A stretch of DNA of 64,000 nt from Chloroflexota bacterium (GTDB lineage Bacteria; Chloroflexota; Anaerolineae; UBA2200): positions 16,165 to 80,164 of the forward strand of contig JAUWJD010000011.1 of assembly GCA_030607875.1 (NCBI GenBank). The letters run 5' to 3'. The translations under genes and the position numbers were made by a program. The number at the start of each line of letters is the position of its first letter. Position 1 is the stretch's first letter. Below the pieces are notes generated by a model. That model was not told the DNA's origin and did not search any database. It was given only the letters and a program-made list of their open reading frames with translations. Of this stretch, positions 1 to 64,000 are shown piece after piece.

Positions 1-247
1 GGAACTTGCAGAGGTGATACAGGCCCTTCAGATCGCGAAATGGCCTGGTCTCACGCCAAATGACATCCAGGTCCACAATCCCAGCACCGCACCGGCGCAT
101 GTCATTCTGCACGTCGGGATCTGTGGCCAACACGTCCACCTGCCAGCCCAGACGCCTGGCCAGCAGGACCAGGCTCGACACTACACTGGCCCCTCCCCCG
201 TATTTCGAGCCGCCGATAACATGCAGCACCTTCACCGACCGCAACAT
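1..247 (-). CDS. Glycosyltransferase family 4, N-terminal part (runs off window start)
   Basis: Hand translation MLRSVKVLHVIGGSKYGGGASVV...LGWQVDVLA, a typical GT4 N-terminus; AAAGGGG RBS upstream; not in the ORF track. Confidence 0.8.
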   Translation of the reverse strand, partial: MLRSVKVLHVIGGSKYGGGASVVSSLVLLARRLGWQVDVLATDPDVQNDMRRCGAGIVDLDVIWRETRPFRDLKGLYHLCKF

Positions 248-380
248 CCCCCTTTCACTGTGTGCATGAAAAGATCACCCTTGTGGTCCATGCTGTTGCC
301 CACCAACCCGGCCTGCTATCGGACTGGGTTCCATCCGCAGCCAGGGCGGTTGTCCGTCTGTCTTCCTGCTATCCGGTAGG

Positions 381-1790
381 TCAGGCACCACAATCACCGC
401 CAGTGTCTGGCTCCACAGATGCCAGAGGCTGGCCCATCGGGCATTCGTCCCGGTTCAGCGCCACTACCAGCCCGCAGGTAACAGCAAAGGTTGCGACAAA
501 GAACAGTGGAGCGAACTGGTATGCCAGATAGGTGATCAAAACGCTCGCGCTCAGAACCGAGGCGACTGCTTTGGTGATGCCGCGTGAACGTGCGAACAGT
601 CTCAGCGCCGAGACCAGGATCAGCAGGTGAAACAACAGATAGGGAATGCCTCCTACCAGACCGGTGGACACCAGGTGATCCCAGAAATGGTTGTGGATGC
701 TTGTCCGCAAGTAGAACACGTCCATGAACCGACCGCGCCCGATGCCCAGCAGGGGGGCCTGCTTGAACAGCCGCCATCCCGTCGCAAGGGCGTCAATACG
801 GATGGACACGTTTTCAACGCTCCTGGCCGAGCCGACGTCAACGATCCACCTGGGAGGTGCAAGGGCAAAGACCACATTGGCCACAACCAACGAGACAGCG
901 AACAGGAGCGCAACGAACCAGGAGCCCTGCGTGCTCGCCGAACGGGCAACCGGTCTGTCCTTGAGCAGCAGGAAGCAAAGGCTCAGTGCCACGGCCAGGC
1001 AGACCTCCAGGTATACACCTCGCTGTTGTGTAATCAGGGCACCCAGCGTGACGACAACGGCAAGCACTGCTCTCCACCCAGAGGATCGGAAAATCCGCTC
1101 GCGTCCCCAACTGGAGAGCACCAAGGTCGACAGAGCGAGGCCGAATCTGATTCCGAGTTTGTCGGGCGTTGTGTCGATTCCCAGAGTGCTCGGGAAGGGC
1201 ATTTGTATGGGGCCATACTGGCGCGCTGGGTATATTTCGGCTGCGAAGGGCAGATCGACGATGCGCGACGCCTGGACGATGGCCAATAGCCCGAGCACTG
1301 CGGTTCCGCAGGTGAGGCCCTTTAGGGTACTTGCCGCAGCTTTGACGTCCTCAGCAACGGCTACCGCGGCCAGAAAGACCACAAAGAAAGCGCCCCTGCC
1401 TGCTACCCAGGGCCAGTTGGACCAATTGTCATGGTAGAGCATCAGAAACACTTCCGCGCCCAGAGTGATCAAGTACAGCCAGAATATGGCTGCATTGGCC
1501 CGCCAGGCCGTCGTTATCCGCACCAGGCCTCCCTTGAGCAGGGCCAGGAGAAGAAAGCCCAGGCTGATGGGCACGATGGGAGGCAGGACAGTGAGCAGGC
1601 GGCCAAATCGCATCAACCGGAAAACGCTCAGCGCGACCAGAAACCCGAAGACAAAGCTGAGTTGCTCCCAGATCCTGTCCAGCATGGCAGACAGCCGGCG
1701 GGCGAACAGGGCCGCTTGCGCACGTAGCCTTGAGGGAACGGAGCCTTGGCGCACGCTTGTCTGGCGCGGCTGACCCAGTTGCGCCATCAT
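381..1790 (-). CDS. O-antigen ligase / Wzy polymerase family membrane protein
   Basis: Multiple TM helices, TQQRG motif, R...W..G..LF...PLLGIG.G and IHNHF..LVSTGLVG motifs; ATG at 1790 overlaps the MurJ stop (ATGA). Confidence 0.8.
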   Translation of the reverse strand: MMAQLGQPRQTSVRQGSVPSRLRAQAALFARRLSAMLDRIWEQLSFVFGFLVALSVFRLMRFGRLLTVLPPIVPISLGFLLLALLKGGLVRITTAWRANAAIFWLYLITLGAEVFLMLYHDNWSNWPWVAGRGAFFVVFLAAVAVAEDVKAAASTLKGLTCGTAVLGLLAIVQASRIVDLPFAAEIYPARQYGPIQMPFPSTLGIDTTPDKLGIRFGLALSTLVLSSWGRERIFRSSGWRAVLAVVVTLGALITQQRGVYLEVCLAVALSLCFLLLKDRPVARSASTQGSWFVALLFAVSLVVANVVFALAPPRWIVDVGSARSVENVSIRIDALATGWRLFKQAPLLGIGRGRFMDVFYLRTSIHNHFWDHLVSTGLVGGIPYLLFHLLILVSALRLFARSRGITKAVASVLSASVLITYLAYQFAPLFFVATFAVTCGLVVALNRDECPMGQPLASVEPDTGGDCGA

Positions 1791-3430
1791 CGAGTCCTTC
1801 CTCCCTGTAGTGCCCCCCGTCTTGCAAGAGCTGAAGAGATTTGCGCTCGCGCCCACCTTGCGGCGAGCCTCAGCTCCTTGACGCCCAGCAGCGTCTCGAT
1901 GAGGGCGAAAGTTGCCACGCCGATCAGGGTAGAGATTCCTGCGGCGAGCAGCATCCCCCATCCACCCGATGGGACGATGAGCTGCAGAGAGGTGTAGACG
2001 AGCGAGCTGGCCAGGCTCAGGCATAGTGCGCCCAGGGCCAGGGCAGCGAAGAAGCGACCGTCCCGCCAGACCTGTAGTCGCGGGCCTCGCCGCTGCAACA
2101 GCCAAGCGGCCCGCAAGGCAGATAGGATTGCTGCAAGCAGGTAGGCCAGGGCAATGCCCAGGATCCCCAGATAGCGCACTGCTACGAGATCAAGGAGCAG
2201 ATTGAAGCCCAAGAAAAGAAGGTAATGCACCGATGGCGTGTGCGCATCGCCTGCGGCATACAGAGGGGTCAATAGCAGAGGGACGAGACCGAAGGCGGGA
2301 ATGGCCGCAGCGAAAGACGCGATCACCGCTCCCGTTCGGGCAACCTTTCCTGCCTCGAACAGGGCACCGCCAAATAGCAGTGCGGCGATGGGAAGGCGGA
2401 GAGTCATGACCAAGGTCGCAGCCGGCACCAGTACCAGAAGCATCAGGCGCAAGCCCTGTGTCAGGGCCGCGGCGATGCCTTGTGGAGCACCCTCAGCGTA
2501 TGCGCGTGACGCTTTCGATCTCAGCACTGTGTTCAGGCCATCGGCGAGGACCCTGCCCAGCGCCAGCGTCGTGCGACGGGCGTAGCTCAGCGTGGCCACA
2601 CTCCCAACCGTCAGGTAGCCGGCCATCATCCTCTCCGCAGGATGGGCCAGTGCCCCAACCATCCAGGTAGCTGAGGGCAGGGCCACGCTGGCAGAGAGCT
2701 TGCCCAGCTCCCGCCATTCGTCCATCGCTCCTCTGGACCACATGCACCGCGGCGACGGGCGAGCGAGAAACGCCAACCAGACCAGTTCGACGACACTCCC
2801 TGCCAGGTAGGCAAGGCCGAGGCCAGAGGCTGTCCGCCGACTGGGCCATACCAGGAGCATCGCGATGAAAAAGACGGAATTGACGGCGCGTCTCAAAGCA
2901 GAGACGCCAAAGCGCTCCCCGGCATACAGGTATGCAGACAGCGTCGCCGACGCCGCTGCCAGCCCCAGTGTCGGCAGAGAGAGTCGCAGCACCTCGGCAA
3001 GCAAGTCTTGGCGTATGGCGGGACCGGCGATCCAGTGAGCCATGCCGGCTGCCAGACGGCTGGAGATCGAAACAAAGGCCACCATGGCCAAAAGAAGGAG
3101 AAAAAACAGGCGCGACATGTGAACGTGCCCTTTGCGAGCATCCCTCACCGTGGAGAGACAAAACCAGGGCATGAGCACTTGAACGCCAATCGACTGGAAT
3201 GCGCCCCCAACCGCTGCTGGAACAGCTACGCCCAGGTAGAATGCGTCGCTGACCGCACCCGCACCAAAGATGCGGATCACCGTTGTCTGGCGCACCAGTT
3301 CCAGGACAGCCACCGTGCCTGTGGCCATAGTGATGGCGAGCCATGGTCTGGCGATGCCAACCGCAATCGAGTTGGAGCCTTGGTCCGGGCTGCCCATGTC
3401 TTTGCTCTGTTGCAGACCTCCTGTGTTCAC
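1787..3430 (-). CDS. MurJ/MviN-like MOP flippase
   Basis: About 14 TM helices; FGAGAVSDAFY motif; ERMMAGYLTVGSVATLSYA segment typical of MurJ. Confidence 0.8.
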   Translation of the reverse strand: MNTGGLQQSKDMGSPDQGSNSIAVGIARPWLAITMATGTVAVLELVRQTTVIRIFGAGAVSDAFYLGVAVPAAVGGAFQSIGVQVLMPWFCLSTVRDARKGHVHMSRLFFLLLLAMVAFVSISSRLAAGMAHWIAGPAIRQDLLAEVLRLSLPTLGLAAASATLSAYLYAGERFGVSALRRAVNSVFFIAMLLVWPSRRTASGLGLAYLAGSVVELVWLAFLARPSPRCMWSRGAMDEWRELGKLSASVALPSATWMVGALAHPAERMMAGYLTVGSVATLSYARRTTLALGRVLADGLNTVLRSKASRAYAEGAPQGIAAALTQGLRLMLLVLVPAATLVMTLRLPIAALLFGGALFEAGKVARTGAVIASFAAAIPAFGLVPLLLTPLYAAGDAHTPSVHYLLFLGFNLLLDLVAVRYLGILGIALAYLLAAILSALRAAWLLQRRGPRLQVWRDGRFFAALALGALCLSLASSLVYTSLQLIVPSGGWGMLLAAGISTLIGVATFALIETLLGVKELRLAARWARAQISSALARRGALQGGRTR

Positions 3431-3843
3431 TGGCGGGAGCTCATGGCGCTCTCAAGGCGTTGCTGGATCGTCGTTTCGCCCGGCCGCCACGCCAGCGCCT
3501 GCTGGTAGGCAGTGACGGCCTCCTCCCAGACTCCCCGTTCCAGTTGTACATTCAGCGGATCCAGGCGCAGCGCTCGTGCGACTGGCGCTGCACTGGCCGG
3601 ACCCAGGGCCCACAACAAACAACGCGGCACACTGGGTGCCTCACGCACAGCTGGCCATTCTCGCGAGAGGGCCAGGCTGCCCAGGTTGTTGTACCAGGCA
3701 CCAGAGAGCTGCGGGCCTCTAAACAGGTCCACAGACGCGGCAAGGGCAGCCAGGACGATCACCTCCCGCCACAGAGCTCCCTCTCTTTGTGTTCCCGCAC
3801 CAGACACCGCCAGAGACATTGCTTGTGCGCTCCCTGCGCTCAA
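3427..3843 (-). CDS. Small TPR-like protein, possibly internally deleted
   Basis: AWYNNLG and WEEAVTAYQQALAWRPG TPR-like helices; overlaps both neighbours by 4 bp. Confidence 0.5.
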   Translation of the reverse strand: MSAGSAQAMSLAVSGAGTQREGALWREVIVLAALAASVDLFRGPQLSGAWYNNLGSLALSREWPAVREAPSVPRCLLWALGPASAAPVARALRLDPLNVQLERGVWEEAVTAYQQALAWRPGETTIQQRLESAMSSRQ

Positions 3844-4994
3844 CCTTTCTCAGCCAGAGCGGTCAAGAGCCAGTTGCTCAGCGCATCCATCCATCGATCG
3901 GTGGTATTCTCCCGTGCAACCTGGATCCGTTGCTCTCCCAGCTCCTGCGGTTCGTCGATCGCTCGCCCGATATTCTCCACAAACTCCTCATGCGTCCTGC
4001 TGATGTACACCAGCCGCTCATACGGCAAGAGGCTGGGCAGATAGGTCGAGACGATGGGCCTCCCAGTCGCAAAACATTCGAAAATCTTGGCCGGGAAGAC
4101 TCCCTCGGTCAGCTCACTCACACGATAAGGAAGGAGAAGGACGTCCACGTCCTTCAGGTTCTCCGCTACCTGTAGATAGGGGACCATGCCGGGCAGCTCA
4201 CTCCCTGGCGCTAGAGCAATCATTGGTACGAGCACCGGACCTAGAATCCGCAGGGCAGTGTGGTGGCTGACCTTTGCCAAAAGCTCAACGTCGATGTGAG
4301 AGCCCACTGCCCCGAAGTAGCAGGTGCGCACTGGCCTCTCCGCCGCTGGTCGGTTGACCGCCTGAGCATCCGCGTGGAAGCGCTCAAAATCGACCGTTCC
4401 GGGCCAATGGTAGACCCTGCTATGGTGCCGGCGGGCACGCTCCACAAGCAGCGGCGAGTTGGCCACGACCAGGTCAGCTTCGGCGAAGAGCTCCTCTTCA
4501 ACCATCTTGCGGCGTGTCGCCAGCGAGGCCGATGCCCAGTTGGCGAAAGAGGCATAGACCAGGAGGTCTGGAGCGAGGGCTCCTGCCACCGCCATCGGCA
4601 GCGGAAAGGGAAGATAGGTGATAACCACGGTCTGCCTTCTGCCCATGGCCAGATGCCGCAAGTGCCGGATGAGACGGGGCACAAGCGCCACTCGGTTCGC
4701 GCATTTGAAAGCCCTGTTGATGTCAGGAAAGACCATCGGACTGACCAGGTCAACACCGGGCGGCCTGGGCTGATGGCGATAGCCGGCCACCTCCGGCCTG
4801 TTTAGCCAGTGTGCCAGGGCAAAAGCGGCCTCGCCTGCAGCGGGCATACGCTTGGGCAAGGGTTGCACAAAAGAGACAGCGTATCCCCGTTTAGCCAGTC
4901 CAGCGGCGATCTTGTGATCTGACTGCCAGGTAAAGTTCCAGGGTACCTTGGCCAGCATCACCACCGCTGTGTCTTTGGGCTGCGTAGCACTCAT
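3840..4994 (-). CDS. GT-B glycosyltransferase (GT4/TuaH-like)
   Basis: PAKIFECFATGRPIVST motif; DVLLLPY; operon context. Confidence 0.85.
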   Translation of the reverse strand: MSATQPKDTAVVMLAKVPWNFTWQSDHKIAAGLAKRGYAVSFVQPLPKRMPAAGEAAFALAHWLNRPEVAGYRHQPRPPGVDLVSPMVFPDINRAFKCANRVALVPRLIRHLRHLAMGRRQTVVITYLPFPLPMAVAGALAPDLLVYASFANWASASLATRRKMVEEELFAEADLVVANSPLLVERARRHHSRVYHWPGTVDFERFHADAQAVNRPAAERPVRTCYFGAVGSHIDVELLAKVSHHTALRILGPVLVPMIALAPGSELPGMVPYLQVAENLKDVDVLLLPYRVSELTEGVFPAKIFECFATGRPIVSTYLPSLLPYERLVYISRTHEEFVENIGRAIDEPQELGEQRIQVARENTTDRWMDALSNWLLTALAEKG

Positions 4995-5065
4995 CTATGT
5001 CCCCAGCACCAGGCCCAACGCCCCGCCCACTGCAGTGTTGAGGAGCTTCTTACGACCTGGATCTT
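4995..5065 (-). pseudogene. Possible C-terminal remnant of a Wzz-like chain-length determinant
   Basis: KKLLNTAVGGALGLVLG resembles the Wzz/CpsC C-terminal P-G-rich TM segment; its stop abuts the next ATG; no credible upstream CDS. Confidence 0.3.
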
Positions 5066-5511
5066 TACAACTTATGCCCAAACGATAGCGGCTGCTTGGG
5101 CGCGCGAACGGGCAGCCTACGCCGGCCGGAGGGCAGTGTGCGAAGAGAAGTAATGGTCGAAGGCGGCTCCCAGCGGGCGTGCCCACCTTACGCAGCGGAG
5201 AAAACTCTGCGAACGTCCACACAACGTCTGCTCCGATACCCGATAGCTGCCCGCGGTTGCAGCAGAGCCGCGGGAGCGAATATCGGACCTGACCGAGGCA
5301 CCTGGCTCCAGACCCGCAAAGCGACTTTCTGAGCACCATTATATGGCATCTGCATGGCTCTGCAAAAATGCGTGTGGATGAACCAAACATCCTCCGTGGC
5401 CTGCGGCCGGCCAAAGCAAATGCTGGGCATCACAGTGACGCCCACAAGGGGCTATGCTACATACTCATCTGCTCTCGGGACCCAATTCCCTGAGCCAAGG
5501 ATACTGTACCG

Positions 5512-5527
5512 TAGAACAAGTGTTCTA
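5512..5527. promoter_or_regulatory. LexA (SOS) box, Gram-positive/Chloroflexota type
   Basis: TAGAAC-AAGT-GTTCTA has perfect palindromic arms and matches AGAAC-N4-GTTCT. Confidence 0.7.
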
Positions 5528-5533
5528 TTGAAT

Positions 5534-5562
5534 TTGACTAAAATGGGCTATTATGGTAGGAT
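5534..5562 (+). promoter_or_regulatory. Sigma70-type promoter upstream of the AAA ATPase
   Basis: TTGACT-N17-TAGGAT with extended TG. Confidence 0.55.
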
Positions 5563-5652
5563 GAGCGCAATCACGGCCAGGACGGTGGCAAGAAAAGGAA
5601 AAGGGAAAGGAACCTTCAGCCTTGGTGCTGAGCAGGGACAATACAGTGGCAG

Positions 5653-6945
5653 GTGTACCGGACGCCCGGAGGAGTGACGACACTTCTCGGGGCGCTTTTC
5701 GTAGCACACAATTGTGTGGTCTGGCCAGGGCAAACACCGGCAGAGGACTTGACGGCGGTGGAGGCCAAGAGGGAGAAGCGAGGGGTGGACAACTGTAGGG
5801 AATCTGTGGCAATAGAAACCCCATCCGCGGAGGAGCTGCAGCGTGTAGTGGCGAAAATACTAGGCTGCGTGGACGGTGGTAAGGTGTTGGGTGCGGAGGG
5901 GCCGATCCCGGAGGAGCTAGTCGTGCAGCAGGCGCTGGCATGGGAGGCAAAGCTGGGGTTCTCACCCCGGGCGGCGCCGCCGGTGCGGCGCAAGACCGAC
6001 TGGACGGTGAAAGAGCTGTACGACACCGACTTTGCCGAGCCCAAGTGGGTGGTACACGAGCTGCTGCCGGTGGGCCTGGCCTCACTGGCCGGCCGCCCCA
6101 AGGTGGGCAAGTCCTGGCTGGCGCTGCAGTTGGCGGCGGCGGTGGCCACGGGCCAGCGGTTCCTGGATTGGGAGGTGGAACAGGGGCCGGTGCTGTTCAT
6201 CGCGCTGGAGGATCCGCCGAGGCGGCTGAAAGAGCGGCTGGCGCATCTGGGGGTACCGAGGGCTGCGGACATGCAGATCAGCACCGACTGGCCGCTGCTG
6301 AACTCAGGGCCGGATGGCCTGTACGACCTGCAGCAGTGCATGGCGGAGTGGCAGCCGCGCCTGGTGGTGATTGACACACTGGCGCGGGCCTTTGACCGGC
6401 GCACGGCGTGGAACTCACAAAGCGCCGCCAGCTCTGCCCTGACGGCGCTGCTGCGGCTGGCGCACGAGCACGACTGCTGCATCCTAACGCTGGACCATCA
6501 CAAGAAGCCGGGGGCGATGCGCGACGTGATCGACGACATCTACGGGTCCACGGGCAAGGCGGCGGTGATCGACACGGCGTGGGGGCTGTACAAGGAGCGT
6601 GGCAGAAGGGGCGCCATGCTCGGGGTGACAGGGCGGGACATTGAGCCGCGCGAGCTGGCGATTGAATTCGACGGCTCGAGCCGCGGCTGGGAGCGCATGT
6701 GCGAGGCCCAGGTTGATGTGCGCACGGCTGCGGAGCAGGAGGTGTACGAGCTGCTGGAGGAGATGGGCGAAGCGGATGCAGGAAGCCTGGCCCGAGAGCT
6801 GGGCAAGAGCCGAAACACGGTTCGCAAGACGTTACTACGCCTGCGGGACAAAGGGCAGGTTGCGACAAAGGAGATACGGGCCACCCAAGAGGGGGGCAAG
6901 AAGGTGGTATTCCATATCCCGGGAGAAGATGCCGCAGAACCCTGA
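5653..6945 (+). CDS. AAA_25 / RepA-like RecA-family ATPase (helicase-like) with C-terminal wHTH; true start probably later (GTG near 5785-5806)
   Basis: Walker A AGRPKVGKS, LFIALED, Walker B LVVIDT, DHHKK, GS-type motif, C-terminal AGSLARELGKSRNTVRKTLLRL HTH. Confidence 0.85.
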   Translation: MYRTPGGVTTLLGALFVAHNCVVWPGQTPAEDLTAVEAKREKRGVDNCRESVAIETPSAEELQRVVAKILGCVDGGKVLGAEGPIPEELVVQQALAWEAKLGFSPRAAPPVRRKTDWTVKELYDTDFAEPKWVVHELLPVGLASLAGRPKVGKSWLALQLAAAVATGQRFLDWEVEQGPVLFIALEDPPRRLKERLAHLGVPRAADMQISTDWPLLNSGPDGLYDLQQCMAEWQPRLVVIDTLARAFDRRTAWNSQSAASSALTALLRLAHEHDCCILTLDHHKKPGAMRDVIDDIYGSTGKAAVIDTAWGLYKERGRRGAMLGVTGRDIEPRELAIEFDGSSRGWERMCEAQVDVRTAAEQEVYELLEEMGEADAGSLARELGKSRNTVRKTLLRLRDKGQVATKEIRATQEGGKKVVFHIPGEDAAEP

Positions 6946-6960
6946 GACTCCGCGCAGTAC

Positions 6961-7051
6961 ACAGGGAGTGCAGAGGAAACAGAGCCATCAAAGTCCGCTC
7001 TGCTCCCTCTGCTCCCTCTGTACCCTCTGTACCCTCTGTTCCTTCCGTTCC
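6961..7051. repeat. Six tandem 9-bp units (CTCTG[C/T][T/A]CC, 6998-7051) with an inverted partial copy at 6961-6984
   Basis: ctctgctcc x2, ctctgtacc x2, ctctgttcc, ttccgttcc read directly. Confidence 0.85.
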
Positions 7052-7241
7052 CTGTGCAGCCTCTGGGGGGCGCGGGGTCTGTGGTATGGGACGTGGGCCA
7101 AGCCGTACAGCTCATACACCAGATGGTACGTCTGGCGGTCGGTGTCCTAGATAAGGCGGACGTAGCATCGAGGAACGTCAGGCGGCCGGTCCGCGGCCTG
7201 CCGCTGCCACAGTGGCTGGGGGGCAGGGCCTGCCTGTGGAC

Positions 7242-8042
7242 CTATCGCATGGTCCATAGGACGACTTTCAAGACAGTATCGTCCACGGCTTCGGCGCTCA
7301 AGCCGTGCTTCTTGGCAATTCGGGCTATGGCCGCCTGTTCTACTGCTTGGGGATCAGCAGTAGGCGAGTCCAGCTCTTCGTAGAGCTCTTCCCACTCCTT
7401 GGCCAGCTCGTATTCGTCCTGGGTCGGGCGGTGTTTCATAGCGTCCTCCGGCGCGCGCACCTTGCCCTGGTACGCGTACACGATCCGGTGAGTCGAGTAG
7501 TCGCCCGCCCGGGTTTCCGATGCCCTTGCCCAATCTCCGTTCGGAGCGTACGTACATCGAGCGATAGAATAGCCGCCGGAGAGCAAAGAACGCGAGTCGT
7601 ACATGAAGACGACCACGGCGTTGAGAGGCTTGCGTTGCTTGAGGTCCTGCACCGTGGCCTCGCAAATGTACGAAACGTCCGCGGTTGAGACTGGAAAGTG
7701 CGTGACCACGCTGACACGGAAGCGCACGGCGAGCGCGGTCGATACATCGTCGAGATCGACTGTGCGGAAGGAAACTCGCCGAGCAGCTACCGTTGGCCTT
7801 TCCATAGGCGGATGGGTCACCAGTGAGGGCGTGGCGGTAGGCCTGCGTCCAGACTGACCGAGTCCGCAAGCAACGGCAGATACCGCCAGGGCAAGCAGGA
7901 GGCAGACGACCACAGCCTTTCGGCATCCTCGCTTTGATACCGCCCGCGAGCGCGGGCTGGCCTGTTCCTGGGCCTGCTCGCATTGTTTGCACAAGACCTG
8001 CCCTTGTGGTACCTGGCGTCCGCACTCATTACAGCAAGGCAT
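7242..8042 (-). CDS. Hypothetical membrane-anchored protein: N-terminal zinc ribbon, TM/lipobox-like segment, extracytoplasmic domain
   Basis: CNECG...CKQC; LLLALAVSAVACG; GGAGGGA RBS. Confidence 0.7.
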   Translation of the reverse strand: MPCCNECGRQVPQGQVLCKQCEQAQEQASPRSRAVSKRGCRKAVVVCLLLALAVSAVACGLGQSGRRPTATPSLVTHPPMERPTVAARRVSFRTVDLDDVSTALAVRFRVSVVTHFPVSTADVSYICEATVQDLKQRKPLNAVVVFMYDSRSLLSGGYSIARCTYAPNGDWARASETRAGDYSTHRIVYAYQGKVRAPEDAMKHRPTQDEYELAKEWEELYEELDSPTADPQAVEQAAIARIAKKHGLSAEAVDDTVLKVVLWTMR

Positions 8043-8179
8043 AGATCCCTCCTTCCAAGGGCTCCTGCATGTAGGCCGGTGCTCACCAGCACAACATGGG
8101 CAGTGAGATGCCGCTGGGGAGCGTCAATAGCGTCGGACGACCTTCATGGGCTGCATACATCAGAGCCGTCAGTGGGTCT

Positions 8180-9028
8180 TCACGGCACTGTTATGGTGAT
8201 GTCACCGGTCCAGCCTGCGACTAGACTCCCGGGTATGATGGTAAAGGTCCTTTCGGAGGAGGGTACATCAAATGCCACAGCAAGGTACTCCCTGGCCCCA
8301 GGAGTCATTGACGCAGCGTACTCGGTACCGTACTTGTCCATCGCTGCCCAAGTTGCGCTCCTGTCGTCCTCATATGTTCTTCCGTGCGAGTCTTTCAACA
8401 GCAGTGTGCCATAGGCGACGAAGGTGTCTGTCATTGTTCCCTGGTTTGTAATATTCCCGAGGAGTACTACAATCTGGCGAGTGATGTCCTTCCCGGGGTC
8501 CGAGTGAACCGCAGCAATCTCAAACAGCCAATGGTCAACTCGCAGCACACCAATGAGCCTAGGAATAGGGCTGGGCGGAAGGGCAGTCCGGCTAGGTAGC
8601 GGCGTATGAGTTGGCTGAGCAGTATTCGTTGGATAAGGCGTGTACGTGGAGAGTGGCGTGTTCGTCGGGTAGGGTGTGTAGGTTGGGCGTGGCGCGTTCG
8701 TTGGATGAAACGTGTAGGTTGGAAGCGGTGCGTCCGTCGCGTATGGCGTCGCTGTGTGCACCAGTGCAGCACCCAGCTTGAGTGTAGGATAAGGTGTGTA
8801 GGTTGGATACGGTGTTGCGGAGGCCCTGGCGGTGGTCTGGCCCAAAGGGTAGACCCCCGTTAAAACAACTGCTGCCAGGCCGATAACGACTAGCAACCCA
8901 AAGCAGCCAAGGCAAGCCCATGCCACGGACTTCAGCCGCGCTCTCCTCTTTGCTTGTCTCTGCGCCGCGGCCCGCGCTAGTACTCCTCGCTCGATGATTC
9001 TGTGTCTTTCTTCGGGTGTTAGTTGCAT
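8180..9028 (-). CDS. Membrane-anchored protein with TPYPT repeats and a DUF4352-like C-terminal domain
   Basis: TM segment, repeated PTYTPYPT linker, LKDSHGRTY...PGAREYLAVAFDVP signature. Confidence 0.75.
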   Translation of the reverse strand: MQLTPEERHRIIERGVLARAAAQRQAKRRARLKSVAWACLGCFGLLVVIGLAAVVLTGVYPLGQTTARASATPYPTYTPYPTLKLGAALVHTATPYATDAPLPTYTFHPTNAPRPTYTPYPTNTPLSTYTPYPTNTAQPTHTPLPSRTALPPSPIPRLIGVLRVDHWLFEIAAVHSDPGKDITRQIVVLLGNITNQGTMTDTFVAYGTLLLKDSHGRTYEDDRSATWAAMDKYGTEYAASMTPGAREYLAVAFDVPSSERTFTIIPGSLVAGWTGDITITVP

Positions 9029-9110
9029 TTCTCGGCGCAGCTCCCTTCGGTAGCGATATTGGAAACCAGCTCCACGCGGGCATCATAGAGATGGTCGGAC
9101 CATGCACACC

Positions 9111-9677
9111 CTACGGGGAGCAATAAAGGTTGTACAGGTCTAGCCACTCTTGACGCGCACTCTGATACCATCGATTCTCCTCCAGAATACCTCTAGCATC
9201 ACGCCTTGCTATCAGTTGCCGCAGGCGGTCGATGTGGTCTCGCTCCATGCGTCGTAGATAAGCCTGAATCCCAGCGCACCAGGGGTCGGGATGTGGGGTG
9301 GCAGTGCTTGTCGGTAATGCTGGAGCAGTTGGCGTGTTGGTTCTTGTTGGAGTCCACGTAGCTGCTGGCTGCGTTCGGATAGCCGTTGGTGATGGCACAG
9401 AAGAGACGGAGCCAAAGCTGGCTGCAACAACCACCAGGTCGAAGATGTCTACTTTGCCATCCGCATTCGTATCCTCTGGCGTGCCAAGTGGCACCCGCAT
9501 CCCGTAGCGAACCGATACAGCCACGAGGTCGAACAAGTTGACTAGGCCGTCACTGTTAACGTCGCCTGGCAATGAAGGAATGCGTGGCGCCGCGCCCGCA
9601 GCGGGCCATAGCCAGGCGTTGGCCAGGAGGGTCAGCACGATGCACAAGACCGTCAGAATCCGGCGTTTCGTTTGCAC
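9111..9677 (-). CDS. Secreted dockerin type I domain protein with PT linker
   Basis: Signal peptide; GDVNSDGLVNLFDL and DTNADGKVDIFDL paired EF-hand motifs; GTG start after GGAGG. Confidence 0.8.
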   Translation of the reverse strand: MQTKRRILTVLCIVLTLLANAWLWPAAGAAPRIPSLPGDVNSDGLVNLFDLVAVSVRYGMRVPLGTPEDTNADGKVDIFDLVVVAASFGSVSSVPSPTAIRTQPAATWTPTRTNTPTAPALPTSTATPHPDPWCAGIQAYLRRMERDHIDRLRQLIARRDARGILEENRWYQSARQEWLDLYNLYCSP

Positions 9678-9702
9678 AAGACCTCCTTCTGTATCTCCAA
9701 CC

Positions 9703-9885
9703 AAGGAGCCCGTCCGGCGACTTGCCCCGCCTAACCATAGGCGGGACGCTTCGCAGCGGACGGACTGCTATGCTACAATGTGAGTGCTGCGATGTCCGCT
9801 GCACCGTGGCCGTATCCTGGACCGCCTCAACGGTTGCAGGGCTTCTTTCTACGCACTATTGTACAGCCGAAACTATGAGAATCAA
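9703..9885 (-). promoter_or_regulatory. Repeated promoter-leader-terminator module, copy A
   Basis: TTGATT-N16-TACAAT, then CCCTGC-hairpin-GCAGCGG...GTCCGTCCGCTGC, a REP hairpin and GGACGGGCTCCTT. Confidence 0.65.
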
Positions 9886-9935
9886 GAGGCATTCCTCTGG
9901 TATCGGGTGCTGACATTACCATGTAGCAACACTGA

Positions 9936-10517
9936 TCAGCCCACGACCATAATGGTGTGGCCTTGGGCCGCCCAGGCCTTGAAATCTTTCAGAAGCCGGG
10001 GCTCTGGACTTTCCGATATCGCCTGCTCTACATCATCGAGGAACTTGCGCCCAGCTTGCAGCACATGCCCACAAAAAACGTACACATTGAACCACACTTT
10101 CCCATCTTGGTCCTTTGTGGCGTGTTCATGGCGTTTATCAGGATCGTCGGTCCATGTCAGCCGAAATACGCGGTCAGTTATCCCAGGTAGTCCCGGGGTC
10201 AGCCCATGCAACATAGCGCAACGTAGGCTCTTATAAAGGTCAAGGTCAGGATAGCGGCATTCTCGGGCTACTGCATGCAGATACTCGTTTACAAACGCCT
10301 CATATCGTATACGCACGTCGCCCCGCCGGTTTATCCTCTTGGCTTCTGGTCCGTAGTAAAAACCAGCCATCGAATCAATCAATGCCAAGCTATAGACCAA
10401 AGCGGCCACAGGGGCTTTGCCATCCATAATCGCCGAGTACATATTCGGCAAGCAGACGTCGTTCAGATTATCACGAATCGCCTTGACAAGCCATTGTACG
10501 TCTTGGTTGTTCATCAA
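9936..10517 (-). CDS. Hypothetical protein with HEPN-like R-x4-H motif
   Basis: Helical protein with LYKSLRCAMLHG; looks AT-richer than its flanks. Confidence 0.55.
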   Translation of the reverse strand: MMNNQDVQWLVKAIRDNLNDVCLPNMYSAIMDGKAPVAALVYSLALIDSMAGFYYGPEAKRINRRGDVRIRYEAFVNEYLHAVARECRYPDLDLYKSLRCAMLHGLTPGLPGITDRVFRLTWTDDPDKRHEHATKDQDGKVWFNVYVFCGHVLQAGRKFLDDVEQAISESPEPRLLKDFKAWAAQGHTIMVVG

Positions 10518-10603
10518 TGAATCCTTTCCACTGATACGCTCTCAGAGACAGCAAAGAAAAAGCCGGTCCACCGATTTGCAGCGAGCACGCTAGCTACACG
10601 CTC

Positions 10604-12049
10604 TCAGTAGCAATACTGTGACACCAGCTGCCCGTGTGCATCATAGAGATAGCCGCAGTCCCCTTTGTTGTTCCATATTGCACGGCCGCTGCCAAAGCTG
10701 AAACCGCACGTCTCAGGGTGAAACTCGTTGGTGTACACTCGGCATGCTTGCCTTGGGTGCAGAATGAAACCTGGAAAGGTGAAGTCCTGCCCGGGGTCAC
10801 CGGCGTTCAGTCGCCACCGGGCAAGGTTCACTGGGCCAAAACCCTGGTTGAAAACCTCTGCGTACTCGTCGCTCTCGACCCGCGGCACGACGCCGTCATA
10901 GAGGACGTAGCGGATGATCACGTTGGCTTGGCTTGGCCATGTGGGCGTGGCTGTTGCAGTTGGCGTCTGGGTCGGAATGACCGTTATGGTTGGCGTTGCC
11001 GTAGGCATCCCAGGTGGGGGAGGAATCTGGCGGCCACACCCGTAGTCACTTGTAACAAGTATCAGGTCGAAGAGATTGACTACATTATCGCCGTTGAGGT
11101 CAGCGCGTTGGTCGGAGACCGGCCCGTATGGGTTGTAGGCAGACGCCACAATGACCAGGTCGAAGATGTCTACGACGCCGTCACGGTTGGCATCGCCACT
11201 GCAAGCCGTGACGGGCTCATTCTGCAGGGTCACTGTCCAGCCAACACCATCGGTGGTGATCGTGACTGTACCATCGAGGTCAGTGCGGTAGATGCCGGCA
11301 CCGACACCCGCTAGTCTCTGCAACACCTCAGACCTGGGATGGCCGTACTGGTTTGGGCCAACGGAGATGATAGCCTCATGCGGTGTGACCGCGCTGAGGA
11401 ACTCGGCAGATGAACTTGAATTGCTGCCGTGGTGGGCTACCTTGAGAATCTCGGCTTCGAGTGGCAAGCCGCTGCGCAGCATTCGCCCTTCAGCGCCCGT
11501 CTCGGCGTCGCCTGTCAACAGAAAGTCCACGGAGCCGTAGGACACCCGCAACGCTATCGAGTTCTCGTTCTTGGAAACGTACAGCGGATCGGACGGGTTC
11601 AGCACCAGGGCCGTCACTTCACCCCATTGATAGCTTTGGCCCATCCTCACGGTCGCTACGACCACGCCCTTGTGAATCAGCGCCTGATAGAAATCCTGGC
11701 AGGTGCCTGTGGTGCAAGTGAGCGAGTCGAGCCACACCTCGTACACGGGCATGGAAGCCAAAACGTCCAGCAGGCCGCCGATGTGGTCAGCATCACCGTG
11801 GGTGGCTACCATAAGGTCAATGTCAGTGACGCCGTGCTGAGACAGGTAGGCCACCACTGTCGGCCCCGCGTGTGGCTTGCCGCCGTCCACCAGCACATCA
11901 TCGCCGTTGGGCAGGTGGAGCCAGCAGGAATCGCCCTGGCCTACGTCAATGAAGGTAGCCACAAGTGGGGTGTCTGCACGAAGCAAGAAATGAGGGTGCA
12001 GGAAGAAAGCAAGAGCGAGAACCAACAGAACGCCAAGTCTTGCTCGCAC
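10604..12049 (-). CDS. Secreted ComEC/Rec2-type metallo-beta-lactamase-fold hydrolase with dockerin and lamin-tail domains
   Basis: FIDVGQGDS, THGDADHIGG, KVAHHGS; GDANRDGVVDIFDL/DLNGDNVVNLFDL; DEYAEVFNQG...WNNKGD LTD motifs. Confidence 0.85.
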   Translation of the reverse strand: MRARLGVLLVLALAFFLHPHFLLRADTPLVATFIDVGQGDSCWLHLPNGDDVLVDGGKPHAGPTVVAYLSQHGVTDIDLMVATHGDADHIGGLLDVLASMPVYEVWLDSLTCTTGTCQDFYQALIHKGVVVATVRMGQSYQWGEVTALVLNPSDPLYVSKNENSIALRVSYGSVDFLLTGDAETGAEGRMLRSGLPLEAEILKVAHHGSNSSSSAEFLSAVTPHEAIISVGPNQYGHPRSEVLQRLAGVGAGIYRTDLDGTVTITTDGVGWTVTLQNEPVTACSGDANRDGVVDIFDLVIVASAYNPYGPVSDQRADLNGDNVVNLFDLILVTSDYGCGRQIPPPPGMPTATPTITVIPTQTPTATATPTWPSQANVIIRYVLYDGVVPRVESDEYAEVFNQGFGPVNLARWRLNAGDPGQDFTFPGFILHPRQACRVYTNEFHPETCGFSFGSGRAIWNNKGDCGYLYDAHGQLVSQYCY

Positions 12050-12108
12050 AGTACCTCCAAACGCACAATACAGAGGGCTAATGCCCTTCCGCTATTCACC
12101 TGCCAACT

Positions 12109-12314
12109 GAAAAGCCCGTGCACCGACTTTGCCTCGCCGAACCCCGCCGTACAGAGGGCGGGACTTCGCAGATAGCGGGACGCTTCGCAGTGAACGGGCT
12201 GTGATGAGTGCTTCATTGGCCACTGCACCGTGGTCGTAGCCTGGAATTTGCCACAAGTCGCAGGGTTTTCTATTGTCTGAGGCTATTCTACTTCCAGACC
12301 CTCGCCCTTGTCAA
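12109..12314 (-). promoter_or_regulatory. Repeated promoter-leader-terminator module, copy B
   Basis: TTGACA-N18-TAGAAT; CCCTGCGAC...GCAGTGG...AGCCCGTTCACTGC...ACGGGCTTTTC. Confidence 0.7.
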
Positions 12315-12930
12315 GTCTCTCGGGCATCAAGTCCCGGCCGTTTCTGAGGTTCTGGACCGCGAAGGTGTGCCGTTGGCGGTGCGGATCGACCGCGAGCACA
12401 CCAGCACGCCAATGTGTGCGCCGGCCTAGCCCTCGTGGGCAGCGAATAGACGCCGCGTGTGATAGGTTTGGCGCCTGTGACGGGTTGTGACAGGTTTCCC
12501 AGGAATTTTCAGCTGTACTGGCCTATAGGGAGAGTTTCCTGGCAAACTATACATGACTATACATCTATACACACCGGCGGTAGCCGCGCGGTGGCCGCGT
12601 CAGGACCTGATCCAGAAGCGAGAGGCTGTCTCGTGCTATTATGATACACCTGTTGTACACGCAGCTCATGCACGGATCAGTAGCTCATATCCCTGCGCCA
12701 CGGCTGCAGAGACAGGATCTCAGCGTGCGAGTCATTGTGTTTGCCAGCAAGACGGCCAGGGCGACGTTGTGCACACGTGGTCCGCCACATCAGAAGACAG
12801 TCGGTAGGACGACCGGCATATCGCACCGCCTTGTGAACCAGCTTCCGGCCGGCAAGACGACGCATGCGGCGGCCAGGGCTGTTGCAGAGCCCCTCAGGAA
12901 ATCCTAGAGCCCGCCCAAATGCTCAGCATG

Positions 12931-13008
12931 TGTCATTGCGAACGCAGTGAAGCAATCTCCAACCACCGGAAGGAGGAGATTGCTTCGCCCTTCGGACTCG
13001 CAATGACA
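12931..13008. repeat. 78-bp palindromic MITE/REP-like element (TGTCATTGCG...CGCAATGACA)
   Basis: Terminal inverted repeats; inverted copy at 53721-53798 with 73/78 identity by eye. Confidence 0.85.
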
Positions 13009-13038
13009 GACAATGCAACAGCCCTGTGCGGCGGCTAG

Positions 13039-13067
13039 TTGACACAGCTCCGGCACGACGCTAGAAT
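13039..13067 (+). promoter_or_regulatory. Sigma70 promoter, probably for msrPQ
   Basis: TTGACA-N17-TAGAAT. Confidence 0.65.
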
Positions 13068-13349
13068 AGCATCAACTGCTTCGTGCACGGATATCCAAAC
13101 GCATCTCACCGAATCAAGGTAGAAGAAGCGCCATTTGCGCTTGGCAACCTTCGGCGCAGTACTCTGGAAGAGCAACTGTGAATCCGGCTCCTCGCTGGTA
13201 TGACCAGCCTGGCTTTGCGCTGTCCCATGAGCCTGAAGCAGACACGCCGGTCGAGACGATGCTGTACGACGGTCGCGCAGCATATTGTCTAGACTTTCCG
13301 GGTATGATGCAGGACATCTATTGGACCACTGGTTTAGGAAGGAGGGGAC

Positions 13350-14291
13350 GTGCCGAAGATCAGCCCATCTGACATCACGCCTGAGCATGCCTATCTGTCC
13401 CGGCGGAGCTTTATGGCCGGCATGGGCGCTCTGCTTGTCAGCTCGGTGGCACTGAGCGCTTGCGGCGGCCAAGATCCTACACCCGGCCCGGCTCCCGCCA
13501 CCATGCCTCCCTCGCCGAGCGCAAACACCGATGAACTGGGTCAGAGACTGACGTCATATGAGGCGGTTAGCAACTATAACAACTTTTACGAGTTTAGTTT
13601 GAGAAAGGAGGATGTGGCTCGCCTGGCCAGGGATTTCAAGACGTCTCCCTGGACGGTGGAGGTGGCAGGGCTGGTCCACAACCCCAAGACGTTTGGCCTG
13701 GAGGATCTGCTCGCATTTACGCAGGAAGAGCGCGTCTACCGACTTCGCTGCGTCGAAGCCTGGTCGATGGTCATCCCCTGGCTGGGCTTTCCATTGGCAA
13801 GACTGCTCAAAGAGGTCGAGCCCATGACCAAGGCCAGGTACGTGCGCTTTGAGACTCTCTACGATCCGGAGCAGATGCCCGGTCAGAAGAGCCCTTTCTA
13901 CGGTTGGCCCTACGTCGAAGGCTTGCGCCTGGATGAGGCGATGCACGAACTCACTATCCTGGCGACTGGCCTTTACGGCAGCCCGCTGCTGCCGCAGAAC
14001 GGCGCGCCTGTTCGGCTGGTTGTTCCCTGGAAGTATGGTTTCAAGAGCATCAAGTCTATCGTCAGAATAGAATTGGTGGAAGAGATGCCTGTTTCACTGT
14101 GGATGGCCAGTGCACCTCGCGAATATGGCTTCTTCGCCAACGTGAACCCCGAGGTGTCCCACCCTCGCTGGTCCCAGGCGACAGAACGCCTGATCGGCGA
14201 AGGCAAGCGCATCAGAACCACGCTCTTCAATGGCTACGGTGAGCAAGTAGCTCACCTGTACGAGGGAATGGACTTGAGCCAATGGTACTGA
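13350..14291 (+). CDS. msrP: Protein-methionine-sulfoxide reductase catalytic subunit
   Basis: Tat motif SRRSFM, YNNFYEFS, YRLRCVEAWSMVIPW, QNGAPVRLVVPWKYGFKSIKSI, HPRWSQATER. Confidence 0.95.
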   Translation: MPKISPSDITPEHAYLSRRSFMAGMGALLVSSVALSACGGQDPTPGPAPATMPPSPSANTDELGQRLTSYEAVSNYNNFYEFSLRKEDVARLARDFKTSPWTVEVAGLVHNPKTFGLEDLLAFTQEERVYRLRCVEAWSMVIPWLGFPLARLLKEVEPMTKARYVRFETLYDPEQMPGQKSPFYGWPYVEGLRLDEAMHELTILATGLYGSPLLPQNGAPVRLVVPWKYGFKSIKSIVRIELVEEMPVSLWMASAPREYGFFANVNPEVSHPRWSQATERLIGEGKRIRTTLFNGYGEQVAHLYEGMDLSQWY

Positions 14292-14890
14292 TAAGTTGGC
14301 TCAAGAGGAGCTGGCTTCAAGCCCTGGCCCACGCCACGGGGCTGCTACCTCTCGCGTGGCTCATCTGGGACCATTTGCATGGCGCGTTCATCGTAGACCC
14401 GGTCCGGGAAATCACAACCCGCACTGGCAGGACAGCGCTGGTGTTGCTGGTGCTGTCCTTGGCCTGCACACCCATTCACACCCTCTTGGGCCTCAAGTCG
14501 GTGCTCCGTGTTCGTCGGGGTCTGGGACTCTATGCCTTTCTGTACGTCGCGTTGCACTTTCTGACCTTCGCAGGGCTCGACTACCGATTCCAGTGGGACT
14601 TGCTAGGACCCGCCATCTTTGACCAGCTTTACGTTCTGCCCGGTTTCGCGGCTGGCCTGATCCTGCTCGTCCTGGCCATCACCTCTGCCCGAGGATGGCA
14701 AAAGCGACTGGGAAGGAACTGGAAGCGGCTTCACCGTTTGGTGTACCTGGCAGGCATTCTGGCTATTGTACATTTCCTATGGCTGGTCAAAGACACCGGT
14801 GAACCTCTACGTTACGGTGCCATCGTGGCACTGCTGCTGATATTGCGTGTGCCGCGCGTACGAGAAGCGGTCAGCAATGTTCGCCGTTGA
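14282..14890 (+). CDS. msrQ: Heme-binding membrane subunit of MsrPQ
   Basis: RRGLGLYAFLYVALH, WKRLHRLVY, HFLW; overlaps msrP. Confidence 0.93.
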   Translation: MVLISWLKRSWLQALAHATGLLPLAWLIWDHLHGAFIVDPVREITTRTGRTALVLLVLSLACTPIHTLLGLKSVLRVRRGLGLYAFLYVALHFLTFAGLDYRFQWDLLGPAIFDQLYVLPGFAAGLILLVLAITSARGWQKRLGRNWKRLHRLVYLAGILAIVHFLWLVKDTGEPLRYGAIVALLLILRVPRVREAVSNVRR

Positions 14891-15020
14891 GCCCCAGATC
14901 GTGGGAGCGGTGGCCTGAACGGTCGTCCCTTGGGGTGCGCCGTACGCCGGGCGGGTGAAGAGCAACACCACGCAGAGCACAACCAGGACGGTGCAGGCAA
15001 GGAAGGCGAAGCCGTGGCGG

Positions 15021-16331
15021 TCAGGATGGCCTGGCTGACGGGGAATGGCGACTGCGCCCCGCCCAACAGCGGCGGGACGGTTCCCAGCCCCGCCCAACAG
15101 CGGCGGGACCTGCGGCAGGGGATGGCGGCAAGGATGCGATAAACCTGCCCACCAGATCAATGATCGCGCCCTCTTTCTGCCAGGCTTCCTCTCCCCATAC
15201 TCCGTGCAAGGCATTGGCAGTGGTGACAATGACCATGTCGAGTTCATGCAGCAAGACAATGAGGTTCCCACCATGCCCCCAGGCATAGTCAAAGTGATGT
15301 CTGCCTGCCCTGGCAGACCACCACAGGTAGCCATACCCGATGTCGCGGAAATAGCGGCCCAGCCGGTTGTTGTAGAGATTCTCTGAATACCTCTGCAGTG
15401 ATTCCCTCACCCAATGAGCTGGGATGATCTGCTGCCCTTTGTATTCACCGTCATTGAGGTACAGCAGGCCGAACTTGGCCGCATCGCGAGCGTTAAAAGA
15501 GATATCCCCGCTGCCGTAGTAGTAGCCGTTGGCATCGATCGGCCAGTAGCCCACCTGTGCGTTGAGCGGCGAGAAGAGATGCTGCTGAGCATATGACTTG
15601 AGATCTGTGTCGCACGCTCGGGCCACGATGACCGCCAGGAGATGGGCCGTGAGGTTGCTGTAGCCGAACGCAGTTCCTGGATCGCTGGTGAGGGCAAAAT
15701 CGACCATACGGGGCAGCCAATTGTTGTTCGACAGGAGCAGGTCAAGAGTGCCAGGCGTGAACTCCTCCCAGGGATATCCGGAGCGCATCTTCAAGATCTG
15801 CCCGATGGTGATCTCTTCCTTCCGCGCATCGGTGATCTGAGCGGCGAATTCGGGGAAGAAATCGATCATCCTCTGATCCAGGCTGCTCAAAAAGCCCTGC
15901 TGCAGTGCAATCCCCACCAACGCCGAGGTATAGCTTTGGGTCACCGAGGCCAGCGCCACCCGCTGCCCAATTGACCCGCCATTGAAGTACCGTTCCGCGA
16001 TCAGATAGCCGTTCTTGATGACCAGCAGGCCATAGATGGTGTCCAGGTCGGCCGCACGGCGATACAGCGCCGCCACAAGCTGCGGATCCAGTCCGTGCTC
16101 TGCGGGCGTCGACACCTTCCAGTCATCGCCGGGCAACGGTGTGTAGGCAAGCGCTTCTGGCTTCTTTGTCCAAGAGCCGCAAGCAACCAGCAGGGATAGG
16201 ATGGCGATGACACTGGTGATGAAGAGGATAGAATGCGGACGTCGCCCAGGCGAGAACATGAGGCAGGGCACGATATACTCCCGCATGCGTGACCTCAGCG
16301 TGTGGTTGTCTTTGCGCCCAGTCTTCATCAT
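15021..16331 (-). CDS. Serine hydrolase, beta-lactamase (AmpC-like) family lipoprotein; C-terminus reads through a REP
   Basis: ASVTQS (SxxK site with K to Q), YSN motif, WGHGGN; lipobox LLVAC. Confidence 0.85.
   Translation of the reverse strand: MMKTGRKDNHTLRSRMREYIVPCLMFSPGRRPHSILFITSVIAILSLLVACGSWTKKPEALAYTPLPGDDWKVSTPAEHGLDPQLVAALYRRAADLDTIYGLLVIKNGYLIAERYFNGGSIGQRVALASVTQSYTSALVGIALQQGFLSSLDQRMIDFFPEFAAQITDARKEEITIGQILKMRSGYPWEEFTPGTLDLLLSNNNWLPRMVDFALTSDPGTAFGYSNLTAHLLAVIVARACDTDLKSYAQQHLFSPLNAQVGYWPIDANGYYYGSGDISFNARDAAKFGLLYLNDGEYKGQQIIPAHWVRESLQRYSENLYNNRLGRYFRDIGYGYLWWSARAGRHHFDYAWGHGGNLIVLLHELDMVIVTTANALHGVWGEEAWQKEGAIIDLVGRFIASLPPSPAAGPAAVGRGWEPSRRCWAGRSRHSPSARPS
15057..15131. 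repeat. REP-like doublet CCCGCCCAACAGCGGCGGGAC x2
   Basis: Two palindromic units; the same family occurs at 16.4 and 20.3 kb. Confidence 0.85.
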
Positions 16332-16346
16332 GACACGTTATCCTTT

Positions 16347-16575
16347 CATGCGCGGCCCCGCCTCGCCGAACCACTGGCGAGACGCCCCACTCCGCTGTGC
16401 TTCGGGGACTTCCTCCGGTCGCTTCGCCCCGCCCAACAGCAGCGGGACGGTTCCCAGCCCCGCCCAACAGCAGCGGGACCTGCGGCAGCCTCGCCGAACC
16501 GCTGGCGAGACGCTTCGCAGGGGATGGCGGCAACCGGGTGTACCAGCCGGTGGTGTCGAGATGGCAACGTGAAGT
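16347..16575. repeat. Composite REP-like cluster
   Basis: CCCGCCCAACAGCAGCGGGAC x2, CCTCGCCGAACC(A/G)CTGGCGAGAC x2, and a flank shared with 20350-20403. Confidence 0.85.
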
Positions 16576-16704
16576 GCTGGCAATTACCACGGTCGGACTC
16601 TCACCGACTAGCAGACGACAGCTTCAGGACACACCAACCACCTGGTGGGCGGCATTGTTTCTTGTGTAGAAGCTCGTGCCAAGTAACTCTCCAAGCCGCA
16701 CACC

Positions 16705-16794
16705 AGCTAACGGAATAGTAGGCTGCCTGCCGTTTGGACTCCGAAGGCAAAAGACTGGACTGCACTTTTATGTACAGTCATGTTTCCGTTAGAT
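16705..16794 (-). mobile_element. Degenerate integron attC-like site after the GNAT gene
   Basis: Minus strand ATCTAAC (RYYYAAC) ... GTTAGCT (GTTRRRY); CTAACGGAA/TTCCGTTAG are complementary; overlaps the gene 3' end. Confidence 0.55.
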
Positions 16795-17272
16795 CCTTGA
16801 AATAGCGAACCAAAGGTAAGGCAGTATAGCCAGCCTTCTCGTATGATTTTCTGGCAGGGGCGTGAGATGCGTCTCCGCCGGTCTCAACCCTTGCCATTGT
16901 CATCCCACTGTCTTTCATCGTTCTAAGCGCGAAGGTGTTCAATTCTGTGCCTATTCCAAGATTCTGATATTGGGGATGGACGGCGAGCAGTTGAACTTCT
17001 CCAGTCTTATCTTTGAGGTTTAATTCATAAGCCAGAAAGCCAACAACTATGCCATCTAATTCTGCAACCCAGACAATGGTTTTCTCACCATCGCTGCAAA
17101 CCGTTTCGATGGCCTCTCTTTGACTGGTTCTCCAATCCGGCCAAATCAATGTATAGATATTGTGACCCAATACTCGCTCAAATGAACTAAAGACCGGGGC
17201 CCATGCCAATAATGATAATCGAACCAAGTCTCTAACGTCACTATTACAAACAGGTCGAATATGCAGATTCAT
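16778..17272 (-). CDS. GNAT family N-acetyltransferase
   Basis: LLAVHPQYQNLGIG motif A; ARKSYEKAGY; AT-richer DNA. Confidence 0.9.
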   Translation of the reverse strand: MNLHIRPVCNSDVRDLVRLSLLAWAPVFSSFERVLGHNIYTLIWPDWRTSQREAIETVCSDGEKTIVWVAELDGIVVGFLAYELNLKDKTGEVQLLAVHPQYQNLGIGTELNTFALRTMKDSGMTMARVETGGDASHAPARKSYEKAGYTALPLVRYFKDLTET

Positions 17273-17423
17273 AATGATCCTCTTTTCGCAGCAGGGTGCA
17301 TAGGCAAGCGAGTCTTGCAGGGTAGCGATGGGGATGCCCCATCCTCCGCCTCTGCCAAACATGCCAACGGAAGTCAACACGACTGTTCCGCCATTCCTCT
17401 TCATCAAGTGACAAGATTACATT

Positions 17424-17470
17424 CAATAACGTGCGGCGCTTTCGGCGTCCGCTGCCAGCCGTGGCTAGGC
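17424..17470 (-). mobile_element. Partially deleted attC-like site
   Basis: GCCTAGCCACGGCTGGCAGCGGACGCCGAAAGCGCCGCACGTTATTG resembles GCCTAAC..GCAGCGGAC..CGTTAG attC families; shorter than a canonical attC. Confidence 0.4.
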
Positions 17471-17546
17471 CGCTTTTTGGGGGACATATACTCTTACAAC
17501 CTGCTATCAGCCTCTCACTCAACAAAACTCGCTAGCTCGTAGATGG

Positions 17547-18443
17547 TTATTTTACACATCGAAACCCTAGATATGCCAGACTGAGTTGTTTTGCTCTCGG
17601 CCACACCCTTCCATCATAGACAATTATGTAGGCGTGTTCTTCATCTACCTCTGTCGCCGTCCACCAGTAGATCACCTGGGAATGTGCATTCCACAGCGGA
17701 GACTCTTTGTCAGGGGTCGTTTTGTAGGTAGCCTTGGCGATTTCTGCATCCCATAGCCCACCACTGTTCTGGCCGTGGCGAGCCATAGAGCGCACGGCTT
17801 CATCCACCGTCGGCAATCGCCAAATGTGCTGTGGGATAGGGGCGGGGGTCAGGCCATCTTCGCCGAGATATTGGCACACCTGCTGCGCTTCAGACCAGTT
17901 CAGCCCTTTGCGCGGCCATCCTGGTCCATCGGGAGCCCAGATAAGATTCACCCCGTTTCCAGGCACCAATCGGGCCTGGAGAAACCCATCATCAAAACGT
18001 TGGGACACTCGGAGGACGGGTTCTATGCCAAGTATAGTGAGGGTCAGAATGGGAAGTCCAATCGCCAGGGAGACAGCTATCTTGCGTGGTTGCGGACGAC
18101 CAAACCAGTGAAGCACACCCAACCCAACCAGTGGCACGATGAGCAAAAACGTGGCCGTGTTGGTGAATGCTTGAAAGAACCAGGCAGCGAGCAAGGCGAA
18201 GATCACATGTAGGCCACCGCCAACCCGGGGCCTGGAGATTGAAATGAGCGTGACTGCCATAAAGATGAGCATCGGGCTAAGATACTGTACGAACATCAAT
18301 CCCACGTTCGACAGCAAGGACTCGTAATACCAACCTTCGTGAAAGTTCTCAACAATGCCCCAGAATGCCCAAAAGCAGGTGATGACGGTAGAAAAACCCA
18401 CCGCAATCCATCCTACTATCTGGCGCTTGTCGAGGTGTTTCAT
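17547..18443 (-). CDS. Membrane protein with C-terminal DUF1566 (Lcl-like) domain
   Basis: N-terminal TM helices; LNWSEAQQVC...WRLPTVDE...YWWTATE...FRCVK. Confidence 0.8.
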   Translation of the reverse strand: MKHLDKRQIVGWIAVGFSTVITCFWAFWGIVENFHEGWYYESLLSNVGLMFVQYLSPMLIFMAVTLISISRPRVGGGLHVIFALLAAWFFQAFTNTATFLLIVPLVGLGVLHWFGRPQPRKIAVSLAIGLPILTLTILGIEPVLRVSQRFDDGFLQARLVPGNGVNLIWAPDGPGWPRKGLNWSEAQQVCQYLGEDGLTPAPIPQHIWRLPTVDEAVRSMARHGQNSGGLWDAEIAKATYKTTPDKESPLWNAHSQVIYWWTATEVDEEHAYIIVYDGRVWPRAKQLSLAYLGFRCVK

Positions 18444-18460
18444 CGTGCTACTCCTTTGCG

Positions 18461-18584
18461 GCCTAGATGGCCAAGCTCACGTGCGCCCTACGAAGCCAGC
18501 ACCGCGCTCGCTGGGCGAAACACGTGACTATAATCGACGATTCTCGCCACGTTAGGAGGCGTCAGGTGCAGCGCCTTCTTGGAC
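18461..18584 (-). mobile_element. Degenerate attC-like site between add and the DUF1566 gene
   Basis: GTCCAAGAAGGCGCTGCACCTGACGCC ... GGCGCACGTGAGCTTGGCCATCTAGGC; complementary L/R arms, both cores mutated. Confidence 0.6.
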
Positions 18585-18612
18585 CCGCTGTCTCCACACA
18601 AGACCTGTATGG

Positions 18613-19608
18613 TCAAGAACTCTGCTGATAGCCGTTTGCCAATCGTGCCAGAAGCTTGTTTCGCACATCATCTGGCAGGAAGGCTGCTTGCAGTGCATTC
18701 CGGTTGCAGTGGAAAAAGTCTTGGGTATCCCATCCAAACGCTTGATGCAACTTTGCGTACTCTTGGTTTAGCGTAACACCCACCAGAGTACGTCCATCGG
18801 TGTTCACACTAACTGGTATTCCCGCCCGATAGAATCTGTCGATGGGATGATCGGCATAGGTGTCATAGATATTTGTTTGTACGTTGCAGGTTGGACAGAC
18901 TTCGAGATGGATCTGCCGTTGCCGCAGGTGCTCAACCAACGCGGGATCTTCGATACTTCGTACGCCGTGGCCGAGGCGTGACGGAGCAAAGTGCAACAAT
19001 GTTTCCCACACATTGATGGGTCCACGTGCTTCTCCGGCGTGTGCAGTGCAGGGAATACCCCTGTCGCGCGCATACTGAAATGCAGCCATGTGGGCATCAA
19101 TTACACTCCCTGCTGTACCCGCCTCACTGTCGAACCCTGCTACGTACGTGCCACGAAAGTCTTCCACTAAATGCACGGTTTCAAGACTTTGTGCTGGCGA
19201 ATAATAGTGTAACGTACAAAGAATGATCCGCGCTTCGATTCCAGTGCTGCGGACACCCTCGGCGGTTGCCGCGTCCACACTGGCGACGACTTGGCGGGGT
19301 GAGAGCCCTCTTTCGGTGTGCAGCAGGGGGGCAAACCGCATCTCAGCATACAGCACGTTGTCTCTGCGCAGTTGCTCAAACAAGTCCAAGGTCACGAGGC
19401 GAAGCTGCTCTTCTGTCTGCATGAGTGGATAACTGCTGGGAGCACACGCGAGGAGCTCCGCCAAATCCACACACTTGGTTGGGGCAATGAACTTTGTACG
19501 GTACTCCTCAAGCGTGATCGACGGATCGATTTGCGAGACGACCTCATAGCTGAGCGAGCAATCTAGATGAAGGTGCAATTCAACTTTGGGGAGTTCAGTC
19601 CAATCCAT
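18613..19608 (-). CDS. add: Adenosine deaminase
   Basis: ELHLHLD, TAHAGE, RLGHG, EVCPTCN, NTDG. Confidence 0.92.
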   Translation of the reverse strand: MDWTELPKVELHLHLDCSLSYEVVSQIDPSITLEEYRTKFIAPTKCVDLAELLACAPSSYPLMQTEEQLRLVTLDLFEQLRRDNVLYAEMRFAPLLHTERGLSPRQVVASVDAATAEGVRSTGIEARIILCTLHYYSPAQSLETVHLVEDFRGTYVAGFDSEAGTAGSVIDAHMAAFQYARDRGIPCTAHAGEARGPINVWETLLHFAPSRLGHGVRSIEDPALVEHLRQRQIHLEVCPTCNVQTNIYDTYADHPIDRFYRAGIPVSVNTDGRTLVGVTLNQEYAKLHQAFGWDTQDFFHCNRNALQAAFLPDDVRNKLLARLANGYQQSS

Positions 19609-19753
19609 CGTTTTGCCTCCTTTCAGATAGAAATGGCTGCTTTACTGCTTCGTGCACGGATCGCTAAGCGTATCTCACTGAATCATGGTCCCGTCAGGCG
19701 GGATGAACGACATGAGAAGGACCATTTGAGTTTGGCGACCTTCGACGCAGTAC

Positions 19754-20010
19754 TCAGTAGGTTCTGCTGACCGCATCAAACAGCATTCGCAAGAACTGCT
19801 CACGCGATGCTTCCAAAACGACCTCTGCGTTGGGTTCGCGACCCATCAGGAGCAAATGATCAACGACCGACTGGCCCCGGCATAACGGACTCGCCGTCTC
19901 AAGCGCCACGAAGCAGCGGTGTGTCCTCGTGGCGACGGTTGGGTCAAGCGCAATGGCCATCGCAATCGGGTCGGGCAAGTCAAAACCCAACAAGCGCGTC
20001 CTGGTGAGCG
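19754..20010 (-). pseudogene. C-terminal fragment of an inosine/uridine-preferring nucleoside hydrolase
   Basis: LPDPIAMAIALDP...RGQSVVD...PNAEVVL; no N-terminal DxDxxxDD region. Confidence 0.7.
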
Positions 20011-20248
20011 CGAATTGTTGTACGGTCTTTTGGATGTCAACACAAAGTATGGCATGGCTCCAAGAACGTGGCGATGGAGTACCCACAAGCGCGGTCCGAC
20101 TACTGATTATGTGGAGTCTTTCCGTACAACACCCTGTAGGCCGACCTTATCCGCAATCCCTTCGCGAGTAACCCCGCCTCAGCGTTTTCTTGGCTTGCAC
20201 CCCCAGCACGCGCACGTATCCACCAAAGACAAGCCCGTCCACGCGCAT

Positions 20249-20403
20249 GCCCCGCCCAACTGCGGCGGGACGCAGGCGGCCCCGCCCAACTGCGGCGGGA
20301 CCTGCGGCAGCCTCGCCAAACCCCGCCGTACAGAGGGCGGGACTCTGCAGATGGCGACAACCGGGCGTACGAGCCGCCGGTGTCGAGCGGCGTGCAGTGG
20401 GCG
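20249..20403. repeat. REP-like cluster
   Basis: CCCCGCCCAACTGCGGCGGGAC x2 plus CCCCGCCGTACAGAGGGCGGGAC (also at 12143). Confidence 0.85.
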
Positions 20404-20455
20404 ACCAAGGGAAGGCTGAAGCGACTTGACAGGCGCCTGAAAACACCCAGCCATT

Positions 20456-20953
20456 CTATCCCAGCACCTTTTTCAGTACCCCAAAAGAGAAAATGTCACT
20501 GATGCTCTGCACGAACCTGATGTTTTTCAGGTTGTCGCTGGCCAGTGATCCACGCAGGATGATGGGGGTCAGATCAAGATCCTGGGCACCTCGATACGTG
20601 GACAGCACGCAATACTCGGCGCAAAAACCGGTGATGATGACCGTGTCTACGCCAAGGTCTCGCAATTCGTCCTCCAGCGTTGTTTTATTGAAGGAATTGC
20701 CATACGTCTTGTGGATATGCAGGTCCGAGGGCAGTATGTCTAACTGCTCGGGCAATTCGAATCCCTCCTCGCCTGGTACGAGCTTCTCCTCTTCATCGAC
20801 ATGTTGGACGCAGATGACCGGCAGGTCCTTCTCTCTGAACAGCGCGATGGCTGCGTTGATATACTCAATAGCATCGTTGAGAGATTGTGCCGTTGTCGGA
20901 CTGAACGTGAAGAATTTCTTCTGGACGTCAATCACTAACAGGGCCAGCTTCAT
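20456..20953 (-). CDS. Isochorismatase-family cysteine hydrolase
   Basis: ALLVIDVQ, KTYGNSF, ITGFCAEYCV catalytic D-K-C. Confidence 0.92.
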   Translation of the reverse strand: MKLALLVIDVQKKFFTFSPTTAQSLNDAIEYINAAIALFREKDLPVICVQHVDEEEKLVPGEEGFELPEQLDILPSDLHIHKTYGNSFNKTTLEDELRDLGVDTVIITGFCAEYCVLSTYRGAQDLDLTPIILRGSLASDNLKNIRFVQSISDIFSFGVLKKVLG

Positions 20954-21014
20954 TTGAACCTCCCTAATGTGCTGAGTTTTCGCTCACTACCGATTGGTGC
21001 TTCTTCGTCCAGGC

Positions 21015-21140
21015 GGCAAACGGAAAAGCTGAGCTGCCGCGCGGCCTGGCAAAACCAACTTGGGAAAGGGCGAACCCGGAAACGAGACCAGCCTCGATTC
21101 TGGTGCGCGACAGCGCGGTCAGCTTCAGCGAGAGTTATGC
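21015..21140 (-). mobile_element. Best-preserved integron attC site
   Basis: GCATAAC-TCTCG-CTGAAGCTGACCGCGC ... GCGCGGCAGCTCAG-CTTTTCC-GTTTGCC; 126 bp; R''/L''/L'/R' order with complementary arms. Confidence 0.7.
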
Positions 21141-21230
21141 GGCCCACTGGCCCACTGCCGCCAGCCACAACAAAGGGGTGGTAGGTTTGGGCAGGCACAA
21201 CGAGGCGCCTACAACACTGATTGCCACCAA

Positions 21231-22742
21231 TCAGGGATAATCCTTCACCACCAATGGCAGGTAAGTAAACCATTGGTGCCTGAACTCATCCGCGCCGATG
21301 TCGTAGCCGCTCCCTTGCGGACGGGTGTCCCCGTCAATGTCGACCATCACCCCGGCGTCCACGCCCGCATCAATGGCCGCCGCGCCAGGGGCGAGGTGGT
21401 AGTCGCCGCCGTCGGGATCAAGCAAGTCCGGGTCGCCCCAGATGTTCACCGTACCGCTGAGGATGGCACCATCCCCGGCCCAGTCGGTGAGATTGGCCCA
21501 GGGGCCAAAGCCCCACAGGGTGGCTTCCAGCGTGGCCGTGCTCCCCGCCGTCACCGTGATGCCCACCGTGTGGCTGGCGATGATAGTGTTGGGCAGAGCC
21601 ATCGTGGCATCTTGCCCGACAAATACACCCACGCCATCCCCAGCGGTGTTGCGGACGATGGTGTTGTGCCTGAATATGGGGGAGGCTTGCCTAACGTAAA
21701 CTCCTGCACCTCTAGGAGCTTTGTTATCAGCAAAAACGTTATTGTGCACTTTTGTGTCATTGTAACTGATGTACATGCCTCCGCCATAATCGCTGACCTC
21801 GTTATTCAGAATGAGATTACCCGAAACTACGGCGGAGGTTCCGACGTTTATCCCAATCCCACCTCCCTCGCTTCCCTGATTATCACGAATAACGTTTCCC
21901 ACGATGGTTGCGGCTGCGCCGCTCAAGTAGATCCCACCCCCCCTCTCACCCACATTGTCCTGGAACAGATTATCCTCAACCAGGGCTTGAGTCCACATCA
22001 GATACATCCCCCCTCCAAACAAAGAGGTGTTGGAGAGGAATTGATTATGGCGGAAGACGGGCGAGCCGGAGATGACACGAACCCCTCCGCCCCACCTGGC
22101 CGTGTTGCTGATGATAAGGTTGTTTTCCAATTGGGCATTGCTGGAGATGACAGCAATCCCTCCGCCTAATCCCTGCCCTGCACTCGATGCCGGCCCAGCA
22201 TTGTTATTGATGATGGTGCAGTGGTTTATGAAGGCATTGGTTTCGTGGATGTACACGCCACCTCCGGCGTCATCACTGCTATACCCGCCCAGCCCGGTAG
22301 CACTGCCGTGCCTGATGACTAACCCATCAAGGACAGGGGCAACCGGTCCACTGATGTACACAACCCGCCGTGCCCCTTCCCCGTCCAGCACGGTGGGGTA
22401 GGCATCCGGGTCGCGCACCACAGAGCCGGTGGGCGATCCGTCCCAGCCGCCGTAGAGGGTGATGGATTTGGCAATAGTGACAACGGCTGCGCCGGTGCCG
22501 GTGTAGATGCCCTCGGCCACGTAGATGGTATTGGCGCCGGCGGCCTGGGCCAGCGCGGTTTGCAGGGCGCAGGGTTGGGCCTGGGTGCACGCGGTGCCGC
22601 TGCCGGTGGGCTTGACGAACAGGTCAGCGGGGTCGGCGCGAGCTACCTGTGATGTTCCACTCAAGAACAGAACCAACCCGACCAGGAGCAGTCCACTAGT
22701 TGCCATGCCGAAAACGATATGCCTGTACTTGCTGGGGTTCAT
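21231..22742 (-). CDS. Secreted right-handed parallel beta-helix protein with C-terminal YLPLV motif
   Basis: Signal peptide, repeated GGGI/GGGM..N PbH repeats, DIGADE, FTYLPLVVK. Confidence 0.85.
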   Translation of the reverse strand: MNPSKYRHIVFGMATSGLLLVGLVLFLSGTSQVARADPADLFVKPTGSGTACTQAQPCALQTALAQAAGANTIYVAEGIYTGTGAAVVTIAKSITLYGGWDGSPTGSVVRDPDAYPTVLDGEGARRVVYISGPVAPVLDGLVIRHGSATGLGGYSSDDAGGGVYIHETNAFINHCTIINNNAGPASSAGQGLGGGIAVISSNAQLENNLIISNTARWGGGVRVISGSPVFRHNQFLSNTSLFGGGMYLMWTQALVEDNLFQDNVGERGGGIYLSGAAATIVGNVIRDNQGSEGGGIGINVGTSAVVSGNLILNNEVSDYGGGMYISYNDTKVHNNVFADNKAPRGAGVYVRQASPIFRHNTIVRNTAGDGVGVFVGQDATMALPNTIIASHTVGITVTAGSTATLEATLWGFGPWANLTDWAGDGAILSGTVNIWGDPDLLDPDGGDYHLAPGAAAIDAGVDAGVMVDIDGDTRPQGSGYDIGADEFRHQWFTYLPLVVKDYP

Positions 22743-22801
22743 CTTTCACTCCTTCTGTTTTGTTGAGCGCAGGCGGCACAACCACTGATTAGGCTGCGCG
22801 C

Positions 22802-23446
22802 CTATGCTTCACCTAGAACGACACCAGGATGACGTAAGTAGTCTTGCACTTGAGCATAGAACCTCCCCATGTGTATTCCATCCATTAGTGCATGATGTGC
22901 TTGCACACTCAATGGCATCTTTAGGAACTGGCCATCCTCGAAGAATTTCCCCCATGCAAACCGTGGTATAGAATCCGCTGGATGTAAACGAAGCGGGTGC
23001 ATAAAGCTTGTGAACGACACCCATGGTATCGCCGTCATGTACAACCGGTCGTCTTGTCCCGGCTCGTCTTTGACCGTCGGATGTTGCTGCACATAAGCGA
23101 TCTGCTCCGCGGCTCTCGCTGCAAACAATGAGAAGTCCTCAGTATAGTCAATCGAACAGAAGCTGAACAGATCCTCATTCGTTAGAATGGTTGTGGATGG
23201 GTGTACGATCTCGTGCTCTATCACCTGTCCCGCCCGAATGCGATACCGGAACTCGGGAATTGCGTTCGCTGCTCGTGCCAGTAGGTACACTGTCGCCACG
23301 TTGAACGAAATGCCACGCTGCTTGACAACAGGATAGAATGCTGTCAGGTCTATATTTGCACACAAGCTGAAGTGTGGATAGGTCCAGGCGCTAAGAAGCC
23401 TGAAATGCTCGCGTCGTGGCCAAGTCTCCAGGTTAATGTGACGCAT
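22802..23446 (-). CDS. cat: Type A chloramphenicol acetyltransferase family protein
   Basis: INLETWPRREHF, AIPWVSFTS, PRFAWGK, QAHHALMDG catalytic His motif. Confidence 0.85.
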   Translation of the reverse strand: MRHINLETWPRREHFRLLSAWTYPHFSLCANIDLTAFYPVVKQRGISFNVATVYLLARAANAIPEFRYRIRAGQVIEHEIVHPSTTILTNEDLFSFCSIDYTEDFSLFAARAAEQIAYVQQHPTVKDEPGQDDRLYMTAIPWVSFTSFMHPLRLHPADSIPRFAWGKFFEDGQFLKMPLSVQAHHALMDGIHMGRFYAQVQDYLRHPGVVLGEA

Positions 23447-23524
23447 ACTTCACCTCCAGATCGATACGTGAATAGCTTCCAATGTCGTTCCTCCCTAGCC
23501 CAATGCGCGCACGTCTTTGGGAGT

Positions 23525-23680
23525 AGAAAGCCCGCCCACTGCCATTTGCAGCGGACGGGCTGTCATACACAATAAAGTTGCTCCGGTCCCCGCTGCAGAG
23601 CAGCCGTACATTGGACTTTTGCCAAGTCGCAGGGTTCTTATCTTGCCGCGATTCTACTTCTGAACCTTCGCTGCTGTCAA
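23525..23680 (-). promoter_or_regulatory. Repeated promoter-leader-terminator module, copy C (no REP insert)
   Basis: TTGACA-N18-TAGAAT; terminator AGCCCGTCCGCTGC-AAATG-GCAGTGGGCGGGCT-TTCT. Confidence 0.7.
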
Positions 23681-23950
23681 GTCTCTTGGACACAAGTCCC
23701 CGGCGCTTCTGGGGTACTGGATGGCGAAGGTGTGTGCTGGCGGTGCGGATCGACCGCGACCACACCAGAACGCCAGTGTGTACGGCGGCCTGGCCCTTGG
23801 AGGCAGCGAATGTCCGCCAAGTGTGACGGGTTTGGCGCCTGTGAAGGGTTGTGACGGGTTTCCCAGGAATCTTGAGCTGTACTGGCCTATAGGGGAAGTT
23901 CCTGCAAAAACCCTACACGACCATACACAGTGACAGCAGCTACGCACTTT

Positions 23951-23984
23951 AGGACTGGCAGTCCGAGGAAGGACTGCCAGTCCT
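23951..23984. terminator. 14-bp inverted-repeat hairpin downstream of the lipoprotein gene
   Basis: AGGACTGGCAGTCC-GAGGAA-GGACTGCCAGTCCT. Confidence 0.55.
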
Positions 23985-24058
23985 AGCCGAGTACGTGATA
24001 CAAGTGTCCGAGTTCCTTGGCGGACTTGCGCTCAGGATGACAATGTGCTGCGGAGCGA

Positions 24059-24685
24059 TCAGGGCTGGACGCGCTCCGCACAAAACGTCTGGTCGTCGGC
24101 GATCTGCTGCCCGCCCGGCGACAGGCCCTCATTGCCCGTCAGCGACCAGTGCCGGTTATAGTTGCGAACCAGCTGCTCGTGAACCATGTGACACTGTTCG
24201 ACGCTCGTGTAGCCATCGGCATCGCCCGATGCTTTGATTGCCTCGAACTGGTCGATGACTTGGAGAGCGTGGTCGGCGTGCGCCTGGGGGTCGTCTGGCA
24301 GGACGTATTCGGCTGCAGTGAGGTGCCGTTCGGCTGCCACCAGGTCATTCTGCGCCAGGTTCATGCTGGCCGCCTCCACCCGGTAGGTCCAATCGTACGG
24401 CCGCAGCGCGATAGCCTCTTCCATCAATTCTGGGTCGCCTTCCTCCCACGCCTGGTCCATCCAGGCGTCCGCCTGGCCAACCTTGTCGAGCATCTCCTTG
24501 GCCTGCAGGATGGCGTCCAGGCTGGCGTCCCCGGTGGTGCCAAGGATCTTGTAGTTAGTGATCTCGGGGAGAAACATGAGGCCGAGTTCTATGAGGGCCG
24601 CCCGATCCTCACACCCGACGGTGGTCAGGAGCATGGCGCCCAGCAGGCCACAGAGCATCCATTTGCGCAATCGTGTTCCCCTCAT
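24059..24685 (-). CDS. Hypothetical lipoprotein with TPR-like helices
   Basis: LLTTVGC lipobox; AIALRPYDWTYR; ATGA overlap with the upstream gene. Confidence 0.7.
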   Translation of the reverse strand: MRGTRLRKWMLCGLLGAMLLTTVGCEDRAALIELGLMFLPEITNYKILGTTGDASLDAILQAKEMLDKVGQADAWMDQAWEEGDPELMEEAIALRPYDWTYRVEAASMNLAQNDLVAAERHLTAAEYVLPDDPQAHADHALQVIDQFEAIKASGDADGYTSVEQCHMVHEQLVRNYNRHWSLTGNEGLSPGGQQIADDQTFCAERVQP

Positions 24686-25245
24686 CGCTGTCCCTCCCCA
24701 ATGATCTGCCAGATGTCGAAATCGACGCCCAGACCGTCCAGGAATTCTTCGGCGCTGATGGTGCCCCGCTCGAGCGCCTGGATGGCCTCAACGTGATGGG
24801 TGATCGTGAAGAGCGGCACGCCGTCCTCGTCCACATAATAGACGGCGATGCGGTCGATGTCCAGGCCGGCCGCGGCCGAGGCCAGGTCTGGCAGCATATC
24901 AGTGCCCAGATCGCCAGCGAACGGCCGCTGGGGATCAAAGCCCCGCGAGGCGTCCAGCACCGTAAAGGCCACACGCTCGCCGGTGTTGGCCAGTTCCAGC
25001 ACCTGGACCTGCACGCCCTGCGTGCTCATCCCCGCTCTCCGCAGCTCGTTCACCAGGATGCCGGCTGCCTGGCGGTCCGGGGGACCGCCGAGGAGGCGCT
25101 GCGCGGGAGACTCTTGCAGGCCAATGCGCCGCAAGATGCGGAACGGAACGACCGCGGCCCAGATCAGGGCCAGGACGAGCAGCACCAGCAACAGGAGGCC
25201 GCAACCCCCGCAGCCGCCACAACCCCTGCGCCTTTGTATTCTCAT
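24682..25245 (-). CDS. Hypothetical membrane-anchored protein
   Basis: RRRGCGGCGGC plus a TM helix, then a soluble domain. Confidence 0.7.
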   Translation of the reverse strand: MRIQRRRGCGGCGGCGLLLLVLLVLALIWAAVVPFRILRRIGLQESPAQRLLGGPPDRQAAGILVNELRRAGMSTQGVQVQVLELANTGERVAFTVLDASRGFDPQRPFAGDLGTDMLPDLASAAAGLDIDRIAVYYVDEDGVPLFTITHHVEAIQALERGTISAEEFLDGLGVDFDIWQIIGEGQR

Positions 25246-25302
25246 TTGGATACCGCCTTTCTTTGCGCCATACGTCGTGCTTATCGAATTCGATCTCTAG
25301 CC

Positions 25303-25490
25303 AAAAGCCCCTCCACCGGCTTGCCCCTCGGGTCGCAGCCTCGCCGCACACATGGCGAGACGCTCCGCGGCGGACGGGCTTGGATGTGTTGTGTGTTCCC
25401 TGCTGCGCGGTGGCCGTGGCCACGTCTGCTCCAGCAGCGAGGGACTTTTTGTGCACCGTCACTGCACACCCGAACTGTGAGAGCCTTACG
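25303..25490 (-). promoter_or_regulatory. Repeated promoter-leader-terminator module, copy D (diverged)
   Basis: CTCACAGTTCGGGTGTGCAGT matches the copy A promoter; ACGGCCAC, GCAGCAGGG, AGCCCGTCCGCCGC, REP insert, GGAGGGGCTTTT. Confidence 0.55.
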
Positions 25491-25583
25491 CTGCTATTCC
25501 GCCAGAGAACCGTGGCCCCATCTGCTGTTGGGTTTGCGGATTGCGGATTAGAGATCGCTGGTCCGCAATCCGCACTTTTATGC

Positions 25584-25994
25584 TCAGGGCTCTCTGCCAC
25601 GCCTCAGGCCGCTCACAAGGATGGACCCGCCAATGAGGAAGAGTACGAGCGCCGCGATCAGGTTCCCGCTCAGGTCCACGACGTCAGCCAACCCGGCGGC
25701 CAGCAGGATGACCCCGAAAATGATGCTGCCCAGCACCGGCGTTCGGTACGCTGGCATGGCCAGGCGGACGAGCACCCCCAGCAGCGTAATCACTCCGCCC
25801 CCGATGAGGATGACCGCCCAGGTCTCTAGCCCCTCGAAGCGCACCAGGTAGCCAAACTGCTCCGCGAGCAACACAATCCCGATCCAGATCAGGAAAAGGG
25901 CCCAGCCAATGGCGCCGATGGGATCGCGGCGCCCCTTCTCGTCAAATTCCTTCTCGTCTTTCTCGTTGCGCGTCTCTTGCCGTTCTTCGTCCAC
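25584..25994 (-). CDS. Small 4-TM membrane protein (LiaF/DUF5668-like)
   Basis: RRDPIGAIGWALFLIWIG; GTG start after AGAGGAAAGG. Confidence 0.7.
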   Translation of the reverse strand: MDEERQETRNEKDEKEFDEKGRRDPIGAIGWALFLIWIGIVLLAEQFGYLVRFEGLETWAVILIGGGVITLLGVLVRLAMPAYRTPVLGSIIFGVILLAAGLADVVDLSGNLIAALVLFLIGGSILVSGLRRGREP

Positions 25995-26538
25995 GAATCT
26001 GTCCTTTCCTCTACCGTGGGAGAGTGTTGGGCCGAAACTACCGGCCAAAGCCAAACCACACTTGCAGCCGTCCTTTTCAGGTTGTAGGCCGCCATGCACC
26101 GCCATACAGCGCGCTTCCACTCGCCACCGGAGAACAGGTCCCACGCCAGCACAACCGCGATCCAGGTCAGGCCCAGGGGAGATAAGAAACAAAACCACAG
26201 CCTCACAGCGCATCTTTCGGAACTCATTCTAACCCGAAGCAAGACATTTGTCGAGTTGCCCTGAATCACGGTACAGTATCTTGGGCTCAGGAAATAGAGT
26301 CCCGACAGCAGATGAGACGGGGACCTCGTCGTAGCGAGGCGAACCATCGCCTTCGGCGAGACATGCGGCAAGCCCCTATACTACATGAAGGGCCCCGTCC
26401 TGCCAAGGCGCGGGGCAGGCCTCTTTCTGGTGTCACTGGCCGGCGAAGCCTTCCCGTAGAACGGGCCTGGCGCGCCAGGTCATGCTCACATTTTATCACA
26501 GAATCGACGAGGTTGACACAGCGATGTTGATGAAACAC

Positions 26539-28047
26539 TCAAAACTGAACCTCCGAACGCCTGTATGGCTCGTCATCGCCAACGGTACCGCTACCGTCGA
26601 ACAGTTGCTTCATGTTCCTTCCATTGACGGTGATCGTCGCGCTGTCGAATCCGGGGTACTGGAAGACGGTGAGCAGGATTTGTGCTTCCATCTGCGCATC
26701 CGCACACACCCCGAGGAGCTGCAGGGTGCCGGTCAGGTTGATCAGCGCCGTGTCCCCGCTAACCGTTACGCCCTGCACCATCAGGTCGGCATCGTGAAGC
26801 GAATGGGTGAATCCCGACTGCCCGTACGCCGCCGTCTCAATGGAGAGCAGTTCCTCCAGAGAGGCCTGGATATCGTCCGGCAGCGAACCCGTTTCGGTGC
26901 GGTCGCGCCAGACAGCTACGGCAGAGTCGCCACAACCGACTGCTGGGCCGGACTGCCCGCCGTCCCCCTGAATAATCAAGTAGAACTTGACGAACTCAGT
27001 GGGCGGCGTGACATCCGTCGCAACCGGATTCGGGAGGTGAAGCGTTTGTCCGGCGAAAACCTGAGTCACGTCATCCAGGCAGTTTGCTGCCACAAGTTCA
27101 TCGACGCTGCTGTTGGAGCGCTGAGCAATGCTGAACAGGGTGTCGCCGTGGACGACGGTGTACTCAAACCAGTCCGTGCGGACTGCGCAGACCGTACTGG
27201 TCGCTGCTGGGGTTGGGCCAACTTTTGGCCTGGAAGCGACGATGGTGGCAGTGTAATCCACCTGTGTTCCTTGAGCATCTTTATCGGTTGCCTGCGGATA
27301 TGGTTCCAGGGCGAGGAGCTCAAACAGATAGCTATCAAACACACCTTCCACGCTGTTGTTTGTGAGGTCTACCCGTCCCGCTTCCAGCACCAGATCCTGG
27401 ATGCCAAACCCGAGGACGTCACCGCTGCTGGAAACTCTGATGAGGATCCTTGCTCGCCCTGCCTGGATGCAGACAATGCCGACAGCGCATCGCGAGTCCT
27501 CGACGACCTCTATGAATTCGACTATCGGGCCCTGGGGCTGCACCAACGCTGTTTGACCGACCTTGAGCTGGAACGGACTGCTCAACGCTGCAGAAATCAC
27601 ATCGGGAGCTGGCGTCGGACCCTGTGCAACGAAGGCGGTGGTGACGTCATTGACCAGGACGGTATAAGTCCTGCCGGGCTCAAAGTCGCTGCCCAGCGGG
27701 ATAGTGTGCTCGACTGTCCGATATATTTCCGTACAGGGCACACCCGTAGCCTCCAGGTTGAAAATCGCCACGTGGATCGTGTCGCCATCGCGGGTCACCT
27801 GGTAGCGATCGAATTCCGCGCAGCCATTGGGCAGCCCTGATTCGACCCACAGAAAGTACTGCGGAGGGAAAGACTCTGCCACCAGAATCTCGGTATGATC
27901 AATAGGAGCCAGCACCTCAACTCTGTGCGGCTCTTCAGTGTGGACGGGGGTCTCACCCACCTGGGGCGTGACGGTCGGTGTGACGGCCTGCCCACCAGTG
28001 CAGGCTGCCAGTGCCAGGATCAGAACCGTCATGCTTGCAGCTCTCAT
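26539..28047 (-). CDS. Multidomain lipoprotein with LysM and C-terminal GerMN-like domains
   Basis: LALAAC lipobox; YTVVHGDTLFSIAQR...ANCL LysM; GDTALINLTG...QILLTVFQYPG. Confidence 0.8.
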   Translation of the reverse strand: MRAASMTVLILALAACTGGQAVTPTVTPQVGETPVHTEEPHRVEVLAPIDHTEILVAESFPPQYFLWVESGLPNGCAEFDRYQVTRDGDTIHVAIFNLEATGVPCTEIYRTVEHTIPLGSDFEPGRTYTVLVNDVTTAFVAQGPTPAPDVISAALSSPFQLKVGQTALVQPQGPIVEFIEVVEDSRCAVGIVCIQAGRARILIRVSSSGDVLGFGIQDLVLEAGRVDLTNNSVEGVFDSYLFELLALEPYPQATDKDAQGTQVDYTATIVASRPKVGPTPAATSTVCAVRTDWFEYTVVHGDTLFSIAQRSNSSVDELVAANCLDDVTQVFAGQTLHLPNPVATDVTPPTEFVKFYLIIQGDGGQSGPAVGCGDSAVAVWRDRTETGSLPDDIQASLEELLSIETAAYGQSGFTHSLHDADLMVQGVTVSGDTALINLTGTLQLLGVCADAQMEAQILLTVFQYPGFDSATITVNGRNMKQLFDGSGTVGDDEPYRRSEVQF

Positions 28048-28255
28048 CGCGAATCGACGTCTCTTGTTTCTCACTTTCTTCCTCCTGCAGTGCTTGTCAG
28101 ATGCCATCCCGGAAGTTGGCTAGACCTCTCAACGATCAAAGCGGCAGATCGCCATGGCGACGAAGGCGACCGAAATGCCCCCCGCTGCTATGAGTGGCGT
28201 CCTCGAACACGGAGAATCGCCGTTTCTTCACCACACTGCCAGCGCCAGAAGCTCG

Positions 28256-29470
28256 TCACTCACCGGTCTGCGACTGTGCACTGGCACCTTTCTTGCGCGG
28301 CTTGACGCCGAACAGGGCCTGGAGTGCGGGAATGCGCCGCACGAACAGCTCGTACAGGCCCAGCGTGATCACGAATGAGCCGAAAACGACGGTTAGCAGT
28401 TTCACCAGGATTCCTGTCTCCCACTGCACGACGTAGAAGGCGATGGCGATGATCACCGGCTGGTGTAACAAGAAGAACGGCAGACCCGCCTGGCGGGCGT
28501 ACTGGAGCCACTCGTTGCTGAAATCCAGAAAACGCATGCCGACGTACAGCATGAGGATGGACCAGCACCAGCTGGTCGCTGTGTTCATGCTCCAGAAGAG
28601 ATAGAACCCGGGTATGCCAGGTGTCTCACTCCACTCAAAGAGTAGGCCAGCAAAGCCGATGGCAAGCACAGCCAGCATGGTGGTGATCGCTACGATGAAA
28701 AGGAGCAGCCTGTCCCGCCGAATGGCCTGCCTGAACCGTGGATCAGCGTACAGGATGTACCCGGAGACGAAGAAAACCAGCTTGTAGACAAAGCCGGCCC
28801 AGTCGTACTCCCCTGGGTGCAGCGGCTGGAGAACGATCTGCACCAACAGTGGGGGAATGATGGCCAGCAGGATGCCACCCCGCCTTTGGCACAGCCCTGC
28901 CAGCCAGTCGGTGAAACGCCGTCCGGCGTCTTGCTTCAGCCAGAGGAAGATGGGCAGCGCGATCAAGGAGTAGGCGAACAGGAAGCCCAGGAACCAGAGA
29001 TGGTACCCCGCCCAAGTGAACAGCCTGGGGCCGAAGCCGGGGTTGCTACTGGCAAAAAACTCCTGGAGAGAACCTACAAACACCCCTGTCTGGGTCTTGT
29101 GGCTCCACTCGAGATAGAGCTGGATTGGTGAAAGCAGGATGGACCCAATGATAAAAGGGAAAAGCAGCCGTTTGATGCGCTCGACGGCATACTGGCGTCC
29201 TGTGCGTTTCCGCAGCGCAAACCAGGAGGAGGAGCCGGCCATCAAGAAGAAAAAGGGCATCCCCCAGGGAACGAAAAAGACCGCAAAGAGGGTCACGACG
29301 ATGCTCTGCTCCGCATTCTCGATATGCCAGTCGATTAGATCAAAGGGATGTACGGCGTGGAACAGAAAGACCCCCACGATTGCCAGAACGTACAACCAGT
29401 CGAGATAGTGCAGCCGGACCGACTTGCCGCTGGACGGCTGTGCTTGTGTAGTTACGTTTGTGCTTGGCAT
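28256..29470 (-). CDS. Acyltransferase-3 (OpgC/MdoC-like), paralog 1
   Basis: RLHYLDWL..., WGMPFFFLMAG, HLWFL, FFLLHQPV. Confidence 0.88.
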   Translation of the reverse strand: MPSTNVTTQAQPSSGKSVRLHYLDWLYVLAIVGVFLFHAVHPFDLIDWHIENAEQSIVVTLFAVFFVPWGMPFFFLMAGSSSWFALRKRTGRQYAVERIKRLLFPFIIGSILLSPIQLYLEWSHKTQTGVFVGSLQEFFASSNPGFGPRLFTWAGYHLWFLGFLFAYSLIALPIFLWLKQDAGRRFTDWLAGLCQRRGGILLAIIPPLLVQIVLQPLHPGEYDWAGFVYKLVFFVSGYILYADPRFRQAIRRDRLLLFIVAITTMLAVLAIGFAGLLFEWSETPGIPGFYLFWSMNTATSWCWSILMLYVGMRFLDFSNEWLQYARQAGLPFFLLHQPVIIAIAFYVVQWETGILVKLLTVVFGSFVITLGLYELFVRRIPALQALFGVKPRKKGASAQSQTGE

Positions 29471-29658
29471 CGTATTCCTCCGTCGTATTGTATTGCCCCA
29501 GAAAACTGCAAGACAACTGCTACTGTAGTTCACATATGGAATAGGTGCAACTGACCGTCAAGGCAAGGGGCCTGAGCCGCCTGCCCGCACCAGTTCTACC
29601 CTGCCTCCTCGTCCACACAACTGATCCAGCACGCCTCCCTCCGTATCAACTCCCAAGT

Positions 29659-30705
29659 TCAGGTGATGAGTTGCAGGATGATCTTGGCGGCCCGGGCCCC
29701 GATAGGCAGCACGGTTGACACCAGCAGGTTGCGGAGTGTGTCGGTCGTATAGGGCCATGTCGGCGCCTTTTTGATGCGCTGCTCGTAGGCCAGCCAGGCG
29801 GTAATGGAATCCGACAGCGCTTCCATGTCCTGCAGCCTGGCTTCTGCTGCGCGCTGCAACAATTCTTCAAATGCGTCCGCCAGATGGCGGCGCACCAGTT
29901 TGAGCTTTTGCTCTTTGGCCTCGGCCATGACACGATGGGTGCTCATCATGGATAAGAAGAACACGAGCACCGCGGCCAGCATGGACGCGCCGTAAAAGAC
30001 CCACCCGTCGACGCTGGTCAAGTCCTGAGGGTCTGGATTGAAGAGCACGCTCAGCGTGATGCCACCGATAAAGGCCAGCGAGATGCCCAGGCCCGCACGG
30101 GCGATGGGTTCGAGGGGCGTCGGGTCAAAAACGTCGATGTTCAGGGGTTGGTGGTGCAACTCGGCGAGCAGCTGGGTGCCGCCCAACGAGACGTAGATGA
30201 TCCATCCTATCAGGCCGTACATCAGCATTACAGTAAGCAGCGCGTACCCCTTCATCCAGAGAAGGGGGTCTGGCAGGTTCCAGGGCCGATGGATCCACAA
30301 TCCAGCCGCCGCGCCGATGCCCAGGGCCAGCCATTCCCCCCGGCGGGTGCTGCGGGATGCCTCGGCCACCAGCCGGTCAAAACCACCGTCGCCCACAGCC
30401 ACCAGTGCTCGGAATGCCTCGACAGCGCCGTCGTGCGATGGCTTCACGACAGAGTAAGTGAACAGGATATAGACGATGACTGCTGGCCTGTCCAGCTCAT
30501 CCCGCACGACATGCCACCAGTCCGGCCAGGAGTAACCCTGGAAGGGACTGGCCCGCAGGCCATCCAGGTACACAGACCCACCGAGGAGCAGGATCAACAC
30601 CAGGCCGACCGCAATGGCCACCTGGGGCCCCGACAGCCGGGTCCTCTCCGCCAACTCTTCAATGAGGGTGGGCGGCGTGGTGGTCGTGGTGGACTGTGTT
30701 GTCAT
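29659..30705 (-). CDS. Hypothetical polytopic membrane protein
   Basis: Several TM helices, AKEQKL coiled coil, APTWPY motif; good RBS. Confidence 0.75.
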   Translation of the reverse strand: MTTQSTTTTTPPTLIEELAERTRLSGPQVAIAVGLVLILLLGGSVYLDGLRASPFQGYSWPDWWHVVRDELDRPAVIVYILFTYSVVKPSHDGAVEAFRALVAVGDGGFDRLVAEASRSTRRGEWLALGIGAAAGLWIHRPWNLPDPLLWMKGYALLTVMLMYGLIGWIIYVSLGGTQLLAELHHQPLNIDVFDPTPLEPIARAGLGISLAFIGGITLSVLFNPDPQDLTSVDGWVFYGASMLAAVLVFFLSMMSTHRVMAEAKEQKLKLVRRHLADAFEELLQRAAEARLQDMEALSDSITAWLAYEQRIKKAPTWPYTTDTLRNLLVSTVLPIGARAAKIILQLIT

Positions 30706-30863
30706 TCATTCCTCCTTGGTCGGAAGCGGAGACGGCGGCTAGAAAAGCCTCCCTGCGGACTGGCCGACACCTGAGTGGACGTACCACGGAGACGGCAGTC
30801 AGAAAAGACACCGCACAGACGTGGGCTCAAGGGTCAGCTCCGCGACATCGATCAGTCGCACTC

Positions 30864-32036
30864 TCACAGGATTCTGTTCGCCAGCGGTAGCTTTCTGATC
30901 AGATAGCCAATCGAGAAGCAGAAAAACACCGCCACAGGAGCGAGCAGAGCGAACTTGAGCAGCGGTGGCCGCCTGACACGGCTGAAGCGAACTGCCAGCA
31001 GAACCAGAACCGGGCCATGGAGTATAAACGCCGCATACGAACTGGCGGCCATCGCCTTTGCCAGCTTGCCCTGGTGATCGAATCTGCTGCGGAACAGGAC
31101 AAGCAGACCAACCATCATGGCCACACCAAGGAGCTGCTCCCAGAAGGCGAGGAACACGGCCTGCCAGCCAAGCCCCCCTCGAAATGGGTCAATGGCCTTG
31201 CCCACCACAGCGAATACGACGGCAGACAAGCCGATGAGGAAAATGGCGAGAATCTGCCACTGTCTGCCCTGGGCATCCGAGATGCCCAGGAACCAATTGC
31301 GGCGAAAGGCAACGATGCCGATCACGAACGCTCCAATATACTGGGGGAAGTAGGGGAACTGCAAGCCCAGCGGTTCAAAGACCCAACCGACAGGCAGCCG
31401 AACGCGCACGAGGAAGGTCACCAGCCCCAGGCCAAGGGCAAACAGGGCGATTGCCAGGTTGCTCGGCGCTTTGTGATCGCGCTGGACGAGGTTGGCCGCA
31501 GGTCTTGCCACGAGCCGCCACAGCGCGTAGGCAATGGAGAATATCAGCAAAGCCTCTACAAACCACAGCGGCCCAACGGCGATCCCGCGTTGGTCCTTGA
31601 GGTAGCGGCCAGCGTACGCCCAGAAGAACCCACCCCAGCCCCAGATCTTCCAGAAGGACCGGTTAATGCCCCAGACGCCTACGTGAATGGCATAGTCGAT
31701 GAGCGGACTGATGAGGATGCTGTAGACCAACAAGGGGATGCCCAGGCGCAGCAGTCGATTCAGGAGAAAGCTCCCGGCCCCTTTGCGATCGTAGGAGCCA
31801 GGGGTGAAGTAGCCGGCAATCAAGTAGAAGAACCCCATGAAAAACGACTGGTTGACCACCATGAACAGCGTCACCACGATGAATGAGACCCCATCCAGCC
31901 GGCCTTCCTTGTAGTACCAGCTCCCCTGGCCTCCATAGCTGCTCACCAGGTGGTGAAGAATCACCAGGATGGTCAGCAGGATCCTCAGGTTGTCGACAAA
32001 GGCCAGGCGGCCCTTGGTGGTCTTCTCAGTCGCCAT
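30864..32036 (-). CDS. Acyltransferase-3, paralog 2
   Basis: RLAFVDNLRILLTILVILHH, FFMGFFYLIAGYF, PLWFV, AFILHGPV. Confidence 0.9.
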   Translation of the reverse strand: MATEKTTKGRLAFVDNLRILLTILVILHHLVSSYGGQGSWYYKEGRLDGVSFIVVTLFMVVNQSFFMGFFYLIAGYFTPGSYDRKGAGSFLLNRLLRLGIPLLVYSILISPLIDYAIHVGVWGINRSFWKIWGWGGFFWAYAGRYLKDQRGIAVGPLWFVEALLIFSIAYALWRLVARPAANLVQRDHKAPSNLAIALFALGLGLVTFLVRVRLPVGWVFEPLGLQFPYFPQYIGAFVIGIVAFRRNWFLGISDAQGRQWQILAIFLIGLSAVVFAVVGKAIDPFRGGLGWQAVFLAFWEQLLGVAMMVGLLVLFRSRFDHQGKLAKAMAASSYAAFILHGPVLVLLAVRFSRVRRPPLLKFALLAPVAVFFCFSIGYLIRKLPLANRIL

Positions 32037-32130
32037 TCTTCACTCTCCAGTCCCTGATAGAATCGTTCATGTTGGGGTCTGATCTGCCGCATCACATGGG
32101 TGATGGCCCCCGCGCCGAACTGTTATGCTG

Positions 32131-32796
32131 CTACCTACGGCGTACCCCTGAACCGCGGGACTCGTCGATGTTGCCCAAGGTGGGGCTGCCGAGGTAGTAG
32201 ACGTGTGATCCACCGCTGGCGTCTGCATCCAGCCTTCCCGTGACGTTGACGGTCACGTGGCTGCCGCCACCGGCCTCGATATCGGCGTTCGCCGCCACGA
32301 AGGCGGACAGGTCGACGTGGCTGCCCCCAGAAGCGTCGATGGTCACGTCGCCCACAGAGCCACTGAAGGTAGCGTGGCTGCCGCCGGACAGATCGAGGTG
32401 GAGGGCCTTGGTGGACTCGAATCCGCTAGCGGTGCAATGGCTGCCCCCGCTCATGTCCAATCCGGTGAGTCCGGGCATGGTAACGTCGGCCTGCAGGGTG
32501 ACATTCCTCAGAGTGAGTGGGCGGATCGGCTTCAGGCCGATGTGCAGCGTGCTGCCCTTCTTGGCCACCTCGAGGTACTTTTCCAGGTTCTCGTCGATGC
32601 GGATGACCACGCTGAAGCTGTCGGCCTGGCGGGCGTCAACTGTGAAGCCGTCGCTGACGTCCAGCCTGTCGAACCCCGTGAATGTCTCCTGCCGGGTTAC
32701 GATGTTGCCCGAGCCGGTGACAGAGCTCGCGCCACAACCCGACACCAGGCTGATCACACAGAGCACCATTCCCAAAGTCAGTGGTTTGTGTTTCAT
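32131..32796 (-). CDS. Head GIN domain (DUF2807) lipoprotein
   Basis: LVSGC lipobox; SGGSH repeats; GSGNIVTR. Confidence 0.85.
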   Translation of the reverse strand: MKHKPLTLGMVLCVISLVSGCGASSVTGSGNIVTRQETFTGFDRLDVSDGFTVDARQADSFSVVIRIDENLEKYLEVAKKGSTLHIGLKPIRPLTLRNVTLQADVTMPGLTGLDMSGGSHCTASGFESTKALHLDLSGGSHATFSGSVGDVTIDASGGSHVDLSAFVAANADIEAGGGSHVTVNVTGRLDADASGGSHVYYLGSPTLGNIDESRGSGVRRR

Positions 32797-32891
32797 TCTT
32801 TGCTCCTTCTTGTGTTGCTTCTAATCGGACTGGCCTTGCCGCATTCAGGACATGTCTTCGCTCTACGTGCCTCCTTTCCGATCCTGGTGGA

Positions 32892-33590
32892 TCAAGCACT
32901 GCCAGCCTGAGCCATCCCTCTTGCACCGTGCGCCTGGATGAATATGCTGATGATGGTGGCGTAGACAATGACCTTCTGCCCGGTGGCCTGAATCATCAGC
33001 CCTTCGAGTGAGTCGGATTCCTGGCGTGCTGTGAGCAGCACCACGTACAGGACAAGCAGCGTTGCGAACGCAACAAAGACAAAGCCGTACTGATTGGGGT
33101 AGCCTCGCTCACGAAGAATGGCCACTGCGTAGCAGAGCACTGCGACTGGCAGCGCCACAAAGGCGCACATCATAAAGGCCATGTGCGCCTGAAGGTATAG
33201 GTTGGCTGGGGTGAAGGCAACGCCGACTAAGCAAATCCCGGAGATGACCCCAAAGATGGAACCAATCCCACTGAGGATCTTTCCCGATCGGGAGTCTGAG
33301 AAGAACTGGGCGAAAGCAAGAAAGAACAACACCAGGCCAGCGCCGCCCATTGTCAATGCTGTGAACCACAGTATGGCTGAGACAGTGTTGGGCTGTCCCG
33401 TGCGCGTTCTCGTCAGCCCCAGTTCGCTGAGGAAATTGGTGAAGAACGAGTAACCAGATGCCGTAGGATCGGCGAATGTGCCTCCGGGATAGAACCACAT
33501 GGCCACGAAAGTAAGGGCCACAAACAGAAGGCAACCGATCATGATCAATGAAAAGACCTGCTGTCGCCAGGAACGGGGTGGATGGGACAC
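32892..33590 (-). CDS. DUF998-like membrane protein
   Basis: YPGG...YSFFTNFLSELG; about 6 TM helices; QKVIVY. Confidence 0.7.
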   Translation of the reverse strand: MSHPPRSWRQQVFSLIMIGCLLFVALTFVAMWFYPGGTFADPTASGYSFFTNFLSELGLTRTRTGQPNTVSAILWFTALTMGGAGLVLFFLAFAQFFSDSRSGKILSGIGSIFGVISGICLVGVAFTPANLYLQAHMAFMMCAFVALPVAVLCYAVAILRERGYPNQYGFVFVAFATLLVLYVVLLTARQESDSLEGLMIQATGQKVIVYATIISIFIQAHGARGMAQAGSA

Positions 33591-33611
33591 AACGATTTCC
33601 TCCTCGATAGC

Positions 33612-34883
33612 TCAGTCTTGCCTCGCTCTCATGCCAAAGAGAAAGCGCGTCCACCTGGTGCGCCTGACGCCCACATCGTAGAGGACAAGCGTGCCCACCA
33701 GGGACGCCAGAGTGATGACCAGGTACTTGACCAGGGCACTAGCCTGCCACTGCACCACGTAGAAGCCGATGACCACGATGGGGGTCAGGTGCAAGACATA
33801 GATCGGCAGTTGAGCTTTGCTGAGGTAGAGGGCCACGCGCTCCCTGAATGCCGGCTGGTAGCCGAGCGCCTGGGAAGAGCCATCACTCGCGGGCACTGCT
33901 GCGGGGCGGGGCTGATTCTGGCGTGCGCCTCGTTGGCTGGAGCGGCCCGCCCAGCCCAGAATGGCCACGATCCACAACCAGCCAGTCAACCCCTTGAGAA
34001 AGCGCAAGAGCAGGCTCCACGGGCCGTAGTCAATTCGAGGATCAACGCGGCCCACCTCGATGAGCATCATGAAGCCGGCCATCCAGAAGGCGAAGGCAAG
34101 CACCGCCAGCGCAAGAGCGCTCTTCCTGTGCCGCTGCAGCGCCTGGCCAAATCTCGCATCGGCTGCGAACAGGAAACCGTAGACAATGAACGGAACATAA
34201 GCATAACGGTTCCAGAAACCAGCGTACTCGGTCATCAGCGCCGCCTCGACTAGCCCAACAGGGATGGCAAGCACAAGGATGGCCCAGCGGCGAGCGCAAA
34301 GAGAAGCCAGACGGTCCACGAGCTTCCGCCCTGAGGGCCCGCGCACGTACAGGAAGAACGGCAGCAGAAGCATCGTGAATAGAAACAGGTATTCCAGAAA
34401 CCACAGGTGTCCAGGCGTAAACAGGTTGTGCGGCGAAGCGCCGGTGATGAACATCGGAAAGTCCAGGGTGAACCGGACGTCCAGGAAGCGACGCAAGAAC
34501 TGCGCATAGCTCTCCTGGTACGTTGGGTCGGCCTTCAACTGGTAGTACACCTGGATGGGGATGAGGACCAGCACACCCGTAACGAGAGGTACGACGAGGC
34601 GTCTGACCCGCTCGCGCACGAACTCACCGGCGGTGCGCTTGCGCAGCGAATACCAGATGGAGGCTCCGGCAAAAAGAAACATCAGCGGCATAGCCCAAAG
34701 CCCAACGAAGGCCAGCAAAGGCATCACCAGGTCGCTGGGTGGCTGGTTCTTGACGTGAAAGTCGACGATGGAGAAGATCTGAGCAGCGTGGAACGGAGTC
34801 AGTCCCAAGACAACCAGAGCCCCCATCACGTCGAGCTCGCGGCGCTGCTTCGGCTGGCTGCTGGTCTGCATGTTCTGTGTCAC
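33612..34883 (-). CDS. Acyltransferase-3, paralog 3
   Basis: WAMPLMFLFAG, HLWFLEYLF, IYVLHLTPI; GTG start after GAGGAGG. Confidence 0.88.
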   Translation of the reverse strand: MTQNMQTSSQPKQRRELDVMGALVVLGLTPFHAAQIFSIVDFHVKNQPPSDLVMPLLAFVGLWAMPLMFLFAGASIWYSLRKRTAGEFVRERVRRLVVPLVTGVLVLIPIQVYYQLKADPTYQESYAQFLRRFLDVRFTLDFPMFITGASPHNLFTPGHLWFLEYLFLFTMLLLPFFLYVRGPSGRKLVDRLASLCARRWAILVLAIPVGLVEAALMTEYAGFWNRYAYVPFIVYGFLFAADARFGQALQRHRKSALALAVLAFAFWMAGFMMLIEVGRVDPRIDYGPWSLLLRFLKGLTGWLWIVAILGWAGRSSQRGARQNQPRPAAVPASDGSSQALGYQPAFRERVALYLSKAQLPIYVLHLTPIVVIGFYVVQWQASALVKYLVITLASLVGTLVLYDVGVRRTRWTRFLFGMRARQD

Positions 34884-35071
34884 AGTTGTCCTCCTCACAG
34901 CGGCATCGCTCACAGGACGGATGGCCGCACAGGACCCTGGTGCGCATGCCCTATCCATCCGCTTGGGCTAAGCACGATGCCAGGCAGTATTCGAGTTCAG
35001 TGGAAACGAATGCTTCACATCCGCATCCACTCTATGATTGCTGCAGCGAGACGGCTTTGGGCTGAGCTCGA

Positions 35072-35380
35072 CTAGTCTTCGCGCAGGAAGAACACCTTGA
35101 CCAGGCTGATGACGCCCGCCCCGATCAGAAACAGCCCGCCAACAGCGGTCCACGGGATGTCGATCCTCTGGGCCACTGCAATGGCGATGGGGATGCCACA
35201 GAAGAAGGCCAGGGTAGCGATCCCTCCCATGATCTTGCCGCGAAAAATCAGTTCTGCACCACCGGAGAGGCCGAGGGCGAGCATGATGCCAGGCCACCAC
35301 CATCCCGTGATGAGCAGAACGCCCAGGCTGACAATGAAGATGCCGCCAGAGATTGCAGATGCCATACGTTTCTTGTTCAC
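35072..35380 (-). CDS. Small membrane protein
   Basis: WWWPGIMLALG; about 4 TM helices; AGGAGG RBS. Confidence 0.7.
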   Translation of the reverse strand: MNKKRMASAISGGIFIVSLGVLLITGWWWPGIMLALGLSGGAELIFRGKIMGGIATLAFFCGIPIAIAVAQRIDIPWTAVGGLFLIGAGVISLVKVFFLRED

Positions 35381-35934
35381 AATTGACCTCCTATTGAGTC
35401 TAGAGTGTATCTCGCTTCTTGTTCAAGATCGATCGTGGGTCAACTCAGATTTGACCTAGTGGCGCCAGTCAGCATGAACACCTCCTTTCTCCTGCATGCG
35501 CTGTTCGGTGGGTGCCAGTGCCCCCAACACACGCCTCTCACCCACCAAGAGACAAACAGCCGCCTCCCTGGAATCGCTCCCAGGAGGAAAGCTCGCGCCA
35601 AACAACTACGGTTGTTGCTCCAGAAACCAAGTGTCCTGAGGCTCTTGAGACGAGATTGGCTTGACCGGCCACCTTTCTGGAGGTCAACAACCGCAGATTT
35701 GACCGGCAAGGCCTGGACGGTGACAAATGTCCCTGCATAGGTTTCTTCAACCAGTTGTGCTCCTCCGTTCGCCCAGCGCTCACCACGACGCCGGCGCGTG
35801 CGGTTCACGCAGTTCTCTATGGAACCGCCAGCCCATCTGTTTCCAGCGTAGACGCCAGGTAGCCGCAGGGCGTGCGCCTGGACCGATTGCGGATGGCCCC
35901 ACTCGAGCTGCCTGTGGGCCCACCCGCGCGTCTG

Positions 35935-36564
35935 TTAGCCGAAGATGCGGCTCAAGGCAAAGGCGCCAAAACCCAAAACGCTCAGGACAATGCCGCCAAC
36001 GACCAGGTGAATGAAGGCGCTGGCGACCCAGGACAGGATGACGGTGGCGATAGTCTGCACCGAGTCCAGGTCCAGCGCCTCCCTCATGGCTACAAACGAG
36101 GCGATGACTCCCAACACCGCGGCCGCAACCCCCCGCGGAGCCGCCAAACAGCTCAGGGTAGGGGATATCACCCGCAGTACGCCAAGGAGTCCCACGACCT
36201 GCCAGACGTAAGCCAGGCCCAGGGTGCGAACCAATTCGTTGAAGCTGACATCGGCATCAAAGACCGTGCGAGCCACCCAGTTGGCGATGAACGCACCTAC
36301 GGCGAAGCCGATAACGGCAAAGACCGTGCCCACTACAGACGCGCCCAGCCAGTCTCCAACCCCACCGCCCGCGAACGGGAGGGCACTGAGGGCCTCAGGG
36401 AGTTCCTCGACACCGGGGTGGGGTGCTTTGGACCCGAGCTGGTTGAGCAATGCGACCACCGTGACCAGGAGCCAGGCGGTAGTGGGGAATGAGGTGTCTT
36501 TCTCCACCTCGGCGTAGACCTCCTTGCGGAAAGTAAACGCACCAATGATCCGATCGGTAAGCAT
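35935..36564 (-). CDS. Yip1-family membrane protein
   Basis: YAEVEKD...TAWLLV...VSFNELVRTLGLAY. Confidence 0.8.
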   Translation of the reverse strand: MLTDRIIGAFTFRKEVYAEVEKDTSFPTTAWLLVTVVALLNQLGSKAPHPGVEELPEALSALPFAGGGVGDWLGASVVGTVFAVIGFAVGAFIANWVARTVFDADVSFNELVRTLGLAYVWQVVGLLGVLRVISPTLSCLAAPRGVAAAVLGVIASFVAMREALDLDSVQTIATVILSWVASAFIHLVVGGIVLSVLGFGAFALSRIFG

Positions 36565-36754
36565 GATTCGACCTCCTTGAGTAGAATACGTGTATACGAT
36601 ACGCGAACTGGATTGTGTCAGATCCTTCTGTTACGCTATCCTGCACTCCTTTCTCCGGCGTACGTGGCGGTTCACCTGGTCAGTGCGCTTGGCGTAGGCA
36701 ACTCAGGCCAGGCCAGCGATGCCAGTAGGTCACACACAACCGGGTTCGACGTCG

Positions 36755-37486
36755 CTACTTGCGGTGGATATCCGAGGCGCCGGACGTCTCCATCCTGCCC
36801 AGCGTGGGGCTGCCGAGATAGTAGACGTCTGAAGCACCACTGGCTTCCACATCCAGCCTGCCACTGGGGTTCACAGTCACCTGGCTGGCGCCGCTCGCGT
36901 CAACGTTGGCGTCCACGACAGCGAAAGCGGACAGATCGACGGCGCTCGCCCCCTCAGCCTTGATGGTCGCGTCACCCGCAGAACCAGTCAAGGTCGCGCG
37001 ACTGGCGCCCGAGACGTCAAATCCGGCATTCCCGGCTTTGATATCGCCGCGCAAGGAACTGGCTCCGGACAGGTCGACGTCAAGGGCCTTTGTGGACGTG
37101 AATCCGGTGATGATAGCGCTGCTGGCGCCGCTCAGAGTCAGCCCTGTCAGCGCAGGCATGGTGATCTCGGCCTGCAGGGTGACATTCCTGACGAAGTAGG
37201 CTCGGTTCGGCTCGAAGCTAATGTGCAGCGTGCTGCCTCTCTTGACCACCTCGAGGTGCTTTTCCAGGTTGTCGTCGATGCGGATCACCACACCGTAGGT
37301 CTCTCCCTGGCGCACCTCGACCTGGAAGGCATGGCCCGCGTCAATCCTGTCGAATCCGGTGATGTTTTCTTCTCGGGTCACGATGTTGCCCGAGCCGGTG
37401 ATGGAGACCCCGCGCGACAAGTCGCAACCAGCCAACAGGGTGACCACGCAGAGTGCGAGTCCCAGAATCAGTAGTTTGCCATTCAT
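36755..37486 (-). CDS. Head GIN domain (DUF2807) lipoprotein, paralog 2
   Basis: LLAGC lipobox; SGASS repeats; clearly homologous to 32131-32796. Confidence 0.85.
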   Translation of the reverse strand: MNGKLLILGLALCVVTLLAGCDLSRGVSITGSGNIVTREENITGFDRIDAGHAFQVEVRQGETYGVVIRIDDNLEKHLEVVKRGSTLHISFEPNRAYFVRNVTLQAEITMPALTGLTLSGASSAIITGFTSTKALDVDLSGASSLRGDIKAGNAGFDVSGASRATLTGSAGDATIKAEGASAVDLSAFAVVDANVDASGASQVTVNPSGRLDVEASGASDVYYLGSPTLGRMETSGASDIHRK

Positions 37487-37589
37487 TCTTGTCCTCCTCT
37501 TTCTTGATGCTTTCAGTCGCATTGGTCTTGCTGCGTTCCAGACACATCTTCGCCTCACGCACCTCCCCTCGGGTCTTGGTGGGATCACC

Positions 37590-37847
37590 CACCTCAACCC
37601 CCTGCTCCAGAATCCCTTCCAGCTCAGCTTTGTTCTCGTTGCCGAGTTCTAGCCGTTTGATTCCCACCTTCTTCATCGCAGCCAATGATTCCGCCCTGGT
37701 CAGATCGCCGGCGGACCTGGCAGTCTGTTTCTAGATCTTTTTGATGCCTTTCTGAGTCAGCTTGATGGCCGCAGCGATGCCGCCAACCAGCAGAATCGCG
37801 AGCAGTGCCCTTGCCAGAATACGTCGTCTGACGCCCCTACGTCTCAT
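37590..37847 (-). pseudogene. Small Arg-rich membrane protein gene interrupted by an in-frame TAG
   Basis: AGGAGG RBS; MRRRGVRRRILARALLAILLVGG...KKI*KQTARSAGDLTRAESLAAMKKVGI; TAG at 37731-37733 is codon 39; 3' end uncertain. Confidence 0.55.
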
Positions 37848-38156
37848 TGGAAGACCTCCTCTACCTGTGCAGGAACCTGCAATTAGAGAATCTCACACTG
37901 CCTGATCCCCAGAACTGCTACGTACCATCCCCTGTCAGATTCAGTTCGACTTGGCTGACCGAAATCAGCGACAGGCCCGCATCACGCACTCTGTTTGCAG
38001 TCCATGCAGCCCAGCTTGGCGGGCGACCAGACCTGTGTGCGTCGGATCCTCGTGCTGGTCATACTCCATGGTCAGATCATCAAACCACTCTTTCATTGCT
38101 CATCCCTCTTGCTGTCTTTGACAACCTGCCGATAAGTCTGAAAGCAGCGTACATCG

Positions 38157-38534
38157 TCAGTCGTCGGCGTTGGCGAGCAGTGCAGCCAGCGTGGGTATCA
38201 GCTCGGTTCGCATCACTCGCTTCGGTACGTAGGCGCTCGCGCCAGCTGCTGTCGCCTCGGCGCGATAGGTATCGCCTTCGTGAATGGTCAAGATCACGAC
38301 TTGCGCAGACGGCAAGATGGCCTTGATCTGTCGTGTGGCTTCAATGCCGCTGATCCCTGGCAGGCTGATGTCCAAAACAACCAGGCGTGGCGATTCGACT
38401 CGGAGCAGGGCGACGGCGTCCTCCCCGCTCGCAACCTCAATCACGCGACACTGGGAAAACTCTGTCTCCAGCCAGGCTCGCAATGACCTGCGTACGGCGT
38501 CGTGATCCTCGACGATCAGAATTGTTGCTGGCAT
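38157..38534 (-). CDS. Single-domain response regulator (REC only, NarL-like)
   Basis: ILIVEDH, VVLDISLPG, ILT, YVPK. Confidence 0.9.
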   Translation of the reverse strand: MPATILIVEDHDAVRRSLRAWLETEFSQCRVIEVASGEDAVALLRVESPRLVVLDISLPGISGIEATRQIKAILPSAQVVILTIHEGDTYRAEATAAGASAYVPKRVMRTELIPTLAALLANADD

Positions 38535-38621
38535 ACGACATCCTCTTCCGCCAAGACGCGGCACTCTGCGGCTTACTCTTGCAGTGCTAGCGACAGCTTA
38601 CCACGTTCTGCAGCATTTGTC

Positions 38622-38685
38622 TGTCGGGAGAGTCTGACACTTGGTGTAGGGGAACCTTGACAATTGGTGTAGGGAAACCTTGACC
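38622..38685. promoter_or_regulatory. Three tandem 18-bp imperfect palindromic boxes with 5-bp spacers
   Basis: TGTCGGGAGAGTCTGACA / TGTAGGGGAACCTTGACA / TGTAGGGAAACCTTGACC. Confidence 0.7.
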
Positions 38686-38761
38686 AACCACACTGGGGGG
38701 CTTTTCCACGCTCGGGGCGAGCGGCGGCTGAGTGCCCTGGAGTGCAGCGGCTTGGGTTGGG

Positions 38762-38892
38762 CCCTTCGGCTTTGCTTCGCGCAGCATCCCGGAGCGTCAG
38801 CGGAGCGGACAGAACACACCCTTCGACTTTGCTTCGCGCAGCAGATGCACCTGTCGAAACCGGTGTATCGCTTGTACTGAGCGTGTCGAAGT
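38762..38892. repeat. REP-like remnant (CCCTTCG.../...GTCGAAG type)
   Basis: cccttcgrctttgcttcgcgcagca twice; ctgagcgtgtcgaag. Confidence 0.55.
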
Positions 38893-39139
38893 GAAGCCAG
38901 AGTGAGCCGCCCGCGCCACAGCCCCTGGTCTCGATAACGCCCTACCAGACTCTCGCTCCCGCGGCACAAGAGTCCAGCGGCGCGGCGTCCAGAACGTTGT
39001 CTTGAGCCGTTACGCTGGCGGACGGAGTACTGCAGTGACCGGTGCAGGAGCCGGAGTTGGCGCAGGTCGAACGAGAGGGAGAGAAAAGGATGGGGTGCGA
39101 GCCAACCCTCAGCGCCGCACCGTGCTGACGGCGATCAAA

Positions 39140-39173
39140 GGCCCCAGCCGGGGGAATTCCCCCGGCTGGGGCC
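39140..39173 (-). terminator. Perfect 34-bp palindrome after the S8 gene
   Basis: GGCCCCAGCCGGGGGAATTCCCCCGGCTGGGGCC followed by TTTG on the minus strand. Confidence 0.75.
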
Positions 39174-39217
39174 GCGGCGGGATCGCCAGAGCAGCCGGTC
39201 CAGGTCAGGGTGGTGCG

Positions 39218-42200
39218 CTAGGGGCCGGCCCTGGTCACCTTGAAGGACACGTCGTCCACCCAGGCGGTACTGGGATTCGTCGCGTTGGTAAAGACGTCGA
39301 AGGCCACCAGCACCGTTTGTCCCAACAGTGGCGTCAAATCGGTACCACTGACCACAAGCTGGAGGTTCAGCCACTGATTCTCAGGCATAAGATACACAGA
39401 TTGACACTCGCCGGCGAACACATGGGTAATTTCGCTGTCGACAATCTCATAGCACAAGACTTCTTCAGGATCTGGATCGTTGCCAGAGACCCTGCACCAA
39501 AAGTCCAGCGTGACCTCAGTGGCATTGGAGGGCACCGTCACCTCCTGGTAGACATAGTCTACAGCGTAGTTATAGCCAGCCAAGCGGGCCGACCAGCGGG
39601 CAGAGTGATACACTTGATCGGTCAGATCGGGCGATCCGACGGTTTGCCACGGTGCCCAGGTGCCTGTATCAAAGGTGCGGTTCTGCAGGAGTTCATCCGG
39701 GTCGTAATTCTTCAAGACGATGGGCAGGTAGACGGTGGTCTCCAGTCCCGGCTCCACGACCTCCTCCCGCAAGTTATCCCCTGAAGCTACCAGAGCAAAG
39801 GGCTGTGATCCGCCACTTGCCACATTGTGTCCGCGCACGATGACGGTGTAGGCGCCGTCCGAGGCACTCGGAATGATGACCCCTTCGATGTTGTTGCAGG
39901 CGTCCCATTGCCCGCCCCGCAGGCACGGGTTGCCGCCGTGGTAGAGATCCCGATTGCCGTAGTGATGCGTGCCGTCGGGAGCGAGAACCTCCAGGTCGAG
40001 GTCGTTGACCAGGGCCTTGGCCGCGAGGGGCTCGGCAGGGTAGTCGGTCCAGCCCAGGGTGATGCGGAGGGAGCCGCGGCTGGTCCAGCCCTGTCCGTCT
40101 GCTTGCTGCGCTGGCACGCCCAGCGACTGGGAAGCGCCCACGGTCAGCGTGTACACGGCGCTGCCGCCGGTGCTAAGGCCGGCCGTGTTATCCTCAAGCC
40201 ATAGACTGTGTGGGTCTGGCGGGTCGAGGCTCTCAACCAGGTCTACCCGGCCCCAGCCGGTGACGTTGTTGGGACGCAGGGCAGGGATCTCCCGGCTGCC
40301 GCCGGTGCCGTACTGGCCGGGGCTGATGTCGGCAGCGCCGTTGATGAATACCGCCTTCATCAGGGCGGCGCTGGGATCGGCGATGTCTCGGATAGTGGTG
40401 AGCCATTCCCGCACCAGGGCGGCGGCCCCGGCGGTGAGGGGCGTGGCCATGCTGGTGCCGCCCATCATGACATAGGCCTCGTCCACGGCCTCGCCCGGCT
40501 GGGCCAGTCCAACGCTGCTCATCGTCCCCCAGTCGGACCCGTCCACGCGGATGTCGTCTAGCGACCAGGTGCTGTTGTAGGTCGCATCTGGACTGAAGAT
40601 TTCAAAGCCAATCCTCAGCTCCGTGGGGTTGAACCCTAGCTGGATCAAAGTGCTCACCTTGAAAGGGCGATGCATTGTAGTGTAGGTGCCTTGGGTGCCG
40701 GAAACGTTCAGAGGGAAGGCCCGCGCTCGTAACAGGCCGGGATCACTGATATCCGGGGCGAGCAGGACGACACGCACCTGGTCGTTCCCTCCCAGCGTGT
40801 ACTTGTGCCAGAAGTAGATGTCGAAGAAATCACCCGCAGGCATGACGTTCATCGGCCGGGTGAAGAGGGCGGTCGTCGCACCAGCGTTGTACGTCCCATT
40901 CACCGTCTGTTTCCGGTAGTGGCTGCTGCTGTGAGGATCATCGGTGAGGAGCTGCCAGAAGACCGTGCCGCCCTGGAAGGATGCTTGCAGGTAGCCACTC
41001 GTATCGCCCTCCATATCGTCGTCAAAGACGTACTGATAGGTGCGCATAGAGGCAATGAAGGTGCCGGGAGCGACGATATCCGGCTTGACCCGGCCGTCGT
41101 CGGTGGGGCCCCGGCTGGAAAAGGCGGCCATGCCATCGGGGTTGTCGGCCCTCCTATCGCTGGCGATGGGCTCCCCCCAGGGATCACCCCACTTGGATTC
41201 GGGACCCCAGACGAAGGGGATGCTGCCCCGGTCGCTCTCCGACGCCCCGACGGTGAGCACGTTCTTGGCCGTGCCCGGAGAGAGCACCGAGTCGAGGTCA
41301 ACCACGCCATCGCCATCGCGGTTGGTCGCCTCGTTGCCGGCGCCAAAGAGCACGAATTGGTCCTTGTGCTCCCACATCGCCTGGTCCACCTGGTGGCTGG
41401 CAGTGTTATAGCCGCCATAAGGGTTCTCCTCTGGACCGGTGGGGGCGCCCCAGGAGTTGGTGTGGATGCGGGCGCCGTAGTCGTAGGCGTCGCGCATCAG
41501 GTCGCCCTTGTCCTCGGGGATGCCAGTCAGACGCCCCAAGGCATCGCCCACGCTCTGGAAAACCAGTTGGGCCTGGGGAGCGGTCCCGGCATACGTGCCG
41601 CCAGATACCGAGCCGTCGCCCAGCACGGAGCCGGCGACGTGGGTGCCGTGGCCACCATAGTCGCTCCAGTCACAGGGGTCGGGGCGGCCCAGGCAGTCGG
41701 TCTGGATTACCCGCCCCCGCACGTCGGGATGCAGGGTATTCAGGTCACCAGTGTCCAGGCCAGTGTCGGCCACAGCCACGATCTGCCCGCTGCCGCGGAG
41801 GCCCATGCCGCTCCGTATCTCGCCGGCGCGCATTATCTGGCCACCGGCCACGTCGTTCAGCAGATGCGGCTCGAAGTAGGGCTCCACCCAGAGCACGCCG
41901 TCCAGCGCGGCCAGGCCGGTCAGCCAGTCGGTGGTCAGACTCGCCCGCAGGTAGCCGGCGATGGCGTTGGTGGCCCGGCCCTGCACTTTGCCGTCCCAGG
42001 CTTCCACCTGCGCGGCCAGCGCATCCAGGTCGGCGCCGGGCAACGTCTGCACCGTCACGGAGATGGATCCCGAATCGCCGATCGCGGTTCCTGAGAGATC
42101 GGGCGACAGGCGGTACGCGGGGTGGTAGAGGCCGACCCAACGGACGAAGGAGAGGCCCCGCACGCTCTCCGCCGTGGCGGGGTCCATGCGGGCGATAAAA

Positions 42201-42499
42201 GCGTAATCGGGGATGTAGCCGTAGAGACGCACGCCGGCCTTTTCCACGGCGGCCTTCCATTCATTGTGTACCGGGCCGGTGAACTGGACGAGGTAGGTGG
42301 TCGGGCGATCGGCCTGAATGGTGAGCCGCTGCCCGTCAGGGATGTCGGGCTCACCAACCAATGGGTCGAAGGTGGCCACCTGCAACCGGATGAGGGGCGG
42401 ATCAGAGGGTGACGTGGTTTGAGCTGCAAGGTGACCGGCTCCCAGCAAGGTCATCAGAATCAACAGGGGGACCAGGATCAGAGTAGCTTTCTTAAACAC
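39218..42499 (-). CDS. Secreted S8 subtilisin-like protease (KP-43-like) with an internal insertion and a C-terminal CBM-like domain
   Basis: VADTG (D), HGTHVAG (H), GAGNE, GGTSMATP (S); GTG start after GGAGG; signal peptide. Confidence 0.92.
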   Translation of the reverse strand: MFKKATLILVPLLILMTLLGAGHLAAQTTSPSDPPLIRLQVATFDPLVGEPDIPDGQRLTIQADRPTTYLVQFTGPVHNEWKAAVEKAGVRLYGYIPDYAFIARMDPATAESVRGLSFVRWVGLYHPAYRLSPDLSGTAIGDSGSISVTVQTLPGADLDALAAQVEAWDGKVQGRATNAIAGYLRASLTTDWLTGLAALDGVLWVEPYFEPHLLNDVAGGQIMRAGEIRSGMGLRGSGQIVAVADTGLDTGDLNTLHPDVRGRVIQTDCLGRPDPCDWSDYGGHGTHVAGSVLGDGSVSGGTYAGTAPQAQLVFQSVGDALGRLTGIPEDKGDLMRDAYDYGARIHTNSWGAPTGPEENPYGGYNTASHQVDQAMWEHKDQFVLFGAGNEATNRDGDGVVDLDSVLSPGTAKNVLTVGASESDRGSIPFVWGPESKWGDPWGEPIASDRRADNPDGMAAFSSRGPTDDGRVKPDIVAPGTFIASMRTYQYVFDDDMEGDTSGYLQASFQGGTVFWQLLTDDPHSSSHYRKQTVNGTYNAGATTALFTRPMNVMPAGDFFDIYFWHKYTLGGNDQVRVVLLAPDISDPGLLRARAFPLNVSGTQGTYTTMHRPFKVSTLIQLGFNPTELRIGFEIFSPDATYNSTWSLDDIRVDGSDWGTMSSVGLAQPGEAVDEAYVMMGGTSMATPLTAGAAALVREWLTTIRDIADPSAALMKAVFINGAADISPGQYGTGGSREIPALRPNNVTGWGRVDLVESLDPPDPHSLWLEDNTAGLSTGGSAVYTLTVGASQSLGVPAQQADGQGWTSRGSLRITLGWTDYPAEPLAAKALVNDLDLEVLAPDGTHHYGNRDLYHGGNPCLRGGQWDACNNIEGVIIPSASDGAYTVIVRGHNVASGGSQPFALVASGDNLREEVVEPGLETTVYLPIVLKNYDPDELLQNRTFDTGTWAPWQTVGSPDLTDQVYHSARWSARLAGYNYAVDYVYQEVTVPSNATEVTLDFWCRVSGNDPDPEEVLCYEIVDSEITHVFAGECQSVYLMPENQWLNLQLVVSGTDLTPLLGQTVLVAFDVFTNATNPSTAWVDDVSFKVTRAGP

Positions 42500-42709
42500 A
42501 GTTGACCTCCTCTCTTGTGTTGTTATAGCTTCTTCTGAAACGTTCGTCATCATTTTCTCATCTCCTTTTCCTGTTAGAGCTTGACCGTTAGCGAATTCAG
42601 GTTTGATTTGGTTGAGGTCAAGGATAGCGTACGCCGATGGATGCCACGCACTCTGGCGATAGTCGCCGGTCTGACAGAACATTCCAGCGGAGCTGGAGGG
42701 CTGAATCAC

Positions 42710-42788
42710 ATTCCTCTGCCTCCAGCCAATCTCGCAGCGGCCTGCGTACCGCGTCGTGATCCTCAACGATTAGAATCGTCGCCAGGAT
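42710..42788 (-). pseudogene. 5' remnant of a duplicated REC gene
   Basis: ILATILIVEDHDAVRRPLRDWLE versus MPATILIVEDHDAVRRSLRAWLE at 38534; start ATG changed to ATC. Confidence 0.75.
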
Positions 42789-42875
42789 AGAACATCCTCT
42801 TCTGCCAAGACGCAGCGTTATGCGGCCCATTCCTGCATCGGCACGTGTAGGCTGACACATTCTGCAGCATCTGTC

Positions 42876-42939
42876 TGTCAGGAAAGTCTGACAATTCATG
42901 TAGGGAAACCTTGACAGTTGATGTAGGGAATCGGAGATG
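42876..42939. promoter_or_regulatory. Second copy of the triple 18-bp boxes
   Basis: TGTCAGGAAAGTCTGACA / TGTAGGGAAACCTTGACA / TGTAGGGAATCGGAGATG. Confidence 0.7.
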
Positions 42940-42942
42940 TGG

Positions 42943-43596
42943 CTATTCCAGCGGCGTCAATCCGTGCTGGATGGCAAACTTGACGAGACCGGGGAGGTCG
43001 CTGATGCCCAGCTTGTGCATCAGGCGACTGCGGTAAGTATCGACGGTCTTTTGGGAAAGGGAGAGGGTGTCGGCGATCTCGGCGCTCGATTTGCCCTCAA
43101 CGACGAACTGCAGGACCTGGCGTTCGCGCGGGCTGAGGCGCGCCAGCGGACCTTCCGTCTCGGTGGCCTGGCGCCGGAGCACATAGTCGTCAACCAGCCT
43201 GTCCGAGATCTTGGGGCTCAGGTAGCGGCGGCCGGCGTGAACAGCGCGAACGGCATTGACTACCTCGATGCCAGCGGATTCTTTCAACACGTAGCCACGT
43301 GCTCCAGCCTGCAATGCCCTAGAAACATGTTCCGTTGTGGAGTGCATTGAGAGGATGATAACCTGAGCAGAAGGGCAAACATGGCCGATTTCCCGTGCCG
43401 CCTCGATGCCGTTCAGTTCGCGCATGGCGATGTCCAGGATCACAACATCGGGGCGGAGTTGTGTCACCTGGCGCACCGCGTCGCGCCCGTTGGCCGCGTC
43501 GCCGATCACTTGAATGTCGGGTTGCGCCTCTAGCAGGAACCGCAGCCCATCACGAACGACGGCGTGGTCGTCGGCCAGGAAAACGCTGATGCTCAT
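42943..43596 (-). CDS. NarL/FixJ-family response regulator (REC plus LuxR HTH)
   Basis: ADDHAVVR, ILDIAM, LSPRERQVL, SQKTVDTYRSRLMHKL. Confidence 0.95.
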   Translation of the reverse strand: MSISVFLADDHAVVRDGLRFLLEAQPDIQVIGDAANGRDAVRQVTQLRPDVVILDIAMRELNGIEAAREIGHVCPSAQVIILSMHSTTEHVSRALQAGARGYVLKESAGIEVVNAVRAVHAGRRYLSPKISDRLVDDYVLRRQATETEGPLARLSPRERQVLQFVVEGKSSAEIADTLSLSQKTVDTYRSRLMHKLGISDLPGLVKFAIQHGLTPLE

Positions 43597-45278
43597 CGCT
43601 CCACCTCCACGATGACCCGCGTACCACGCCGGGGGTCAGACTCAATGCGGCAACGGCCGCCAACTGCCTCGGCGCGCTCGGTCATGCTGAGCAGCCCCCA
43701 CCCCCAACCTCCATCGGGCTCAGCCGGATGTGCAAGGTCGAAGCCGATGCCGTCGTCGGCAACGACCAAGCGGAAGGTTCCACCGTCCACCTCCACGGTC
43801 ATCGTCACTTGTGTGGCCTGCGCATGCTTGGCAACGTTGGTCAACGCCTCCTGTGCGATGCGGAACAAGGCGTTCTCGACACGTGCGGCCAGCCGAGGAA
43901 CGGGCTCCTCGCCCTGCACGGCAATGGCGATGTCTGTCCGCCGCCCGAACTGCTGTCCGTACCAGTGCAGCGCGGCCACCAACCCATAGTCGTCTAGCAC
44001 TGGCGGCCGCAACTCGGCCATCACGTCGCGAATTCGCTCGGCCGTCTGCTCCACCAGCGACAGCGAATCATCCAGGCGGGAGCGCACTGGTGCTGCTGTC
44101 TCGTCAGGCATCTGCGACCGAATGATATTCAAATTGATGCCCAGAGCGGTCAGGTTCTGCCCCACCTGGTCGTGCAGCTCCCGCGACAGTCGCTGCCGCT
44201 CGGCTTCTGTCACATCGGCCAACTGCGCGCCGCGGGCGCGCAGGCGCTCGGTGTGCTGCTGCAGTGCTTGCTCCGCCCGCTTGCGCTCGGTGATGTCGCG
44301 CATAGACTCGATGATGCCCTCAAACGTGCCATCCTCCCCCCACAGCGGCGAGGCAATAACCTCAACGAATCGCCGCTCTCCGTCTGCCCAGTGGTGTTCG
44401 TGCACCACCGTGACCGGCTGGCCTGACTCGCGCACCTGTCCCAGTGGGCAGGGGTGCTCCATGCCCTCGCAAGGTATCTCACGCTGGCAGCAAACTTGAT
44501 GGCACAGCGGAGATTCTGATGCGCCAGTGCCTCCGGGCAAGGACTCGCGCGCCGTTCGGTTCATCAGCTTTACCCGGTAATCCGTGCCGACCACCATGAT
44601 CGGCTCGGCCACGCCATCAATGATCGTTTGCTGAAATGCGCGCGTCCCTTCGAGCTCCTCCGCGGCCCGCTTGCGCTCCTCCGCCGCCGCCAGTTCCTCC
44701 GCCTGAGCCGCATAGACCTGCAACTGCTGGTGCACGGTCTGGAGTTCAGCCAGGAGTTTCTGGCTCTCTTCACGGGCGGTTTCAGCCTGGCGAATGAAAA
44801 ACACGTAAGAACCGATCACGAGATTGGCGACCGTGTGTATCAAGGCCAAGGGGAAGCCCACGCCCCAGCCAAAGTGATAGAGCATCAAGACAGCCGCGAC
44901 AACAGTGAAGACAGCTATCCATCGAAAGCCGGTTCGTGGAGGGAAAACATGCATAGCCTGTAGGGCGAGGGCAAAAAACAGAACACCATAGAAATCCACC
45001 CTGGGAGTGACAAATGACAGGGCACAGATGATGCCGGTCTGCACCGCCAGGTAGAGATGCGTATACCGTCGAGAGCGGCGGGTGAGCCAGGGCTCAATCA
45101 CCAACAGCAGAAGAAAGGCCGCCAAGAGGCCGGCTATTGCCCACAACAATAGGTGGGCCTGAAACGAACTCAGGAAGCGAAATGCAGTGCCTATGGCGAA
45201 GAAGTAGGCTGCCAGGTATGTGATCAGGGTTCTGTGACGAGCCATGAACCTATCCTCTGTCTGCTGATCATAGACCAT
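43593..45278 (-). CDS. Membrane PAS-domain sensor histidine kinase (HisKA_3)
   Basis: N-terminal TM helices, PAS/PAC, ERQRLSRELHDQVGQ, EALTNVAKHA, DDGIGF, GWGLLSMTER. Confidence 0.95.
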   Translation of the reverse strand: MVYDQQTEDRFMARHRTLITYLAAYFFAIGTAFRFLSSFQAHLLLWAIAGLLAAFLLLLVIEPWLTRRSRRYTHLYLAVQTGIICALSFVTPRVDFYGVLFFALALQAMHVFPPRTGFRWIAVFTVVAAVLMLYHFGWGVGFPLALIHTVANLVIGSYVFFIRQAETAREESQKLLAELQTVHQQLQVYAAQAEELAAAEERKRAAEELEGTRAFQQTIIDGVAEPIMVVGTDYRVKLMNRTARESLPGGTGASESPLCHQVCCQREIPCEGMEHPCPLGQVRESGQPVTVVHEHHWADGERRFVEVIASPLWGEDGTFEGIIESMRDITERKRAEQALQQHTERLRARGAQLADVTEAERQRLSRELHDQVGQNLTALGINLNIIRSQMPDETAAPVRSRLDDSLSLVEQTAERIRDVMAELRPPVLDDYGLVAALHWYGQQFGRRTDIAIAVQGEEPVPRLAARVENALFRIAQEALTNVAKHAQATQVTMTVEVDGGTFRLVVADDGIGFDLAHPAEPDGGWGWGLLSMTERAEAVGGRCRIESDPRRGTRVIVEVER

Positions 45279-45636
45279 TGCGCATCGCTACCGCTATGAG
45301 TACCCGTGTCCTACCATAGCGTGCACACAGCCGCGTGCGAGAGACCGGCTCTCCTGGGATGGAAAGGCCATACGTCTTGGTCGTCAAGAGCGGCATGCAG
45401 GCACTTGGCTTCCTGGGCAACATTGCGCGATCAACGTCACCGCTGAACCAGCGCTCTCACGTACCATGATTCTACCACATGTTGTCCTGCTGCGCAATGC
45501 CGCGAGTAGCCCAAGACTCCCCGGCACACTTGACCGCGGCAAGCTTTGCGCAGCGCTTTGGCCAGGATGTCTGTTCTGGTTATGTCCAGTTCCGAAGGGG
45601 GCCCAAAACCCCTCGGGGCTCGCGGCAGTACGGAAA

Positions 45637-45702
45637 ACCACGGAGGCACGGAGGACACCAAGACAATGACTGGGCTCTCTGTGTCCTCTGTGTCTCCGTG
45701 GT
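45637..45702. repeat. Inverted repeat with 9-bp periodicity after glmS (likely terminator or REP)
   Basis: ACCACGGAGGCACGGAGGACAC ... GTGTCCTCTGTGTCTCCGTGGT. Confidence 0.7.
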
Positions 45703-45711
45703 CAGAGCACC

Positions 45712-47559
45712 CTACTCTACAGTCACCGACTTGGCCAGGTTGCGTGGCTGGTCCACATCACAGCCCAGCCGCACGGCAATGTGATAGGCCAGGAGTTGCA
45801 GTGGTATCACTGTCAGCACCGGCGCAAGCAGCGGCGCCGCTGCTGGAACAAAGATGGTGTGGTCGGCCTGGTCCGCAATCTCCTGGTCCCCCTCGGTGGC
45901 CACAGCGATCACAATGCCACCACGCGTGCGAACTTGCTCGATGTTACTCAGCATCTTGTCGCGCACGTGATCGCGCACAGCAATGGCCACAACGGGCATG
46001 TTTTCGTCGATCAGGGCAATGGGCCCATGCTTCATCTCACCAGCGGGATAGCCCTCGGCGTGGATGTAGGAAATCTCCTTCAGTTTGAGAGCCCCCTCCA
46101 GGGCAATGGGGTAGTTCAAACCACGGCCCAGGTACAAGAAATCGCGGCGCTTGAAGTAGCGCTGAGCCAGTGCCTCATAGTCATGACCATTGGCCAGGAT
46201 CCGATCCACCAGGCCCGGCAGCTCGATGAGATCCTGCAGCAGGTCTTCCCTCTGCGGCCGCTCCAGCAGGCCTCGCTCTTGGCCCAGGTAGACACCCAGC
46301 AGGTACGTGGCTACGAGCATCGAAGTGAAAGCTTTGGTCGAGGCCACCCCAATCTCGAGGCCAGCGTTCAGGTAGAGCACTGCATCAGCCAGGCGGGCGG
46401 CCTGGCTGCCGATGACGTTGACGATGCTGATGCTGCGCAGCCCCTTATCCCGCGCCTCCTCCATCGCTGCCAGCGTATCCACGGTCTCCCCGGATTGGCT
46501 GATGACCAGCAGCACATCTTCCTCGGGGTTCAGCAGGGGATCACGATAGCGGAACTCGGAAGCGTAGTCCACCTCCACGGGTATGCCGGCCAGCCTCTCG
46601 ATCAAGAACTTGGAGCACAGCGCGGCATGCCAGGCGGTGCCGCAGGCAACCGCGTAGATGCGTTTGATGGTCCGCAACTGTTCGGCAGAAAAGGAACCCA
46701 ACCCCTCCAGGTGGACCTTGGCTGCCTCCAGATCAAGGCGACCACGAATGACGTCCGTCACGGAGCGAGCTTGCTCCTCGATCTCTTTGAGCATAAAGTG
46801 CTTGTAGCCCTCTTTGGCTACCGCCACCGGATCCCAAGGGATGGTCTGCACCTCTTTTTGCAGCGGCTCACCGGCCAGAGTGAGAAAGCGTGCACCACTC
46901 TCGCTGATCACCGCCAGTTCCTTGCTGTCCAAAAAGCTGACCCGCTGGGTATGCTCCAGGATGGCCGGTAGGTCGGAGGCCACAAACATCTCTCCTTGCC
47001 CATATCCTACCACCACGCCCCCAGCATTGCCCACCCGCGCGGCTACGATCTGTTGGGCATCAAGGGTGCTCAAAACAACCACTGCGCTGGAGCCCTTTAG
47101 TTCAGCCAGGGTCAACCGCACCGCAACAGCAAGGTCTCCCGTCCGGTGGCGATACTTCTCGATCAGGTGCACGATGACCTCGGTATCGGTTTGCGAGCGA
47201 AAGAGGTGCCCATCCACAAGCAGTTGCTCCTTGAGCTCGCGGTAGTTCTCCACAATGCCGTTGTGGATGACGACGATCTCTCCCCGGCAATCGGTGTGGG
47301 GATGGGCATTGGCCTCGGTGATTCCGCCATGCGTCGCCCAGCGAGTGTGCCCTATGCCAACGTGACCCTCAACGGGCTGCTGGGCAAGGAGTGAGGCCAG
47401 GTTCTCGATTTTGCCCACGCTCCGCCGCAGAACCAATTCCCCGTCCTGGATTAGAGCCAGGCCAGCAGAGTCATAGCCACGGTATTCCAGGCGCCGCAGG
47501 CCTGCAAGCACAATAGTCGATGCCTCACGGGGCCCGATGTAGCCGACGATACCACACAT
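45712..47559 (-). CDS. glmS: Glutamine--fructose-6-phosphate transaminase
   Basis: MCGIVG, LEYRGYDSAG, GHTRWATHG, PRNLAKSVTVE. Confidence 0.99.
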   Translation of the reverse strand: MCGIVGYIGPREASTIVLAGLRRLEYRGYDSAGLALIQDGELVLRRSVGKIENLASLLAQQPVEGHVGIGHTRWATHGGITEANAHPHTDCRGEIVVIHNGIVENYRELKEQLLVDGHLFRSQTDTEVIVHLIEKYRHRTGDLAVAVRLTLAELKGSSAVVVLSTLDAQQIVAARVGNAGGVVVGYGQGEMFVASDLPAILEHTQRVSFLDSKELAVISESGARFLTLAGEPLQKEVQTIPWDPVAVAKEGYKHFMLKEIEEQARSVTDVIRGRLDLEAAKVHLEGLGSFSAEQLRTIKRIYAVACGTAWHAALCSKFLIERLAGIPVEVDYASEFRYRDPLLNPEEDVLLVISQSGETVDTLAAMEEARDKGLRSISIVNVIGSQAARLADAVLYLNAGLEIGVASTKAFTSMLVATYLLGVYLGQERGLLERPQREDLLQDLIELPGLVDRILANGHDYEALAQRYFKRRDFLYLGRGLNYPIALEGALKLKEISYIHAEGYPAGEMKHGPIALIDENMPVVAIAVRDHVRDKMLSNIEQVRTRGGIVIAVATEGDQEIADQADHTIFVPAAAPLLAPVLTVIPLQLLAYHIAVRLGCDVDQPRNLAKSVTVE

Positions 47560-47714
47560 GTTTCCCTCCTGTACAAGTTGTTGAAAGAAGTGGGCAGCAG
47601 GCATTGCAGGCGCTCAGGCGTCTCTGTACAGAGAATGAGCCGACAGCAAGACATAGGTTCAGAAAAACCCGGCTCGACGTGGAAGAAGCTTGCCTGCTAG
47701 CCTTGGTGCCCGCC

Positions 47715-47920
47715 ACTGCGCCCCTTTTGTCCCGACAGTCACCTGCGGGCTTTGCGGGGACGCTTGAACTTGGAGGGGAAAAGGGGAGGTGGCACTCCCC
47801 GGAGGCTTCCGCTGATCTGTCGATTTTCCCCACGTGCTGTGCGTGGGTTAGCCCTGCCTCGCGGCAGGGAACCTCCACCTCGTCAACTGTGCCGTGTTGC
47901 GACACAGTCCATGCGCTGTT
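47715..47920 (-). ncRNA. glmS ribozyme (GlcN6P-activated) with a 46-nt insertion
   Basis: A/GCGCAUGGACU-P1-AGUUGACGAGGUGGAGGU...AUCGACAGAUCAGCGGAAGCCUCC...AGGUGACU...GGACAAAA, upstream of glmS. Confidence 0.9.
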
Positions 47921-48029
47921 CCCCCCTACTATTGCTTCACGTTAATTCACATAGGGCACCACCTCCCTGGTCCCTGACATGTATCATGGCGCGCATCGGC
48001 AGCAGCAACGAATCGAGTCGGCTGAGATT

Positions 48030-48120
48030 GAGAAGGCCCTGCAGGGGCTGGAAACGTCGCTTGAGTTCAGTGCCTGCAGGCACCTTTCGGTTTCAGCCAG
48101 GGATTGGAAATCCCTGACTC
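48030..48120. repeat. Degenerate REP-like element
   Basis: gccctgcaggggc, gtgcctgcaggcac and cagggattggaaatccctg hairpins. Confidence 0.4.
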
Positions 48121-48190
48121 TCTGCTGGAACGATAGCCTCGCCAGCGTCTGCGAGATGCAAGCAAAATCGTCACTACAGAATGCAAGTCC

Positions 48191-48913
48191 CTACTCTACC
48201 AGCTCGAACTCGTCCTTGCTGACACCGCACACCGGACATTCCCAGTCGTCAGGGATGTCTTCGAAGGCGGTGCCGGGTTCGATGCCGCCATCCGGATCAC
48301 CGGCGGCGGGGTCGTATATGTACCCGCAGACGGTGCAGACCCACTTCTGCATGGCAGGAGCTTTTGCCTTGGGCTCCTCTTTCCGCAGCTCTCTCTTCCC
48401 GGCCTCTTCCGCGATGTAAGTGGGTGCAGTCTTCGGCGACTTGCCCCGCTTTACCTGGTGGTAGTACGCGTAGGTCATCGGCTTGGCATCGGGATTAAGA
48501 ATCTCGGCTGCGACTACGTCGCCGCTAAACAGGGTGTGTGTCCCAGGGCCCATGCTGGCCTTAATCTCAGCCTCCACGTAAGCCACGGCATGGTCCAGGA
48601 CGATGGGCGCACCGGTTACGCCGAATTTGTAATTGACACCCTCAAACTTGTTCATGTCCCGTCCGGACTTGAAGCCGAAACGCCCAATGAACTCCATGGG
48701 CGTGTCCTGCGATAGAACGGAGACAGCAAGAACATCGCTCGCCTGGACGAATTCATGGGTCAGATTCTGCTTGTTCAGGCAGACGGCAATCATAGGCGGC
48801 TCTGAGGTGGTTTGAAAGACAGTATTGGCAATCTGGCCGCTGAGTTTGTCTCCCTTCTTCGAAGTCACTACGTACAATCCGTAGCTGATCTTGTGCAAAG
48901 CTTTGCGGTTCAT
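48191..48913 (-). CDS. Flavin reductase-rubredoxin fusion (high-molecular-weight rubredoxin)
   Basis: [10 protein letters not shown]...GTHTLF; [12 protein letters not shown]...WECPVCG. Confidence 0.92.
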
Positions 48914-49041
48914 GGCAACCCTCTTCTTGTAAGAATGATTTCACCTTGCTGAAACTGGCAGGTGCCGATTCACACCGCCCCGCCGTTCGGCATCCCCATT
49001 GTATTGTGATGGCAACGCTGTGTCAAGCTCGAAATACGTCC

Positions 49042-49989
49042 TCATGAGCTACAAAGAATCCGACGGAACCAGGCAACTGTTTGCTGCAAGCCGTCTTCCA
49101 GGTCAACGTTGGGCTCCCAACCCAGAATCTGGCGGGCACGCGAAATATCTGGCTGGCGCACTTTCGGATCGTCCACCGGCAGTGGTTTGTAGACAATTCC
49201 GGCGCGGTTCCCAACCAGGCGGTTGACGGTATGAGCAAAATCCAGGATGCTCATCTCCACCGGGTTGCCCAGGTTGAGCGGCAGCATATAGTCGGAGAAC
49301 AACAAGCGGAAGATGCCCTCGATCAGATCGGAATAGAAGCAGAAACTGCGCGTCTGGGAGCCATCGCCGTGCACCGTCAAGGGCTCGCCGCGCAGAGCCT
49401 GGCCGACGAAATTGGGCACCACGCGGCCGTCATCCAGCCGCATACGCGGACCATAGGTGTTGAAGATGCGCGCGATGCGTGTCTCCAGGCCATGGCAACG
49501 CTGATAAGCCATGGTTATGGCCTCGGCAAAGCGTTTGGCCTCATCATACACCCCGCGCGGGCCGATGGGATTAACATGACCCCAGTAGTCCTCAGGCTGT
49601 GGATGCACCTGGGGGTCGCCATAGACCTCCGACGTCGAGGCCAGGAGGAACCGCGCACCCTTAGCCCGGGCCAAGCCCAAAGCCTTGTGCGTGCCCATTG
49701 CACCGACCTTCAACGTCTGAATGGGGAACTCGAGGTAGTCAATCGGACTGGCTGGCGACGCAAAGTGCAGCACCGTGTCCACGGGCCCATCGATGTACAG
49801 GTACTCGGTCACATCCTGCCTGATGGAGCGAAAATGTTCGTGTCCGGCCAGGTGCTCGATGTTGCGGACGCTGCCGGTGATCAGATTGTCCATCGCGATG
49901 ACCTGATGGCCCTCGCTCAGAAAGTGATCGCAGAGATGAGAGCCGAGAAAGCCAGCGCCACCAGTGATCAGAACCCGCATTGCTGCCAT
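49042..49989 (-). CDS. UDP-glucuronate decarboxylase family SDR
   Basis: [45 protein letters not shown]. Confidence 0.93.
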
Positions 49990-49990
49990 C

Positions 49991-50731
49991 CTAGCACGGC
50001 CTCTTGCCAACGCTGCTGAAACGCACGCGGAAGAGGCCTTTGATGTCTTCCCAGGCTGTACTGGCAATCTTGACCCGGCTGTCTGGATCGTCCGCCCATT
50101 TGACCGGCACCTCAAAGATCTTGTAGCTCAAACGTTCTCCCAGCAACAGCAACTCGCTGTCAAAGAACCAGGCCTGGTCCTCAATCAGGGGCACAACCTC
50201 GCGCACCACCCGACGTGTGACTGCCTTAAAGCCACATTGTGCGTCAGAGAATCGGTTCCTGAACATCAGCTTAATCATCAGATTGTAGGTGCGAGAGATA
50301 AACTCGCGCTTCAGACCTCGCTGCACCTGTGCTCCCTCTTTCAGCCGGGACCCAATCGCTATGTTGTATTCGCTGTCGACCAGAGAATCAATCAGCGGTG
50401 GGAAGGCGCTGAGATCGGTGGACAAATCCACGTCCATGTAGCTGACGATGTCGGCGTCGCTCTCGGTCCAGGCCTTGCGCAGGGCGCGGCCCCGCCCCTT
50501 TAGGTCCAGGTGCACATAGGTCACCTGCCCAGGGTAACGCTCGGCCAATTCCTTGGCAATCTCCAGCGTCCGATCCCGCGAGGCATTGTCGGCAACCACA
50601 ATGCACCAATCATAGTCAACATTGTCCAACAAGAACTGCCGCAACTTGGCCACGCTCGGCTCGAGGTCATCCTGCTCATTGTAGACAGGAATCACCACGT
50701 CCACGCGCACTCGCCTTTTGTCTATCATCAT
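49991..50731 (-). CDS. GT2 glycosyltransferase (Dol-P-glucosyltransferase-like)
   Basis: [26 protein letters not shown]. Confidence 0.92.
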
Positions 50732-53448
50732 CGTGATCCTCTGCTTATGCTGGTCTCCTTCTCTTGCTGCTTATGGGAGTCTAACGGCCAGGCCCGTACC
50801 AGGCCCAAACTCAGGAAGAAGATAAACGCTAAATCCACCAGGAAGTAGGAATTGTCGATCAAACCATGTGCCAACATCGCGGTCGTGCTGGCAACCAGGC
50901 CCAGAATGATAGCACGCTCATTGCTATCTGGCAAATGCCGGTACAGGCGCAGGGCCAGGACGAAGAACGCCGCTACCAACCACAGCAGGACCATCACACC
51001 CCCGAGGCCGAGGCGCGTCCAGTAGTCCAGGATGATGTTGTGCGGATGAGAAAGATGCGGTTCTTGCCATGCTTCTGGCAGAATGTACTCTGGGTAGCGA
51101 TACAAGAAATTGTCCAGACCGATACCAGTCAGTGGATGATCGCGGATCATAGCCAATGCCGCTTGCCAGAGCTTTAGGCGGCGGTATGTCGTGCCCTGCT
51201 CAAGATCGAACAGGGAAAGGATACGCTGTGTCCCGAGCAGCGGCAGAAGCAGCACCATGCATAAAACAATCATCGTCACTGCCAGCAGAGTCGCACGCCG
51301 TCCGCGTGCCAACCCAATGGTCAGCAAGGCCGCAGGCAAGCTGAGCAACCAGCCCCCCCGCGAATAGGTCAGGAACAAGCAAAGCAGCAGTGCCAGCAGG
51401 ACCAGACCGTACAGGAAGCGTCGAGGCGGCCTCCCCATCCACAGGCCGGCCAGGGCCAGGGGAATGATGCGCCCCAGAAACAGGCTGAGATTGTTCGGCG
51501 AAGCATAAACTCCCCGCATCCGCCGCACACCTTCCGCCACGATCACGTCACTGCTGATGAAGTATTGGTACAGGCCAAAAACAGCAACGGCCAGTCCTGC
51601 CAGCAGAAGGGCATTGGCCAAACGCATGAGTTGCTGGTCATCCAGCCGCGCCTGGCGAAGGACAAAGTAGAGCAACACAGGCTCGATGATAATGACGCGG
51701 AACTCGCGGATGCTGACACCCCGGTTCACAGAAACCAGCAGCGAGAGCGCGGCGAGCAGTACAAAGGCAGCCACCGCCCAGTCCAGCGAAGTAAGGGAAC
51801 GCAGCCAAACACTCCACCAACGTCGCAGCTTCCCTGGAGCACTGCACAAACCAGAACGGAACACTCCCTGGCGCAGCCACAGCAGCCACGACGCCGCACA
51901 ACACAGCAGGGTCAAGGTCTCGACCATGGAGAACGACTTGCCGAAGAGGGCCTTGGGGTACAGAAAGAAGGGAATGGAGAACACCAAACAGGCCAGGCCG
52001 ATGTCCAGACGCAGGAAGATGAGCGCAGCGGCGCAGGCCAGTGCCAGCAGACTGGGCACCGCCCAGGGTAGGACGTAGTACGTCGCCAGCGAGCCGCCGA
52101 CCAACAGCCACTGCACCCACTCAGGCCAGCCCCGGTACAGCGCTACCAGGCGACGAGCCCACACTTCCCAGGGAACAGATGCGCCCAGGCGCGCCAACAC
52201 GACCCGCAGGCACAGCGCGACCACAACGATGAGCGCCAGTTGCCAATAGTACGAGGAGTGATCTGTCTGGACCTGGCTGACCGGCGTGGAAGCGACATCC
52301 TGCCAGGTCCAATAGAACGCGGTGGGCTCAGAATCCGCATCAAGCAATGCAAAACCCCAGTGCGGATCATCATTGGGCAACGCTGGCTGCCAATCAGCCC
52401 AACACAACACGCCCAGCCAGGACCACTCTTGGCGGATGCGTTGCACCGCCTTCACCGTGCGGTCCATCTGCTTGCTTATGTCATCTGTGCCCCACGGTGG
52501 TGCCTGTCCGTACCAGTCCTGAGGCAGCGAGTTCCAACCGAACTCGACCGCCCAGATGGGTATATCCCCATCGCCGTGCCGCACCATCTCCTCGCGCAGC
52601 AGAATGAGGCGTGAGAGATTCAGCACCTGCGGATCAACCCGCCGGTCTTCCGGGCCACTCCAGAAACCGTACGGCTTGGCCGCGAGCACGTCGAAAAGCC
52701 CGCGCCCCCCGGCCTGGTAGATGCCGCGCAGGAACAGTTCCTCACTCATGTTGCGCCCACCCGCCTCGGTGTTCGGAGCGAGGCCAGCGCTGAGCACGAT
52801 GGCATCGGCATCCGCTGCCCGCAGCTCGGCTGCGGCCACCTTCAGGAGACGCACATAGGCGGCAGGATCCACAGGGCGAGCGCCCCAATGAGGGTAGATA
52901 TTCGGCTGATCCCAGATCTCGTAGCAGGTGATCCGCCCACCGTAGCGCTGCGCAAAGGCCCGGACAAACAGGCCATAAGTGGTAACAAACTGCGGTGGAG
53001 CAAAACGGTTATCTCGATCCGCCGGGCTGCGCGCCCACACTGGAGCGGTGTCCAGCACCGCAACAAGCTCCAGTCCTTGCCGGCTGGCTTCTGCAACCAG
53101 GCGATCCCAAGGTTCCCAGTCATACGTTCCCGGCTGCGGCTCGATCTCTGCCCAGGGAAAATGCTGCCGCAGCCAACGGAACCCGCCTGCCCGCACCAGG
53201 CTCAGGGTATGGCGCAGTTCCTCGTCAGATGCATACTGTTCCAACGAAACATTAACCCCGTACAGGCCATCCATGGGCAACGATAACGCCGGCAGTTGTT
53301 CGTAGAGTACGCCTCGCTGCACGTACCGCTGCTGGCTGACAAGTCTGTAGCCCAAGAGGGCCAACACAAACAGGGAGAGGCAACACAAGAGGAAAGCAAT
53401 GGCGAACCAATATGGGTGCGCGGCTTTGTTCGGAAGGATACGACTCAT
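50728..53448 (-). CDS. Fusion of a clan GH-A glycoside hydrolase-like domain and an O-antigen ligase domain
   Basis: RQHFPWAEIEP..G.YDW, EIWDQPN, WAVEFGW; ASPNNL, TYSRGG, HPHNIILD, HGLID. Confidence 0.85.
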   Translation of the reverse strand: MSRILPNKAAHPYWFAIAFLLCCLSLFVLALLGYRLVSQQRYVQRGVLYEQLPALSLPMDGLYGVNVSLEQYASDEELRHTLSLVRAGGFRWLRQHFPWAEIEPQPGTYDWEPWDRLVAEASRQGLELVAVLDTAPVWARSPADRDNRFAPPQFVTTYGLFVRAFAQRYGGRITCYEIWDQPNIYPHWGARPVDPAAYVRLLKVAAAELRAADADAIVLSAGLAPNTEAGGRNMSEELFLRGIYQAGGRGLFDVLAAKPYGFWSGPEDRRVDPQVLNLSRLILLREEMVRHGDGDIPIWAVEFGWNSLPQDWYGQAPPWGTDDISKQMDRTVKAVQRIRQEWSWLGVLCWADWQPALPNDDPHWGFALLDADSEPTAFYWTWQDVASTPVSQVQTDHSSYYWQLALIVVVALCLRVVLARLGASVPWEVWARRLVALYRGWPEWVQWLLVGGSLATYYVLPWAVPSLLALACAAALIFLRLDIGLACLVFSIPFFLYPKALFGKSFSMVETLTLLCCAASWLLWLRQGVFRSGLCSAPGKLRRWWSVWLRSLTSLDWAVAAFVLLAALSLLVSVNRGVSIREFRVIIIEPVLLYFVLRQARLDDQQLMRLANALLLAGLAVAVFGLYQYFISSDVIVAEGVRRMRGVYASPNNLSLFLGRIIPLALAGLWMGRPPRRFLYGLVLLALLLCLFLTYSRGGWLLSLPAALLTIGLARGRRATLLAVTMIVLCMVLLLPLLGTQRILSLFDLEQGTTYRRLKLWQAALAMIRDHPLTGIGLDNFLYRYPEYILPEAWQEPHLSHPHNIILDYWTRLGLGGVMVLLWLVAAFFVLALRLYRHLPDSNERAIILGLVASTTAMLAHGLIDNSYFLVDLAFIFFLSLGLVRAWPLDSHKQQEKETSISRGSR

Positions 53449-53720
53449 CGATTGATCCTTAGAAACCCTCAACTATCGTACCACAGGTTCTGCCCACCGG
53501 CAAACGGACAACAGAGATGGTCACACAGCCCACATACAACTCAGTCCATGAGCAGTAAACCTGAGCTGTGGCCATTGCTGACGCGGTCTTGTGCCTACAT
53601 GAACAAGGGGCAGAGCGGGCGGGAAGGCACAGGTCCCTGAGTTGGCTTGGCTCAAGTATGAGCCGCCACCCGCCAGGGCAGGGCTGTCGCATTGGCTGTG
53701 CCCCCTGGGCTACTGCCGTC

Positions 53721-53798
53721 TGTCATTGCGAGCCCGAAGGGCGAAGCAATCTGCTCTTTCCGGTGGTTGGAGATTGCGTCACTGCGTCCGCAATGACA
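53721..53798. repeat. 78-bp MITE/REP-like element, inverted copy of 12931-13008
   Basis: TGTCATTGCG...CGCAATGACA. Confidence 0.85.
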
Positions 53799-53874
53799 CA
53801 TACCGAGCACTTGGGCGTGCTCCAGGCTCTCCTGAGCGAGTTTGCAGCAGCCCTGGCGCCAGGGTTTGCAGGTT

Positions 53875-53903
53875 TTGACATTATATAGCCTCTCGTGTAT
53901 CAT
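53875..53903 (+). promoter_or_regulatory. Sigma70 promoter of the rplY-mre-min operon
   Basis: TTGACA-N17-TATCAT. Confidence 0.7.
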
Positions 53904-53976
53904 TACAAAGACATGGTTTGAACCCTACACCCCATGCCATCGTCATACTGATGTACAAAGGAGATTGTGAACTTCC

Positions 53977-54657
53977 ATGGAAGAGATCCTATTGAACGCT
54001 GAACAGCGCCAAATTACCGGCAAGATGGTCAAGCAATTGCGGCACAAAGGATATGTGCCAGGCGTGCTGTACGGCCACTATACCGAGCCCATCAACTTGA
54101 GAATAGAGCAGCGCGCGTTGTACCAGGCAGTACAGGAAGCCGGGATGAACCGTCTAATCACCCTCAACATAAAGGGCATTCGCGACCCGAGACGCGTGCT
54201 GGTGCGCGAACTGCAGCGAGACGCGATCACCCATACCATGCTGCACGTTGACCTGTACGAAGTCATCATGACCGAAAGAATCACCACAGAAGTGTCCATC
54301 GTCTTGACGGGCGAGTCGCCTATGGTCCAGGACGGGGAAGGTCTTGTCTTCCAGGGGTTGGACAACATCGAAATCGAGTGCTTGCCTGGCGACCTGCCCC
54401 CACAAATCGAAGTTGATATCACGGGATTGGACGTCATCGACGCTACGATTCTGGTCAGCGACCTCAAACTGAGCGATGCGATCGAGATTCTAACGGACGC
54501 AGAAGAAATCGTGGTCAGGATTCTGCCGCCCGCGAGAGAGGAGATCGAGGAAGTAGTAGAGGTAGAAGAAGTGGCCGAAGTAGAGGTTGTGGGCGAGGAG
54601 GAGGAGGGACCCGAAGCGGAAGCCGAGGAAGAGGCCAAGTCAGGCAGAGAGCAGTAG
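53977..54657 (+). CDS. rplY: 50S ribosomal protein L25 / Ctc
   Basis: LRHKGYVPGVLYG, LHVDLY, PQIEVDITGL, acidic tail. Confidence 0.95.
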   Translation: MEEILLNAEQRQITGKMVKQLRHKGYVPGVLYGHYTEPINLRIEQRALYQAVQEAGMNRLITLNIKGIRDPRRVLVRELQRDAITHTMLHVDLYEVIMTERITTEVSIVLTGESPMVQDGEGLVFQGLDNIEIECLPGDLPPQIEVDITGLDVIDATILVSDLKLSDAIEILTDAEEIVVRILPPAREEIEEVVEVEEVAEVEVVGEEEEGPEAEAEEEAKSGREQ

Positions 54658-54708
54658 CGCAGGCTCTCGAAACACAAGCACATCAATCACAAACAGAGGA
54701 GAGATTCC

Positions 54709-55770
54709 GTGTTCAGCCCACTCAACGCCCTACTAGGGTTGTTTTCCCGGGATATGAGCATCGACCTGGGTACAGCTACCATCCTTGTGCTCGTCCAGGG
54801 CCAGGGCATAGTAATCCACGAGCCTTCTGTCGTCGCCATCGAGAAAAAGACCAAGAGGGTACTAGCTATCGGTGCTGAGGCCAAAGAGATGATCGGCCGC
54901 ACACCAGCAAACATTGTAGCCATACGCCCGCTCCGTGATGGCGTGATCTCGGACTTTGATGTCACGGAGAAGATGCTGCACTATTTCATCAACAAGGCAC
55001 ACGAACACACGCGCATGCCGCTGCCACGGCCACGCGTGGTGGTAGGAATTCCCAGTGGTGTGACCGAGGTGGAGAAGCGCGCCGTGAGGGACGCGTGTCT
55101 CAGTGCAGGCGCGCGTGAAGCGTATCTGATTGAAGAGCCCATGGCCGCGGCAATTGGGGCTGGCTTGCCCGTTACAGAGTCCGTGGGCAGCATGATCGTG
55201 GACATCGGCGGCGGCACAACAGAAGTGGCGGTCATTGCCCTGGGTGGCATCGTGGTCAGCCGCTCCATCCGAGTCGCTGGCGATGAAATGGATGAGGATA
55301 TTGCCCTGTACGCTAGGAAGAAGTACAACCTACTCATCGGAGAACGCATGGCCGAACGGGTCAAAATCGCCATCGGCTCGGCCTGCCCGTTGTCCGAAGA
55401 AAAGTCGATGACCATCTACGGACGCAACCTGATCACCGGCCTGCCCCAGGCGATAGAAGTGAGCAGCGTCGAAATACGCGAAGCTCTGGAGCGTTCTCTG
55501 AATACTATCGTCGCCACGGTCAGAGAAACCATCGACGAGACGCCACCGGAGCTGATAGCAGACCTTATGGAGCAGGGCATTTTCTTGGCAGGGGGCACTG
55601 CCCAACTCCAAGGCCTGACCGAACGTCTGACCCAAGAGACGAAAATGCGCGTGTACGTAGCAGACGATCCGGTTACCTGCGTCGTGCGTGGTGGGGGGCT
55701 CGTGCTGGAACAGCTCGATAGACTGGCCAAAGTACTGGCCTCGGCTCAGCGGGGGCGAAGCAGGCGCTAG
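54709..55770 (+). CDS. mreB: Rod shape-determining protein MreB
   Basis: IDLGTA, PLRDGVI, IEEPMAAAIGAG, DIGGGTTEVA. Confidence 0.98.
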   Translation: MFSPLNALLGLFSRDMSIDLGTATILVLVQGQGIVIHEPSVVAIEKKTKRVLAIGAEAKEMIGRTPANIVAIRPLRDGVISDFDVTEKMLHYFINKAHEHTRMPLPRPRVVVGIPSGVTEVEKRAVRDACLSAGAREAYLIEEPMAAAIGAGLPVTESVGSMIVDIGGGTTEVAVIALGGIVVSRSIRVAGDEMDEDIALYARKKYNLLIGERMAERVKIAIGSACPLSEEKSMTIYGRNLITGLPQAIEVSSVEIREALERSLNTIVATVRETIDETPPELIADLMEQGIFLAGGTAQLQGLTERLTQETKMRVYVADDPVTCVVRGGGLVLEQLDRLAKVLASAQRGRSRR

Positions 55771-55864
55771 CAGAAACTTCTCTGCACAGCCAACAGCGTG
55801 ACGGTCTCCAACCGTCAGCGGACACGGGCATCCATGGTTAGAGCCTGGCCCCAGAGGTAGCAAC

Positions 55865-56677
55865 TTGAGTGTATTGCGCAATCGCTCGGTAACACCGGCA
55901 GTGAGCTTGCTCGTGGGACTGCTTGCCATCACGCTCTTGCGCCCGACCGGCTACCTGCAGCCAGTGGAAGACCTCGTCGCCAGTGCCCTCGCACCGTTGC
56001 AATACAGTCTTGATTGGACCAGCACCAGGATCACTGGCTGGGCACAAACGCTCAAGCACCTGAACTCACTGCAAGCCCGGGTTCGCGAGCTAGAGGAGAC
56101 GGTGGATCGTCTGATGGTCGAGAACGTGCGGCTGCGCGAGGCAGAAATCGAGCTCGCAAACCTGCGGGAGCAACTGCAGTTCAAGATTGCCAATCCCAGC
56201 TACGAGTTGCTCGCTGCAGAGGTCATCGGCCGAGATCCCAGCAATCTGCTGCACTATATCATCATTGACCGCGGCACTCAGGACGGCATAGCAATAGGAA
56301 TGCCGGTTGTCACCGCACGCGGTTTGGTCGGCAGGATTACGACCGCTTATCCCCACTCCGCACGAGTGATGTTGCTCACCGACCTGGCAAGCTCAGTCAA
56401 TGCTCTCATCCAGAGTTCACGTGCTACTGGTGTGGTACAGGGACAAGGACAGCGGGGCTTGATGATGCGTTATGTCGAACAGAATGAACCGGTGCAGGTG
56501 GGCGACATCGTCCTCACATCGGGACTGGGGGGCAATTTCCCCAAGCGGCGGGTGATCGGTCAGGTCACAGCGGTCAAACGAAACGATATGGACATGTTTC
56601 AGGAGGTGCAGGTACAGTCCGCAGTCAGCTTCCATCGACTGGAAATGGTTCTGGTCATTCAGAGCTTTGCGCCTTAG
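55865..56677 (+). CDS. mreC: Rod shape-determining protein MreC
   Basis: Coiled coil; IIIDRGTQDGI, GLVGRI, TSGLGG.FP. Confidence 0.95.
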   Translation: MSVLRNRSVTPAVSLLVGLLAITLLRPTGYLQPVEDLVASALAPLQYSLDWTSTRITGWAQTLKHLNSLQARVRELEETVDRLMVENVRLREAEIELANLREQLQFKIANPSYELLAAEVIGRDPSNLLHYIIIDRGTQDGIAIGMPVVTARGLVGRITTAYPHSARVMLLTDLASSVNALIQSSRATGVVQGQGQRGLMMRYVEQNEPVQVGDIVLTSGLGGNFPKRRVIGQVTAVKRNDMDMFQEVQVQSAVSFHRLEMVLVIQSFAP

Positions 56678-56699
56678 ACTGCCGCTAGCACGGTAGTTA

Positions 56700-57278
56700 G
56701 TGACGAATGGAACGACTGCCGCGCCAGAGTCTGCGAGATGCCAGCAAAGTCGGCACTACAAGGAGCCTGAAAGGAGCGCCATCAATCCGTACCTGGCAGC
56801 AGGACTGCTCATCACAACAGCCCTGATACAAACCAGCGTCATGCCCAGGCTTTCTCTGTGGGGCGTGACCCCCGATTTGATGCTGTTGGTGGTTGTCTCG
56901 TGGAGCTTGCTTCGTGGCAACAGCCAGGGCTTTCCCCTGGCGCTCGCTAGCGGTTTGATACTGGACTTGCTTTCCGGCGGTCCTTTTGGCGCTGCCACCC
57001 TGTCCCTTACTCTGGCTAGCATGATCGCGAGTTGGAGCCAACACGGTATCGCCCGTGATTCAATCTGGCTGCCTCTGGCTGCCGCCAGCCTGGCTACAGT
57101 GCTGTACGACGGCATCTATCTCGTCATCCTACGAGCTTGTGGGCGACCAATCACCTGGGGACTGGGATTCTTGCAGGTAATCGTGCCAAGCATAGCATGG
57201 AATGCACTGGCGATGTATCCTGCGTATGGGTTGTTGCGCCGTTTGCACCTGCGCACCGTTTTCGGCCAGAGTGAGTGA
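56700..57278 (+). CDS. mreD: Rod shape-determining protein MreD
   Basis: PDLMLLVV, GLILDL; position in the operon. Confidence 0.9.
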   Translation: MTNGTTAAPESARCQQSRHYKEPERSAINPYLAAGLLITTALIQTSVMPRLSLWGVTPDLMLLVVVSWSLLRGNSQGFPLALASGLILDLLSGGPFGAATLSLTLASMIASWSQHGIARDSIWLPLAAASLATVLYDGIYLVILRACGRPITWGLGFLQVIVPSIAWNALAMYPAYGLLRRLHLRTVFGQSE

Positions 57279-57282
57279 CAAG

Positions 57283-59220
57283 ATGAAAAAGACCCACTCC
57301 AATCTGCGCGTTCTGGTGCTACAGATCCTCATTGTGGCCGCATTTTCGCTGCTGGTGGTCCGGCTCTGGCGACTGCAGGTCGTGCGCTCGGAAGACTACC
57401 GCGTACTGGCGGACGTCAACCGGTTCCGCCTGGTCTCCATCGACGCACCCAGAGGCGTGATCTACGACCGCAGTGGCCGTCTGCTGGTACGGAACGCTCC
57501 CAGCTACACCATCTCTATTGTGCCTGCCGCCTTGCCAGAAGATGGAGAGCTCAGGCACATCGTCCTCTCCCGACTGTCACAACTGCTGGAGATCCCTGTC
57601 AACAACAAGGTAGCCTCCACAGGAGGAGCAGATACCCAACCTGGCATCGAAGAGATATTGGAAGCGAATACACTTTCCCCACACGCTCCAGTTCCAATCA
57701 AAGAAGACGTGGACAAACACGTAGCTTTTCTGATCGAAGAAGAGCATCTTTATCTGCCAGGGGCAGTGGTGGAGGTCACACCAAGGCGCCAATACCCAAC
57801 CGGGGCGGTCACGTCACATTGGCTTGGCTACGTTGGGCGCATCCCTGCGGAACAAGTGCACTACTACCTGGACCAGGCCGACGAGGACTATACCATCAAC
57901 GACCGTGTTGGCCTGATGGGCGTTGAAACCACGTACGAAAGGGAACTGCGGGGTCGCAAAGGCATGAAGCATATCGAGGTGGACGCGTTCGAACGCGAGG
58001 TAAATGTACTGGCCATTGATCCACCCCAACCGGGCAATAGCCTGGTGCTGACCCTGGACCTGGAGTTGCAGCAGGCTGCAGAATCAGCGCTGAGAGAGGG
58101 CATGCACCATGTCGATTGCACGGCCGGCGTTGTGATCGCCATGAACCCGATGAGCGGGGAAATCCTGGCCATGGTCTCCCTGCCCAGCTATGACAACAAC
58201 CTCTTTGCCGGTGGCATCTCGCCCCAGGATTATGGCCAACTGAGCAACAACCCGGAGCGCCCTTTGGTAAACCATGCCGTCAGCGGCCAGTATCCACCGG
58301 GGTCAACTTTCAAGATTGTGGCTGCAGCGGCCGGGCTGGAGGAAGAGGTGATCAACCTTGGGACTCGCCGCACGTGCAAGGGGGAATTGCTGTTGCCCAA
58401 CAAGTATTTTCCTGATGACCCCGCGCAAGCTCAGGTATTCAAATGCTGGTACGAGTGGGGACACGGGTCACTGAGCATCATCGATGCCCTTGCTCTATCG
58501 TGCGATATCTATTTCTACCAAGTCGGCGGTGGCTTTGAGGATTTCGTCGGGCTGGGCATCGAGAGACTGGGTGCGTATGCCCAATCCTTCGGTTTCGGTG
58601 AGCCAACTGGCATTGCACTACCGGGCGAAAGCGCGGGTCTCGTACCCGACGACAAGTGGAAGCGCGTGAACTATGGCCAGTCCTGGGTGACCGGCGACAC
58701 GTACAACGCAGTGATCGGCCAGGGGTTCGTTCTGGTCACACCCTTGCAGTTGTTGAATGCCACTGCTGTGGTTGCCAATGGCGGCACATTGTATCGGCCA
58801 CAGGTGCTCTACCAGATCGTTGACTCTGAGGGTTACATCATACAGGACTTGGCGCCCGAGGTCATCCACGACATCCCAGTCTCTGCGCATAACCTGGAAA
58901 TCGTGCGCCAGGGGATGCGCGCAACAGTAACTAATGGTACGGCACACCGTATCAACCTGAAAGAAGTCGCGGTCGCTGGCAAGACTGGCACAGCCGAATA
59001 CCCAGGCCCCCGGGACGAAGAGGGGAACCTGCCTGCGCACGCCTGGTTCATAGCCTTTGCTCCGTACGAGCAACCGGAGATTGCGCTGATGGTGTTTGTG
59101 TCCGGGGGACACAACGGAGCCGCGGTCGCCGTGCCTATTGCAGCAAAGATCATGCGAGCCTATTTCGAACTGCCGCAGCCTGTTGGAGAGGACATTGTAG
59201 CACCACCGCCTGGAGACTAG
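57283..59220 (+). CDS. mrdA: Penicillin-binding protein 2
   Basis: APRGVIYDR, STFK (SxxK), SCD, KTG. Confidence 0.96.
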   Translation: MKKTHSNLRVLVLQILIVAAFSLLVVRLWRLQVVRSEDYRVLADVNRFRLVSIDAPRGVIYDRSGRLLVRNAPSYTISIVPAALPEDGELRHIVLSRLSQLLEIPVNNKVASTGGADTQPGIEEILEANTLSPHAPVPIKEDVDKHVAFLIEEEHLYLPGAVVEVTPRRQYPTGAVTSHWLGYVGRIPAEQVHYYLDQADEDYTINDRVGLMGVETTYERELRGRKGMKHIEVDAFEREVNVLAIDPPQPGNSLVLTLDLELQQAAESALREGMHHVDCTAGVVIAMNPMSGEILAMVSLPSYDNNLFAGGISPQDYGQLSNNPERPLVNHAVSGQYPPGSTFKIVAAAAGLEEEVINLGTRRTCKGELLLPNKYFPDDPAQAQVFKCWYEWGHGSLSIIDALALSCDIYFYQVGGGFEDFVGLGIERLGAYAQSFGFGEPTGIALPGESAGLVPDDKWKRVNYGQSWVTGDTYNAVIGQGFVLVTPLQLLNATAVVANGGTLYRPQVLYQIVDSEGYIIQDLAPEVIHDIPVSAHNLEIVRQGMRATVTNGTAHRINLKEVAVAGKTGTAEYPGPRDEEGNLPAHAWFIAFAPYEQPEIALMVFVSGGHNGAAVAVPIAAKIMRAYFELPQPVGEDIVAPPPGD

Positions 59221-59224
59221 GCCT

Positions 59225-59959
59225 ATGACCCAAAGACCCATCATGCCGTTTTCTCGTCGTGGCCAGCCCAACAGCCGCAAAGCTGAGGTGGCCAGGATCA
59301 GAATCAAGGGGACGCGCAAAGGGCTGTCCATCGCCCTGGGTAAAGGGGATTGGCACCAATTGTTGAGGAAATTGGATGCCCGCCTGACGCAGGCAGAAGC
59401 CTTTTTCCGGGGCAGCCAGGTCAGCCTGGACACAGGCAGGCGGGACCTCAGCCAGCCAGAACTGGAAGAGCTCATCCATGTCCTGGCAAGTCACGACATT
59501 GAACTGGCCACACTGCAGACTGTCTCCCGGCTGGCCTCGGAGGCAGCACAGGCACTTGAGGTGAGGCTGGGACTGCCTGAACCGATACCCACTCATCCAG
59601 ATACTCCAGTGCCAATGGAAGAATGGAGTGAGGGACTGTTGCTGCGCCGCACGCTGCGCTCGGGACAATCGCTCAAGCAGCCGGGACACGTGGTGATCAT
59701 CGGCGATGTGAACCCCGGCGCCCAAGTCATAGCCGGTGGCGATGTCATAGTCTGGGGTAGATTGCGCGGGATGGTGCACGCAGGAGCGCTGGGCAATGAC
59801 GAAGCCATCGTGTGTGCCCTGGAGCTGCGGCCCATCCAGTTGCGCATCGGGAGCCACATTGCAACATCCCCCGACGAGAAGGAAAGCGCGAGCACGGGGC
59901 CAGAGGTGGCTTCCGTGCTGGACGGTCATATCGTGGCCAGACCGTGGACCAGCAAATAG
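59225..59959 (+). CDS. minC: Septum site-determining protein MinC
   Basis: RTLRSGQ...GDVNPGAQVIAGGDVIVWGRLRGMVHAG. Confidence 0.95.
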   Translation: MTQRPIMPFSRRGQPNSRKAEVARIRIKGTRKGLSIALGKGDWHQLLRKLDARLTQAEAFFRGSQVSLDTGRRDLSQPELEELIHVLASHDIELATLQTVSRLASEAAQALEVRLGLPEPIPTHPDTPVPMEEWSEGLLLRRTLRSGQSLKQPGHVVIIGDVNPGAQVIAGGDVIVWGRLRGMVHAGALGNDEAIVCALELRPIQLRIGSHIATSPDEKESASTGPEVASVLDGHIVARPWTSK

Positions 59960-59989
59960 CCCAAAGGCAGAGAAAGGAACGACACGGCA

Positions 59990-60793
59990 ATGCCAGGGAT
60001 TGCGATTACCTTCACTTCGGGAAAGGGCGGCGTGGGAAAGACTACTGTCACGGCTAACCTGGCCGTCGCGCTAGCACTGCTGGGACGCCGCGTGACAGCC
60101 ATTGACACCGACATCGGCCTGCGCAACCTGGATATTGTGATGGGCATGGAGAATCGCATCATCTACGATATCGTTGACGTAGTCGAGGGACGTTGCCATC
60201 TGTACCAGGCACTCATCCGTGACAAGCGTTTCTCCAGCCTGCACCTTCTGCCGGCTTCTCAGACCCGCGACAAAACAGCCGTTACTCCGCAGGACATGGT
60301 CGCCATCTGCCAGGAACTGAAGAAGAACAACGACTTTGTGCTGATCGATTCACCGGCCGGCATCGAACTTGGTTTCAGGAACGCCCTCGCTGGTGCAGAC
60401 GAGCTGGTGGTCGTTACGACGCCGGAGGTCGCGGCGGTGCGCAGTGCAGATCGCATCCTGGGGCTGATTGAGAGCATCGGAAAGGGATCAAGCCAGCTCA
60501 TCATCAATCGCATCAAACCATCCATGGTCAGACGCGGTGACATGCTGGACACGTTTGATGTGATTGAATTCCTGGCCATCGAATTGTTGGGGGTAGTACC
60601 GGAGGACGAGGCTATCCTCATTGCCACCAACCAGGGCATACCGCTGGCATGCGAGGCAAAAACGCCAGCCGGTCAAGCTTTTCACAACATTGCCTACCGG
60701 CTTTTGGGCGAGGAAGTTCCCTTTCTGCCCATCTTTGAAGAACCAGAGACCCTGTTCACTCGCATTCGACGTGTATTGCGCCTGAGTTACTGA
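59990..60793 (+). CDS. minD: Septum site-determining protein MinD
   Basis: SGKGGVGKTT, DIGLRNLD, DSPAGIE. Confidence 0.98.
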   Translation: MPGIAITFTSGKGGVGKTTVTANLAVALALLGRRVTAIDTDIGLRNLDIVMGMENRIIYDIVDVVEGRCHLYQALIRDKRFSSLHLLPASQTRDKTAVTPQDMVAICQELKKNNDFVLIDSPAGIELGFRNALAGADELVVVTTPEVAAVRSADRILGLIESIGKGSSQLIINRIKPSMVRRGDMLDTFDVIEFLAIELLGVVPEDEAILIATNQGIPLACEAKTPAGQAFHNIAYRLLGEEVPFLPIFEEPETLFTRIRRVLRLSY

Positions 60794-60927
60794 ATAGTGC
60801 GTTAGTTGCTAGACCCAGGCAATCGTTTGTATGTGAAGGTCGAGCCAAAGGGGTCTGGCAATCCCGTCAAAGCCATCGCCCCGCAGAGCGGGATGCTACG
60901 CGACCTGCGGCCTTGCCTTCGGCGGTC

Positions 60928-61001
60928 GCCCACAGGTGCCCACGGGTGCCCACAGGTGCCCACAGGGCATGCAGAGCACATGCAGAGCAGATGCAGAGCA
61001 C
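60928..61001. repeat. Adjacent tandem repeats: GCCCACAGGT x4 and (C/G)ATGCAGAGCA x3
   Basis: Read directly in the minD-minE intergenic region. Confidence 0.9.
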
Positions 61002-61083
61002 GAACGGTTGAGAGTGACTCAACACGTGGTGCAGATGAGCGCAAACGAGAGCGGTGCAGACCACCACCAGAGGAGAGCATAAC

Positions 61084-61374
61084 ATGAATATCTTCTCCAG
61101 ATTGTTCGGCAAACGCACAAGCAGCAAGGAGGTGGCCAAGCAACGCCTTCGCCTGGTGCTCATTCACGATCGATCAGGCATTCCGCCCGAGCTACTGCAC
61201 GTGATTAAGAACGAGATCATCACCGTAATCTCTAAACACGTCTGGGTCGACCGTGAGGGTATTGAGCTGAATCTGTCCCACGAGGAAGGCCATACCAGGC
61301 TGGTGGCTGACATCCCTGTAGCAAGTCTTCGCCAGGGCCAAGCCACTCGCCAGCGGGGAACGAGCCGGCGTTGA
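61084..61374 (+). CDS. minE: Cell division topological specificity factor MinE
   Basis: SKEVAKQRLRLVLIHDR...LVADIP. Confidence 0.95.
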   Translation: MNIFSRLFGKRTSSKEVAKQRLRLVLIHDRSGIPPELLHVIKNEIITVISKHVWVDREGIELNLSHEEGHTRLVADIPVASLRQGQATRQRGTSRR

Positions 61375-61393
61375 GCAGAACAAGAGCACCAAC

Positions 61394-62515
61394 ATGAGCA
61401 AGAGAATGTGGAGGAACTTTGACTTCCTCCTGCTAGTGGCAACCATTCTGCTGATTGCTATAGGCATAGCCCTGGTCTACAGTGCAACCATCTCTACGGA
61501 AGAGAGCACGGAGTGGACCGAACGCAGCTTCTTCCGGCAGATCACGTTCGGGACCAGCGGTCTGCTCATCCTGTTGCTCGCCTCGGCCATAGACTACCAG
61601 ATTCTGGGCATGGCATCGTGGCTGCTCTACGCCTCGGCCATCGGTACCCTGGGTCTGGTCGCCATTATGGGGCAGAGCGGGTACGGAGCACAGAGTTGGC
61701 TGAGCCTGCGCAGGAGCGTACAGCCTTCAGAGTTGGTCAAGATCCTGTTGATCCTGTTCCTGGCCAAGTACCTGGCAGACCACGAAGAGCAGCGCCACGA
61801 ACTGCGCTGGCTGCTGTTCTCTGCAGTCCTGATGGTCCCGCCCATTTTGCTGATCTACCGCCAGCCTGACCTGGGCACGGCCCTGGTGCTTGCCGCCATC
61901 TGGCTGGGTATGGTTTTTGCCGCGGGCATTCGCGTGCAGCATCTGGGGCTGCTGGGCATCGCAGCAGGTGCCGCTGTTCCGGCGATTTGGTTCTCACTCA
62001 AGGACTATATGCAAGAGCGCATCCTTGTCTTTGTCAATCACTTCCTGAACCCTGCCAGCGCCGCCTCGGTGATGGATTACAACACGCGCCAGGCTCTGAC
62101 CAGCATCGGTTCCGGAGGCTTGTTCGGCAAGGGCTTTATGCACGGCACGCAAAGCCAGCTCTACTTCCTGCGCGTCCGACACACCGATTACATATTCTCG
62201 GTGCTCTCTGAAGAACTAGGCTTTGTCGGCTCGATCGGGTTATTGGTGCTGTTTCTGGTCTTGCTCTGGCGCATCCTGCGTGTGGCCCATATGGCCCGCG
62301 ATTCCTTTGGCCAACTGATCGCCTGCGGCGTGGGGACGATGATCTTTTTTCAAAGCTTTATCAACATCGGTGTGAACATGGGGCTGTTGCCAGTAACTGG
62401 CCTGACACTGCCTTTGGTCAGCTATGGTGGCAGTTCACTCTGGGCTACGCTGCTGGGGATTGGCCTGGTAGAGAGCGTGGCCCTGCGGCACAAGAAACTG
62501 GAATTCGGGGATTAG
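61394..62515 (+). CDS. rodA: Rod shape-determining protein RodA
   Basis: QPSELVK, QPDLGT, IGSGGLFGKG, HTDYIF, LPLVSYGGSS. Confidence 0.96.
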   Translation: MSKRMWRNFDFLLLVATILLIAIGIALVYSATISTEESTEWTERSFFRQITFGTSGLLILLLASAIDYQILGMASWLLYASAIGTLGLVAIMGQSGYGAQSWLSLRRSVQPSELVKILLILFLAKYLADHEEQRHELRWLLFSAVLMVPPILLIYRQPDLGTALVLAAIWLGMVFAAGIRVQHLGLLGIAAGAAVPAIWFSLKDYMQERILVFVNHFLNPASAASVMDYNTRQALTSIGSGGLFGKGFMHGTQSQLYFLRVRHTDYIFSVLSEELGFVGSIGLLVLFLVLLWRILRVAHMARDSFGQLIACGVGTMIFFQSFINIGVNMGLLPVTGLTLPLVSYGGSSLWATLLGIGLVESVALRHKKLEFGD

Positions 62516-62666
62516 TGCACGCTCGGCAGGCACGGAAACGGCTGGAGCCATCACTACGGCCTGAGACGAGGCGTGGCCTTTGTAGCTGCAACTTCAGTCG
62601 TGACTTCCCGTGTTGGGAAGCGACCAAGTCGCCACTACAGACTGTTCACAACTGTCGGAGGTATTG

Positions 62667-64000
62667 ATGTCTGACGTTCGGGTGCGTTTCGCTCCAAGCC
62701 CCACTGGATATTTCCATCTCGGCTCAGCTCGCAGCCTGCTGTTCAATTGGCTGTTCGCGCGACGACATGGGGGCAAGTTCATCCTGCGCATCGAAGACAC
62801 CGACCGTAAGCGCTTCCACGAAGAGGCCGTGCCAGATATGCTGGACGGCATGCGCTGGCTCGGCCTGGACTGGGACGAAGGCCCAGAAGTAGGAGGGCCA
62901 TATGGGCCTTATTTCCAGTCGCAACGCCTCGCCCTGTACCCAAAATATGCACAAAAGCTGCTGGACTCTGGCGACGCCTACAAATGCTACTGCAGCTCCG
63001 AGACTCTGGAGCAGATGCGCAAGGGGCAGCTACAGCGCCGGCAGTCGCCGGGCTATGACCGTCGCTGTAGAGAACTGACAGAGCAGCAGAGAGCAGCAAA
63101 GGAAGCCCAGGGCCTTGTGCCGGTGATACGGCTGAAAGCCCCGCTTACAGGACAGACCTCTTTCCACGACCTGATCCGCGGCGAGATCAGTGTTCAGAAC
63201 GAGCAGCTTGACGACCTGATACTGCTCAAATCCGACGGCTTCCCCACCTACCATCTCGCTGTGGTGGTTGACGACCACCTGATGGAAATCTCGCACGTGC
63301 TGCGGGCCGACGAGTGGATTCCCACGACACCCCACCGGATGCTGCTTTACCGCGCATTTGGCTGGACCCCGCCGCTGTACGCGCACCTGCCGGTTATCCT
63401 CTCCCCCACCGGCCAGGGCAAGATGAGCAAACGAAAGACGGTCGGAGCAGATGGCCGTGAGTACGACGTGATGATTCGCGAGTTCCGCGCGGCAGGCTAC
63501 CTGCCGGAAGCGCTGTTCAATATGCTGGCGCTGATAGGCTGGTCCTACGACGACAAGACCGAGATCCTGACCCGCGAGCAGATCATACAGCATTTCGGTC
63601 TGGATCACGTCAGCAGCGCCCCTGCCAAGTTCAGTTACAAGAAACTTGACTGGATGAACGGCGTGTACATTCGCAGTCTGGAGATCGATGACCTGGCTGC
63701 GCGCATTCAGCCCTTCTTGTCTCGGGCTGGCTTGGATGCCGATGCCGACACGGTGCGACGCATCACTCCCCTGATCCAGGAACGCCTGGTCAAACTGGCT
63801 GATGCGGTGAGCTGGACGGACCTTTTCTTCATTGACGAGCTGGAGTACGACTCGGCCTGGCTGGTGCAGAAGAAAATGACTGTGGAGCAGACGCAACAGG
63901 TGTTGGCTGAATCGCAGCAGGTACTGAGCTCGCTGCCGGATTTCGATGAGGCGTCCATCGAAACGGCCTTGCGGCACAAAGTGGAGGAGATGGGGCTCAA
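62667..64000 (+). CDS. gltX: Glutamate--tRNA ligase (partial, runs off window end)
   Basis: Hand translation MSDVRVRFAPSPTGYFHLGS...RIEDTD...KMSKR; absent from the ORF track because there is no stop in the window. Confidence 0.97.
   Translation, partial: MSDVRVRFAPSPTGYFHLGSARSLLFNWLFARRHGGKFILRIEDTDRKRFHEEAVPDMLDGMRWLGLDWDEGPEVGGPYGPYFQSQRLALYPKYAQKLLDSGDAYKCYCSSETLEQMRKGQLQRRQSPGYDRRCRELTEQQRAAKEAQGLVPVIRLKAPLTGQTSFHDLIRGEISVQNEQLDDLILLKSDGFPTYHLAVVVDDHLMEISHVLRADEWIPTTPHRMLLYRAFGWTPPLYAHLPVILSPTGQGKMSKRKTVGADGREYDVMIREFRAAGYLPEALFNMLALIGWSYDDKTEILTREQIIQHFGLDHVSSAPAKFSYKKLDWMNGVYIRSLEIDDLAARIQPFLSRAGLDADADTVRRITPLIQERLVKLADAVSWTDLFFIDELEYDSAWLVQKKMTVEQTQQVLAESQQVLSSLPDFDEASIETALRHKVEEMGL

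Follow-up and report, generated by a model that had tools for sequence, protein, structure and literature searches.

A widespread Anaerolineae leader module with a candidate internal antisense RNA gene precedes unrelated defence and accessory genes

Results

Four copies of one leader module lie in the window

The window, which is the whole stretch of 64,000 nucleotides of Chloroflexota DNA under analysis, hosts four copies (A to D) of a leader module, followed by the genes of a dockerin-domain protein, a metallo-beta-lactamase, a chloramphenicol acetyltransferase and a protein of no Pfam family, respectively (Table 1). In sense orientation, the module runs from a sigma-70 promoter through an A-rich start, hairpin P1, hairpin P2, a conserved linker and terminator T to the ORF. 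All four copies lie on the minus strand of the window, which corresponds to the RNA sense strand. We took the module coordinates from covariance model R2 (CM R2), which confirms the four minus-strand copies of the initial annotation with 94, 77, 78 and 42 bits for A, B, C and D, respectively. A sigma-70-like promoter is indeed found just upstream of A, B and C. The 3'-only piece reported earlier is recovered by alignment directly after the stop codon of the metallo-beta-lactamase gene, with a weak CM R2 match at 10566-10586 (model positions 89-109).

Copy B lacks the antisense -10 box owing to a 10-nt linker deletion and has also lost the 3' arm of P2. Copy C has neither a REP insertion nor a canonical antisense -10. 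Copy D lacks the 3' arm of P2 and the linker (all P2 pairs are non-canonical in CM R2) and retains the terminator with its REP. The REPs in the terminator loop of A, B and D leave the stem intact, as first described. Overall, the genome contains 102 REP-type hairpins, compared to 11 in a shuffled genome.

Table 1. Positions of the module copies, of their parts and of the genes that follow them in the window
Feature	Position	Strand	Evidence or detail
Copy A sense promoter	9858..9885	-	TTGATT-16-TACAAT; promoter scan, 9/12 matches; -10 at 9858-9863
Copy A sense leader	9702..9849	-	CM R2, 94.2 bits, E 1e-17
Copy A A-rich start	9842..9849	-	
Copy A P1	9815..9841	-	
Copy A P2	9786..9810	-	
Copy A linker	9767..9785	-	
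Copy A terminator 5' arm	9756..9766	-	
Copy A REP hairpin in terminator loop	9724..9749	-	
Copy A terminator 3' arm	9707..9718	-	
Copy A candidate antisense promoter	9750..9779	+	-35 TTCGCA 9750-9755, 18-nt spacer, extended -10 TGCTACAAT 9771-9779
Copy A predicted antisense RNA, ~65 nt	9786..9851	+	P2' hairpin, then P1' hairpin and U-tract
Gene after copy A, dockerin-domain protein, 197 aa	9111..9704	-	Pfam Dockerin_1
Copy B sense promoter	12285..12314	-	TTGACA-18-TAGAAT; promoter scan, 11/12 matches
Copy B sense leader, short variant	12108..12273	-	CM R2, 76.8 bits
Copy B P1	12239..12265	-	
Copy B terminator arms	12190..12200, 12113..12123	-	
Copy B nested REPs	12131..12183	-	
Gene after copy B, metallo-beta-lactamase, dockerin and lamin-tail-domain protein, 481 aa	10604..12049	-	Pfam
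3'-only relic (linker end and terminator)	10555..10588	-	alignment
Copy C sense promoter	23651..23680	-	TTGACA-18-TAGAAT; sequence
Copy C sense leader	23524..23642	-	CM R2, 78.4 bits
Copy C P1	23609..23634	-	
Copy C P2	23580..23604	-	
Copy C terminator arms	23551..23561, 23529..23539	-	
Gene after copy C, chloramphenicol acetyltransferase family, 214 aa	22802..23446	-	Pfam CAT, 8.8e-38
Copy D degenerate leader	25301..25452	-	CM R2, 42.5 bits
Gene after copy D, 187-aa protein	24682..25245	-	no Pfam family

The module forms a multi-copy family in Anaerolineae

The 3.4-Mb genome that hosts the window carries 27 copies of the module according to nhmmer and 26 according to the CM, in both cases far above chance expectation, and its sister copies are 80-86% identical. 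The family was detectable in 93 of 401 sampled genomes and in 74 of 216 genera of the class Anaerolineae. A search of Rfam 15 on both strands returned no match at the gathering threshold or at E <= 10, in agreement with the initial annotation, which could not assign the leader to any known riboswitch class. The phage, plasmid and viral-contig collections contained no match to the module either. The module, composed of a promoter, a folded leader with terminator and a predicted small antisense gene within it, is a widespread Anaerolineae RNA module that is absent from Rfam.

Copies form same-strand arrays, in which each copy accompanies one or two unrelated genes and the spacing is 0.9-3.5 kb. 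They cluster in variable islands and adjoin tRNA genes, and identical upstream blocks abut unrelated genes, with the junction lying exactly at the 3' end of the motif. The next gene downstream shares the strand of the motif in 48 cases and lies on the opposite strand in 9, at a median gap of 50 nt, and the random orientation to genes that was initially considered a mark of ordinary repeats was not seen. Downstream genes are defence and other accessory genes with no shared metabolic theme; many are toxins or nucleases (for example MazF, AbiJ, HNH and SNase), and they are not rep genes. All-against-all clustering found no recurrent regulator gene in the arrays, no recombinase recurs in them, and no conserved ORF is found in the leader.

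Three helices and an antiterminator covary on the sense strand

A sense promoter with up to three mismatches is present in 37 of 95 upstream windows, compared to 8 of 541 control windows, and its -10 box ends 6-13 nt before the motif. The initial annotation had named a lack of covariation as grounds to doubt the module. In the covariance-model family, P1, P2 and T covary: 82.6% of their cells are paired, compared to ~30-42% in slid controls, and 263 cells show double changes, compared to 83±10 in shuffles (0 of 500 shuffles reach the observed value).

The 5' arm of T can alternatively pair with the loop or the 3' arm of P2, which forms a covarying antiterminator whose key pair is C-G in 20 copies, U-A in 19 and U-G in 8. 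When the nascent leaders are folded, this arm is paired with the P2 segment in 40 of 62 copies, and the full-length MFE structure of the 'type 2' copies of this genome is the antiterminator form. Several copies have poor U-tracts after T. The covarying terminator and antiterminator bear out the leader architecture initially proposed upstream of unrelated genes. Regarding the two partners suggested for GCAG(C/T)GG, pairing with the terminator segment C(G/A)CTGC holds through the same 20, 19 and 8 pairs, and the compensatory change noticed in copy B is real; pairing with the upstream CCCTGC does not hold, as CCCTG(C) pairs with a downstream CAGGG to form P1. An intrinsic terminator just upstream of the ORF, with a 5' arm that can pair with P2, is also what would be expected of an attenuator of the pT181/pIP501 type.

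The high copy number in some genomes, the grouping in variable islands beside tRNA genes and the joining of identical upstream blocks to unrelated genes exactly at the motif end are all features of a non-regulatory mobile repeat (MITE, REP or Correia-like), in which promoter-like and terminator-like sequences would occur by chance. We consider this highly improbable, given that the motif is conserved over 74 genera with compensatory changes in three helices, mostly shares its orientation with the downstream gene, stands at a fixed distance from the sense promoter and has no match in the phage, plasmid and viral-contig collections. Its termini are complementary only through AAAGCCC/GGGCTTT, without covariation between types, and this, together with the 48 to 9 orientation, argues against membership in the MITE/REP-like class.

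Same-strand arrays with interspersed copies would also fit an integron-like recombination site, that is, an attC analogue recognized as folded single-stranded DNA. The motif is, however, made of three hairpins in series rather than a single imperfect palindrome, and there is no conserved GTTRRRY-like core at the junction after the T-tract; by these two features of structure and junction it falls outside the integron attC class. Moreover, ~120 nt of conserved sequence are unlike attC sites, the arrays share no recombinase, and promoter, U-tracts and G·U asymmetry (see below) point to selection at the RNA level, which makes this explanation extremely improbable.

The opposite strand carries promoter and terminator signals

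The main new point to emerge from the sequences is a putative small antisense RNA gene inside the module, on the opposite strand. When read on this strand, the conserved linker has the sequence of an extended -10 box (TGnTAnnnT), 16-18 bp downstream of what reads as a -35 box (TTG...) in the conserved T loop, and P1 with the A-tract resembles a terminator, so that each full module is predicted to encode a two-hairpin antisense RNA of ~65 nt. TGnTAnnnT occurs on the antisense strand of 60 of the 96 copies and on the sense strand of only 6. The extended antisense -10 lies at one aligned position in 45 of the 96 copies, 38 of which also bear TTG 16-18 nt upstream, and a plain TAnnnT is present at the canonical place in 61. 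The consensus of 22 distant genomes returns exactly the expected extended -10 positions (T, G, T1, A2, A4, T6). Sense positions 1-8 contain a mean of 4.4 A's per 8 nt (background frequency 0.19), and the predicted antisense RNAs have two hairpins and a U-tail (z -3.1 to -6.1). A candidate internal antisense promoter and a predicted small stem-loop antisense RNA with its own terminator, as in pT181/pIP501-type systems, are recognizable at the sequence level.

Within the window, the extended antisense -10 is at the canonical place only in copy A. There, a promoter scan picked it up independently on the plus strand (TTCGCA-18-TACAAT, with the TG flagged), and the element is conserved across the module family. 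Promoter position and family pattern suggest that copy A produces the antisense RNA listed in Table 1, which is predicted to fold no better than shuffles (z -0.49; relatives, z -3 to -6). Copies B, C and D have no antisense promoter of their own, as is the case for 16 of the 26 copies genome-wide.

The two strands also differ in the type of imperfect pairs. In P2, A·C pairs of the sense strand, which correspond to antisense G·U, are more frequent than sense G·U pairs (103 versus 27; 20 versus 2 in the diverse set). The same comparison is reversed in T (29 versus 112; 7 versus 33 in the diverse set). This asymmetry shows that selection on P2 acts through the antisense strand and selection on T through the sense strand. 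The P2 hairpin is ~2 kcal/mol more stable on the antisense strand, as seen in 46 of 66 copies. The elements described so far, with their conservation, covariation and strand asymmetry, are direct observations on the aligned copies.

These signals bear on the possibility, raised initially, that the leader is a ligand riboswitch, in which P1, P2 and linker would act as an aptamer for a metabolite or second messenger that chooses between antiterminator and terminator. The conserved unpaired nucleotides (the A-rich 5' end, the linker AgUaUAgCAYRa and the terminator loop C-AAG) all coincide with the U-tract of the antisense terminator, the extended -10 and the -35. Because antisense signals account for every one of them, no conserved ligand pocket is left. 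In addition, the P1 and P2 loops are free to vary in sequence, selection on P2 acts on the opposite strand and the regulated genes have no common metabolic theme. Although the leader has the general architecture of an expression platform, occurs in multiple copies before diverse genes like c-di-GMP riboswitches and, being without Rfam match, could represent a new class, we regard the riboswitch reading as very unlikely. Most probably, the effector is an antisense RNA encoded in cis, which had escaped the initial annotation.

Sequence conservation of the basal P1 stem and junction, together with the alternative pairing, could instead reflect an RNA-binding (anti)terminator protein that acts on P1/P2, with the antisense promoter being secondary or idle. 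The number of NusG paralogues does not track the motif (a single NusG stands against 26 copies in this genome), the clustering of array genes returned no recurrent regulator, and such a protein would leave antisense promoter, antisense terminator and strand asymmetry unexplained. Attenuation by a protein is thus unlikely.

Finally, the succession of a promoter, a structured RNA, a leaky terminator and a gene with a toxic or defence function forms a ToxIN-type layout, and the frequency of toxins and nucleases (MazF, AbiJ, HNH, SNase) downstream would be in line with it. Sense and antisense RNAs might then be a pair with another purpose, either a type I/III toxin-antitoxin-like antidote or trans-acting sRNAs, and the gene would be expressed via leaky read-through. 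The leader, however, contains no small toxin ORF, because its indels are not multiples of three and its helices covary, a common RNA antidote is unlikely as the downstream proteins are mutually unrelated, and the covarying antiterminator argues for regulated read-through. We judge this explanation quite unlikely. Type I toxin-antitoxin systems as a class are also inconsistent with the leader, which has no conserved ORF and shows a 10-nt indel and compensatory helix changes that are incompatible with coding.

Discussion

The reading that we favour, with a probability of roughly 0.65, is countertranscript-driven transcription attenuation in the style of pT181 and pIP501, placed before defence and accessory genes. 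The module would consist of two overlapping convergent transcription units. In the sense unit, the sigma-70 promoter would start an RNA composed of A-rich tract, P1, P2, linker and T, with T ~50 nt (median) before the start codon. The antisense promoter would be built from the module itself, with the -35 in the T loop, the spacer from the T 5' arm and the extended -10 in the linker. The resulting RNA of ~65 nt would comprise the complement of P2, as a stable hairpin, and the complement of P1 with a U-tract as its own terminator; being made of these complements, it would be complementary over its full length to the initial ~70 nt of the sense leader.

We infer that both strands are transcribed, that the two RNAs pair and that this raises termination. 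As the sense leader emerges, the loop or the 3' arm of P2 would pair with the T 5' arm into an antiterminator (pre-emptor), T would be blocked and RNA polymerase would read into the gene. Binding of the antisense RNA to P1/P2 would free the T 5' arm, so that T could form and transcription would stop before the gene. By analogy with pT181, the antisense RNA would act as an OFF signal, and early termination induced by it probably shuts the downstream genes off. Copies without antisense promoter may undergo constitutive read-through, or be controlled in trans by the antisense RNAs of sister copies.

A more speculative extension, which we hold to be rather doubtful, is that the modules form a genome-wide RNA network in which near-identical antisense RNAs of ~10 'master' copies attenuate ~26 defence and accessory cassettes in trans. 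If so, newly acquired cassettes with a matching P2/P1 type would also be attenuated, and cassettes would be released jointly, for example under phage attack, once the pool of short-lived antisense RNAs collapses or is outcompeted. The ~120-nt repeats would double as homologous joints for cassette shuffling behind tRNA genes. Such a network would silence defence islands and control their dosage at the RNA level, with loop types as specificity groups.

Several known systems share parts of this organization. Type III toxin-antitoxin systems (ToxIN) have the same succession of promoter, structured RNA, terminator and toxic or defence gene, but ToxI is a sense-strand tandem repeat processed by its toxin, with neither antisense RNA nor antiterminator. 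Putative mobile promoters and Correia/BOX-type repeats similarly place one upstream regulatory block before unrelated genes of a genome; they are, however, lineage-restricted and have no conserved covarying helices or embedded antisense gene. In prgQ/Anti-Q of pCF10 and icsA/RnaG of Shigella, an antisense RNA encoded in cis promotes terminator formation in the nascent sense transcript, which extends the mechanism beyond replication control (PMC3181467, PMC2879508). These are, however, single loci with longer RNAs and virulence or conjugation roles, and form no multi-copy family.

The repR leader of pIP501 and pAMbeta1, with its RNAIII, is closer, as attenuation is antisense-mediated, the antisense promoter lies midway in the leader and sense and antisense promoters are convergent (PMC5703833). 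It differs in the ~320-nt leader, the 136-nt antisense RNA, the additional CopR repressor and its role in plasmid replication control. The Rfam ctRNA families have no sequence or CM similarity to the modules, and homology to plasmid ctRNAs (ctRNA_pT181, ctRNA_pND324, ctRNA_pGA1, CopA, RNAI) is discarded in the absence of any Rfam CM match; the nature of the downstream genes, which are not rep, and the lack of matches in the plasmid collection speak against membership too. The repC leader of pT181, with the RNAI/RNAII countertranscripts, is a countertranscript-driven transcriptional attenuator (Novick et al. 1989, via PMC5703833). Like the modules as predicted here, it has a small antisense RNA encoded within the leader, a Rho-independent terminator directly ahead of the start codon under control and a terminator 5' arm that alternatively pairs with an upstream 'pre-emptor' in the antisense target region. 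In pT181, this arrangement senses copy number to regulate the replication initiator of a plasmid, and each replicon carries a single module, whereas the modules described here are chromosomal, reach up to 26 per genome and precede unrelated defence and accessory genes in Chloroflexota.

Identification and spread of the leader modules

The initial annotation had described four copies of a common block in the window, and both the reading of the minus strand, which is the RNA sense strand, and the alignment of the four stretches bear this out. The block is composed of an A-rich start, CCCTG...CAGGG, CACGGCC, CGGTGCAGYGG, a variable middle, AGCCCGTYCRCTGC, GGACGGGCT and a final run of Ts. By using blastn and iterative nhmmer, we identified 27 copies of this motif in the assembly that contains the window (3.37 Mb, 69 contigs), and a first covariance model (CM), R1, counted 26. 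Most of them form same-strand arrays with a spacing of 0.9 to 3.5 kb on contigs C45, C47, C51 (which hosts the window), C68 and C69.

Rfam 15 returned no match to the motif, either when the whole window was searched at gathering thresholds or when both sub-regions were searched at E ≤ 10, and the only hit was a glmS ribozyme elsewhere in the window. The family is therefore new and outside Rfam, in line with the initial annotation, which could not match it to a known riboswitch class. The ribozyme (RF00234, 54.2 bits) has a 50-nt insertion relative to the model and adjoins an unusually long tRNA-Arg(GCG) predicted by ARAGORN.

A CM search of Chloroflexota had been proposed at the outset, and the successive model R2 detected the motif in 93 of the 401 sampled Anaerolineae genomes, corresponding to 74 of 216 genera. 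Since at most nine candidates were scored per genome in this class-wide survey, its per-genome copy counts read as 'at least'. Only six genomes of other classes in the phylum-wide sample carry the motif, and the closest multi-copy relative is an uncultured Anaerolineales bacterium (G001). Within a genome contig collection, five of 50 pattern matches were real according to the CM, all on three loci of one Anaerolineales MAG, with one further weak match on a Streptomyces contig. We rejected an origin from phages or plasmids, as blastn found no match to the motif in phage and plasmid collections and the CM discarded all 57 pattern matches on viral contigs.

Coordinates of the modules and associated features (window positions unless a locus, L, is given)
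Feature	Position	Strand	Remarks
Copy A	9702-9849	minus	covariance model
Copy B	12108-12273	minus	covariance model
Copy C	23524-23642	minus	covariance model
Copy D	25301-25452	minus	covariance model; degenerate, without P2 3' arm and linker
3'-only piece	10566-10586		weak CM match
Predicted antisense promoter of copy A	9750-9779	plus	TTCGCA-18-TACAAT with TG extension; independent promoter scan
REP-like hairpins (examples)	9724-9749, 12131-12183, 25338-25363, 16340-16560, 20180-20330
Upstream block of B and C	12330-12660, 23690-23950	minus	about 330 nt
Stretch resembling P2 region	17424-17470	minus	AGCCACGGCTGGCAGCGGACGCCG
glmS ribozyme	47708-47928	minus
tRNA-Arg(GCG)	47437-47533		97 nt
Segment between tRNA-Pro(GGG) and its partial copy	L072 880-4509 (C47)		3.5 kb
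tRNA-Arg plus module unit	L077 1541-1803 (C30)
Small gene ahead of three modules	L071 4069-4617 region, L073 3387-3905 (C45, C68)
Extra hairpin in P2 loop, or P1 absent	L074 7470-7640; L083 2738-2840 and 13703-13808; L009; L088
Type 3 copies	L091-L097, L112, L118 (G020, G066)		extra hairpin before P1

The sense strand encodes a terminator/antiterminator leader

We scored the helices of the sense strand on an alignment of 74 copies, which supports three hairpins in series: P1, of 10 bp with a bulged C; P2, of 9 bp with a 7-nt loop; and the terminator T, of 11 bp followed by a U-tract. The helix cells are paired in 82.6% of cases, compared to 30-42% when the partner columns are slid, and 263 cells show changes on both sides, compared to 83±10 after shuffling (none of 500 shuffles reached 263). 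CCCTG, which had been thought to pair with GCAGCGG, instead has its partner in the CAGGG of P1. The alternative partner of the T 5' arm is the P2 loop in type 1 copies and the P2 3' arm in types 2 and 3. At the central pair of the type 1 antiterminator, 20 copies have C-G, 19 have U-A and eight have U-G, which confirms the compensatory change reported for copy B. When the nascent leader is truncated immediately ahead of the T 3' arm, 40 of 62 folds pair the T 5' arm with the P2 segment; at full length, T is formed in most copies.

A sigma-70 promoter with up to three mismatches precedes 37 of 95 copies, compared to eight of 541 control windows, and the promoter scan also recovers those of copies A and B. 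Since the -10 box ends 6-13 nt ahead of the motif, the sense RNA would start at the A-rich tract. The next gene follows at a median distance of 50 nt and is co-oriented in 48 cases, compared to nine in the opposite orientation, which is not the random orientation that the initial annotation had weighed against an attenuator. Promoter, covarying hairpins, alternative pairing and co-oriented gene therefore show that the proposed terminator/antiterminator leader is real. Class-wide covariation, orientation bias and fixed promoter distance do not fit a MITE or a REP-type repeat, just as the three-hairpin structure and an RNA-type strand asymmetry do not fit an attC-like site.

As first described, REP-type hairpins sit within the terminator loops of A, B and D and leave the stem unbroken. 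The genome contains 102 of them, compared to 11 when shuffled. They have the consensus GTCYYGCY...RGCRRGGY, and where this type of terminator is concerned they are preferentially inserted at TGCGAAG| in its loop, immediately ahead of the antisense -35. The putative attC relic does resemble the P2 region of the motif, but it gives no CM match at E ≤ 5; it may be a decayed module before a GNAT gene.

Some copies deviate from the common architecture. In type 3 copies the sense promoter lies around 60 nt further upstream, and an additional conserved hairpin, GTAGAGC...GCTCTAT, separates it from P1. Others have an extra hairpin, CCTCTTACC...GGTAAGAG-ACT, in the P2 loop or are devoid of P1, and may represent another specificity type.

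Other modes of leader control were also considered. We discarded a leader peptide, given a 10-nt indel, the missing ribosome binding site and the covariation of the helices. NusG/LoaP/RfaH-type antitermination was rejected, as the number of NusG paralogs per genome does not follow the motif. None of the consensus sites of ANTAR, PyrR, TRAP/HutP and T-box appears to fit the loops or the linker, and Rfam has no match. Pairing between the A-rich 5' end and GGGC plus the U-tract is possible in some copies, but shows no covariation between types. APC-corrected mutual information revealed no pseudoknot beyond P1, P2, T and the subtype signal, and the linker has no candidate trans partner, as the genome holds no site complementary to it outside the motif copies.

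The opposite strand carries a predicted antisense RNA gene

We built a consensus from 22 copies of diverse Anaerolineae genomes. Its conserved unpaired residues fall in three places, with ARAAG as the 5' tract, AgUaUAgCAYRa as the linker and C-AAG within the terminator loop. On the opposite strand the linker becomes TGcTAtAcT, with the best-conserved positions (T, G, T1, A2, A4, T6) being exactly those of an extended -10, and the terminator loop becomes CTTG, which provides the TTG of a -35 located 16-18 bp upstream. Examples are TTGACA-17-TGCTACAAT, TTGACG-18-TGCTATACT and TTGACT-17-TGCTATGCT. TGnTAnnnT is found on the antisense strand of 60 of 96 copies, compared to six on the sense strand; it occupies one aligned position in 45 copies, 38 of which have TTG at -35.

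This putative promoter is followed by the complements of P2, of P1 and of the A-rich tract, the last two composing a GC-rich hairpin with a U-tract, that is, a terminator. The predicted antisense RNAs are around 65 nt long with two hairpins. Representatives on contig C45 of this genome and in other genomes fold with z-scores of -3.1 to -6.1; the fold of copy A is weak (z -0.49). Ten of the 26 copies in this genome retain the antisense promoter. Short variants such as B, with a 10-nt deletion in the linker and loss of the P2 3' arm, are among those without it. From nucleotide 1 to the end of P2, some promoterless copies (including B and two on C45) are 80-86% identical to a promoter-bearing copy, and others are less similar.

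Because each G·U pair corresponds to a C·A mismatch on the complementary strand, the counts of the two reveal which strand is under selection. T shows 112 sense G·U and 29 sense A·C in the 74-copy alignment (33 and 7 in the diverse set). P2 shows the opposite, with 103 sense A·C, corresponding to antisense G·U, and 27 sense G·U (20 and 2 in the diverse set), and P1 is neutral. In 46 of 66 copies, the antisense version of the P2 hairpin is also the more stable one, by around 2 kcal/mol. Thus, T is an RNA structure of the sense transcript and P2 primarily one of the antisense transcript.

These data modify the initial interpretation of the motif as a candidate riboswitch. Its conserved unpaired positions coincide with antisense promoter and terminator signals, so that no conserved residue remains to form a ligand pocket, and selection on P2 acts on the antisense strand; a ligand-binding riboswitch is therefore unlikely, and the effector would instead be the antisense RNA. 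This is also a warning for riboswitch hunting, as a conserved 'single-stranded linker' can be a promoter of the opposite strand.

Downstream genes and variable islands

The genes that follow the motif are unrelated to each other. In the window they encode a dockerin protein, an MBL-dockerin-LTD protein, CAT and an unknown protein. Elsewhere in the genome they encode a D12 DNA methyltransferase, a 1077-aa type ISP/IIG restriction enzyme, a ResIII helicase, two Schlafen/AlbA_2 proteins, DUF3800, AbiJ, M41-like peptidases, GYD and a SAM methyltransferase. In other genomes we found Cas10/Csm1, NACHT, DUF499, MazF, C5 methylase, UvrD, WYL, HNH, SNase, TPR-trypsin and S8 peptidases, a GAF response regulator and FGE-sulfatase. 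According to PADLOC, 88 downstream ORFs match 153 defence models with E-values down to 1e-267 (including IIG RM, PbeA, DrmMII, BrxF, SduA, mad2 and PDC-S32), compared to only four models matched by 31 ORFs from the rest of the window. After clustering the 414 array ORFs, we found no recurrent recombinase or regulator, and only the dockerin-protein family recurs, following the motif in four genomes. A role similar to type I or type III TA systems is possible for some copies, although the leader contains no toxin ORF and the downstream proteins are too diverse for one RNA antidote.

B and C share an identical upstream block that switches to different genes precisely at the 3' end of the motif, and so do three modules on C45 and C68 and two tRNA-Arg modules. 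The repeats therefore also mark recombination joints in variable islands. Eight of the 74 copies are preceded, within 500 nt, by a tRNA gene on the same strand. The distance from its 3' end is 17-80 nt for six of them, and several of these copies apparently lack their own promoter.

On C47, the segment between a full tRNA-Pro(GGG) and its 70-nt partial copy hosts an HTH_17 excisionase-like gene, three modules and an internal tRNA-Arg(CCG), and the unit of tRNA-Arg and module recurs on C30 before a different gene. This arrangement looks like tandem integration at tRNA genes, with no integrase nearby. On C45 and C68, a small gene ending in DADGDAVACEALP, which looks excalibur-like from its sequence, precedes three modules with different downstream genes. 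The block shared upstream of B and C contains three AACC(C/T)(G/T/A)TCACA repeats and a hairpin, GGTGTGC...GCACACC, and could represent iterons, arm-type binding sites or the remnant of a larger mobile unit.

A probable countertranscript mechanism and its known counterparts

We consider transcription attenuation driven by an antisense RNA (countertranscript) to be the probable mechanism, with a probability of about 0.65 on the basis of sequence comparisons. The T 5' arm has the same sequence as the loop region of P2', the complement of P2 in the predicted antisense RNA (GUCCGCUGC in type 1), and the cis strand and the trans RNA would therefore compete for the sense P2 loop. P2 is deliberately weak in the sense leader, which makes it easier for the T 5' arm to invade it. 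With the antisense RNA bound, transcription would terminate, and without this RNA it would read through. The 16 copies of this genome without antisense promoter may undergo constitutive read-through or be controlled in trans.

The motif would then be a known attenuation mechanism in a new setting, namely chromosomal, multi-copy and before defence and accessory cassettes of Anaerolineae. Countertranscript logic would here form a large family, spread over 74 genera or more of a class that has received little study, with up to 26 copies per genome. Its copies lie immediately ahead of defence genes (restriction-modification, Abi, toxin, NACHT, Cas10 and others), as well as of genes for secreted dockerin proteins and CAT. 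If true, this lineage would possess an RNA-only device to express and restrain horizontally acquired, potentially toxic cassettes. The motif would also be an annotation marker for defence and accessory islands in Chloroflexota and, for synthetic biology, a natural collection of related attenuator/antisense pairs that differ in loop type.

To our knowledge, antisense-RNA-driven attenuation is known from a few controls of plasmid replication or conjugation and from single chromosomal loci. In pT181 repC and pIP501 repR, a terminator immediately ahead of the start codon can form once the antisense RNA is bound; otherwise its 5' arm is paired to a pre-emptor located upstream (PMC5703833). pCF10 Anti-Q and Shigella RnaG are related examples (PMC3181467, PMC2879508). 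The parts of the module, here recognised from sequence alone, correspond one for one to those of the pT181 repC and pIP501 repR attenuators.

Follow-up and report, generated by a model that had tools for sequence, protein, structure and literature searches.

The region between about 16.6 and 23.5 kb of the window, by which we mean the whole 64-kb stretch of DNA that was analysed, is very probably a fossil integron cassette array without an integrase (CALIN); its host is an uncultured Anaerolineales (Chloroflexota), in whose chromosome it lies. Read along the minus strand, the cassettes would be, in order, CAT (chloramphenicol acetyltransferase family), a beta-helix protein, an isochorismatase, a truncated nucleoside hydrolase together with adenosine deaminase (ADA), a DUF7670/Lcl_C protein and a GNAT acetyltransferase (Table 1). 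An attC hairpin would formerly have stood at the end of every cassette, and an integron integrase would cut such a hairpin between the G and the TT of R', leading to cassette insertion, excision or shuffling. Only the attC after the beta-helix gene retains both cores (AAC and GTT) together with a bottom strand that can fold; the remaining sites have mutated cores, are truncated or are swollen by REP-like units, and one would be split by a group II intron stub. Since the window contains no intI and the assembly only intI fragments, the cassettes are probably now fixed chromosomal genes; both this loss of mobility and the present mode of gene expression are what we infer for the locus.

Table 1. 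Features of the array and its surroundings (window positions).
Feature	Position	Strand	Details
Putative relic R' at CAT cassette 5' junction	23484..23490	-	CAT upstream alignment, window vs L073
CAT	22802..23446	-	214 aa; Pfam PF00302, E 8.8e-38
Candidate truncated attC relic of CAT cassette	22762..22794	-	R''-like GCCTAAT and short stem, no R'
Beta-helix protein cassette ORF	21231..22742	-	503 aa; Pfam PF13229
attC of beta-helix cassette	21015..21140	-	R1 20.9 bits; R2 30.1 bits, E 5.6e-5
Isochorismatase-family cassette ORF	20456..20953	-	165 aa; Pfam PF00857
Decayed swollen attC of isochorismatase cassette	20094..20434	-	341 nt; downstream-region alignment, 19 contigs
Inosine-uridine nucleoside hydrolase pseudogene	19754..20086	-	C-terminal 110 aa; Pfam PF01156
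MITE-like repeat copy	19642..19761	+	35 nt upstream of ADA start codon; nhmmer profile
Adenosine deaminase (ADA) ORF	18613..19608	-	331 aa; Pfam PF00962, E 3.7e-80
Dead attC after ADA	18461..18584	-	R2 18.5 bits, E 0.033; R1 10.8 bits
DUF7670/Lcl_C-domain membrane protein ORF	17547..18443	-	298 aa; weak Pfam PF24709 and PF07603
Possible truncated attC relic	17424..17470	-	GCCTAGC CACG GCTGGCAGCGGAC ... GTTATTG; left half resembles lineage consensus by eye
GNAT acetyltransferase ORF	16778..17272	-	164 aa from likely ATG; Pfam PF00583
Intrinsic-terminator-like hairpin and T run at GNAT stop codon	16758..16779	-	Terminator scan
Putative attC left-half relic, 5' exon of intron stub	16635..16650	-	GCCCACC AGGT GGTTG
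ORF-less mini group II intron 5' stub	16564..16634	-	71 nt; family-profile nhmmer E 5.6e-14
GC-rich mosaic repeat	16357..16577	+	Two REP-like units (16428-16448, 16459-16479) and short hairpins

The best-preserved attC and the isochorismatase cassette

An attC consists of R'' (RYYYAAC) and R' (GTTRRRY), with L''/L' pairing that leaves extrahelical bases and a spacer of 5-8 nt, in a total of 57-141 nt. We built two surrogate covariance models, R1 and R2, distinct from IntegronFinder's own, from 14 and 18 known attCs, respectively, taken from class 1 plasmids, Thiodictyon, same-family genomes and one site on contig C37 of this genome, none of them from the window. These models are small and their E-values rough, as the tool itself warns; they recover untrained attCs next to intact intI in relatives with 30-45 bits.

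The attC-like palindrome predicted at 21015-21140 was confirmed as an attC by covariance models, nhmmer and bottom-strand folding. With 126 nt, R'' GCATAAC, L'' CTG-A-AGCTGAC paired with GGCAGCTCAG, and R' GTTTGCC (predicted cut after its G), it keeps the AAC and GTT cores, and R' shows two departures from the consensus. With a sequence-only profile it ranks third in the 3.37-Mb genome (E 0.007), and its bottom strand folds into an R box, a spacer and a bulged L stem (z -2.2). Its right end (CTCAGCTTTTCCGTTTGCC) matches at 17 of 19 positions the first attC (CTGAGCTTTTCCGTTTGAG) beside the intact intI of the related genome G004.

The isochorismatase gene has homologues in 80 metagenome loci or contigs (71-92% identity), which together carry 18 attC hits. 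These score 16-47 bits; all of them share the strand of the gene, and several directly flank it. Homology to the window stops at 21015-21029, the R' of the attC above, in 16 independent contigs and never goes beyond 21049; those contigs have GTTAGCC in place of the window's GTTTGCC. By this comparison of sequences, the isochorismatase gene is a cassette elsewhere. One could object that this is an ordinary variable chromosomal region, its palindromes being terminators and REP/MITE-type repeats and its attC-like matches chance in GC-rich DNA. Indeed, dispersed repeats abound in the genome (154 MITE-like hits, GC-rich palindromic units), a terminator-like hairpin accounts for one of the claimed attCs, two of the claimed sites do not pass the model, and neither short BLAST nor the left-half matrix gave significance. 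Chance, however, explains neither the 30-bit match, its genome-wide rank and the match to the G004 attC, nor the co-oriented attC hits near isochorismatase homologues and the stop of homology at R', and we consider this explanation very improbable compared with a fossil array.

The predicted half-site, placed here at about 20414-20434, turned out, by homology to intact attCs in other copies of this cassette, to mark where the decayed attC belonging to the isochorismatase cassette begins. Its R''-L'' reads GCCTGTC AAGT CGCTTCAGCC against GGCTAAC AAGT CGCTGCAGCCGAC in intact copies, and its R' GTCGGAC against GTTAGGC in locus L072, so that both window cores are mutated; L072 matches window positions 20147-21021, most of the cassette, at 82.5%. 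Two REP-like units (20251-20271 and 20281-20301) lie inside this site.

Decay at the other junctions

Pfam searches agree with the predicted GNAT, DUF1566 (here DUF7670/Lcl_C), add and isochorismatase genes on the minus strand. That the genes share a strand is correct, but it is nothing special: between 15 and 53 kb, almost every gene lies on the minus strand. The description of the genes as promoter-poor was not substantiated (7 promoter-like sites, compared with 4.4 +/- 1.8 in shuffles); they had also been called partly AT-rich, and the GC content at 17-20 kb, 0.51-0.55, is below the value of about 0.57-0.62 that prevails over most of the stretch. The supported sites begin 29-91 nt past a stop codon and end 18-62 nt before the next start, on the genes' strand.

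As indicated in Table 1, the nucleoside hydrolase is reduced to its C-terminal part: the pseudogene begins 8 nt past the relic R', and the PF01156 match covers only 213-296 of the 297 profile positions. In four loci (L055, L057, L059 and L061) the DNA immediately upstream of ADA is homologous and would have room for a complete hydrolase gene. The window ADA is 42% identical to the family-wide ADA on contig C29, and the window type occurs in nine Anaerolineales MAGs (63-84% identity) with mostly non-homologous flanks; from these comparisons it is evidently an accessory paralogue. In the relative G002 (about 85% identical in shared genes), GNAT and ADA are found in differing contexts.

The palindrome predicted after ADA was confirmed as a decayed attC with dead cores. 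It starts 29 nt past the ADA stop, finishes 18 nt before the next start codon, and consists of R'' GTCCAAG, L'' GCT-G-CACCTG paired with CACGTGAGC, and R' ATcTAGGC. The L box retains 8 of 9 pairs, but the cores, which would be AAC and GTT in an intact site, read AAG and A-T-c-T. G002 has a conserved counterpart of the left half downstream of its ADA, and the site after ADA in L055 reaches 6.2 bits only. The support for 18461-18584 comes from the lineage-enriched model R2; its minimum-energy fold is not attC-like, and it had no genome-wide match with the sequence-only profile (E<=10) or short BLAST (E<=1).

At the CAT cassette, positions 23484-23490 read GAACGAC where the homologous cassette of L073 has GTTACGAC, and this one homologue suggests a relic R'. 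The half-site predicted on the other side of the gene (placed here at 22788-22794) finds weak support in the same cassette, whose homologous position after CAT reads GCCTGAC-CTCG-CCTGGAGCCGGC, but it is not significant by itself. CAT, ADA and beta-helix genes are found in relatives in other orders or as proven cassettes. The CAT homologue of L073 (74% identity) adjoins an isochorismatase cassette (order isochorismatase, attC, CAT), and that of L056 (66%) follows tandem ADA genes (ADA, ADA, CAT). A beta-helix homologue (33% identity; gene L025, 11064-12137) lies between two attCs (12490-12553 and 10859-10990) in an integron of the same-family genome G007.

The palindrome at 17424-17470 scored 1.6 bits with R2 and 13.9 with a left-half weight matrix, within the null range, and is at best a truncated attC relic; that matrix did not separate window sites from shuffled sequence. 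The candidate at 16705-16794 was rejected (3.8 bits or less with R2), its palindrome being explained by the terminator-like hairpin. Of the four attC palindromes originally predicted, 21015-21140 and, in decayed form, 18461-18584 stood, but 17424-17470 and 16705-16794 are not demonstrable attCs. The RYYYAAC said to overlap the GNAT 3' end (ATCTAAC) reads ATTTGAC in G002. The GNAT open frame extends to 17407, beyond the likely ATG, and the G002 homologue, with 81% identity, is found on the opposite side of the msrPQ-like pair. Its position and the intron stub suggest that GNAT was a cassette, and position suggests the same for the DUF7670 gene.

Small repeats and an intron stub

Four features had been overlooked in the original prediction, namely the stub of an intron, a MITE-like element, REP-like units and the truncation of the nucleoside hydrolase. 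The repeats and the stub are located in or beside dead attCs. The MITE-like repeat is dispersed, about 97-120 nt long, with its hits on both strands throughout the genome (nhmmer profile); the window copy is absent from the corresponding place in G002. A repeat finder and a pattern search gave 6 REP-like units in the window (0.04 expected) and 16 genome-wide. Clusters similar to the mosaic repeat lie at 15052-15118, 20244-20341, about 9700 and about 25335, and the mosaic repeat itself scored 16.9 bits with R2 on the plus strand, without L-box pairing.

The stub is in sense orientation relative to the cassettes. Rfam RF02003 matched 16508-16610 (minus strand) with 20.9 bits, below gathering, a threshold that fuller genomic copies reach. 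The family has 14 copies in the genome and one in another Anaerolineales MAG, with the target motif; RYYYAAC-N3-4-CGCTG, in some cases degenerate, stands just 5' of 11 of the 14 genomic copies, and by analogy we read 16635-16650 as a putative attC left-half relic. In the relic integron on C37, exon-exon joining restores an attC. A search of the genome with TIGR04416 found no group II reverse transcriptase (RT). We put forward, tentatively and with more doubt than confidence, that these ORF-less mini group II introns of about 290 nt home to the top strand of attCs, co-oriented with the cassettes, with insertion immediately downstream of the base that bulges out of L'' (R''-N3-4-CGCTG^CAG...), and that, with the REP-like units, they disable attC hairpins and so weld cassettes into the chromosome. 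Group IIC-attC introns of the S.ma.I2 type, in comparison, code for an RT/maturase and run antisense to the cassettes, their insertion point being TTGT/T of R'' on the bottom strand (PMC3001079, PMC7923331). The relics described here likewise lie in attCs of cassette arrays and CALINs, but the family is ORF-less, about 290 nt long, in sense orientation and placed after RYYYAAC-N3-4-CGCTG inside L''. With the stub and its fuller relatives in sense orientation and no group II RT in the genome, they do not belong to the group IIC-attC introns.

Integrase, known arrays and the state of the locus

By the reported account of Cury et al. in 2016, CALIN is the IntegronFinder category for a cluster of attC sites lacking an integron integrase. 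The category is used here as in PMC7923331. With R2, two sites on the same strand lie 2.4 kb apart, that is, at least two attCs within 4 kb; with R1 only 21015-21140 passes. An Rfam scan of 14-26 kb, in a collection that does not include IntegronFinder's attC model, gave no attC family match. The absence of intI from the 64 kb was confirmed by a whole-genome TIGR02249 search, and no integron integrase lies within 4 kb: the nearest match, a 28.8-bit fragment (C51:6475-6612), is separated from the array by more than 25 kb. Of a complete integron, with intI, attI and Pc beside the array, the window has no intI, and no attI was identified. Further intI fragments occur on C60 and on C37, which carries a relic integron with a 56-bit attC; all intI sequences found are fragmentary, either interrupted by stops or lacking one half. 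The proposed cassette cluster without integrase, its cores mutated to differing degrees, is supported by the evidence.

The locus resembles other CALINs in its co-oriented attC-type sites, each downstream of an ORF, without a nearby intI, and in the intI pseudogenes of its genome. It differs in that a general model no longer recognises most of its sites, REP-like units have enlarged one attC to 341 nt, a 5'-truncated gene is joined directly to a relic R', and the host is an Anaerolineales MAG. With the sedentary chromosomal integrons of its family and class (G004 and G007) it shares an attC pattern of GCCYAAC, a spacer of 2-5 nt, G(C/T)TG-CA(G/C)C(C/T)GAC and GTTAGSC, and with G007 a beta-helix homologue that is a cassette; unlike the window, with its mostly dead sites and no intI, those arrays begin beside an intact intI and have attCs of 45-73 bits.

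The array might still be alive, the cassettes bounded by 21015-21140 being movable in trans by an integrase encoded elsewhere, in the genome, its unassembled 16% or a mobile element. That site has both cores, its L stem is bulged and its bottom strand folds stably. With the MAG at 84% completeness, an intact intI may have been overlooked, and intact intI is common in the class (25 of 61 relatives). All other junctions have mutated cores, however, so that no cassette has two usable sites, and the only intI sequences found are the fragments described above; we thus consider such mobility unlikely.

A fossil array, our preferred reading, would be an integron array caught late in decay, in a phylum and order (Chloroflexota, Anaerolineales) where integrons have rarely been examined. 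General knowledge of integrons is unchanged, with the possible exception of a sense-oriented, attC-specific mini group II intron family, of which the window contains only one stub; if true, disabling of attCs by introns and REP-like units would be one route to the fixation of integron cargo. The locus illustrates the death of attCs junction by junction, through point mutations in the cores, truncation, enlargement by small repeats and insertion of an intron, while the cargo ORFs stay open. The purine-salvage pair of nucleoside hydrolase and ADA, CAT and isochorismatase appear to circulate as cassettes among sediment Anaerolineales.

attC sites recognised by covariance models

Since Rfam has no attC family, we built our own attC models. 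Real attCs came from three sources, namely class 1 plasmid arrays, the Thiodictyon plasmid integron and arrays upstream of intact intI in two relatives (G004 and G007), and two covariance models were made with canonical pairing (R box of 7 bp; L box of 3+6 bp, singly bulged). R1 contains 14 sites; R2 contains 18, with added same-lineage attCs and one from contig C37 of the genome of the window (G000), none coming from the window itself. In relatives, R1 gave 30–45 bits to attCs that it had not been trained on and that lie next to intI genes; one held-out site reached only 16.5 bits and one AT-rich attC was missed, making R1 a usable but imperfect surrogate. Both models stand in for the published attC model and their E-values are rough. 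A strict RYYYAAC...GTTRRRY pair scan and an ad hoc arm-alignment scan were abandoned because they missed class 1 attCs, and a left-half weight matrix proved non-discriminating, its null maximum (12–18) overlapping the candidates; its best window match (20.9), at 20787–20809 (minus) within the isochorismatase coding sequence, was taken as chance. The training attCs had no significant match in the G000 genome by short BLAST.

Genes of the region and matches of the window scan with R2 (filters off)
Feature	Position	Strand	Score	Remark
R2 match	9729-9811	plus	R2 14.8 bits	loose alignment, wrong strand
beta-lactamase-like protein	15021-16331	minus		
R2 match	16365-16428	plus	R2 16.9 bits	no L-box pairing
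GNAT	16778-17272	minus		open frame up to 17407
DUF7670/Lcl_C membrane protein	17547-18443	minus		
attC	18461-18584	minus	R2 18.5 bits, E 0.033; R1 10.8 bits	supported, weaker
adenosine deaminase (ADA)	18613-19608	minus		
inosine-uridine nucleoside hydrolase	19754-20086	minus		last 110 aa; Pfam match confined to profile positions 213-296 of 297
isochorismatase	20456-20953	minus		
attC	21015-21140	minus	R2 30.1 bits, E 5.6e-5; R1 20.9 bits	supported
beta-helix protein	21231-22742	minus		
chloramphenicol acetyltransferase family (CAT)	22802-23446	minus		

Both supported attCs had been proposed as palindromes in the original prediction, and the model edges fall exactly on the coordinates proposed. 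The stronger one, GCATAAC-TCTCG-CTG(A)AGCTGACCGCGC ... GCGCGGCAGCTCAG-CTTTTCC-GTTTGCC, begins 91 nt past the beta-helix stop codon, leaving 62 nt to the isochorismatase start, and its right end agrees at 17 of 19 bases with the first attC of the G004 array, next to that genome's intact intI (CTGAGCTTTTCCGTTTGAG). A sequence-only profile ranked it third in the whole genome (E 0.007), behind C37:36086-36213 and C59:4410-4540. When about 400 kb of other G000 contigs were scanned with the covariance model, 19 bits was exceeded only once, by the attC (56 bits) of the relic integron on C37. The C59 site is itself attC-like (GCCCAAC AAGT CGCTG CACCCGAC ...; nhmmer E 0.0028 genome-wide).

The weaker site, GTCCAAG-AAGGC-GCT(G)CACCTGACGCC ... 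GGGCGCACGTGAGC-TTGGCC-ATcTAGGC, owes its support to the lineage-enriched model R2. It begins 29 nt past the ADA stop codon, with 18 nt left before the next start codon, and in the relative G002 the left half is also kept at this position behind ADA. Eight of the nine L-box pairs are kept; AAC has become AAG and GTT is gone, so that the crossover point is destroyed. Bottom-strand folding agreed for one of the two sites: 21015-21140 showed an R box, an open spacer and a bulged L stem (z -2.2), while the minimum-energy fold of 18461-18584 was not attC-like.

Isochorismatase and other array genes outside the window

An exact look-up of the isochorismatase protein returned no record; 312 relatives were found in metagenome contigs, of which we took 80 (71–92% identity). 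R2 gave 18 attC matches (16–47 bits) in these 80 contigs, all 18 on the gene's strand, and in several contigs (L100, L117, L119, L074, L068) attCs lie directly beside the gene, as in L100 with an attC at 322-450, the isochorismatase at 526-1020 and another attC at 1089-1217. DNA homology with the window stops at 21015-21029 in 16 contigs and at 21040-21049 in two, never beyond. At the stop the other isochorismatase contigs read GTTAGCC, with divergent sequence upstream, and the window reads GTTTGCC; judging from these alignments, the stop would mark the R' crossover, at which the window carries one substitution.

On the 3' side of the gene, the attC of the intact copies starts GGCTAAC-AAGT-CGCTGCAGCCGAC, where the window has GCCTGTC-AAGT-CGCTTCAGCC. 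The half-site predicted near 20415-20437 is homologous to this attC start once shifted by a few bases, to 20434-20414. Another metagenome contig, L072, shares window positions 20147-21021 at 82.5%, which is most of the isochorismatase cassette and includes one REP-like unit; its cassette ends in GTTAGGC, and the window reads GTCGGAC (20100-20094). From the intact copies and L072 together it follows that the isochorismatase attC spans 341 nt, with both cores mutated and two REP-like units; homology appears to prove a swollen attC.

The same genes, sought as cassettes elsewhere, were found between attCs or in other orders. Besides the flanked isochorismatase, the G007 integron holds a beta-helix homologue (33%) between two attCs; L073 carries isochorismatase, attC and CAT (74% identity) in that order, and L056 carries ADA, ADA, CAT. 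In the latter, from an uncultured Chloroflexia MAG (6001-8718), the accessory ADA is a tandem duplicate (81% identical DNA, 47 nt apart) followed by the CAT homologue, with no attC between the genes. ADA was found in nine Anaerolineales MAGs at 63–84% identity, with mostly non-homologous flanks; in four of them (L055, L057, L059 and L061) DNA homology extends beyond ADA on its upstream side by about 960 nt, which is the full length of a nucleoside hydrolase gene. An attC after ADA in L055 was rejected, R boxes being there with a score of only 6.2 bits. The window ADA is an extra paralogue, with 42% identity to the family-wide copy on contig C29. In G002 (about 85% identity in shared genes) GNAT lies across an msrPQ-like pair and ADA has other neighbours. 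The G002 neighbours of GNAT, msrPQ and ADA have no syntenic homologues in G000, the aldo-keto reductase alone having a distant one on contig C19, and the outer limits of the island were thus not set by synteny.

Other proposed junctions, composition and repeats

The original list of sites was borne out at 21015-21140, at 18461-18584 and, with a shift of a few bases, at 20434-20414, and found no model support at 16705-16794 and 17424-17470. The former scored at most 3.8 bits in a local R2 scan; at the GNAT stop there is an 8-bp hairpin with a T run (16758-16779), which has the form of an intrinsic terminator. The RYYYAAC of the GNAT 3' end, regarded as a cassette feature, belongs to the coding sequence, and G002 has ATTTGAC there. 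The probable attC trace after GNAT lies further on, GCCCACC-AGGT-GGTTG at 16650-16635, and a mini group II intron stub comes next, consisting of 71 nt of the 5' end (16634-16564). At 17424-17470 (1.6 bits in a local scan) the right arm is mostly missing; a lineage-consensus-like left half and GTTATTG are present, and the site would at best be a truncated attC relic. As for a half-site placed at 22775-22795, GCCTAAT (22794-22788) does align with GCCTGAC after the L073 CAT, but this is one homologue only; with the same single homologue, the CAT 5' junction is GAACGAC in the window versus GTTACGAC.

All genes at 15–26 kb, among them the four described as co-oriented, are on the minus strand, but this is not special to the array since nearly all genes share that strand throughout 15–53 kb. 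The region is indeed partly AT-rich (GC 0.51–0.55 at 17–20 kb versus about 0.57–0.62 elsewhere); its description as promoter-poor did not hold, promoter-like sites showing no depletion (7 versus 4.4 ± 1.8 in shuffles). A near-consensus promoter-like site (TTGACA-18-TAGAAT, 11/12) precedes CAT by about 205 nt, at 23651-23680 (minus); upstream of it, a 612-nt gap contains a 15-bp inverted repeat at 23950-23985, perfect and with a loop of 6 nt.

Three repeat families occur within the array: a MITE-like element, REP-like units and ORF-less mini group II introns. The REP-like palindromic unit CCCGCCCAACnGCnGCGGGAC is found six times in the window, with 0.04 expected, and 16 times in the genome. The MITE-like element (97–120 nt, long imperfect terminal inverted repeats) has 154 nhmmer matches in the genome on both strands, and the copy at 19642-19761, 35 nt before the ADA start, is missing there in G002. 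The family is also present at 13075-13168, with arms TACTGC...CGCTAAAC / GTTTAGCG...GCAGTA, and a central hairpin distinguishes its short from its long forms; one copy is close to a Xer-like recombinase gene (C2:41436-42263), about 190 nt away. For its GCTAAAC/GTTTAGC arms, the 97-nt repeat was considered as an attC family and rejected: conservation extends beyond the arms, the matches are ubiquitous and on both strands, and no model matched. GC-rich mosaic repeats at 9700-9811, 15052-15118, 16357-16577, 20244-20341 and 25335-25377 consist of short hairpins of the type CyCGCC-N8-GGCGrG-AC, always just downstream of a minus-strand gene, and in part also lie inside two mini-intron copies of contig C11. 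As plus-strand attCs these repeats were discarded for the absent L-box pairing and the wrong strand.

Integrase fragments and mini group II introns

The TIGR02249 model has no match in the 64-kb window, in agreement with the claim that intI is absent from it. In G000, a 3.37-Mb MAG that is 84% complete, it detected a C-terminal intI fragment at C60:32093-32506 (183 bits, model positions 185-313) and an N-terminal one at C37:32572-32922 (111 bits), ending in a stop. The former keeps the IntI-specific ALERKYPNA...W.WQYV stretch with a garbled catalytic region, and has 64% identity to an annotated integron integrase and 51% to IntI1. Above the curated cut-off, intI is present in 25 of 61 relatives of the class, including G001, G004, G007 and G009 of the same family. 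The N-terminal fragment belongs to a relic integron (C37:32572-37132; L037 12772-17332), where it occupies the minus strand and three cassettes the plus strand; two of these are unannotated (309 aa and 380 aa), and in the third, a 293-aa ORF, a nucleotidyltransferase-like motif was seen by eye. The 56-bit attC is at C37:36086-36213, and the attC between cassettes 1 and 2 is split by a mini group II intron of about 290 nt.

This ORF-less intron has 14 copies in G000, with Rfam RF02003 and RF00029 at gathering scores on C11 and C37. No reverse transcriptase for it was found in the G000 assembly, nor an RT-bearing master copy in G000 or in six RT loci of relatives. Exact or degenerate RYYYAAC-N3-4-CGCTG, which is the R''-spacer-L'' start of an attC, precedes 11 of the 14 copies, and the joined C37 exons, ACCTAAC-AATGC-GCTG/CAGGCGAC ... 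CGCCTGAAC-TTCAC-GTCATAT, are attC-shaped. Published IIC-attC introns occupy R'' of the bottom strand and are antisense to the cassette genes (PMC3001079, PMC7923331); in contrast, all copies here are sense to the neighbouring genes. On C11 (20403-33639; L044) six copies or stubs are found within 13 kb, all on the genes' strand and five of them after the exact or degenerate motif; with an attC-like site at L044 11092-11218 (18.8 bits), the locus is probably another cassette array that has been invaded. A copy of the intron also occurs in another Anaerolineales genome, which has an intact intI on a different contig; this copy (L055 8058-8224) comes after GCCTAAC TCAG CGTG, and the hydrolase-ADA pair lies one cassette upstream of it.

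Altogether, two minus-strand sites that score on the attC models, isochorismatase cassettes elsewhere and intI present only as fragments in the assembly bear out the interpretation of 16705-22800 as a fossil CALIN (a cluster of attC sites lacking an integron integrase). The data support a CALIN-type fossil of an integron array: one of its attCs is well preserved, a second is dead but can still be recognised, a third is swollen, and two or three further junctions are traces only. CALINs are an already known kind of element.

Follow-up and report, generated by a model that had tools for sequence, protein, structure and literature searches.

Psl, Pel, cellulose, alginate and many other polysaccharide pathways carry their own glycanase. 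The glycanase closest to the locus described here is PslG of Pseudomonas aeruginosa (GH39; structures 5bx9, 4zn2 and 9g17), a membrane-tethered endo-beta-glucanase of the Psl exopolysaccharide pathway. Experiments have defined E165 and E276 as its catalytic residues (PMC6813494, PMC11912335), Asn164 hydrogen-bonds the sugar in the -1 site (PMC11912335), and the hydrolytic activity of the tethered enzyme is required for normal Psl production (PMC6813494). The second relevant system is the ligase WaaL (GT121), described from Cupriavidus metallidurans (CmWaaL; structure 7tpg), in which R191 and R265 bind undecaprenyl diphosphate (Und-PP) and H313 activates the acceptor (PMC10920833). The sole GT121 fusion mentioned in the CAZy GT121 paper is WadA of Brucella and Mesorhizobium, a bimodular protein of a GT121 ligase and a GT25 glycosyltransferase (PMC10920833), which is an earlier example of a ligase joined to another carbohydrate-active module that works on the same glycan. 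A literature search for papers describing a fusion of a PslG-like barrel with a Wzy_C module found none. Catalytically inactive glycosidase folds act as lectins among the GH18 chitinase-like proteins (e.g., YKL-40), and the GH1 enzyme myrosinase works with a Gln at the acid/base position, being catalytic only thanks to the excellent leaving group of its substrate.

The window (the whole stretch of 64,000 nucleotides that was analysed) comes from an uncultured Anaerolineae bacterium and encodes a fusion of this PslG-Wzy_C type on the minus strand, with features as collected in Table 1. The open frame extends over 914 aa from a TTG (50728-53472) or over 906 aa from the ATG at 53448, the latter being the version called in the protein collection. 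The fusion has more than 480 homologs and is therefore a real gene rather than a chance frame. The 906-aa protein is composed, in order, of a transmembrane helix, a PslG-like barrel, a second transmembrane helix and a WaaL-like Wzy_C module. The tail ahead of the first helix is short, with two Lys/Arg and zero acidic residues. The barrel is predicted to form a 370-aa loop that links the two helices on the outer side, with the second helix bringing the chain back to the cytoplasmic side before the WaaL-like helices; the basis of this topology is a crude hydropathy scan together with analogy to WaaL and PslG. The full-length model has a pTM of 0.69, and the relative orientation of the two modules is thus uncertain.

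Table 1. Coordinates of the fusion gene, its modules and motifs, and the two adjoining genes (positions in the window).
Feature	Position	Strand	Details
Whole fusion gene	50731..53448	-	906 aa from ATG; stop 50728-50730; in-frame TTG upstream at 53472
N-terminal transmembrane helix	53350..53406	-	residues 15-33, ATG numbering; hydropathy scan; helix 12-44 in full-length model
PslG-like (GH39, clan GH-A) (beta/alpha)8 barrel	52213..53295	-	profile and Foldseek matches to PslG 5bx9
W-D-Q-P-N, end of strand 4	52900..52914	-	Asp GAT 52909-52911; Gln CAG 52906-52908
W-A-V-E-F-G-W, end of strand 7	52534..52554	-	nucleophile-position Glu GAG 52543-52545
Second transmembrane helix	52183..52239	-	hydropathy scan and full-length model
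Wzy_C (PF04932) core of WaaL-like membrane module	50986..51402	-	Pfam; alignment to CmWaaL
Arg in S-R-G	51358-51360	-	aligned to CmWaaL R191
Arg in R-L-K-L-W	51178-51180	-	aligned to CmWaaL R265
His in H-P-H-N	51040-51042	-	aligned to CmWaaL H313
GT2 gene	49991..50731	-	246 aa; ATG overlaps fusion TGA (ATGA)
UDP-glucuronate decarboxylase (UDP-xylose synthase) gene	49042..49989	-	likely ATG 2 nt past GT2 stop

PslG was the top match to the barrel both by profile (5bx9, E 1.4e-23) and by fold (Foldseek E 8e-20, TM 0.70; barrel model pLDDT 93), with other GH39 enzymes next, bearing out the clan GH-A barrel proposed in an earlier note on this DNA; Pfam returned a short Glyco_hydro_42 match. Sequence identity to PslG is only ~21%. 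The two nonetheless share the barrel fold, an N-terminal membrane anchor, a tie to a lipid-linked polysaccharide pathway, and W-x-x-P-N and E-x-G-W motifs at the same places. In the profile search WDQPN falls exactly over W-N164-E165-P-N of PslG, so that Q189 occupies the E165 position and the reading of a Gln at the acid/base site stands; the strand-4 Asn-Glu pair typical of GH39/PslG-like clan GH-A proteins is absent, with Asp-Gln in its place. WAVEFGW lies over IWSTE276WGW of PslG with a weak score there, but at a strand end in the model, and the nucleophile Glu of strand 7, which the earlier note had taken to be kept, is present as E310. Unlike PslG, a separate protein in which N164-E165 and E276 are all required for activity, the barrel is covalently fused to a transferase, its clan Asn is always Asp, both Glu positions are evolutionarily labile, and the protein studied here carries Gln.

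The WaaL-like module scored well above the Pfam cut-off for Wzy_C (86.1 bits vs. 31.7) and resembled the WaaL structure 7tpg (7tpg_B; Foldseek E 1.4e-8, TM 0.67). Conservation of R697 is at least 90%, and R757, H801 and H803 do not vary. With equivalents of both Und-PP-binding Arg and of the His that activates the acceptor retained, the module, described in the earlier note as an intact-looking Wzy_C ligase, is indeed intact. Wzy-type polymerases (inverting BP-Pol families, clan GT-C1) have an acidic residue, Asp or Glu, where WaaL has its acceptor-activating His (PMC10920833), and the fact that the residue matching WaaL H313 is always His in this family is suggestive of a ligase-type module rather than a polymerase, and only suggestive. 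A role as LPS O-antigen ligase, transferring O-antigen onto lipid A-core, was rejected: LpxC (PF03331) was found in none of 21 related genomes searched (the organism's own genome, 84% complete, included), by a search that detected it in four diderm controls. The acceptor therefore cannot be lipid A-core, and in this the fusion differs from WaaL, as it does in its two additional transmembrane helices and the 370-aa barrel at its N-terminus. The fusion is one of ~11 Wzy_C genes in its genome. A match to the NCBIfam model 'IctB bicarbonate transporter' (86.8 bits vs. a cut-off of 366) was dismissed as a sub-threshold Wzy_C-family resemblance.

Residue states were counted in 165 fused homologs, with changes on their tree given as minimum numbers. 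The W-D-x-P-N motif was invariant apart from x, the acid/base column, which read E in 93 (56%), Q in 63, N in 6 and G, S or R in one each, with at least 22 changes on the tree; E and Q were exchanged at position 189 even among close relatives of >70% identity. The nucleophile column (E in 140, A in 15, other residues in the remainder) had changed at least 12 times, leaving 25 homologs without that Glu. Both catalytic Glu were absent in 3 members and at least one was retained in 162. A free-standing paralog family with divergence similar to that of the fused family was chosen as a control, and its 120 homologs (56-100% identity) all keep the N-E pair and the nucleophile Glu. Asp188 is invariant in, and specific to, the fused family, the paralog having Asn throughout; this change of Asn to Asp, one residue before the Gln, was missed in the earlier note. 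Separately, both Glu were reported for 56% of the fused family, and some of its members may, given that figure, be hydrolytic.

The Gln has only a negligible chance of being a mutation private to this genome, a sequencing error or the beginning of pseudogenisation. A change from GAG to CAG would take one base, but Gln was found in all four same-family genomes checked as well as in the 63 homologs, and the open frame is intact and strongly conserved. The codon is CAG here and CAA in same-family genomes, indicating that the Gln is old. The alignment of orthologs proposed in the earlier note therefore established the substitution as shared, although its apparent distinctiveness did not survive: the Gln is no defining feature or special adaptation of this protein. 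Because the acid/base position toggles among E, Q and N and the nucleophile has been repeatedly lost, the real signal is family-wide, a lost constraint on both catalytic Glu together with the invariant Asn-to-Asp change. Two further patterns were examined and rejected. Position 185 (Glu here, four residues upstream) was considered as a compensating Glu but showed no E/Q coupling to position 189, with 38 of 120 homologs carrying Gln at both. Mutual exclusivity of the two Glu losses (3 of 165 lacking both vs. ~11 expected) was not significant by independent events, since the nucleophile losses amount to only ~8 such events, six on a Glu189 and two on a Gln189 background.

The barrel itself is not decaying and is conserved as much as the ligase module: 75 of its 352 columns are at least 95% conserved, as are 49 of the 340 Wzy_C core columns. 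There was no sign that the barrel decays faster where position 189 is Gln, and Gln-Gln pairs are equally similar in the barrel and in the ligase part (0.60 each). The best-conserved positions flank the old active site (W187, D188, P190, N191, W196, the Y268/W271 region, G312, W313 and the strand-2 Arg102), and the common residues at position 189 are restricted to polar side chains of similar size (E, Q and N).

With a probability of about 60%, we consider that the barrel binds or positions a glycan beside a WaaL-type ligase without hydrolysing it. The WaaL-type (Wzy_C, GT121-like) module would move a glycan linked to undecaprenyl diphosphate to an acceptor at the outer face of the membrane, and the PslG-derived barrel, tethered next to it between the two transmembrane helices, would hold the acceptor or the growing polysaccharide near the ligase site. 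The barrel of the fused family would no longer depend on the Glu/Glu hydrolytic pair; the former acid/base position would accept any of several hydrogen-bonding side chains (E, Q, N), the Gln among them, and the invariant Asp in place of the clan Asn would touch the -1 sugar. The glycan is probably xylose-containing and part of the outer, non-LPS layers around these filamentous bacteria. The glycan clamp raised in the earlier note fits this combination of a labile Glu pair and a conserved cleft, and holding a sugar chain, not cutting it, is the most likely task of the fold.

It is also conceivable, though unlikely, that the barrel has remained catalytic, with a changed chemistry. It could be a transglycosylase in which the retained nucleophile acts on a donor whose leaving group is good (Und-PP-glycan), making a general acid unneeded, or a hydrolase that takes its proton from one of two invariant residues, Asp188 and Glu236, or from a carboxylate of the substrate. 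Retention of at least one Glu in nearly every member, the nucleophile of the present protein, the family-specific Asp188 and the high conservation around the active site are all consistent with catalysis, which can matter in biosynthesis for such modules, as in PslG. The three members without both Glu, however, keep every other invariant, and flips between E and Q among close relatives are hard to square with a catalytic side chain. Nucleophile loss on both Glu189 and Gln189 backgrounds, with no clear mutual exclusivity, likewise argues against an altered mechanism. Asp188 is also poorly placed as a general acid, since its PslG counterpart Asn164 touches the -1 sugar instead of the oxygen of the leaving group. 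More speculative, and improbable in our view, is that the barrel is a re-tooled single-carboxylate glycosidase that splices new xylose-containing polymer into the existing wall layer without hydrolysis, in step with the MreB-PBP2 elongation machinery. The substrate would be the lipid-diphosphate-activated glycan made available by the fused ligase, the invariant Asp would re-specify the -1 site, and members with the nucleophile only (as in this protein) or the acid/base residue only would be natural analogues of engineered glycoligases and glycosynthases.

A barrel without any carbohydrate ligand, serving as a mere structural spacer or as a docking domain for other proteins such as the wall-synthesis machinery, is quite improbable. 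Its catalytic residues are dispensable, and 14 of 40 loci (drawn from related genomes and thus not independent) have an mreB-mreC-PBP2 cluster no more than 12 kb from the fusion, as docking would suggest, but a pure spacer would not keep its most conserved positions around the old active site, nor would position 189 be expected to hold mainly polar residues of one size. A glycan-holding barrel would resemble YKL-40 and myrosinase in having a catalytic Glu replaced and the sugar-binding cleft retained; those proteins are soluble, belong to other clans or families and have no fused transferase. In WadA, the partner of the ligase is an active cytoplasmic-type glycosyltransferase that finishes the acceptor, whereas here it is a hydrolase fold, predicted to face outward, with degenerate catalytic residues. 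The direct fusion of a glycanase fold to a lipid-linked glycan transferase is genetic evidence that the two work on the same chain in the same place. The repeated loss of the cutting residues with the cleft kept makes a hydrolysis-independent, chain-holding role directly testable through the natural E, Q and A variants.

Nearly all Anaerolineae carry the fusion (146 of 151 genomes of the class), a class whose outer envelope layers are chemically undefined. The GT2 and UDP-xylose-forming neighbors named in the earlier note were both recovered. The GT2 protein is nearest to polyprenyl-phosphate sugar transferases (ArnC, AglJ, dolichyl-P hexose transferase) and accompanies the fusion only in the three nearest of the 40 loci. 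The decarboxylase matched human UXS1 (2b69/4gll) with an E of 1e-116, and a UXS gene lies downstream of the fusion on the same strand in ~22 of these non-independent loci, so that the linked UDP-xylose synthase offers a concrete lead on the content of the envelope layers of Anaerolineae.

Translation of the minus strand bore out every detail of the two motifs described in the earlier note, including the Gln at the acid/base position (residue 189) of WDQPN. Within the fusion protein, Pfam placed Wzy_C on residues 691-829 at 86 bits (cut-off 31.7) and also gave a short match to Glyco_hydro_42. The best solved relative of the fused family by its profile is PslG of Pseudomonas aeruginosa (E 1.4e-23), and an AlphaFold model of residues 50-430 (pLDDT 93) likewise returned PslG as the top Foldseek match (E 8e-20, TM 0.70), with other GH39 enzymes ranked next; the barrel fold proposed from the sequence alone was recovered by both routes. 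In the profile alignment, W-D-Q-P-N falls on PslG W-N164-E165-P-N and WAVEFGW falls on IWSTE276WGW. The acid/base E165 and nucleophile E276 of PslG were defined by experiment (PMC6813494; PMC11912335), and Asn164 hydrogen-bonds the -1 sugar (PMC11912335).

Features of the fusion gene, its surroundings and related genes
Feature	Position	Strand	Remark
Fusion ORF	50728-53472	-	open for 914 codons from TTG
Fusion start, ATG	53448	-	906-aa protein, same form in protein collection
W-D-Q-P-N (TGG GAT CAG CCG AAT)	52900-52914	-	DNA translation
Gln codon CAG of WDQPN	52906-52908	-	DNA translation
WAVEFGW	52534-52554	-	DNA translation
L25, MreB, MreC, PBP2, MinC cluster	53977-59959	+	divergent, starts ~500 nt upstream of fusion
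Flavin reductase domain with C-terminal rubredoxin, 240 aa	48191-48913	-	between UDP-xylose synthase gene and glmS
Wzy_C gene, 602 aa	about 639-1064	-	start of window
Free-standing PslG-like paralog, 583 aa	L002:1057-2808		own genome, another contig; canonical W-N-E-P-N, C-terminal CE2_N-like domain

The catalytic positions were labile across the fused family. Among 120 fused homologs from metagenomes, the W, D, P and N of the motif were invariant (120/120), with E 61, Q 54, N 4 and G 1 in the acid/base column and E 106, A 10, S 2 and T 2 in the nucleophile column. The set was enlarged to 165 with genome-derived sequences and placed on a tree that was built without the catalytic columns and rooted on canonical paralogs; the acid/base column (E 93, Q 63, N 6, and G, S and R once each) changed at least 22 times and the nucleophile column at least 12 times, and both Glu were absent in 3 of the 165 proteins. 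Gln predominates in the clade of the window protein, with Glu regained now and then. All three other genomes of the same family carry Gln, encoded by CAA or CAG, so this state is old and maintained; together with its presence in 63/165 homologs, this refutes an error or private mutation. Gln is kept in same-family genomes and the wider set is a mix of E, Q and N, so Gln is neither a private mutation nor a hallmark of the fused family. Compensation by residue 185 (52918-52920, TTG-start numbering), a Glu four positions before the acid/base site on the same beta strand, was rejected: its E/Q state is uncoupled from that at 189, and Gln occupies the two positions together in many proteins. This residue (Y-E/Q-I/V-W) has itself switched between Glu and Gln 16 times or more within the fused family.

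The free-standing PslG-like paralogs encoded in the same genome, with canonical W-N-E-P-N, served as a control. Since Asn, acid/base Glu and nucleophile Glu are kept in 120/120 homologs of the 583-aa paralog (56-100% identity), the lability and the universal Asn-to-Asp change are specific to the fused family. The residue equivalent to 185 is Gln in all 120. This paralog family is also widespread across the class (Anaerolineae), and the paralog directly adjoins the fusion gene in some genomes (e.g., G195 and G173).

Columns conserved at 95% or more numbered 75/352 in the barrel vs. 49/340 in the Wzy_C core, and mean pairwise identities of barrel vs. ligase part were 0.60 vs. 0.60 for Gln-Gln pairs and 0.57 vs. 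0.54 for Glu-Glu pairs. Decay of the barrel is ruled out because its conservation is not below that of the ligase part, Gln lineages included. Residues around the old active site belong to the highly conserved barrel set. The simplest reading, with a probability of about 0.6, is that the barrel is a putative glycan-binding or positioning module beside a WaaL-type transferase, its role having ceased to depend on hydrolysis once the fusion arose. The barrel would now hold either the acceptor chain or the product next to the transferase; at position 189 any medium-sized polar side chain would suffice, and contact with the -1 sugar may be re-specified by the invariant Asp. Retention of one Glu in nearly all members would fit a barrel still catalytic with altered chemistry, either as a transglycosylase on a good-leaving-group donor or with an alternative proton donor, but E/Q flips between very close relatives and the three members without either Glu make this unlikely. 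That the barrel is a pure spacer is considered more improbable still.

The sole membrane-protein match of the C-terminal half was the WaaL ligase 7tpg (phmmer 4e-5; Foldseek E 1.4e-8, TM 0.67). Its S-R-G, R-L-K-L-W and H-P-H-N motifs align to CmWaaL R191, R265 and H313, respectively, the roles of which have been described (PMC10920833), and the three equivalents are invariant or nearly so across the fused family. Inverting polymerases carry Asp or Glu where WaaL has H313 (PMC10920833); the invariant His at this position is therefore more suggestive of a ligase than of a polymerase. Hydropathy scanning and the full-length model (pLDDT 90.6, pTM 0.69) give the order TM helix, 370-aa barrel, second TM helix and WaaL-like helices, an arrangement in which the barrel would share the outer side of the membrane with the ligase catalytic loop. 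Both parts, a GH39 PslG-like barrel and a GT121-like ligase, are already known, as is the bimodular ligase WadA (GT121 + GT25; PMC10920833), in which the partner is GT25 rather than a glycosidase fold. A literature search turned up no publication describing a glycosidase-ligase fusion.

The fused form was present in 146/151 genomes of the class and in 78/201 genomes from other classes of the phylum, a tally that includes one unpublished genome (G185) on which no other claim depends. A search of 21 related genomes yielded no LpxC, with positive controls detected, in agreement with the published view of Chloroflexota as lacking LPS and having outer layers of unknown composition (10.1101/2025.08.19.671072). 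Approximately 11 Wzy_C genes, one of them of 1174 aa on a different contig, are encoded in the 3.4 Mb source genome, where LpxC went undetected; for an organism without LPS, this amounts to a large expansion of WaaL/Wzy-like enzymes.

The neighbors named in the earlier note, a GT2 and a UDP-xylose-forming enzyme, were upheld. The genes are closely coupled (49987-50731): the fusion TGA overlaps the GT2 ATG as ATGA (50728-50731), and the 246-aa GT2 product resembles polyprenyl-phosphate sugar transferases. The next gene matches human UXS1 (E 1e-116); its likely start is an ATG at ~49989, 2 nt past the GT2 stop, and the listed ORF reaches upstream to 50115 solely through an in-frame TTG. The flavin reductase-rubredoxin gene has no obvious tie to glycan synthesis. 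Synteny was sampled at 40 loci drawn from different Anaerolineae genomes, which are related, so the counts are non-independent: a UDP-xylose synthase gene is downstream and co-oriented in ~22/40 loci and within 1.2 kb in 19 of the 38 with enough downstream sequence, and the GT2 is confined to the three nearest relatives. In 14/40 loci an mreB-mreC-PBP2 cluster is situated no more than 12 kb from the fusion. No RodA-like gene was identified beside PBP2 in the window. The divergent L25-MreB-MreC-PBP2-MinC arrangement is seen again in roughly one-third of the sampled genomes of the class.
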